From Rhizaria sp. SCN 62-66 (Eukaryota), in contig MEDY01000095.1 of the NCBI GenBank assembly GCA_001724265.1, forward strand, positions 62,001 through 102,933: 40,933 bases of DNA. Reading direction: 5' to 3'. The notes below the pieces were generated by a model. The model worked only from the letters and a program-made list of their open reading frames with translations. It was not told the origin of the DNA and ran no database searches. Positions 1 to 40,933 of the stretch are shown here, piece after piece. The number at the start of each line of letters is the position of its first letter. Within the stretch, counting starts at the first letter, position 1. Made by a program: the position numbers and the translations under genes.

Positions 1-3000
1 TCGGGGATGGCGCTGCCGGCGGTGGGATTGCGGCCGGCGCCGGTCAGACCCACCACGTTGCTATCGACCGGGTCTGCGACGGGCGAGGTGACGACCGCTG
101 GGCCCGCGCCGTCGACGTAGTGCTCGCGGCTGCGGGGGCGGCCGCGGGGACTCGCACCGGCGGCCTCAGGCCCCGTCACAGTTGGCATCACGCCGGCGCC
201 AGCAGCAGCAGCGGCGGCGGCGTTGGCGCGCTGATGCTGGCGCTCGCGCTTGCGGTGGTACGCGGCCGACGTGATATCGTTGTCGCCGTCCTCGTCGTCC
301 TCGTCGTCGTCGTCGTCGTCGCTGTCGTTGCGGTTCGCGTACCGACGCAGGTGCTCGAGACTGGCGTCATCATCATCATCATCATCATCATCGTCGTCAT
401 CATCGTCGTCGTCGTCGTCGCTGGACGTGGCGCGGCCGCCGCGGGCCGCCTCACGCGCGGCGACGGCGGCGGCTGCGGCGGCGACGGCCTGCGCCGAAAG
501 CGCCGCCGTGGTGGCGGCCGCGAGCGGGACACCGCCCACGGTCACGCCGCTGCTGCCCGCACCGCCGACGCCCGCCAACGAGCCGCGCATCGAGGGCCGC
601 TTCGCCGCCAGGATCGAGGTGCCCGTGCCGAGGCCGGCCGCGGCGGAGGTCGCGCCGCCCGCCGCAGAGGCGCCAACGCCGCCGGGGCCGCCGGCTCCGC
701 TGCTGCCGGCGCTGCTGCTGGCGGGCAGGGCTACGGTGAGGTTGATGGCGTGGACCGCGAAGGGCGAGTCGCCGACCGCGGCCGGCAGCAGCACCTGGCG
801 GCGCGGAGCCGGCGGGTCGGGGCTGCGCGCCGCAGGCCCCGCCGCGACCACAGCTGGCGCAACCGTTGCAGTCGCGATAGCGGCAGTCGCCGTGGCTGCA
901 GTGTGGTCAGCGCCCGCGCCCGCAACAGGGGCCGCGGGTGACAGGGAGGTCGAGCTCGAGCGCGGCGCGGCGGCACGGTCCATGGCCACCGCGCTGTCGC
1001 GGCCGTGATGGTAGGCCGCGGCTGACAGCGGCGGCGGCGACATGAGGCCGCTGCCGAGGCTCGAGACCGAGTGCGAGGCCGACAGCCCCAGAGCGTGGCC
1101 GCCGACGCCGACGCTGCCGACGCCGAGGCTGTGGGAGCCGGGGCCTGACATGAGCGCGGCGGCGGCGCTTGCGGGGCCGACGGCGTCGCCGGTGGGCGTG
1201 GTGTCGCCCGTGACGGCCGACACACTGGCGCTGCCCACTTTGCCAGTTAGACTGGGCGGTCCGTTGCTGCCGCCCGTGGTGGCGGCCAGCCCGAGCCCGA
1301 GCCCGAGACCCAGGCCCAGCGAGCCGGCGGAGGGGCCAGAGACGCCAGCGGCGTTTGTCGCCGCACCGGGCGACACGGGGGACGGCGAGGCCGGGAAGGG
1401 GCCCGTGAGCCCCAGCGACAGCGGCATCGCGCAGCTCCCATGCGCGCCATTGGCGGCCGCGGCCGCGGCGGAGGCGGAGCTGCGCCCGGGGGTGCCTGGC
1501 TGCGTGTGGCCGGGCGAGGCCGCGGCGGCGCTGACGCTGCCGGCCTTGCTGACGCGCGTGCGCAGCGACGAGAAGAGCGCGGGGCGGTCGACGACGCAAG
1601 TCGCCAGCGACGGCGAGGCCGGGTTGGACACGGCGAGGTTCGGCGGCGGCAGGTCCGGCACCTGCAGCAGCGAGACCGGCAGTGGGGACACGCCGCGGTG
1701 GCCCGAGGAGATCAGACCCAGCGCGGACGAGGACGAGACTGAGGAGGAAGACCCCATGCGGCCCACAGACGGTCGGGAGCCCGCCGTGCTCGCGGCGACA
1801 CCTACGCCAGCGCCAGTGGTGGTGGGCGCGGCGGCGGCGTTCGCGGTGGAGCCGCCGAGCGCACTGCTGCTGCTACCGCTGCTGGCGCTGCTATGGGGCT
1901 GTGAACCGCCGGGCGTGGGCAGCGGCGATGGCTGGCCGTGGCCGGGGCTCTGGAGGCCCGGCTGAGTCTGCGCCTGCGCCTGCGCCTGAGTGGCGGAGCC
2001 AAATACGAAAACCGGCGGCGGCTGCTGCAGCTGCTGCTGTTGCGCGCCGGCGTTGGGCGCGGCGGACCCCCAGCCCAGGCCCGAGGCGGCGCCGGAGCCC
2101 GAGCTCCGGTACGCTGGCCCCATATCGGTGTCCACACCCACCCCGCCGCTGCCGCTGCCGCCGCCGCCGTCGCTGTTGCCGCTGCCACTGCCGCTGCTGG
2201 TGGCGGTGGCCGTGACACCGGTGACGGTGATAGACGCGGCGGCGCCGGGCGACGGCGAGGGCAGCGGGAACGAGGGCGACACGGGCACCGGTGTGGTGAC
2301 CCCAGTGGTGCCCAGACCGCTGAGGCACCTGTTGTTGCCGCTGGAGCAGACGCTGTTGCTGCCGGTCGCCACAGTCACGCCGTCGACGTTGCCGCCGCCG
2401 CCGCCATAGTAGATGGCGGGGGCGGAGCCGAAGCCGCCCAGCAAGTCGAGACTGTTGCTGCTGCTGATACCAGTGCTACCAACACCGTGCGCCGCGTTAA
2501 TGCCGCAAGCCTGCTGCTGCTGCTGCTGTTGCTGCTGTTGCTGGGGCTGAGCGCCGGGCACGTGCGCGCCCAGCGCGGCGGCGACGGCGGGCCTGATGAA
2601 GTCGACCTGGCTGCCGGGCAGCAGGATCGCGCTCGGCCGCAACCCGCCCGTGCCGGTCGAGCTAACGGCACCGCTGCCGATAGACGAGGTCGAGCCGCGC
2701 GAGGCCCCCGCCTCCGCCATAGTAGCCGCGGCCGTGGCCGGGGACGCGCCCTGCGGCGTGACGACGCCCGAGAGCGCCAGCGGGCTTGCCATGGGCGCGG
2801 CCGGGGACGACGTGACCGCGACGGCCGCGGTGCCCGAGCTGCCGTTGCCGCTGCCGAGGTTGGCGCTGGTGACGGAGAGCAGGAGCGCGGCGGCCGTGTC
2901 GACGGGCGCGGAGGCGGCAGCGGGGCCGGGCTCTCTGAGCGAGATGCTGGCGCCGAAGTCGACGTCGCCCTCACCCTCGGCGTCTGCGATATCCCCGCTC

Positions 3001-6000
3001 AATTGCATCTGCGCCTGCGCCTGCGATTGCGGGGGCTTGGGGCAGGGCACGGCGGGCGAGGTCAGCGCGAGCGTCAGCGGTGCGGGCACCAGTGCGGCCG
3101 TCTGCGTCTGCGGCACGTGCTGCGAGAGTGTCGCCGTCAGCGCCTGCGCCTGCAGTAGGTCCGCGGCGTCCACGCTGGCGCACAGCAGGTTCACCACTGC
3201 AGCGCTGCTCCCGCCGGCGCCGGCAGCGACGGCGGGCAGACGAGCGCCGATGACCGAGGGCGGGGGCGAGCTGCCCGCGACGGAGCCCGGGGCGGAGCCG
3301 GAGCCGGAGGCAGAGGCGGAGGCCTGTGACAGAGTCAGCACGTACTGCGGTTGCTGCTGCAGCTGCTGCTGTAGTTGTTGTTGCTGGGCCGCGAACTGGC
3401 TGCCGACGTACCCCGACTGTCCGTACATGGCGGCGGCGTTGGCGTTGGGGCTGTGGTGCACGTGGGCCGAGCCCGAGCCCGAGGCCGAGGGTGCGTGACT
3501 GTGGCTATAGGTCGACCCGGCGGGCCAGTCGCCCGCAACCGAGGCTGCGGCGTCGCCGACGCTGGGCGCGACCGTGGGGCCCGGGATGTGCGGCAGATGC
3601 TGCAGACAGACCGAAGCCACACTAGGAGCTACGCTAACCGGGCGGCTCGGCAGCTGCAGTCCAGCACTCGCACTCTGACTCTGACTCTGATTCTGACTGC
3701 CGGCACTGGAGCGCTGTTGCTGCAGTTGCAGCTGCTGTTGCTGCGCCACTCTCTGCAGCTGCATCTGGACCAGGTACGCGGGCAGCGCGCCGTCTCCGCT
3801 GACCACGACGTTCGGACTTGTGTCGCTTGAGCACAGTGTCACCACAGGTCCCAGCGCGGGGCCGCCGTGGGCGTGAGTGAAGTCCCAGTCGGCGCTACCG
3901 CTACCGCTGCCGCTGCCGCTGCCGCTGCCGTAGGCCGTCGAGGGCACCATCGCAGGCGCGGAGGCGGAGACAGCGGCGGAGGACGCGGCCGCGGAGGCCG
4001 TCACGGACGCGGCCTTGAGCAGAGTGTCCCCGTCGCCGGTCACGGTCACACTAGCGGGAGCCGGGTTGGCGCCGCCAGCGCTTTCGGCGTTGTTGCCATT
4101 GCCACTACCATTGCTCTGGCTGCTGTCAATGGTGCTGCCGTGCGCGTGGTCGATGTACGGCGACACGAACGACGGGTCAGGCGGCGTGATGGCAATGGCG
4201 GCGGGCGCGGCGTACGTGTACGTATACGCACTGCTCGGCCGCGCCTGTCCCTGCACCGGACGCTGACGCTCACGCTGACCCTGGGCCTGGGCTAAGAGGA
4301 ACGCAGCCGCGGCGGCCGCGGCGGCGCCTGGCCCCATGACCCCGACGGGGGACACGGGCGCACTGGGGCCGCGCACACGGTCGTCAGGCCGCGCTGGCTT
4401 AACTTCAGCACCAGCAGCAGCGGCAGTGTTGTTGTGACCGTTGTTGCTGTTGTTATTGTTGCTCTGGAGACGCAGTTTGGCGTCGTAGTCGTCGGCGTCC
4501 AGCGGCAGCGACAGCTTCGCCTCCAGCCCGGGCCCCATCGCGGAGCCAGCGCCAGAGCGCGCGCCGGCGCCCGCGCCCGCGCCCGCGCCGTCACCGTCGG
4601 CCTCGCCGGAGCTGGAGTAGGTGTGCGATCCGGGCGTGTGCGCCTGTGTGTACGCGTACGGCAGCGCCGAGGCCGCGGCGGACCGCGTCCCGGGGGACTG
4701 CTGAGCGCTGGTAAGCAGCGCAATCGTGTCCGAGACGGCGCGCTCCATGGAGCTCTGCGGCAACATGAGCGCCGTAGAGTTAGTCGCACTCGAAGCGTTC
4801 GCGCCAGCGTCCGCGTTCGCAACGGTCTTGACTTGAGGGCTGTTAAGGCGCGAGTATGCGAGCTCTACTGACCGGATGAACTCCTCATCAGCACCCGCAG
4901 CACTCATAGCACTCGCAGTCTCAGTCTTAGTCGCTGCGACCATCTCGGGCACTGCGGACGCGTTGGACACAGTGGCCGCGGCGAAGGTCAGTGGCGCGGT
5001 GTCCGGTGATGTGCCGCCTGAGGTGCGCGCGGAGTCCTCGCCTTCCTCAGGCAGCGCCTCCAAACCGGAGCCGTCGCACGGACTGCTGCCACTGACAGCA
5101 TTCCCGTTGAAGTTGCTCCCACGCACAGCGCCTGTGTTGACATTGCTGGCGTCGGCGGCGTCGGCGTTAATGGCATCGTCGTCCGGGTCCTCGGCGGCCG
5201 CGGCGGCGGCGGCGTTGGCTGCGGCCGCGATGGTCGCATTTGTCGCGAAGGCAGGCGAGGTCAACAGCTGCACTGGCAGCGAGCGGCCGCGGAAGATCTG
5301 CATGGGGTTCAGCGCGACGCCACCGCCGCCGCCGGTGATCATGCCCAGCCCACTCGAGCCGGAGCCGGAGCCAGAGGCAGCGGCGGCGGCGGCGGGGACG
5401 TTGCACACAACACTGCCACTCTTGCGGCGCGCGTTGTCGCCGCCGTCGTAGCCGTTGTCATCGTCCTCGGCGTTGTTGTTGTCGCCGTGGCTGCGGATTT
5501 GCCCGTCGCCGTTGTTGCCGTCGTCGTCGTCGTTGTCCGAGTTGTCGTCCGCAGCCGATGCGGAGTTGCGCCGTGCCCGCCGCGCGCCCAGGTGCCCGCC
5601 GGCGCCGCCGCTGATGCCCGGCGCGGCCGCGGCGGCACCCGCGTTGTGCCCGCTGCCGTTGCTGCTGCCGCCGCTGCTGTTGCTGTTGCTGTGCGAGGTC
5701 GACCCGCGCCGCGACGCCTCAGCGTAGGGCACGAATGACACCGTCGACGGGTCCAGCGAGTACTGCGGCACGTCGAAGAAGCGAAGTACGCCCGGGGGGT
5801 CACCACTGCCGCTGCCGCTGCCGCGCTGCTGCTGCTGTTGCTGCTGCTGTTGTTGTTCGAGCTGCTGCTGCTGGGTGGGCGCGCGCTCGCGGGGCCGGGG
5901 GCGCGCGGCGCTATTGGGGCTGAGTCTATCGTTCCCGTTGTTGCTCTGCGCGCCAGCGCCGTCATTGTTGTTGTTCGCTGCATTGCTGTTGTTGCGGTCG

Positions 6001-6395
6001 TAAGTGCGGTACTTGGTCGTGGCACTAGACACTGGCGAGTTGGACATCGCGCTAGCGCTGCCGCTGGGGCCCGCAGCCACGTCTGTGTCCGTGCCCGAAC
6101 CCAGCAAGTGACCGTGGGCCGAGTGACCGTGACCGTGGCCGTGCGAGTGACCGTGGGCATGGGAGTGGCCATGGACCGAGGGGGCGGCGGCGGCGGCGGC
6201 AGACTGGTTGACGCGGTTGATAATCTCAGCCGCGTATGCCGGGTTTAAGTGCAGCGGCAACATCGCAGTCCTTAACGTGGCCACGGGCGACGACGCCACC
6301 CGCCCACCGTGGCCATGGCCGTGGCCGTGGCCATGATGATGACTGTGGGCAGCGGAGTGGCCGTGAGAAGAGTGACCGCTCGCAGAGGTGTCGCC

Positions 6396-6439
<44 letters not shown>

Positions 6440-9400
6440 CACGGTCGACCTTGGCCCAGAGCCCGCCCTCACTGTTCTCATCAGCGTCGTCATCGTCGTC
6501 GCCGCTGTCCTCCTCGCCGATGCCGCGTGGCACCCCCGGCATCTGCCTGCCGCCAATCGCGCCCTTGCCAGCCCCGATGCCGCCGATGGCACCGATGGCG
6601 CCAGAGGCGGCGGCGGCGGCGCCCGCTGCGGAACCCGCCGCGAGAGTCTTTGACCGACCCAGGCGTGCGGGGGCGCGCGCGCGGGGCGGCTTCGATGCCG
6701 CCGAGGCCGAGGCCGAGGCCGAAGAGCTGGAGCCCGAGGCCGAGCCGAAGGGGCCGGCCATGGGCGAGTGCGAGTCAGAAACCGAGGTCGCGGGGGTGTT
6801 GCTGACCGACGCGGTGTTGTCGGCCGGGGCGGGGACATGCAGAGAGTCGTACGCGTCTGTGTTGCCAACGACAGCGATCGTAGCAGCCGTGGCAGCGGGC
6901 TCAGTGGCCGTGGACTCAGTGACCGTGGGCTCAGTGCCCGTGGGCTCGGTCTCGATGGCAGCACGGGGCTCATCAGTAGACGTGTACTCAGCGACTGACG
7001 GCTCAATGACTGTGGGCTCGGTGATCGCGAACGTGACGGTCTTGGCCTCCGTCCCACTGGGCGGCTGTGCCGGAGCCTCGCCAGCCTGCGACACAGTGAC
7101 GCTAGCAGACCGTAGCGGGGAAGAGGCGGCGTCAGCGGATTGGGGCGAGACGGCGCCACTGCTGCTGGACTGGGGCTGTGCGGCATAGTCGACGCGCTCA
7201 ACAGCGTGCGCGTCAGATGCCGCCGTGATATAATCGTTCTGAGCAATAACAACAACAGCAGCAGTGGCGGACGGGATAACAACGACATTGTCGCCGTTCA
7301 CAGCATCAGCGATGTGAGCTTCGTGATCCTCCTCGTCGTCGCCGATGTCATCAGTGTGCACCGTCACGGCCGCTGCGTCCTCGTCCTCGTCGTCGCCGTC
7401 ACTGACATCAGCCTTTGCCGACCGTGACTGTGAATGTGCCTGCACCTGAGCCTGAGCCTGCAACTGTGGGTGAGGCTTAGAGTGCCTCAGAGAGGCCGTG
7501 TCAGGGTCCTGAGATTTGGTCTGTAGAGTCACGGGCGCGGGGCTAATGATGCCGATCGCACGGCCCTTAATCGACTTCTGACCCTTAGAGTCATCCTCGT
7601 CATCATCGTTGTCGCTGTCATAGTTGTCACCATCATCATCGCTGTTGTGGTTACTGCTACTGCTTGAGCTGCTGCTGACAGCGCTTGCGGCGGCCACAGC
7701 GGCCGCGGCGGCCTCAGCAGCCGCAGTCGCAGCGGCCGCCAGCGCCAGCAGCTCAGCACGGCGCTTCGAGTGGCCGTGACCGTGGGCAGAGTGACCGTGG
7801 GCAGCAGCAGAGTGACCGTGGGCAGTGGCGGTGGGGCGAGGGGCAGTGGCAGGAGCACGAGCGCCAGCCTTGCTCTTGCTCTTCTCTTTGCTGCTGTCGA
7901 CGCTGTGGACATGGACGCTGTGGCTGTGCGCAGAGTGAGTGTGGGGAGCAGCGAAGCTGGGGGTGGCTGCTGTCTCGAAGTTAAGCCGCACGGCGGGAGC
8001 AGCAGGAGTCACCGCAAGTGCAACTCTGGCAGCAGCAGTCTTCTGTTGCTGTTGCTGTTGATGCTGTTGCCACGCGAGAAACTGTTGCCACTGCTCAATC
8101 TGCTGCTGCTGCTGCTGCTGTGACGCATCAATTTCAGCCTCGGCCTCAGCCTCTGCTTGCGCCTGAGCCTGAGCCTGAGCCTCGGCCTCGGCCTCAGCGG
8201 CCTCAGCCTCCGCAGCCGCCGCTGCAGCCGCCGCCGCCGCCGTGGCCGCCGCGTGGGCAACAAAGGGGCTCACGCTAGCGTACTGCGCCGTGGCCGCCGC
8301 CGCCGCCACAGCAGCGGCAGCAGAGACTGCGGCGGACTGAGCCGCAGACCGGGACTGTGGCCCGTGGCTGGCACTGGCCGCGGTGCTGGCGGTGGAGCGG
8401 CGGCCGGCGAGGGCCAGCGCCGTCGCAGCGGCCGCGGTCTGCGACTGGTGCAGCTGCGACTGAGACCGATGCTGGGGCAGAGGCAGCGGCAGCAGGTGTG
8501 GCTGCGAGGGTGACTGTGCGTACGGCGCAGTGTACGTGTAAGTAGCATGCGAGGGCGAGTAAGTACCCGGATAATGCTGCTGCTGCTGCTGCGCAGGTGT
8601 GTGGACGCCGCGCCCTGTCGCCGCAGTGTAAGCGCCTTGCGCCGGCGTGTGAACGCCCGTATACGGGGTCTGGAGGGCTCTCGCAGCGGTGTAAGGACTC
8701 GGACTCTGGTGCCGACTGTTCTGACTCTGATTGTAGGCGTGCGCGTTATTATACGCGCTAAGCTGAGTGAGCGGCGGGGTACTGGTGTTGCGCTGCGCAC
8801 TGCGGACCGAGTTGGGGCTGGTGCTGGAGGCCGCGGCGGCAGCGGCGGCGGCGGCGGCGGCCGAGGTGGCGGCGACAGCGGCGGAAGCCGAGTCCGCGAG
8901 TTTGGCCAGCGCGGCGGCGCGGGCGGTCGCGGCGGCGGCGCGGATGCTCGCCACGGTCGCGCTCGCGTCCGCAGCGGCCGCCACTGCGGCATAGGACGAC
9001 GACGACGACGATGAGGAGGAGGAGGACGAGGAGGATGAAGAAGGGAAGAGAATGGGCGCGGGCGCCGGGGCTGCCGAGGGCCGCAGCGGGCCGAATGACG
9101 GCGACAGCGCGCGCGCCACCGCAGAGCTCGCGCCAACATGCGCAGGACTCGCGGCCGTCGCGGTGGGGTTCACAGAGGCCGAGGCCGAGGCCGAGGCGGG
9201 GGTCGTGTTGCGGGCGGCGGCAGCGAGCGAGGCTGCCGAGGCTGAGGCGGCGATGGTGCGGCGGGCAGCGGCCACCGTGTCTCGCAGCTGCTGCTGCGCG
9301 GCCGCCAGCGCGGAGCCCGCGGCCGTGGCGGTGAAGCCAGAACCAGGCGGGCTCGCCCCAGCTCCAGCTCCAGCTCCAGAGGCAGAGGCGGACGCTGGCG

Positions 9401-9776
9401 CTGCGGGGTTGCGGGAGGGCAGGGAGGCGTAGGTTGTGTGGAGCAACGAGGGCGGCGACGCGGGCGGCGCGCGCCAGGCCGCAAGCAACGACGCAGTCGC
9501 GGCAGAAGCTCCAGACGCGGACAACACAGAAGCGGGCGCGGGCGCAGGCGCCGCTTGGCCCGGGGTGCGAGGGGAGGGTAGCAGAGCACTCGTGGTGGGG
9601 ACGGCTGCGAAGCCTGTGGCGGATGGGAACGGGCCCCGCGCGGTAAAAAACGGTGCCGGCGGCGGTAAAGGGTGCGGTGCCGGTGTGAAAGAGGGACTGG
9701 GGTACGGCTGGTGGGATTGGAAGCCGCCAGGGGGCCGAAGAGTGTAGGGCGGCAGAGGCCCAGACCGATTGGCCAT
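1..9776 (-). CDS. Giant intronless low-complexity, probably disordered protein (>=3258 aa; 3' end outside window)
   Basis: ATG at 9776 (MANRSGPLPPYTLRPPGGFQSHQPYP...). The frame stays open to base 1. The ORF track has no terminated minus-strand ORF in this frame, consistent with no stop. Contains poly-Q, poly-A, poly-D, poly-S and HG tracts; no domain recognised. A branch point/pyrimidine tract/TAG lies just before the ATG, so an upstream exon is possible. Confidence 0.85.
281..420 (-). repeat. GAC/GAT trinucleotide tracts encoding poly-Asp in the giant ORF
   Basis: (tca)n/(tcg)n runs on + translate as two long D/E tracts on the minus strand. Confidence 0.85.
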
Positions 9777-10173
9777 ACTAAAAAACGTGGATATGAACAG
9801 ATTAGAAACGTCAAGGCGCAATTTTAGAGGATTTTGTAATATGTATACGAGAGCTTAATTTCGACATTTTTATTAAATATCTACTCAGATCCAAAATCTT
9901 GAATGGGAGCTTGTTTTGGGTTGCAAGCGCCCTTCCAAAAGACCTCCCGCCGGATTTTTACGAACCGCAGTCGGCGAGGTTCCAATCGAAAACATGGGTC
10001 GGGGACACTCCGATTTCGACTTCAACAGTCGGGAAGTTTCCCTATTTTCCTTGATATCGTGCGTGATCATCACCGTTTAGGATAATACTTGGATGCATTG
10101 TCACCACGCTTTTTCTATATGTTGACGTAATATATTTACTTTCTGAGCGCCAGAGTTAAAGTGAGGTATGTCT

Positions 10174-10512
10174 TTGATTAAATCAAACAAGGACTTGAAG
10201 TTGGGAGGCTCCGACTGATCCTAAACAGGTGCATCCAAAGCCCTCGGGCTTCGAAGACTATGATAGCGACTTCGGGTTTTGTCCAAACCAATCTCAGAGG
10301 AGTTCGTTTGATTAGAACCTTCGGCCCCGGCCCGCCGAGGGCTTTTCACTGGACTTTGAGATCTTTCGGCAAGCTATTAGTACTTTGGAATTGTTTTCAG
10401 ATATACTCTTCTTTAATCTCAGATATATGTACCAAAGTTACATATCCGCTGTCGTAAGCAGAAAATTCACTGAGATATACCCTTGTTTGAATCAATCAAG
10501 AACTTGAAGTTG
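10174..10512. repeat. Degenerate direct repeat pair (30-nt core, 309 nt apart) in intergenic DNA
   Basis: ttgattaaatcaaacaaggacttgaagttg (10174-10203) vs ttgtttgaatcaatcaagaacttgaagttg (10483-10512): 26/30 identical. Confidence 0.65.
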
Positions 10513-10771
10513 TGTGCATCAGACCATCAAAGCTTCGTTCGGACCATGGCTACCAAGCTATGTTCTCGGTTTGTCGTTATCATTGGGTGAACTCAACTTG
10601 TCTCGATCTTAATTTACAAAACATGCTTGCTTAGCAAGAGTTGTACGATAATCGTGGGGTATTTATTTTCGCCAGCCTATTCAAGTGAGATACATCATTG
10701 TTTTGAGTCAATCAATAACTTGAGGCTGCGTTGTCGCTTTCATCGCATCGTGGCAACGCTAACGGAGGACG

Positions 10772-10801
10772 TTCTAGATATCAAAATTCTAGATATCAAA
10801 A
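10772..10801. repeat. Perfect 15-nt tandem duplication
   Basis: ttctagatatcaaaa x2, downstream of the gene ending at 10842. Confidence 0.85.
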
Positions 10802-10841
10802 TATGTGTAGAGCTTAAATATACTATGTAACTAACGTTATA

Positions 10842-13800
10842 TCACTCGTCAAACTCATCGTTTGTGAACGCGGAGAGGACACTTGCACCAACAGCTTGTG
10901 CTTCACTCTCTGCTGCGGTTGCAGGTGCTGCAGATGCGGCTGCCGATGCGGCTGCTTTTGCTTGAGCCGCAGCTTGCGCCTCCGCTTTGACGCGAGCGCG
11001 CTCAGCAGCAATCTCGGCAGCAGCCTTGGCAGCAGCCTCCGCCTCTGCAGCAGCCTTGGCCTTAGCAGCCGCAGCAACAATCTCAGCATCAGCCTTAGCT
11101 TTCGCCTCTGCATCAGCCTTAGCTTTCGCCTCTGCATTAGCCTTAGCTTTCGCCTCAGCATCAGCCCTAGCTTTCGCCTCAGCATCAGCCTTAAGCCTTG
11201 CCTCAGTATCAGCCTTCGCTTTCGCCTCTGCATCAGCTTTTGCCTTTGCCTCGACCTCAGCTTGGGCATTTGCAGCGGCATCAGCAGCAGCGGCAGCAGC
11301 AGCAGCGGCAGCTTTAGCATCCATCTCCTCCCGAGCCTGCTGCTCCCTTGCCCGCGCCGCTTGCGCCTGTTGTGCTTGCATCGCTTGCTGTTGCGCAAGC
11401 CTTTGCTGATCTTGTTCTTGCTCGCGCTCCCGTTGAGTCTTCTCTAACTGCTCTTGCTGGGCCTGCTGCTGCTGCTGCTGCAGTTGTGCTTGCAGTTGCT
11501 GCAGCTGTCGCGCATGCTCTTGCTCCTCTGCGGCATCTTCGTCGTTGAACCTCAGCGTCCTTGCAGCGTCCGCGGAACTTGCCTTCTTGGGACCGGTGTT
11601 GTACTGACGGCGACCGTACGCACTGTTGCCCTCATAGTCATCCTCGTCCTCCTGCTCACAGTCACCCTGAGACTGCTCACGGTCACCCGGCACAGGGTCG
11701 CCGCCGCGTAGCCAGTCGCCGTCGTCCCCCAGCTCACTGTCGCCCCACCCCTCCAGCAGTCCCCAGTCGCCGTCGTCTGCGCCCCACGCGCCCACGGTCA
11801 CCAGCTCCCCGGCGTACCCCGCCGGCACCTAAGCGGCAACCGTGGCCTCCGTGGCGTTGACGGCAAGCACGACGTCGCGGCCCGAGGCGACTCGGCCGCG
11901 CGCGCGCGCGAGCTGTTCGTCGCCCCGGATCGCGGCCGCGCCGGCCAAGAGCACCGCGCCGCCGGGCCGCAGAGCCACCGCGCGCGCGCCTACAGTCGCC
12001 GTCCCACTGGCGAGTGACTCTGTGCCGGTCACAAGGGAGGAGGACGGAGGCAGAGAGGAGGGACAGGCGGGCTCGAGATTGACCAGCACCGAGCCGAGGG
12101 GGTCTTCGCACCATACCGCGCCGCCGCCGCCACTGACACCGGCGGCAGCCGGGGCGCTTAGACTGAGACTCCCCCCAACGGCAGAGGCGCCGCTGGCACT
12201 GGTGGCAAAGGTGGGCGCACTGCCAACACGTCCGTCGAGCTCCCCGTGCGGCTTAACTTCGGACACACGGAGCACGAGTAACGGCAGCTGGTGCCACGAG
12301 GCCGCCGCAGACAACACCACAATCGGCGGGGTCACGATCACAGACACTGTCGTACTGTCACTGTGAGCCGAGTTTGACTGATGGATGCTGTGACGAGGAC
12401 GACAAGGCGTAAGCTGAGACTGTGAGAACCCGCTCACAGACGCGCTACCACTGCTATTATTATCATAAACACTCGCGCCTATGTCTAAAGGGGTACTTAG
12501 CGCGTCTAAGGGCGGCGCCGCGGTGTAGAGCAGCGCGCACAAAGCCCACTGGTCCCGCAGCCGCCGCTCGTTGTCGTCGCTGGGCACGTCGCCGTAGCTC
12601 ACGCGCACCGCCTCGCGCCGGCCACCGCCGCAGCGTCGCATCGCCGCCACCGCAGACGCGTGGCTAGAGCCCACATTCACGCTGTTATGACCGGTGTTGC
12701 TGTTGTTGGCGTCGGTAGAGAGGTCGTAGAGGTCGTCGTCGAAGGTGTTGAAGGGCAGCTGCGCGACTGCAATCTCCCTCAGCGCTGCGGCCACGACGGG
12801 CTCTGCAAACACCGCGGGGCTGGGCGCGAACTGCAGCTGCGCGGGACACTGCGTAGTGCACTGCGTGGCGGACTGCGCGGCGACGTTTTCGAGCAAATAG
12901 TACACAGGCACATGCGACAACCGCTCAGTGCTATGCTGACTCTGAGGCTGACTCTGTTGGTGGTGCTGCGGCTGCAGCGCTGCAAAGTAGCGCGCGTGCT
13001 CCGCGGCCGCAGCGGCGTTGGGCAGTGCGAAGAGCGGCAGCGCGGGCGGCGGCTGCGTCAGCGCCCAGTGCTGCTGCAGGATCAAGTCGCTGTTGGCGCG
13101 ACCGAACACTCCGCGCGCGCGCAGGATAACCACGGCGGCGGGCTCGGCCGAGGCGGGGTAGCCCCACGCGCCTAGCGCGTCGTTGGGCGGCTGCTCACCA
13201 TCGTTCACAGCACCACTGCTCCCGCTACTGCTCCTGTTATCACTGTAAGTGTTGTCGTGATGAGCGAGAGCGTGTGTGGTGGTGGAGTTGGCGAGAGAAT
13301 TGAGACGCATGAGAGCGGCATGGTCGCTGCTGCTTAGCGTATTGAGCGCGAAAGCAAGCGTTTGTGACGGACCCGGTTCAGGGATAACGCTTGCGGACGC
13401 AGAACTGCTGCTGTTGCTGTTGCTGTTAGTATACGTGTCGTCGGAGTCAGCATTCGAGCGAAGATAGTGGTTTCGTGCGTTTAGGCGCGCGACAGCGTAC
13501 GCGCGGCGTGCGTAGGCGCAATACTCGTCAAAACAGGGCAACAGCGGGCCATCAACGTCAAGCCTGCCGTTGGCAAGCGCGGCAAAGAATGCAGCGTACG
13601 TCTGCGCGCGCGCGTGTCCGTGGCGGTGCAGCCAGAGGAAGACGGCACCGAGCCGCGCCAGCCCGACGCGCGCGAGCGCAGCGGACCAGGAGCCCCAGAG
13701 CCAGCGCTCGTCGGCCTGCAGCGCGGGCGGCAGCAGCGCTGGCAGCGGTGAGTCGCGATGCTGCTGCATGGCGGAGCGAAACGCGCGCGAGGGGCTCGTT

Positions 13801-13853
13801 GCGAACGGACTGGCGCCAGTGCTGGCGCGAGAGTCGAGGCCCGTGAAAGGCAT
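10842..13853 (-). CDS. ~1003-aa protein with a possible HROB/MCM8IP-like OB fold and a Q-rich plus AEAKAKAD-repeat tail; one in-frame TAG (11829-11831)
   Basis: ORFs 11829..13883 and 10842..11828 abut in one frame, separated only by TAG (EATVAA*VPAGYAG). First ATG at 13853; ends TGA. The segment QLPLLVLRVSEV...AVWCEDPLGSV...LRPGGAVLL...VVLAVN resembles the remembered HROB OB-fold pattern. Confidence 0.7.
11082..11252 (-). repeat. Coding 24-nt tandem repeat (~7 copies) encoding (EAKAKADA)n
   Basis: Repeated ctc(a/t)gcatcagccttagctttcgc-type units on +, translating as AEAKAKADAEAKAKAD. Confidence 0.9.
11829..11831 (-). other. In-frame TAG, putative sense codon
   Basis: GCC GCT TAG GTG CCG; coding-like sequence continues in frame on both sides. 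Confidence 0.75.
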
Positions 13854-14609
13854 GTGTCTAGCGCGATGAAATCTGGAGTTCAAGAACTATAGTAAACAAA
13901 TTGTTGAAATTAATACGAGTTAGTTCAGAAAATCGGCATATATATTCTACCGACGAACGTATATCGACAGCATCCCTTCATTTAACTAAGCTTTGAGAGC
14001 GCCAACTTGACTTGCGGTCGTCCACCACAAACCAAACGGACGCGTCGCTGAAATGCTAATACGCACTATAGCTTGATCAAATATTAAGCAAACGCTGAAT
14101 CACATAAGATCTAACATTGAAATAACTTAAACAGTATGTTATTTGCAAAATTCTTTGCACGTCAAGATATTGTATTATGTTCTGCCTACGTTAAGGAATT
14201 GAACATTGAGACGTAGTGTGGTCGATCGATTCATCCTCATCAGTCACATATTCACGCACATTGTGAGACTGAAGGTAACCAGTTTAAGTCTATATCGTGT
14301 GATCAAGGAACGCGCAAATTATACTGAGCGGGTACACACTGAGCTGTTCGGATACACAGATGTGCGCCGAGTAGTAATTTGTTTCTTCAAGTCCTGTTTC
14401 AACATTGTCTGCTAGGGAGTGTGGATCCTTTATTCGATATATACGTCGCGTCTCCACACTATTAACCGCTGTCCATGAATACTACAAAACCCATCTGACA
14501 CTCGACTACACACGTCGCACTCAAATAGCGCCACTTGCGTGCTGAGTTCTATCACATGACACGCATGGAGGCGAATTCGTACGTAAGCGACGCACTCGAG
14601 AAAACACAC

Positions 14610-15284
14610 TTACTGCGACTCTTGTGCACCCGTGCTTTCAGGCGCAGTGACCACGACCACATGCGCGGTGTCAACCGCATCGCCCTGGCCCTGGCTTTGA
14701 GTCTGGTCCTGGTTCTGGCTGTTGAACTGACCTTTGTTCTCTGCGTTCCCGAGGGCGCTCGCGCCGGTGGGCATCATGGCAATCTCGCCGGGCACCGCGG
14801 CGGCAGCCATGGGCTTCCCCGCTTGGACCCACAGCGTGACCGCGCGGAACTCCTGTGCCAGCGCACAGCAGGGGCACCAGGTGTGCACACAGCAGCCCTT
14901 GCAGCAGCCTTCGTCGCGGACGCCCAGCAGGCGCTGCACCTGCGAGCGACTAGTGCCGCAAACACAACAATAGCAGCACCAGCCCTCGCAGGTCGAGCCC
15001 TGGTCCGTGAGGGCGTAGATCTGGGCGAATAGCGAATGGGGATACAAGTAGGCATTGGAGCAGACAATGCAGTCGGCGCAGCAGTCGTAAAACCCCGTCG
15101 TCATGATCTCCTGCCACGGAGAGAGATCGCCCGGCTCGCCGGTTGCCGGAGACGTCTGCGCAGGTTGCGGGGCCTGCTGTAGCTGCGACTGGGAGGCGTT
15201 CTGGGGGGCGTGTTGCGGCGCGAACTGAACCTGCTGGCCAGCGGGAGGCGCGGTGTACTCGGGAGGAGCGGTCTTGTTGTCCAT
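14610..15284 (-). CDS. PLAC8 / cornifelin / Cys-rich family protein (224 aa)
   Basis: TTGFYDCCADC..C...P and CCVHTWCPCCALAQEFRAV are PLAC8 hallmarks. ATG follows a pyrimidine tract plus AG; stop TAA. Confidence 0.9.
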   Translation of the reverse strand: MDNKTAPPEYTAPPAGQQVQFAPQHAPQNASQSQLQQAPQPAQTSPATGEPGDLSPWQEIMTTGFYDCCADCIVCSNAYLYPHSLFAQIYALTDQGSTCEGWCCYCCVCGTSRSQVQRLLGVRDEGCCKGCCVHTWCPCCALAQEFRAVTLWVQAGKPMAAAAVPGEIAMMPTGASALGNAENKGQFNSQNQDQTQSQGQGDAVDTAHVVVVTAPESTGAQESQ

Positions 15285-17171
15285 CTAGATCGATAAAGGG
15301 AGAGATGACTATTAAATAAACAAAGCCATTGTAATTATTTGATACCGTATACGATTACTTGAGTGCATGGCCTATTGACTTTTGTCATAATTCATTGATA
15401 ACATCGAGTGATGGCAGACAAGCAAAGGAGGTTTCGAGGCCCTTGCCGTTGTGCATAATATGCCCGTATTTTATCAATGAAAGTTGGTTAATTATCAATA
15501 AATGTATAAAAAATACACTAATCTATTTGATTGTCAAGCTATACATTGATAAACAGCCGAATTACGAAACAATTGATGATTTCGCCTCTGACATCATCGT
15601 CTATTTCACACATCGACTTTGGCGAAGGTGAGTCCACAAAGTGACTTGGTCGCGACTTTACTTTGACATTCTTATAGTTAAAGGATCCAAGTCCTGGTGA
15701 AAAAGATCGATTTGCATTGAGTTATTATGTCATGAAAGGAAGATTTAACCGCGCAAAAACACACATTATGGATGTATGTATGTATGATTTTTTTAGGGTC
15801 ACAGAAAAACAAAAATTATTGACGATTTTCAAACATTTCTTGAAGGCCCTTGTAAATACTCGCCGCCGCCGGCGGTGCGGACGTTGTGTCTCACCGTTCT
15901 TGGTCAGACTCTTCGACAGTTCCTCATCAGTAAGCCCGAGGAAGCGGGTGAATTTGTTAGTCATGCTACTGACCCAGATCTCATTGCGTGCACTCACAGC
16001 ACGCTTCGTCCCCAGCTTGCGCTCCAAGCAAGGAGGCAGAAATGGCCGTCATATAGTCCGACATTGCGCTAAGTACGCGGCTCATAAACTATTGGAGCTA
16101 TGGGATCCAAGCTTAAGGTGAAAAAAACCGATTCGTATTGCGTTATTATTGCTAAATCATGAATTGCACCAAAGTGGTACCAATTCCATCAGTTTGTTCC
16201 GGAGAGTTCCAGAACTCTGAAACTGCTCACAGCAACAGACATGACCAGTATCATACGGATACATTGTTCAATTAATCTAGTCCCTCATCCAACGGTGTAG
16301 TTGTCCTATATTTCGATTGCTTCTGATATATTTATCACCATCTATTTTTGTTTGTACTCAGATGCGCCAGCTTGTCATCGTGACAAGGTCAGCTTTGATG
16401 TATGTCGTACATGTCAGAGTATGACATTTTTTTTAATCTAATGCAGTTTAAGTCTGTATCATAAATAAACGTGTTTGTTTTTGTGTTGCCTGATATAAGA
16501 GACATGATGCATAGCTTTTGCTTAGTGTTTTTTTTTTTGTAGGAGGAGACGTGGCTGGAGGGTTTGCAGGGGTGGAGTATAGTTGCTCGTAAAATGCAAT
16601 GAGTCCACAAATCAACCAAGGCAATGTATAGTACACACCCGGTTAATGCACAAAGTGTGCATTTCGAAGAACTTTGACGACAAAGCAGAACATATCGTTG
16701 GATATGGCTATCTCACCACAAACGTTTTTTCGCATAAAAGGAGGGCAACTGAGTTTATAGAAACGAGTATGAAGAGTTGCGAAATATCAGCACTAGACCA
16801 TATTATAAACACAAACGTTATGTTATTTTTCAAGATAGCGCCCCTATAGATTAAGCACTGGTTGTGAAATGTCAATAAGACAATCTTGGACGACGTGGGC
16901 AGCCGAACTGGAGCTTCGGCTTTGGAGCAGAGTGAAGGCCGTTTTAAATGACTTGATTGTGGAGAGAATGCACCGTAACATCCAATAAAACGCGCATTTC
17001 CTAAAGGTGTTTGTTGTATATGTAACGATATGTTTGTAATAACTCCATAAGATCAGAATTCCATGTGGCATCGCGAGTTTCTGTCTGTAGTGTCCAAAGA
17101 GGGAGACGTCGCCCCAACTAAATTTCCATCTCACCGCCTCATTTCGCCCTTCAATTCCTTGCAGCCACTTA

Positions 17172-17456
17172 ATGACCCTCACACACACGCCCTTCGCGAC
17201 CCTCTCGGCGGCCCCCGCGGCCGTTCCAGCGACGTGGTCGCTCGCCACCGCAGTCGGCGGCCTTCTGGCCCTGCTTTCGGTCGTCGCTGTCGCCGTCGTC
17301 ACAGTCACTGCGGCCGCCTCCCGCTCCGCCTCGGCCTCCGCCGCCGCTGACGCCGCCGCGGACGACCTCGGTGACCTGGGCGAGGACAGCATGTGCGCCC
17401 GCAAGCGCCCGCGCAGGCTATCGGACGACAGCAGCCCCGTCAGCGCGGTGCTTTGA
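17172..17456 (+). CDS. Small putative single-pass membrane protein (94 aa)
   Basis: GC-rich island in AT-rich DNA. ttccttgcag acceptor 7 nt before the ATG; hydrophobic stretch WSLATAVGGLLALLSVVAVAVVTV; acidic then basic (RKRPRR) tail; stop TGA. No family recognised. Confidence 0.5.
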   Translation: MTLTHTPFATLSAAPAAVPATWSLATAVGGLLALLSVVAVAVVTVTAAASRSASASAAADAAADDLGDLGEDSMCARKRPRRLSDDSSPVSAVL

Positions 17457-17930
17457 GCAGCACTCCTTCACAGCCGAGAGATGCAATAACATAACGTACA
17501 GCGTGGGTACTCGCTTGCGCTGCTAAAGAGCAGTCTAGATATGAGAACAGCACAAAATCACATTTCTAGCGTTGATGTGGGCTCGCCCGCGTTGCGCTGC
17601 ATGAATCAGGCCGCGTTTCAGCGACAGAGACTGTTTTCAGGCAGTACGAGTTCGAGAGACGACACGACGACGTATCACAGTTTGACTGACAAGAAGATCT
17701 GAAAGCGATGAAACGCACACGCAGACTTGTAATCACAGATAAAAAGAATCAACATACAAATAATTCACAGTAAAAACACAAAAGAAGCACAACATACACA
17801 TTAATTCAATCAATATTACAATAAGTACATCCAATTCTCGCAAGTTAAATCGCGCGTCTGAATCACGCCTTTCACATTGCTGTTCGACTAAATTTGCGGT
17901 CACCGTCGCGCTTTCCGAGTGGCGATTACG

Positions 17931-19409
17931 TTACAGCTCGAAGATGACGCTCTCGATGTCGCTGGGCTTGCGCCGGTGTAGCGGGACCGTGGTGAGCGCC
18001 TCCTTCTCCCACGCGAAGTCAAGCCGCCCGACCAAGTCGCCCATGGCCTGGCCGCGGCCAGCTGCAGCGGGCACACCGGCAGCGTCAGCGTCAGTGCCGT
18101 CTTGAGGAGCCTGTTCATGTTGCTGTTGCTGCTGCTGTTGCTCTGCGCGCGCGTCGGCGTCGTCCGTGCTGACACAGGCCTCGTTATCGTTTTTGTTAGC
18201 GTCACTGGAGGCGTGGTTCGTCTCACATGCGTTGCGGTAATTGTGACTATGACTGTGGCCGTGCCTGTGTGCAGCCGACTGCGCCGAGTGACCGTGGTCA
18301 GCGGCCCCGTAACCGTGGTCACGCTCCTGACCGTGGGCCGGCGAGCGGCACAGAGTGACCGTGGGCAGCAGCAATTGCGACGAGAGCGACCGCCTGTGCC
18401 CGCGCGAACGGCTGTGGCCGTGACCCTGAGCGGCAGCCGCAGCGGCGGCGTTAAAGGTCTCGCCACTGAACCCGTCCGTGCCGTCGTCGTAGTCGTCGGC
18501 GGCATCGACGTGGCGACTGTGCGTGAGACTCTTTTTGTCGTTATCATCGTCGTCGTCGTCGTCGTCGTCGTGTGCGTTGTTGTGTGCATTGCTAACTTGC
18601 GCTTGCTTTGCAATTACACCCGGAGCAGTCTCCGTCTCTGCCTCTGCCTCAGCAGCATTAACAGCGGCAATAGACCCAGCAGTTACAGCTGCGTCAGCGT
18701 CAACAGCTGCAGGAGAGGCAACACCAGCAGCAGTGGCAGCAGTGACAGTCTTACGCGCAGTGCTCGGGGCCGCTGCTTGGGTAGCTGTCACAGTCGCTGT
18801 CGGTGCCTCTGTCGTTGTAGTATTGACCGCAGAAGGCCCAGCGGCCGTCGCCACTGTCGCTGTCATCTGCAACAGCCGCGCTGACGCCGCCATCGCCGTC
18901 GCGCCCGCGACCGTGGCCGCCGCCTTCACACTCACCGCGTTCGTCGTTGTTGGAGTCGTTGTTGGAGTCGCGAGCGCTGAGCGGGCGCTGGGGTCGGCGC
19001 GCGGAGTGACCGGCATCACGGGCGCGGTCGACACGGCGGCGCGGGCGCGGCCGCGGGCCGGCGTCTGCATCTGCGAAAGTGACTGCGTCTGCGACTGGGA
19101 CTGGCTCGGCGCAGGGTTGACGGACAGACCAGGCAGAGACGCAGTCCCATTAGTCTTCGCACTCGCAGGCGCACTAGAGACCAAGACAGCGCTCACGGAG
19201 GCTGCAGCAGCCGCAGATCGGGGCGTTGCGGCGTTGCCACGCGGCGTCACAACACCGTTTGCGCCTGGGGCGGCAGCGACGGCGCGGGGACGTGACTTGG
19301 ACCGCGCAGGAGTGGCGCTGACGCTGGCGCTGCCGCCGGCGGAGAAGGCCGCCGTGGTCGCCGCCGCGGTCGTCGCGGGCGCCGGCAGGGTCGAGAAGTG
19401 CGGGTGCGG

Positions 19410-19442
<33 letters not shown>

Positions 19443-22400
19443 CTCGGCGGCGGCGGAGGCGCGTAACGCTTGCACTGTTGTCGACCAAGAGAAAGGATCA
19501 ATGTGATATGAAACTGTGAGAGTCAACGATATGTTGCGATTGAATAGTTATGCCGAGTAGGCTGTTGCATGCGTTTAATGTGACGTTTCACACACAGTTC
19601 AAATACGAGTAATTGGAAGAAATGTGAGACGTACGTTGCGCGTCTGTGTAGGCCTCCACGGTGGGGTGGGCCCGTGCAGTGGGGTCCCGCGCACGCCACT
19701 GCAGTCCCCACAGCGTGCGCAGCTCCTGCTCCTCGCGCTGCACCCACAGCGCCTGAGCGTGTCGCAACACAACATACGAAGAAGTCGCGGAATACAACGA
19801 TATGAACAAAGATGAGCAATTGTAAATACAAAACAGTAAATTACAAAAATAACACAGACATAATAATAAACACATATTCCTAGGTCATATCGCGTATATG
19901 CATACCTTAAGCTTCGTTTCGTCAGCGTTGACCTTCTTCAGCACGGGCGACACGAGCGCCGCCACGCCTGCCGCGGCGCCGTGCCTGGCGTAATACGCGT
20001 CCCTGCGCGCCGCAACGGCTAGCAGGGCGTCCTGGTGGCCGCGGCGCAGCACGCCGATGCGCGCCTGCTGCGCGTCGGCGGCCGCGGCGGCGGCGGCCAC
20101 GGCGGCCGCGGCCTCGGCTTCGGCGTGCCCGGGCGCCGCGGGGTGACTGTGGGCGGGCAGGTGACCGTGGGCAGCGGCGGCGCGGGACGCGGAGCGCGGG
20201 GTCTGCGGCGTCACAGTCGTCGCACCTGTCGCACTCGCATAATTCGTTGCAGTACTTGCTGTAGTTGTTGCAGTCCGCGCGGGAGTTCGGGCCCGCATGC
20301 TCGCGCCCGCGCCACTGTTCGCCCCCGCACTGAAGCTGCTGCCGCTGCTGCTGCTGCTGCTGAGCGCGGCGCTGCTGTGCGCCGGCATGCGCGCCGTGGC
20401 CGCGGAGGAGCCGAACCCGGCGCCCGTGCGGCCGCGCGATCGGGAGCGCGCGGCGGCCGCGGCGGCCACGGCGGCCATCGAGCCCCACTGCGGCTGCGTA
20501 GACACCGGCCCTCCACTGGCACTCGCGGTCACACTTGCAGTCACGCTCGAAGTCGCAGTCGTCGTGCTTCGAGTGCTCGCACGGGTGCGGGAGCGGCTGG
20601 TGAGGCGGGCCGACGGCGTCGCAGCGCTCGGGTTTGTAGCGCTGCTCTTGGCAGGAGTCGCCGCTGTCGCAGCCGCTGTCGCAGTCGCTGCTGCGGCGGG
20701 GCGGGAGCTGGGGGTGGCTGGGGGCGAGCGGCGGGCAGGCGTGCGGCCACGGGTTCCGGTACTGGCGCTCGCACTGAAACTGGAGCCCGCAGTTGCACTT
20801 CGCGGGGTTGCCGTCACGGCTGAGCTCGTGCTTGGACGAGAGCGCGGCGACGGCGACGGCGACGGCTTGGGGCTCGCACACACACTTGGGGGGTCCATGT
20901 TGGTCGCGGCCGAGGGCGGGCGCAGCACGCGGCGCGGGGTGACGGGGGGCTGCCACGGTGACTGCTGCTTTTGCTGCGGCTGCGGCTGTGAATGCAAGGC
21001 AGACTCGCTGTCGGGCAGCTCCACGGTGACTGCAGGTGCCGTGGTGAGTGTAGACGCAGCGGCGACAGCGGGCTCAGATTCGGGCTCTGGCGCGGAGGCA
21101 GCGGCGCCGACTGGGTTCTTCGCACTTGTCTCTGCCTCAGCCTCAGGCTCGGTCTCCGCTGTTTCAGTCTTCATCTCAGCAGCAGGCTCGGACTCCTCGG
21201 TGTTGGTGACATGGCCAGACTCTGCTTCAGCATTCGCGGGATCAGCTACAGTCTCGGTTGCATCGAACAGTGCACTCGTAGCATCAGTCTCGGCAGTGGC
21301 AGCCTCAACAGCAGGTTCCACAGCATCAGATGTCTCAGTGGCACTTACGCACTCAGCGGTCGCTGTGGACTCAGCAGCAGAGCTTGCCTCAGCCCCACCA
21401 GTCTCGACGGCGAGAGCTGCAATAACGGAGACGGACTCTGCGGACTCTAACGTAGGCTCAGTGAGGCTCTCAATTACTGCTTCAGCAGCGACAGTCTCGG
21501 GCACAGGCACAGTGGCTGACTCGGCAGCAGCTTCAGCACCCGGCCCCCCCTGCGCAGCGACAGGCTCGGGCACCGCCGTCTCCGCCATAGCCTCCGCAGT
21601 GGGCGCAGTCTCAGCCTCAGCCTCAGCCTCAGCCTAGGTTTCCACAGCGACTGCAGGTGCATTAGCCATGCTCTCAGTCTCCGCCGTGGCAGCGGTCTCA
21701 GAGGTCGCTTCAGCTTCAGCTTCAGTCTCAACAGTCGAGGCGGTTGCTTCAGCGTCAGTGTCATTCTGAGCTGGAGCGTCACCCTGAGCAGGTGCTTCGG
21801 CGTCAGTCTGGACCTCAATCTGAGCGGAGGCTTCGACCTTGACCTCGTCCACCTATGTCTCCGGTCTCTTCCCCTTATCCGCCCTCGCCGCGCCGCCGTG
21901 GTGTGTTCCCTAGCGTTTGCGCGGGGGCGCGTCGTCGGACAGACGGCCGCCACCGCCACCGTCGCCGTTGTCGGGGTCGTTGAGTTCGGCCTGGACTTGG
22001 GCGGCGATTGCGGAAAGGTTAAGCCGCGGCAAGGCCACGACAGGCGTATCCTGGGGGATAAGCAACTCCTCATCCTCATCGTCATTATCGTTGTCATTCT
22101 CGTCGCCGTTGCAGTTGATACCGTGCACGACGCTGCGTCTACAGCTCACCCCGTCCACAGCGACCGGCGCCGCCACTGCGACGCCAGTGTCGTTCAAACT
22201 GTCACGGTTAATATTGCCGTCATCATCCTGATCGTCGTCGTCGTCGTCGTCGTCGTCGGGACAGCCCCACGGCGACGCCTTGGCCGCCGCCGCCGCTGAT
22301 GCCGGCGGCGGGGAGCGGCCGGGCCGCTGGTAGTAGTACACAGACTCCGAGAACAGCGCATTCGCGGCGCTGTGCACCGTGTCGCTCTGCGCAGCACTGG

Positions 22401-23202
22401 CGCTCACAGTCTCAGGCATACCACTCTTCGTGTTTGTGTTGCTGTTGTTGTTGGTGCCGGTGGCAGTGACGTCTGAGGCTGAGCGCATCAACACGTCTAA
22501 CCCACCTTTGCCCTTGCCTTTGCCCTCGCTGTCGGTGCCTCTCGCGCCAACTGTGCCGCCGCCACTCGGCAGCGTCAGCACCGGGTCCGACACCGGCACC
22601 GACCCAATTGGAGCGGAAGTGTTGATATGAGCAGCGGCAGTGGCAGCGGCGGAGACAGGAGCGGGAGCGGGAGCGGGGGCGGGGGAGGGCGAGGGCGAGG
22701 GCGAGGGCGACACCGGCAGCGTGAGCGCCAGTGGGGCCACTGCAAAGGACGAGTTGGGCGACAAAGCGGCCGTCGCGGCAGCAGTGCCGCACTCGGCAGC
22801 AGCGGCATCAGCGCCGGGATCCGCCGTCGTAATAGCATTCGCTGTCAGGAAGGCAGACGCGGCGAGGACTTGGGCAGCGGCGACGACAGCCGAGGCTGTG
22901 CTATCACTCGCACTGCTAGCAACAGGCGCACTCGCAGTCGCCGTCTTCACGGCAACAACGCCGACGCTGGTCGCATAAGCTGTGGCAGTGGCGGCCGCGC
23001 TGGTCGGCGAGGGCGCGGGCGAGTTGGAGGCACTCGCAGCGGCTGCGGCGGCTTTGCTAGCCATGCGCGCCTTCAACAGAGACGCCACCTTGGAGTTCTT
23101 CTTCTCCCGCGCGGCGGTAACCGTGGGTGACGCCACGGGGCTCGACGCAGGCTTGGGGGCGGCCGCGGCAGGCGAGGCCGGGGTGGCGGGGGGAGAGGAC
23201 AT
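17931..23202 (-). CDS. ~1652-aa Ala/Ser/Thr/Glu-rich protein of unknown function; 3 exons (23202-19906, 19752-19635, 19474-17931); three in-frame TAGs
   Basis: ORFs 21910..23298, 21634..21852 and 19885..21588 share one frame broken only by TAG. GT-AG introns 19905-19753 and 19634-19475 keep phase (ETKLK|ALWVQREEQE...YTDAQ-L-QALR). Ends SDIESVIFEL-TAA. Confidence 0.75.
21634..21912 (-). other. Cluster of three in-frame TAG codons (21910-21912, 21853-21855, 21634-21636)
   Basis: PPRKR*GTHHGGAARADKGKRPET*VDEVKVE...APAVAVET*AEAEAEAET. Confidence 0.8.
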
Positions 23203-24022
23203 GGCGCTCCGCAAAGGGGGAGCTTCGCAGGGGAAGCGGGGTGCTGGGGGCGAAAGCGTTAGACAGTCGCAATGGCAGCCAGTGAAGTCGTAGAGCACTG
23301 CAGCAGACGTGACTAGGAAGGATGGCGTTCAAATAACGTGCATATACCGTGAGAAAAATATCGTGAGGAGGTACGATGGCTCCGATGCAGCCAGCGACGG
23401 CTAAAATCAGCTTCAACTAACGAGTACGAGTGAAATTGATCGTTAATTCGAATGTAGAAAAGATGCGATAAAGAGTAATGCACGTATAATATAATATCAT
23501 TTTGAGGTTTGACTCGTCTGTCATATATGACTCTCTAATCATGCAACACGAAAGCAGACCACGACCGCCCCTTGGCTCCCAGTCCGTTGAGCGCGGAGAT
23601 TCGACTATACAAGCTATACCTCAAGATCATTTCATGTTATGAACTCAAAACCATCACATACCATATTTACATACAGATTGTATAAGGCGTCTTTATTAAA
23701 TCCATCGAATCATGCATTCTGACGGGTATCCCGTTGGATTTGTTCATACCATCACTTGATGACATGGGTCTTGCAACGCATTAAGAAGCATATCGAGCAA
23801 GCGACATGCACAGCCCATCTTGATTCCACCCTACCACCACTGCACCACATGGCCATCGCAGGGGCCTCGTTTCAACTCAATAAAATACGTTTCAGCCCCC
23901 TTCCAGCCCCGAACAAGTTGCATACGCAATACACCCTGCACATCAAAGTAACACTGCGCCAGCAGCGTGCCCTGTATGTGCCACCCATACGCTACCCAGT
24001 GGCTGCACCACAGGCGGCGCAC

Positions 24023-24422
24023 TCAGGCAATGTCGTCGTCGTGGCGCTTGGGCAGCAGCTTGGCCGAGTCCTGGTTGGCCTCGGCGGCGGCCACGACCTC
24101 CTGCTTGGGCACGCCGAACTGGCGCATGAATGACACGGCCTCCATGTCCAGTGGCGCGCCCGCGGCCTGCTGCGCCTTCACGTAGCGCCTGCAGAGGGAC
24201 CAATGTGAAACCCAAATAGAGAAAAATGTGAAGAGTTGAGGGAGTGAGCGAGCGATGCAAGGGACGGCGATGCAAGTGAGGGCTATATAAGCTGTACGAG
24301 ATGGTAATAGAACGAGGGAGCGTAACGTACAGCTCTTGGATGATGGGCCAGAAGATATAGGCCGAGGAGGCAATGCCGGCGACGACGCCGACGAGCGGGA
24401 GCTTGAGGCCGCGCAGAGACAT
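24023..24422 (-). CDS. PIGBOS1-like single-TM microprotein (85 aa), 2 exons (24422-24331, 24188-24023)
   Basis: Spliced product MSLRGLKLPLVGVVAGIASSAYIFWPIIQELRYVKAQQ...; phase-2 GTACGT..CAG intron. GIxxxxYIFxP resembles PIGBOS1 as remembered. Stop TGA. Confidence 0.65.
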
Positions 24423-24753
24423 GTGGGGCTGCGAACAGAAGAGTGCGTGCGATGAAATGAGGACCATGAGAGGTATAATATAAGAAGAATGTTTAATATG
24501 GAGTTGAGACTTTGTTCTATTGATCGTTGTCCAACTGACGGTCACAGTCCTTCACACAACTGTGTTTCGGATGGCGCTTTCGCCATGAGCGCCTCCTTGC
24601 TCTCCGCAACTGCCAACATTTCCTGTCCATTCACGTTCAAACAACTGCTGTTAGAATCAACACTTGCAAATTATATGTCTCTCACAGTAGCGCACGACCC
24701 ACTGATGTGTTATTGTCCAAAGCGTGCTTCATACCTTCTAGAACCGCTTCAAA

Positions 24754-25345
24754 ATGCCGCTCGACGACCCGTTGCTGTGCGACTTCCCGAGCGTGGTGCT
24801 GCAGGACGGCGTGGGCAAGTACGTCCAGATCGAGCTGCGCAACCCGTCGACGAGCAAGGAGCGCCTTGTGATCCGCCACGACGTCGAGAGCGACTTCCAC
24901 ATCGAGGTCGCAGAGAAGACGGTGCGCGAGGCAGAGTTTAAGGTGCGTGACATTGAAACACATAAACTGCGATTTGACAACATATATCTGAGAGAATTAC
25001 CTATTTTCCCGATATAACGAGTACATATGAAAATTCCATGCTACATCCGTGTTTTATGCATAAGAGCAGCAACTATCATTGTCAAATTAATGTTTTAAAT
25101 CAAACTCACATTTTCACTCCGCTACCTTGACCTTATTGCGCCACTAAACGCTCACGCAGGGTCTCGCTGTCTCAATCCCCGGCGGCGGTCGCATCTCGGT
25201 CACGGGTCTTGACACAGACGCGCCGAAGATCGTGATTTACGGTTACTCGATGCAGTTCGGCCGCGCCGACCACGAGCTCACACAGGGCTTTATCCAGGAG
25301 GCATATCCTAAGGCTGAGGTGACTTGGACCAACAAGGGCTACTGA
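24754..25345 (+). CDS. PHPT1: 14-kDa phosphohistidine phosphatase (Janus/Ocnus family), 124 aa, 2 exons (24754-24942, 25160-25345)
   Basis: G.GKYVQI, FH (catalytic His position), GGGRI, IVIYGYSMQFGRADH and YP..EVTWTNKGY*. GT-AG phase-0 intron; stop TGA. Confidence 0.93.
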
Positions 25346-25826
25346 GCGCTTGGTAGAGCGTCTTTGTGTACACACTATAGTCGCGCAGTGATGCGTTGCT
25401 GCGCTTGTTGATATCAGTTTCGAGGTCAGTTACTTGATGGCCGCAGTGACTTAACATGGTATATCGTCATATGAAGGTATAAATACATTTCCGGTAAATT
25501 AAAATGCAAGTCCAGCGAGATAACCACTTTTCAGCTTCATAAACCTTCACATCTGCGCTTATATCAAGTCCAAACGTAGATTTTGTGACTGTGAAGCTTT
25601 GCAAAGCCAATGAAGGCCGCGACAAGTATGCAATCTTCACGTCTCTAATGCGCCGTCAGAAGTCCGTCATTAGCCTCCGTGCTAATCCCTCGATTAGACA
25701 ACATTATAGAAATTACGATATATTTACGACACCTGCGATGAATTTGTTTTCACCCTTAATCGGTTCTGAATTCTAATCTCGCTTCTCAACCATGTGCTTT
25801 CGTCCCGTTGACCGCGCTTCCGCAGC

Positions 25827-28548
<2,722 letters not shown>

Positions 28549-29466
28549 CCGAGCACGGCCCACAGTCAATTAGACAAGCGTAAGTGAGCACGGTCACCGA
28601 GAGAGACGAGTGTGCCTGACGGTGTAAGGCGTGTTGCGAGTTGAGTTGCTGGGTTTTTAAGTCGAAGTCGAGTGGAGGTGTATTTAAATTTATGCATCGT
28701 TGCGTGAATGCGTGCTGTTGCTATTCATATTCATTGTGGTCAGTATGGTCATATTTTTATTACTACTTTATACAAACCAATCTTAATCATAACCATAACA
28801 AAGTCTATACGTTTTTGGAGTAAGTACATTCCTGTATTGAGTTGTGATTCCGATTTTGCTTAACGTTTAAAGCTTTGTCTGACACCGTGTGATTCACGAC
28901 ACTGACGTTTGACATCAGTCGATGTGAAGGAAAGAGCCAGAATGCCACTGGCGCGAAATTGCGTTGTGGTTATCATTCGCGACAGAACAGATAGCAAGGA
29001 CAATAGCGTGAAGACACATGGGACGACGGAAAAGCTTCCGACACACATTGTATGCGGACATAGACAGCGTGTGTGCGAAGCAAGAGTATCGCGAGCGTAA
29101 GAGACAACATCAAAGAACAGAACGACAAAAGATACAGAGGATCGAAGGCGCATATTAAAAAAGTGTTGTTGAACGGAAAACGTTGTTTGGTGGTTAGCGA
29201 GGAAAGCACGGGAAAGTTTGGTAGTGGGTTCTGTGCGACGAGCTAATCTGAAGTCACTCTTAGGAGCGACATCAAGTTGACTGTATCGCGGAAATCACAG
29301 CACAATGAAGTTTGGTTTGGTTTGGGTGAGGGCGCACACTGGTTTGGGGCGGGACTCACACTGTGTGCAGCGCGTGGCACGAAATACTCAGTGTTTATGG
29401 TGAGCATGTACGGTCCATACAAGCACGAGCACTATATGCAGTTAAATGAATCAAAACACCGCGTGT

Positions 29467-30384
29467 TTACTCAGACACTGACTCGTCGCTGTCAGCGTTG
29501 TCATGACCAGCGCCAGCGCCGGCACCCGTGGCGTCATTGCGGTGATCCTGTGCATTCGCGTTGTTGTTGCCTCCTTCGACGTCGCCGCGAGCGGGCACGA
29601 CCACGGAGGTGCGGTCAATCTCGTCGTCGCTGCCGTCGTGGCCACCGCGAGCGTCATTGTCGTTGCCGTTCTCGCGCTCGCGCTGGGCCGCGGCAGCCGT
29701 CTGCTCGCGCTGCATACGCTCAAGCGCCTGCGTGGCTTGCGTCAGCTGCTGCTCAATCATCTCGAGCTGCTGCGGGGTCAGCGCCTGGCCCCCGCCGCCC
29801 TGTTGGGTCAAGGAGAGGCGGAGCGTAAGCGTGGCAAAGTAGGACAGCACGGTGATAATCCAGACGATGATGACCATGGCGAGCGTGAAGAGGTACAAGT
29901 CGTTCTGGCACGCGTGGTGGTAGTAGCTCATCTTGTCCAGGAACACAGTACCGACAATGACCCAGGCGAGGCAGGCAGTGGAGAACAGGTAGCCGGTGTA
30001 AAGCGCAACCTTGGGCCGCAACGCAAACCAGCGCTTGAAGAGCTGGGTGATGAAGACCTGACCGGCGACGAGAGAGCCGTAGACGATGTTCCACAGGGCC
30101 AGGTCCTGCTCACAGTAGTCGGACCAAAACAGCCCGCCAACAATAAAGAAGGAGGCAATAAAGCCCAGGCTAATAAGCACGGAAAAGAGCATGCAACATA
30201 GCACGAATGCAACGCTCTGTAGGAGTTTGATATGTTGATGACAGTCGTCATATGGTGTCGCAAAAGGAGTAGCCAGAAAAAAGTGGTGTGTGGTGCGCGA
30301 AGATATTGGTGAGTTTTTCAGCAATAGATGATTGACAAGTGAGTCGCAACTTCACAGGGACAAAGACACTTGCTCAAAGGTCAT
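29467..30384 (-). CDS. Four-TM membrane protein, TMEM272-like; exons 30384-30370 (tentative) and 30216-29467
   Basis: Four hydrophobic helices with the C(EQD)LxxWxxxxG ... WVIVGTVF ... C...LY pattern, then an acidic tail; stop TAA. The short first exon MTFEQ is inferred from an in-phase GT..CAG. Confidence 0.7.
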
Positions 30385-31105
30385 GAGCGCTGCATCTTTG
30401 AGTCAACCCGAGGAAGATATATGTGGTAATCGTAAAAAAAGCATTTGGCACGCGAGCAAAAGAGGGGGATGGTTCTCAGTCAAGACGTACGCCGTTAGCC
30501 ATGGAGTGCGCTGCAGTGGAAAGCAAAATTCAAAGACAAAATATAAAGCGAAAATGGTTGGGTATCAAGATACATGTGCGAAACCGAGTTGAAATACCAA
30601 TTTTACACGTCAAATATGGTTTTTCTGCTGAACCAAGAAGCCGGCTTCGACACGAGCCGGACCATAACTCTGTCTGAGAATTTTGTGCAGAAGTCCTGTG
30701 ATGGAATAAAACAAGAATTAGTGAACACATCTATTACAAAGACTTAAGCGTGATTCAAACAACGCATCGCAATTACAGTGGCGTGAACTCGCATGAACTT
30801 GGTTGCCGCGTTTGGTTTCAGCCGGTTTGTCCGCTCCTCTCCGCTAACCGACACAACGAGTGGAGAGTATCAAAAAGTCACCTTTACCCATTTAAATCGA
30901 TGTGTTTTAGTCTCTCATGAAAATACAGTAATTTTAACGTAGTAAAATATGCAGTTCTCGATGAAAAGTGAGATATTATGTATTCTTGTGCGTGTGATGG
31001 TGACATTTGAGTTTTAAGTAGTTCTCACCACAAACGCGTTTTACGCTGCACCAAACCTCTATTTCGGTGATTCCAGCGCATATCCCGTCACTGGCTCATG
31101 CCGCT

Positions 31106-34100
31106 TTACTGCGCCTCGATGGGCGGCGTCGCGATGGTCAAGTCGGCGCTGCCGGCCTCCTCAGCCGTCGCGTCCTTGCCCTCGTCAAGCACACTCAGCG
31201 AGAGCGACTCTGCCAGCGATGCTTCCCCCTGCGGCTCACCGTGACTCTGCTGCTGCCGCTGCGCGTGCTCCGGCTCCAGCTCGTGGCCCTCGCCCTCAAC
31301 CTCGGTCTGCGGCTCGGCTTCGACGTCGTCTTCGTCGCCGCCCGCAGCGCCCACGGTCACCACGGCCTCGGTTGCACTGTACGCGTCGCCCGCCTCGGCC
31401 TTCCTGCCCTTGCGCTTGCCCACAGCTTTCTTGCCGCCGCCAGTGCCAGCCTTCTTGTGGCCGTCGCCGGGCGCCGAGGCCTTCTTGGAGCCAGCAGCGC
31501 CGCTACCGCCCTTGCTGCCGGCAGCGGCGCCACTAGACCTGCTCTTAGTACTCTTCGTCGCAGTCGCATTCACTTTACCTTTACGGCCAGTGCTAGCGGC
31601 GGCGGCGTTGCCTTCCGCAGCAGCGCCAGCTCCGTCGCTCGGAGCAGCGGCGGACTCGGCCGCAGTGAAGTGCAGCCCCGCCAGCGCGCCTTTGCCCCCG
31701 GCGCCCGCCGCTGCCGCAGCCGCCGCCGCCGCGCCCGAGTGGCCGTGGCCGTAGCTGCCTCTGACAGAGACCAGCGGCGCCAGCCCCAGACCCAGCCCGG
31801 CCGACAGCCGGCGCGCGAGCCCCAGCGGCGAGGCCAGCGCGCCGTCCGCCCCCGGTGCGAGCCCGTTGAGAGAGAGGCTGACGCCGCGCCCCAGCCCAGG
31901 AGCCAGCTGGCCGCCGCTCCCGCCGACGCCGCCGCCGGTGCCGTCGCCGCCGGCCTGGCTGGGCGTCGAGGAGCGCGGGCGCAGCAGCGCGGCGGCGGCG
32001 GCGCGGCGTAGCGCGCGGCCACGGGTGTCGTACGCTGTTAGCATCTGCTCCAGCCGGCCGCTGGCCAAGAGCGCGAACGATGCCTGCGTGAAGCCCGTGG
32101 CGGGGTCACCGGTCACCGCGCGCGTGGCCGCTGCGGCGGCGGCTGCGGCTGCTGCTGCGGCGGCGGCAGCGATGTCAGCAGGGGACATAACCGCGTTGCT
32201 GTTGCTGCTGTTGCTGTTTGCAATGGGGAAGCTGTGAGTGCGCGTGTGCGAGTGCGCCGAGTGATCGTGAGCAGCAGAGGTTCCAGCGGTCCCGGCGGCG
32301 CCGCGTGGCACGAGTGCATTGTAGCCCGAGTCGCCGTTGCTGCTATTGGCGTCGTCGTCCTCGTTATCTTCGCCGTCATCGCTGTGGCTGTAATGCCCGT
32401 GCCGGCCGCCGCCGCCGCTGCTGCTACTGAATGTAATACTGTCGGTGGTGCTACGACGGCCCCCCACCTGCTGCTGTTGTTGCTGCTGGTGCTGGTGCTG
32501 GAGCTGTTGCACGCCGCTCCGTCGCCAGCCCGCGCCGCTGTTGCAAACGTCATCAGCCGCGGCGGGCGCGGGGAGGCGGATGGAGACGCTATTGCCGAGC
32601 CCGTCGATGAGCGACACGTCTTCTGCGCCCTCCTCGATCACGAGCCCGGGGCCCGTGCTACCGGGCCGCCCCAGCGGAGGTGGTGGCTGCTGCTGCGGGT
32701 CAGAGGCGGGCATTGAGCGGCCGAATCTGCCTCTCGCACCGCCGCCGCCGCCACCGCCGTATGAGTCGCTGTCGCTATCGCCATCGCCGTCGTCATCAGC
32801 GGTCGAGGCGCCGCCGCCGGAGCCTCCCGCGGCGCTGAGCGCGCAGCGGCCCGACTGCGCGCGCGCCCGGTCGCGCTCGCGCTCGCGTTGACGACGCACC
32901 ACTGCGGCCGCCGCGGTCGCAGCCATGCGAGCCGCGCTGTCGCCCGCGCTGAGCGCCGCGACGGCCGCGCGCTTGGTCTCGGCGAGCCTGTCGACGGCGG
33001 CGCCCGCGAGCGAGGCGACGAGGTCAATCACGGCCGCCATTTCATCGGGTGTGTTGAGCGGCATCAACGGGCCCAGCAGCGACTTAACTTTGAGAAGGTC
33101 GCCCACGGTCACGAGCCCGTCGCCGTCGCGGTCCAGCGCGGCGAAGGGCGCGGCGACGGCCAGCTCTTCGGCCCACAGCGACTGGTGCGGCCGCAGCGCC
33201 ATCTGCGCCCAGAAGTCCTCCAGGTCGACGCGGCCGTCGCCGTTGGTGTCGAGCTCGGCCAGGATCGCCTGCAGGTCCACCTCGGGCAGTGCTTCCTCGC
33301 CGAAGAGAGAGAGGATGCGCTGCAGGTCGCTGGCCTGCAGGTACCGGCCGGAGTCCTCACGATCTTTGTGCCCGTGGCCGTGGCCGTGGCCGCCGCCGCC
33401 GCCGTTGTTGTTCTGCGCGTTGCGAGAGTTATTGCCGGAGCGACCGCCGCCGCCAGTGCCAGTGCCAGCGCCAGCGCCGCCGCGGCGGGCGCTGCTGTTG
33501 CCCGCAACGGGGTCGAGGCCGTCGTCGCTCTGGTGGCTCGGAGTGCGGCGGTGACCGCCGCGAATCACACGGCCTCCGGGTCCGCTCGTCGTGCCGGTGT
33601 TGTTATTGCTGATGTTGTTGGCGTTGCTGCTGTTTACGGAGCGCAGACGCCGCAGCCCCGCGGGCCCGATAGCGGAGCTCGCACTGGTCGGCGTCGGGAT
33701 GAGATCCCCGCCGGTGTAGTTCCCTCCCGGCGTCGCGCCGCCGCCGCCGTTGCCGCCGCTGTTGTTGTTCGGGAAGCCGAGATAGGGTGACCGGCCGGAG
33801 GGCGCGTGGGGCCGCTGCACCAGCACGGGCGTGTTCCCGCCCACGCCTATAGTACCACGGCGGGGGACCTTGGGCGACAGCGCGCTGAGGATGCCAGACT
33901 GGATGCCGCTGTCGCCAGTCGACCTGGCGCTGGCGCTCGCGCTAGACGCAGAGGACGACGACGCTGATGACGACGAGTCAAGCGGCATGCCGCCGTTGCT
34001 GCTGTTGTTGCTGCCTGCAGCGCCAACGGTGGCGCCGTTCGGCAGGACCAGAGTGACCGTGGGCGCGGGCGCGGGCGCCTGCGCGGTCTGCATCGCGCCC

Positions 34101-35857
34101 CCACTGCCCTCGCCATTGACCGTATCAGAACTGCCGTCTGCGTCACTATTGTTGTTGCTCCCCGCGTTGAGCGAGCGCGCCGCGGAGCCAGGGGATGCCC
34201 AGCCTGCGGGGCGCGGGAAAGGCGCGACGCCTGTCTGCGGCAGCGGGGCCTGCGGCGCGTGGCGCTGCAGCGACGCCAGCGTCGGCCTCGCCCAGGAGGG
34301 GCCCGACTCGACCGCCGCCGCCAGCGCAGCAGCCGCCACTGCATCAGCGTCAGCGGTGGCCTCACCTGTCGCACCTGCAGCACCTGTGGCGGCTGCGTTG
34401 ACGCTTACACTGGCACCGGGGACGAGTCCGAGCGAGGCGGCTGCGTGTGGCGGCAGCTCGCCCAGCGGAGTGTGCCACAGCGATGAGATCTGGCTCGGGG
34501 ACAGCCCGTCGAACCCGGCCTCCGGCAACGCGCCGACGCTCGTGGCCAGGAGCGCGGGCGCGCGCCGCACCGTCTCCAGCAGCAGCGACGGCGTCTGCTG
34601 CTGCTGCTGCTGCTGCGCGCTTGCAGCGGCAGCGGCGGCAGCCATGACGGCGACAGCCGGCCTCCCGCCCGCGCTCACCGCGTCGGCGTTACTGGGGTTC
34701 TGCGCCAGTGCTCTGATGAGCGCGTCCTCTTCCTGAGCCATGAATGAGTGTTTGCGCCCGCGTCCCCGGGGTCCTCCTGGCCCGCCGCGGCCGGCGCAAC
34801 CCGCGGAGCTGTCGCGGCGGCCGCGCAGGTGCAACGGCGTGCTGATGCGGTCCCGGTGGCCGTCGCTCTCGTCGCCGTCCGCGTCGTCATCGTCGTCGTC
34901 GCCTGCGTTGGCGGCGCGCGGCCGCAGCCCGCCGTCCTGGGCGGCGTAATGCAGCGCGCTAACCAAGTCCGCCATGCTCTGCACGGGACCAGAGCCGCGC
35001 CGCGCCGCCTGCAACAGCGACGACGACGACGATGACGACGACGAAAGACCGTTACTGCCGCCGGTGTCGCCCGCCGAGGCCGCGCCCGCGCCGCCGGCGG
35101 CCCCCGCGCCAACCGCGCCGTTGGTGGGCGTGCTGAGCGTGCCGACGGACTTGATCAGCGCGAAGAGCGCGTGCAGGTGCGCGAACTCGTCGTCCTGCCG
35201 CAGCAGCTCTGGGACGCGATCGCGGAAGCGGATGCCGCCTGGCGCGGGCCGGCCGCTGCGGGCAATGGCAAACGCCGCCGCAGAGGCCGACAGCGCGCCC
35301 GCGCCCGCCGCGCCGCCGGGGCCCGCGCCCGCGCCCGCGCCCGTCGCGGCCGCTGCTGCTGCTGCGGAAGTTGAGTTTGCTGAGGCAGGGTTGGAGGCCG
35401 AGCCGGGGAGCGCGGCGACGCTGCCGCGGCGGCCCCCGCGGCCAGCGCCGGGCACGGGGAAGAGGGAGAGCACCGTCTTGTTCTTCTGCCATGCCGGGTG
35501 GCCGCGCGCGATGTCGCCGGGCGTCAGCTGGGCGATGTTGCGGGCGCCGACGTCAGCGCCCGCGGCGACGAGCGCGGCAACCGCGGCCGAGGAGCGGCCG
35601 CAGAGCACCGCGTAGTGCAGCGCCGTGTTGTGGTAGCGGTCCGCCATCGAGGGCAGGTTGTGCGGCTCACGTGGGTAGAGCGGCAGCAGCAGCTGCAGCG
35701 CGGGCCAGTGACCGTGCATCGCCGCGAGCATCAGCGCCGTCTGCCGGTCGGCGTTGACTTCGGTCGCGACGTGCTTCGTGTGGCGCAGCTCCTGCTGCAG
35801 CTCCTTCACGCGGCCCTCCGCGGCCAGCGTGTGGAAACGCAGCGGCGTCGGCTGCAT
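31106..35857 (-). CDS. Ankyrin-repeat + EF-hand protein with long low-complexity linkers (1583 aa, intronless)
   Basis: N-terminal ankyrin motifs (QTALMLAAMHGH, NTALHYAVLCG, GADVGARN...TPGDIA). EF-hand loops DTNGDGRVDLEDF and DRDGDGLVTVGDL at ~33090-33250. Stop TAA. Confidence 0.88.
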   Translation of the reverse strand: MQPTPLRFHTLAAEGRVKELQQELRHTKHVATEVNADRQTALMLAAMHGHWPALQLLLPLYPREPHNLPSMADRYHNTALHYAVLCGRSSAAVAALVAAGADVGARNIAQLTPGDIARGHPAWQKNKTVLSLFPVPGAGRGGRRGSVAALPGSASNPASANSTSAAAAAAATGAGAGAGPGGAAGAGALSASAAAFAIARSGRPAPGGIRFRDRVPELLRQDDEFAHLHALFALIKSVGTLSTPTNGAVGAGAAGGAGAASAGDTGGSNGLSSSSSSSSSLLQAARRGSGPVQSMADLVSALHYAAQDGGLRPRAANAGDDDDDDADGDESDGHRDRISTPLHLRGRRDSSAGCAGRGGPGGPRGRGRKHSFMAQEEDALIRALAQNPSNADAVSAGGRPAVAVMAAAAAAASAQQQQQQQTPSLLLETVRRAPALLATSVGALPEAGFDGLSPSQISSLWHTPLGELPPHAAASLGLVPGASVSVNAAATGAAGATGEATADADAVAAAALAAAVESGPSWARPTLASLQRHAPQAPLPQTGVAPFPRPAGWASPGSAARSLNAGSNNNSDADGSSDTVNGEGSGGAMQTAQAPAPAPTVTLVLPNGATVGAAGSNNSSNGGMPLDSSSSASSSSASSASASARSTGDSGIQSGILSALSPKVPRRGTIGVGGNTPVLVQRPHAPSGRSPYLGFPNNNSGGNGGGGATPGGNYTGGDLIPTPTSASSAIGPAGLRRLRSVNSSNANNISNNNTGTTSGPGGRVIRGGHRRTPSHQSDDGLDPVAGNSSARRGGAGAGTGTGGGGRSGNNSRNAQNNNGGGGGHGHGHGHKDREDSGRYLQASDLQRILSLFGEEALPEVDLQAILAELDTNGDGRVDLEDFWAQMALRPHQSLWAEELAVAAPFAALDRDGDGLVTVGDLLKVKSLLGPLMPLNTPDEMAAVIDLVASLAGAAVDRLAETKRAAVAALSAGDSAARMAATAAAAVVRRQRERERDRARAQSGRCALSAAGGSGGGASTADDDGDGDSDSDSYGGGGGGGARGRFGRSMPASDPQQQPPPPLGRPGSTGPGLVIEEGAEDVSLIDGLGNSVSIRLPAPAAADDVCNSGAGWRRSGVQQLQHQHQQQQQQQVGGRRSTTDSITFSSSSGGGGRHGHYSHSDDGEDNEDDDANSSNGDSGYNALVPRGAAGTAGTSAAHDHSAHSHTRTHSFPIANSNSSNSNAVMSPADIAAAAAAAAAAAAAAATRAVTGDPATGFTQASFALLASGRLEQMLTAYDTRGRALRRAAAAALLRPRSSTPSQAGGDGTGGGVGGSGGQLAPGLGRGVSLSLNGLAPGADGALASPLGLARRLSAGLGLGLAPLVSVRGSYGHGHSGAAAAAAAAAGAGGKGALAGLHFTAAESAAAPSDGAGAAAEGNAAAASTGRKGKVNATATKSTKSRSSGAAAGSKGGSGAAGSKKASAPGDGHKKAGTGGGKKAVGKRKGRKAEAGDAYSATEAVVTVGAAGGDEDDVEAEPQTEVEGEGHELEPEHAQRQQQSHGEPQGEASLAESLSLSVLDEGKDATAEEAGSADLTIATPPIEAQ

Positions 35858-36266
35858 CGGGGCGCAAGGACGCGAGGGTCACAGGGGCGCGCGAACGGGG
35901 GCGCCAGAAGGGGAGGAACGAGCTGGTGTGTTTAGGGAAGGGAGTGAAGTTTGGGGAAAGCTGTAGGAACAAGAAGGCCATTTTGTGAGTTTTAATTTCA
36001 TAAAATGAATGATCCATACGAGATAAATACGGTACCATTAACTAGAGCAGGTGACACGGATTAAATCCGGCTTTCTGACGAGAAACGGTTGCTGCACCAC
36101 AGTCACATCGAGTCGAACCTTTTTGTGACCACCACTGACCGGGGGTCAAGTCCGTCAACTTCACATGTCTGCCGTGTCCCGCAACCACCGTAGTTTAGCA
36201 AACAGATAACTGTTCACAACTGCACGATTATTATATCATCAACATTTGTTATTATCTTTCCAGGAC

Positions 36267-38725
36267 ATGAGGTCTGCGCTACTCTGCCGCCGGACTCTTG
36301 CCCGCGCCCCGACTGCGCTGTGCTCGGCGTTCGCGCTGGCGCCCGCAGCATCTGCCGCCTCGTCCCTAGCCTCTCTCCCCACACAGTCACTCGCCCAGCT
36401 ACCTCGCCGCGCCGCCTCCACCGCCCGCGCGACATCCCTGCTCTCCACGCCCCGCGTCGCCGTCCCCGGCCTCTACAGCTCCAAGCTCGCGATCTCGAGG
36501 CCGACCGTTGCTGTTGCTGCAGCGGCTGTCTCTGTTTCCGTCGCAGAGTTCGCCACGGCCGCCGCACCGCGCCCGCTGCCCCCGCGCGCCGCCGCCGCGC
36601 TCGCCCTGCTTACTCGTGCCGTGTCCTCGACCGCGACGGCCGTCGTCCGCCTCGAGTCCGCCGCCGCCTACTCCTCTACTGCAACTGCGACCCCCACCAC
36701 CGCGAACAACAACGCCGCCCGCGATGCCGCATCCGCTGCTGTCCCGGCGCTGCGCGCGGTGTCCGCGCTGCTCGCCCGCGCCGGCGCCTTGCCCCCCGCG
36801 GCCGCCGACTCCGGCCGCGGCCACGGCCACGGCTCACGGTCGTAGTCTGCCGAGGCGGAAGCTCTCAAGTGGGCCCTGAGCGCGGTGATTGCCGCCGTGG
36901 CCGCATTCGTCGCCGCCTCCACCGCGGCCGACTGCGCGCCCTACGTCACGGGCGAGTACGACACGGGCGCGCCGCCGCCGCCGCTGGCGCCCGCGTACAC
37001 CGAGAAGGCCCGCGCCGCGCGCGCGTATGCCCACAAAGTCGTCGACAGGTATGAGGACGAGTTCGCCCACCAGGTCCGTCTTAGCGCTGTCACATAGCGA
37101 GAAGTTTCTCAACTATATCTTGCTTAATTTGCAAAATATTTACCAGGACCATTAAATAATGTATGCTACATCTATCATATGTACTTTAGTATTTATAAAT
37201 CCTAATCTCATTGATATATAACCTATGTTTTTTCTCCCTCCCCGGCTTCAGGTCGACGTGTGCCGCGCCCGCAAGGACCCTTTCGGCAACACGTTCGACC
37301 CGTCGCCGATGACGACCTACGAGTGGGCGAAGATGCTGTTCAACTACACAATTTTCCCCCTCGCCTGGATCCGCGCCGGCCTCTTCATTCCCCTGTTCAT
37401 CACTGTATGCGCTCTGGGCAAGCTGTCTACACTGGGCCTCAATCTGAGTCCCGAGAACCAGTACGGCATGCTCCAGCCGCAGCAACAGCGCTGGCGCCGC
37501 GCTATCAAGCGCTCTATGCGCTACGTCATCCGCGCCGCACTCTTCGTCGCCGGCTTCCACCGCATCACCGTCACGGGACAGCGCGCCGACCCCGTCGAGG
37601 CGCCCATCGTGGTCAGCAACCACATCTCGCTCGTCGACGCCGCGCTGCTTTTCATGATCTACGACGGACCCATGTTCATCTCAAAGGCACGCTATAATAG
37701 CGTCATACTTTTGATGTCTTATAATATTTCACGTATTGATAACATCTTGGTGCTCTATTTCACTTTTTCATTTAACTCTCGCTCACTTTTCACTCATTCC
37801 TTCCTTCTGCACTTTGCGCTATACTTCGCTACAGAAGTCCGTGGCGTCCGTCCCTGTGCTGTCTTGGGCCGTCACCGCCTGCGGCGCTATCCTGGTGGAC
37901 CGCCAGAGCCCGACGTCGCGCCACGACACGCAGGTCGAGGTGACGCGCCGCGCGCATTACAACGAGTCGATCCGCCGCCTCCGCAACGGGCTCCGTACGT
38001 CGACGGTCACAAAACCTACGATTTATATTTAATGATACTGTCACATAGCGATATAGTACGATTAATATGTGGCAATTATTGTATTTTATATTCCTCATTA
38101 GTGTTGTTGCTATAAGTATCCCCCTTGCAAGTTTATGATATCTTCTGACATTTCCTGCCATTTGTTTTTGTTTCGCACAGCCGCGTTGCCCGACGCACCC
38201 GAGGGCCTGACTGCTGACTCGGTGCCCTACGACCACCTGCTGCTCTTCCCTGAGGGCACCACCACGACTGGCAGCACACTCATTGCCTTCAAGGCTGGGG
38301 CCTTCCGCCCTGCTGTTCCCGTTCAGGTACGCCGCAATTCATGAACATTTGAATTGATTCCATTCAAATCTCTTTGATATTAGCTACTCTTTGTATTGTC
38401 ATGCAATTTTGGATACTAACACTCTACTATTATTATTTCACTTCATTTTTCTTGTGCGCATATCCCGCCCATTCTGCACACTGCGTAGCCCGTGGCGATT
38501 TCGTACCCGCACCGGCACTTCAACCCCACCGACGCGGGCCCCAACAAGCGTTCCGCGCTCACGCCGCTGCGCCTGCTGGGCCAGTTTAGCATCGAAGCGC
38601 GCGTGGCACTGCTGCCGCCGATGGTTCCGCAGCAGGGCGATACGGCGACGACCTTCGGCGGCCGCGTTCAGGTGGCCATAGCGGATGAGCTTAACATCGA
38701 TGTTGCACCCGTGTCTGCGTATTGA
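36267..38725 (+). CDS. Lysophospholipid acyltransferase (PlsC fold, LPCAT/LPEAT-like), ~594 aa, 5 exons (36267-37073, 37252-37686, 37835-37994, 38181-38326, 38489-38725); one in-frame TAG
   Basis: VSNHISLVD (HX4D), FISKKSV..VP, ILVDR, LFPEGTTT, FKAGAF, PVQPVAISYP. Long presequence-like N-terminus with TAG at 36843-36845; stop TGA. Confidence 0.88.
36843..36845 (+). other. In-frame TAG, putative sense codon
   Basis: GHGHGSRS*SAEAEALKWALSAV; the frame continues to the donor at 37074 with no Met after the TAG in exon 1. Confidence 0.75.
37687..37834 (+). other. GC-AG intron
   Basis: AAG|GCACGC...ctacag|AAG restores the motif FISK|KSVASVP. Confidence 0.8.
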
Positions 38726-39575
38726 ACCGGGATGAGCGAAATATGCTTCTGCTGTTGCTGATGCTGAAGCGCGATAGAGCGATACCGTGACTGGCGACTA
38801 TGCACGATTTCATGAGCTATTTTATGTTAAACTTCAGGCCATGCGACCAGGCCAAATTGGCTGTAAACAAAGTGAGGACTCGGAAGTCACTTGAGATTAC
38901 GACAGAGCACTTAATTGTGTTCTGCAACTTGCGCAGTCGAGCTCTGACTCTGATGAGAGCAAAATGTAGACACAATACATCTATTTATCAGTAGTTCGTC
39001 AGCATCTATGAAAGACACTCTGTTGGAATTTTGTTTTTCTAGTGTATTTTTAGATTCATTGATCTTCGCGAGGAAGCGCGTTCACACGAATCGCCACTGA
39101 TATGACAGAAAACAGGGACGACGCAACGCGTACCAAGGAGCAGAGCACACATAGGGGGGATTAGACTAATATAAACAGGTTTAGTAGGACGCATAGTCGC
39201 AATTGCTGATGTTCTGCTGTTATTCTGATTCGTGAGAAAGAAGCGAACTTACGAGCAAAGATACGATGCGGAGAGCAAGCCCGAGCAGAATTGCGACTGC
39301 TGTGCGTCGAGACAAGACATTACAAGATGTGTCAACGTAGAACCACACGTTACACAACGATTTGTGCCGAACCGAGTTGTGAGCTTATGCGTTGTTGGGT
39401 GCATTGCGTGGTCCGTTAAATGCGGCCGCTCTGATTCAAATTTTCAACATATAGACCGTAGCAAAGCACGTTCAAGCAACACAATGTCGTCGAACATACA
39501 ATAGAAAACACGAGTTGCGCAATTTCACGCGCCTTGAGGCAGATTTTACAGCGTGCGGTGTCGGCGGCGTCTCGC

Positions 39576-40081
39576 TTATGACTTCCAGAGCAGGATGGTG
39601 GTCTGGTCGATGGTGAAGTAGTAGAAGTTCTTGGTCTTGTGGGAGAAGTTGGCCGAGAAGTTGCGCCCCGCAATGCAGTGCCACGTCGGGTAGAACTTGC
39701 GGTTGAAGTGTGCGCTGCGGGGAAAGGAAGATATCGAGTCAGGTGAGCTAGATGGAGTGAGCTCTGTCATAAACGGTAACGGGCGAGCGAGTTGACGAAG
39801 ACATCGACTATGAGGGTAGAACGTACGTGATAGAGTTGGCAATGTCGCTCTCAAGCTCAAATTTGGTCACTGCAGCAATAGCTACATCGTTGGCCTCCTG
39901 TTGGAGTGAAGGGTGGGGCGTGGCAGAGGCGGGAAGGCAGGGGTTGTGAGACAACATTGGGTGAGTGAAGTCGGGCGAAAAGAAGTGGGCGGATGAAGGG
40001 GATAAAGACATATTGACGTACCGTCTGCATATCTTCAGACATATCCGTTGCACGGACAACAGGAACCCGGCGCTCACTCAT
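39576..40081 (-). CDS. Dynein light chain type 1 (LC8 family, divergent), 89 aa, 3 exons (40081-40022, 39897-39827, 39714-39576)
   Basis: DMSEDMQ, E.DIA, F..KFYPTWHCIAGRNF...H.TKNFYYF, ILLWKS. Two GTACGT..CAG introns in phase; stop TAA. Confidence 0.92.
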
Positions 40082-40933
40082 ACTTTGACGTTGCACGAGA
40101 CAGGATAACGTGAATCGAAGTTATCCTCGAAAAACGGCTCCTCATCAACTCTTCGTGGCACGGTTCCGAAAAAATGGTGGGGTGGGTTTTGGCGTGCGTT
40201 GCCACATTTTGCTCTTAGTCGATGTAGTGGTGAGCAGCAATCGGTTTAATATGCATTTAAGATGTTGTATATTCTTTGATATCAACGTTGTACCTTACCC
40301 ATTTTTGTGTTGGCTCGATCGATAAGCTTGAAGGAGTCTATCGTGGATAACCATTGTAGATTCAATTATACTCGAACAGATAACACCTTATGACGTATTA
40401 GAATATATTATTTGCATACCCGGGGAACAATAATAAATTACAACTCTCGCATGTATTGTGATTGATAATTGTGTTCCTGAGTATGGGATACAAAACATTG
40501 ACTGCGCTGTACTAATTTGAACAGTCAAGGAGTTTCATGTTAAGCTTATGAAATTGACGGGAGAGAGATCATATATACGTCATAGTATATCCACCAATAT
40601 TTTCGAGTTTGAGAACAATCTAAAAATAGTACATAAAGTAATCAATGACGCGTTTTTGCGTTTTCGCATTAAACCCACGACGTGAGCTGGGAGTGCTCGA
40701 ATGATAATCGTAAGGACTCATGACCTAGGTTCTGACCCAGAGCACAGACTGACTATTGTTGATAGCAGAAAGTGGCTGTGAACAACATTGTGACTGTGAG
40801 CATGGTTTTTGCTATCGTGAATTGGAGACTGCAAAGTAGTATAGGTATAAGCGGACTATAACTCACCTGAGTAAAATCACACCATCCATGCTTTTCTCAG
40901 ATCATACTTTTCAAACCCCCAAATAAAACTCAG

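Follow-up and report, generated by a model that had tools for sequence, protein, structure and literature searches.

Is UAG translated as an amino acid in the eukaryote from which this locus derives, with UAA and UGA kept as terminators? The question is raised by five TAG triplets that interrupt three genes of the window, by which we mean the whole analysed stretch of 40,933 nt, comprising about ten genes at one locus of one strain. UAA and UAG usually change meaning together, a coupling that UAG-only reassignments break, and to our knowledge these are known from few lineages, namely one rhizarian, one fornicate and some ciliates. The window belongs to the nuclear genome of a eukaryote that is uncultured and recorded in metagenomes of bioreactors, wastewater and activated sludge. 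Its genes are built of very GC-rich exons and AT-rich GT-AG introns. Ciliate macronuclear genomes look different from such multi-gene chromosomal DNA, in which exons have 65-80% GC and introns measure 130-240 nt.

In-frame TAG triplets and the genes that carry them

Across gene models with a total of 9303 codons we found five in-frame TAGs (0.054% of codons), no TAA, no TGA and no break of the frame, in agreement with the sequence-only reading on the place and frame of every TAG (Table 1) as well as on the lack of premature TAA, TGA and frameshifts. Were the triplet unconstrained, 82 TAGs would be expected, a 16-fold depletion, and positional base frequencies predict 17 TAA and 15 TGA, none of which was seen. 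That TAG would be rare as a sense codon and missing from two long open reading frames had been noted before and holds, with no TAG in frames of 3284 and 1590 codons. The TAGs are carried by three of the roughly ten genes and are spread unevenly, three of them lying inside 92 codons of gene B; all five fall in low-complexity or disordered stretches, and none of the five occupies a residue conserved in relatives.

Gene ends are free of TAG. Ten could be verified (TGA in six, TAA in four), a small sample in which two ends presuppose read-through and three, those of the SerRS gene, a PHPT1-like gene and the acyltransferase gene, are fixed by homology. The earlier tally of 11 ends (five TAA and six TGA) was right in containing no TAG and exceeds by one the number that could be verified. 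Neither tRNA genes nor Rfam matches were found in the window, and the eRF1 gene is absent from it. The SerRS gene, which has no in-frame TAG, served as a control gene and as a source of intron statistics; its best named matches are in vertebrates, dictyostelids and a green alga.

Table 1. Positions of the TAG-containing genes, their TAG triplets and the control gene in the window (an asterisk stands for TAG in the peptide contexts).
Feature	Position	Strand	Remarks
Gene A, orphan low-complexity protein	10842..13853	-	about 1003 codons; ATG 13853, TGA 10842
Gene A TAG	11829..11831	-	...ATVAA*VPAGY..., +4 base G
Gene B, Ala/Ser/Thr/Glu-rich low-complexity protein	19885..23202	-	about 1105 codons; ATG 23202, TGA 19885
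Gene B TAG 1	21910..21912	-	...PPRKR*GTHH...
Gene B TAG 2	21853..21855	-	...KRPET*VDEV...
Gene B TAG 3	21634..21636	-	...AVAVET*AEAEAEAE..., at head of (GCTGAG)n run
SerRS gene, mitochondrial-type seryl-tRNA synthetase	25827..28548	+	5 exons; TGA stop at 28546
Acyltransferase exon 1	36267..37073	+	ATG 36267; presequence-like N-terminus, TAG, transmembrane segment, linker
Acyltransferase TAG	36843..36845	+	codon 193; ...GHGSRS*SAEAEALKW...
Acyltransferase exons 2-5	~37252-37686, 37835-37995, 38183-38326, 38489-38725	+	from tblastn with relatives P0078-P0082

Among the three TAG genes, the acyltransferase gene is the strongest single case. It is a PF01553-type (lysophospholipid/glycerolipid) acyltransferase gene; its relatives carry PF01553, and every exon that can be aligned with them by tblastn is intact; exons 2-5 are all uninterrupted and contain the NHxxxxD and FPEGTTT motifs, and the protein ends in ...VSAY followed by TGA, the relatives P0078-P0082 ending in ...AY. 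The relative P0078 shares 70% identity in exon 2, and its residues 1-61 align with residues 207-266 of the protein encoded here (54% identity), an alignment to exon 1 that begins 14 residues past the TAG. As in this gene, the catalytic domain of the relatives is preceded by an N-terminal extension, 100-440 residues long in the relatives, that starts like a presequence and includes a transmembrane segment. Gene A, with an acidic, Gln-rich C-terminal region containing AEAKAKAD repeats, yielded 41 matches in a homologue search, which consisted of the gene itself (P0036, an open reading frame cut at the TAG) and of low-complexity matches, with no true homologue among them.

Coding signal and independent contigs

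The frame test used a codon-usage likelihood trained on the other genes of the window, with the six frames ranked for each segment flanking a TAG. The frame of the TAG ranked first of six in all 11 segments, including both sides of the gene A TAG and six of six segments in gene B, which substantiates the earlier observation that coding-like sequence continues in frame on both sides. Margins ranged from 1.8 to 69.6 in the TAG flanks versus 1.6-12.1 in non-coding controls, and a leave-one-gene-out control recovered the true frame in 71 of 74 segments at a length of 216 nt and in all segments at 399 nt (39 of 39) and 600 nt (25 of 25). The 200 nt on the 3' side of the TAGs have an exon-like GC content of 0.59-0.74 (in gene A, GC is 0.77 on the 5' side and 0.71 on the 3' side), and GC after the ten gene ends is 0.37-0.57. 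On the 3' side of the TAGs, codon-usage margins and GC content are at the level of intact genes.

In a comparison that covered 20 kb of the window, DNA contigs from a separate study (X3 records 1 and 8) carry four of the TAGs unchanged and show no differences: record 1 corresponds to 21115-22553 and spans all three gene B TAGs, and record 8 (35823-38703) covers the acyltransferase TAG. X8 record 25 also spans the gene B TAG at 21634, and exact copies of the 674-aa open reading frame that ends at the fifth TAG, that of gene A, are recorded from seven contigs. The triplets are not assembly errors. On the RNA side, among the listed contigs of one polyA metatranscriptome none crosses a TAG; one contig from this polyA-RNA library lies over gene B at 21083-21395.

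Since the TAGs are real, in frame and embedded in exon-like sequence, the genes are otherwise uninterrupted and no gene end is TAG, translation of UAG is the best single explanation. We put the probability that in this eukaryote UAG is read as an amino acid, and UAA and UGA terminate, at roughly 0.55. From these observations we infer both the translation of the TAGs and its genome-wide extent, and one 41-kb stretch cannot prove a code for the whole organism. Thus, of the original proposal of a UAG-sense code, the in-frame TAGs in uninterrupted genes and the TAG-free gene ends stand, and the step to an organism-wide code goes beyond what about ten genes with very rare TAGs can carry.

Alternatives under the standard code

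The TAGs might be premature stops that mark nonsense alleles or recent pseudogenes. They would then have struck low-complexity genes that evolve fast and are dispensable, together with a single copy or allele of the acyltransferase gene, and the bias to TAG would arise from GC3-rich codon usage. The argument that decay could not give TAG only does not hold quantitatively: with the codon usage of the window, TAG is the outcome of 69-73% of random nonsense changes at single bases, and the probability that five of five do so is 0.16-0.20, so 'TAG only' is weak evidence. The depletion of in-frame TAG, as for a stop codon, the low-complexity or disordered setting of all five sites away from conserved residues and the crowding of three TAGs into gene B also agree with nonsense changes, and an intact second allele could be hidden because Logan contigs drop rare variants. 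However, this reading requires that five nonsense changes, and nothing else, disrupted three of about ten neighbouring genes, although decaying genes generally gain frameshifting indels at least as often as nonsense changes. Gene B remains open for 582 codons past its third TAG, which argues against neutral decay after truncation, the acyltransferase gene keeps its alignable exons and a conserved C-terminus, codon-usage signal and GC content are undiminished 3' of every TAG, and TAG is found at none of the ten gene ends. The pattern of a pseudogene, with mixed disabling changes and a lost 3' coding signal, is therefore not what the window presents, and we regard premature stops as an unlikely explanation. 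Alternatively, each TAG could truly end an upstream open reading frame or gene, the coding sequence downstream belonging to separate genes or using non-AUG or internal starts. DNA so rich in GC produces long open frames by chance (101 open reading frames of at least 150 aa were listed in the window), a prokaryotic gene caller placed a GTG start 14 codons past the acyltransferase TAG (P0083), and in gene B an ATG follows in frame 16 codons past the third TAG. Against such an artefact of the gene models, the same frame is used on both sides of all five TAGs, which by chance would occur with a probability of (1/3)^5 if frames were independent, and an AT-rich spacer of the kind seen in real intergenic regions does not occur at the TAGs. 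Furthermore, an in-frame ATG is missing for about 190 codons past the TAG in gene A and until exon 2 in the acyltransferase gene, with none between the TAG and that exon, and the presequence-like starts of the acyltransferase relatives, 100-440 residues before the catalytic domain, match the ATG at 36267. This makes an artefact improbable.

The standard code could also hold if the TAGs were corrected in RNA, either by A-to-I editing of UAG to UGG or by removal of GC-rich in-frame introns ending at TAG. Fungal A-to-I editing is described as preferring U at -1 and often hitting UAG, and restorative editing as rescuing premature stops in dozens of 'pseudogenes' of filamentous ascomycetes (PMC11156358, PMC10776026), so that editing of the fungal type would yield TAG-only interruptions of otherwise intact genes, the likeness being to what those reports describe. 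Nevertheless, the A of the TAG falls in a predicted hairpin loop at only one of the five sites compared with 30 of 67 off-frame TAG controls, the fungal context is not enriched, and the best named SerRS matches are non-fungal and give no pointer to an ascomycete; the features of restorative editing of the fungal type are thus not seen here. As to introns, all five TAGs are formally possible as YAG or TAG acceptors, and 167-779 frame-preserving GT..AG spans surround each of them. Every such span able to remove a TAG, however, has a GC content of at least 0.58, as against 0.34-0.41 in the nine introns defined by homology (133-241 nt), and the candidate introns score as coding in the frame of the TAG. 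The RNA contigs listed, none of which reaches across a TAG, leave room for such correction, but a polyA-library contig is unspliced over 36438-36782, just 5' of the acyltransferase TAG. Taken together, we consider correction in RNA highly improbable.

Possible meaning of UAG and comparison with known codes

If UAG is translated in this organism, its amino-acid meaning cannot be read from the five sites because no TAG stands at a conserved residue or within sequence alignable to relatives. In an internal repeat of gene B, its third TAG lies opposite GAG in a 28-nt alignment with 24 identities, and Glu is enriched near the TAG sites (P=0.02, uncorrected, 11 residues tested). These are weak hints that UAG might stand for glutamate, by a change from GAG to TAG. 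If the mechanism is that of known cases, UAG would be decoded by a tRNA whose anticodon is CUA and recognised poorly by eRF1; UAG would then be a very rare sense codon, so far confined to weakly constrained, disordered stretches, which would fit a young or low-efficiency reassignment.

Several reported systems resemble the code proposed here. The rhizarian exLh (Sainouroidea), with UAG=Leu and UAA and UGA as stops, is described as having 384 in-frame UAGs in 71 genes (PMC5304391); as here, the organism is not a ciliate, UAG alone is found in frame, the genes end with the other two stops, and the use of UAG is uneven, being reported as rarer in some gene classes such as ribosomal protein genes. 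In contrast, the UAGs of exLh are described as abundant and placed at conserved Leu positions, whereas the window has five among its 9303 codons and none conserved, the amino acid is Leu rather than the weakly hinted Glu, and exLh is reported from an insect and the present organism from wastewater. Iotanema spirale (Fornicata) is likewise described as a UAG-only reassignment with UAA kept as a stop (PMC5304391), but there UAG=Gln, a residue depleted near the TAGs of the window (0.8% versus 4.8% background), and the frequency of use is very different. In Phyllopharyngean ciliates, three independent events are reported, with UAG=Leu in three TARA MAGs or Gln in Hartmannula and Trochilia (PMC11687900). 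They share with the window the reassignment of UAG alone, the retention of UAA and UGA as stops and the origin in metagenome-derived assemblies, and they show that the rarity of UAG-only reassignment had been overstated. Suppressor tRNAs are reported for these ciliates, and 78-91% of genes in established UAG-reassigned ciliates are said to contain in-frame UAG (PMC11687900), in contrast to three of about ten genes, and no tRNA gene, in the 41-kb window. Widespread use of UAG in most genes is thus not what was found, TAG being about 100 times rarer here than in established UAG-reassigned lineages. Precedents for UAG=Glu are reported in the oligohymenophorean ciliate PL0344 (UAA=Lys, UAG=Glu; PMC10553269) and in Blastocrithidia (UAR=Glu; PMC12153298); both, however, are described as reassigning UAA too, which in the window is never in frame and terminates four genes.

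It is conceivable, though on balance doubtful, that the window shows a GC-rich, non-ciliate wastewater eukaryote early in a UAG-only reassignment, possibly to Glu, in which UAG has gone from gene ends and entered sense use at about 0.05% of codons in disordered, weakly constrained regions, as a snapshot of a 'codon capture' phase that is no longer visible in the established cases. If translation of UAG holds true, a further independent UAG-only case outside the ciliates would be added as a data point on code change. Moreover, if UAG is as sparse genome-wide, an early stage would be exposed in which the codon ceases to act as a stop before it gradually enters unconstrained sequence as a sense codon, a stage predicted by theory and rarely observed. 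Gene callers that apply the standard code already split the TAG genes, and P0036, P0077 and P0083 stand as fragments in public protein sets.

In-frame TAG codons and their reading frames

Translation bore out the five in-frame TAG codons from which the sequence-only reading had proposed UAG as a sense codon, with UAA and UGA kept as stops. They interrupt gene A (10842-13853, minus strand), encoding an orphan low-complexity protein, gene B (19885-23202, minus strand), encoding a low-complexity protein rich in Ala, Ser, Thr and Glu, and a gene for a PF01553-type acyltransferase (five exons, 36267-38725, plus strand). As that reading had also held, premature TAA or TGA codons and frame breaks are absent from the gene models, which total 9303 codons (TAG 5, TAA 0, TGA 0).

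In-frame TAG codons identified by translation, in window positions
Gene	Position	Strand	Remark
Gene A	11829-11831	-	
Gene B	21910-21912	-	all three gene B codons lie within 92 codons
Gene B	21853-21855	-	
Gene B	21634-21636	-	
Acyltransferase	36843-36845	+	codon 193

Because the DNA is so GC-rich that the window holds 101 ORFs of at least 150 amino acids, open frames alone say little, and codon usage was scored instead in all six frames using a model trained on the other genes of the window. As a control, each gene was left out of the training in turn; the true frame then outscored the other five in 71 of 74 segments at a length of 216 nt, in 39 of 39 at 399 nt and in 25 of 25 at 600 nt. The frame carrying the TAG ranked first in all 11 TAG-flanking segments, with margins of 1.8 (a 54-nt segment) to 69.6; in ten non-coding controls the margin between best and second frame was 1.6-12.1. 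GC content over the 200 nt downstream of each TAG was 0.59-0.74, and past each of 10 gene ends it was 0.37-0.57. The absence of TAG from gene ends was upheld, with only UGA and UAA in use, but ten ends rather than the eleven originally counted could be established (TGA six, TAA four, TAG none), three of them fixed by alignment with relatives or with the end of a Pfam profile.

The TAGs are genuine DNA. Contigs of four sequencing runs were compared with window positions 19000-38999, and those of an independent DNA study (X3) are identical to the window over 21115-22553 and 35823-38703, two intervals that together contain four TAGs; a contig of a further run (X8) also crosses 21634, with a single difference that is unrelated. 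Of the differences in this region, 40 are listed, and none of these coincides with a TAG. For the TAG of gene A, which lies outside the region, an exact 674-residue ORF ending there is recorded from seven contigs. Assembly error, and the sequencing error already dismissed by the sequence-only reading, are excluded as their source. Among the contigs listed from a polyA metatranscriptome (X5), coverage extends over 21083-21395 and over 36438-36782, the latter upstream of the acyltransferase TAG and without a splice; none of those listed is shown to cross a TAG.

As a codon TAG is rare, with five observed against 82 expected were it unconstrained, and none in the two long ORFs of 3284 and 1590 codons, in line with what had been noted from the sequence. 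The three TAGs of gene B are clustered to a degree expected by chance about once in 1000 under uniform placement. No TAG falls on a residue conserved in any relative. A protein search with gene A gave low-complexity matches only, besides its own ORF, and the three SNP sites between strains in genes A and B were too few for a selection test. In the C-terminal part of gene A (10845-11430, minus strand), a Gln-rich stretch comes before a series of imperfect octapeptide repeats of the AEAKAKAD type, and this part of the protein attracts spurious matches to bacterial surface and kinase proteins, PF08017 among them.

The acyltransferase gene

Using tblastn with relatives, every alignable exon of the acyltransferase gene, namely exons 2-5 and the end of exon 1 that follows the TAG, was found intact. 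Both acyltransferase motifs (NHxxxxD and FPEGTTT) are present, the C-terminus reads ...VSAY before a TGA, where relatives likewise end in ...AY, and these relatives carry Pfam PF01553. One of them, P0078, which comes from a JGI contig of 4.4 kb, is 70% identical in exon 2 and reads without an intron from exon-2 back into exon-1 sequence, aligning with exon-1 residues 207-266 of the window at 54% identity. This alignment confirms the 37073/37252 splice and shows coding sequence as close as 14 codons to the TAG. After the TAG no ATG occurs in frame until a Met codon within exon 2, and this Met lies beyond the conserved DPF motif. All of the distant full-length relatives (P0079-P0082) have 100-440 residues ahead of the catalytic domain, with a basic, presequence-like N-terminus and then a transmembrane segment, and, given read-through of the TAG, the ATG at 36267 produces precisely that arrangement. 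The standard code would give this conserved gene only a 192-residue leader peptide.

The second intron of the gene (37687-37834) seems to start with GC instead of GT (AAG/GCACGC ... CTACAG); with the preceding exon end fixed by the FISK motif common to the relatives, it is a probable GC-AG intron. Where exons 1 and 2 meet (window 37074-37251), P0078 has no intron, but it apparently shares the one after FISK, which suggests that an intron was gained or lost between close relatives.

Explanations for the TAG codons and possible meaning of UAG

We favour translation of UAG as an amino acid, with a probability of about 0.55, as it accounts for all observations together, including the absence of TAG from ten gene ends; the rarity of TAG means that a young or inefficient reassignment must be assumed, and such a reassignment would explain it. 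The codons could instead be nonsense alleles or mark pseudogenes. The sequence-only reading had argued that decay would not give TAG only, an argument that fails, since 69-73% of random nonsense substitutions here give TAG (probability of five out of five, 0.16-0.20). This excess arises because G/C-ending codons dominate, so that codons a single step away from TAG (GAG, CAG, AAG, TCG, TGG and TAC) are common; positional base frequencies give a matching share (82 TAG expected against 17 and 15 for the other stops). We nevertheless regard loss of function as unlikely, as three of about ten adjacent genes would have been struck five times without any frameshift or other stop, and the coding signal is fully kept, with gene B open for 582 codons past its third TAG.

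Less probable than this are separate ORFs or non-AUG starts downstream of the TAGs, which conflict with the frame shared at all five sites, the absence of AT-rich spacers after them and the architecture of the acyltransferase family. We give slightly less credence still to repair at the RNA level. Fungal-type A-to-I editing of UAG would produce the same genomic picture (PMC11156358, PMC10776026), but a hairpin-loop position was found at one of five sites against 30 of 67 controls, a result without preference that leaves the editing context unsupported, and nothing among the homologues points to an ascomycete. Introns removing the TAGs would have to be GC-rich and in frame, and these were rejected by composition and coding score: every frame-preserving GT..AG span able to remove a TAG has a GC content of at least 0.58, unlike real introns. 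On this evidence, reassignment of UAG is a well-supported suspicion rather than a demonstrated code.

Reassignment of UAG alone, with UAA and UGA kept as stops, is known from the rhizarian exLh and Iotanema (PMC5304391) and from three events in phyllopharyngean ciliates (PMC11687900). UAG is common in these systems, with 384 UAG across 71 genes reported for exLh (PMC5304391) and in-frame UAG in 78-91% of phyllopharyngean genes (PMC11687900), whereas the window has five among all its modelled codons. If the reading is true, the organism would be a further UAG-reassigned lineage, probably non-ciliate, whose distinctive point is the sparse use of sense UAG. In full-text searches of the literature, no eukaryote with reassigned UAG turned up from wastewater or activated sludge.

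As to the amino acid, the TAG at 21634 stands at the head of a (GCTGAG)n run; over 28 nt, its surroundings align with 24 identities to another place in gene B that has GAG at the TAG position. Among the 12 residues to each side of the five sites, the share of Glu is 10% against a background of 3.8% (P=0.02, uncorrected, 11 residues tested) and that of Gln 0.8% against 4.8%. The sites are compatible with GAG-to-TAG changes and would fit UAG=Glu, for which PL0344 (PMC10553269) and Blastocrithidia (PMC12153298) offer precedents; these are leads only, and both the Glu enrichment and the GAG pairing would equally suit nonsense mutation of Glu codons.

Composition and origin of the window

Across the 40.9-kb window GC-rich blocks (0.60-0.84), which are the exons, alternate with AT-rich stretches (0.34-0.50) made up of intergenic DNA and introns. 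Homology set nine introns of 133-241 nt with a GC content of 0.34-0.41 in the genes for seryl-tRNA synthetase (SerRS), a PHPT1/Janus-family protein and the acyltransferase; those with exact boundaries are GT-AG, with one apparently starting with GC. These introns and the exon/spacer composition identify the window as eukaryotic nuclear DNA. Metagenomes from bioreactors and wastewater, generated in several studies, contain almost the whole stretch, and an activated-sludge polyA metatranscriptome contains part of it; it is thus a contig of an uncultured eukaryote. The contig is present in DNA runs X1-X4, and elsewhere it extends to at least 81 kb. Bacillariophyta is the commonest, though weak, label of the nearest SerRS cluster (Atlas), and the acyltransferase clusters are plant-dominated. 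Across the window most donor sites read GTACG, GTCCG or GTAAG, and this signature, together with the extreme GC contrast, might aid binning of the organism's other contigs. Neither tRNA genes nor Rfam families were found within the window.

One continuous open frame (3-9854, minus strand), 3284 codons or longer, runs past the left end of the window; it is very GC-rich and of low complexity, with no in-frame stop of any kind and no Pfam domain. The sole TAG-terminated ORF seen (16844-17467) runs from a GC-rich probable first exon (17200-17467, minus strand; MLSSPRSPRSS...ERVAKG) into AT-rich sequence, and beyond that exon lie about 2 kb of AT-rich DNA without clear coding signal (15300-17100). 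The catalytic-domain exons of the mitochondrial-type SerRS gene (25827-28548, plus strand) contain long Ala-rich insertions at 27790-27990 and 28230-28360, absent in relatives, where they appear as alignment gaps. Searches of metagenome contigs with the Ank-EF-hand protein and with P0078, and of genome contigs with the Ank-EF-hand protein, gave no related locus. In the ankyrin region of this Ank-EF-hand gene, contigs of two runs (X4, X5) show at least 14 differences from the window within 124 nt (35669-35792), the 14 listed comprising nine synonymous and five non-synonymous changes, which indicates that those samples contain a second, more divergent strain, species or paralogue.
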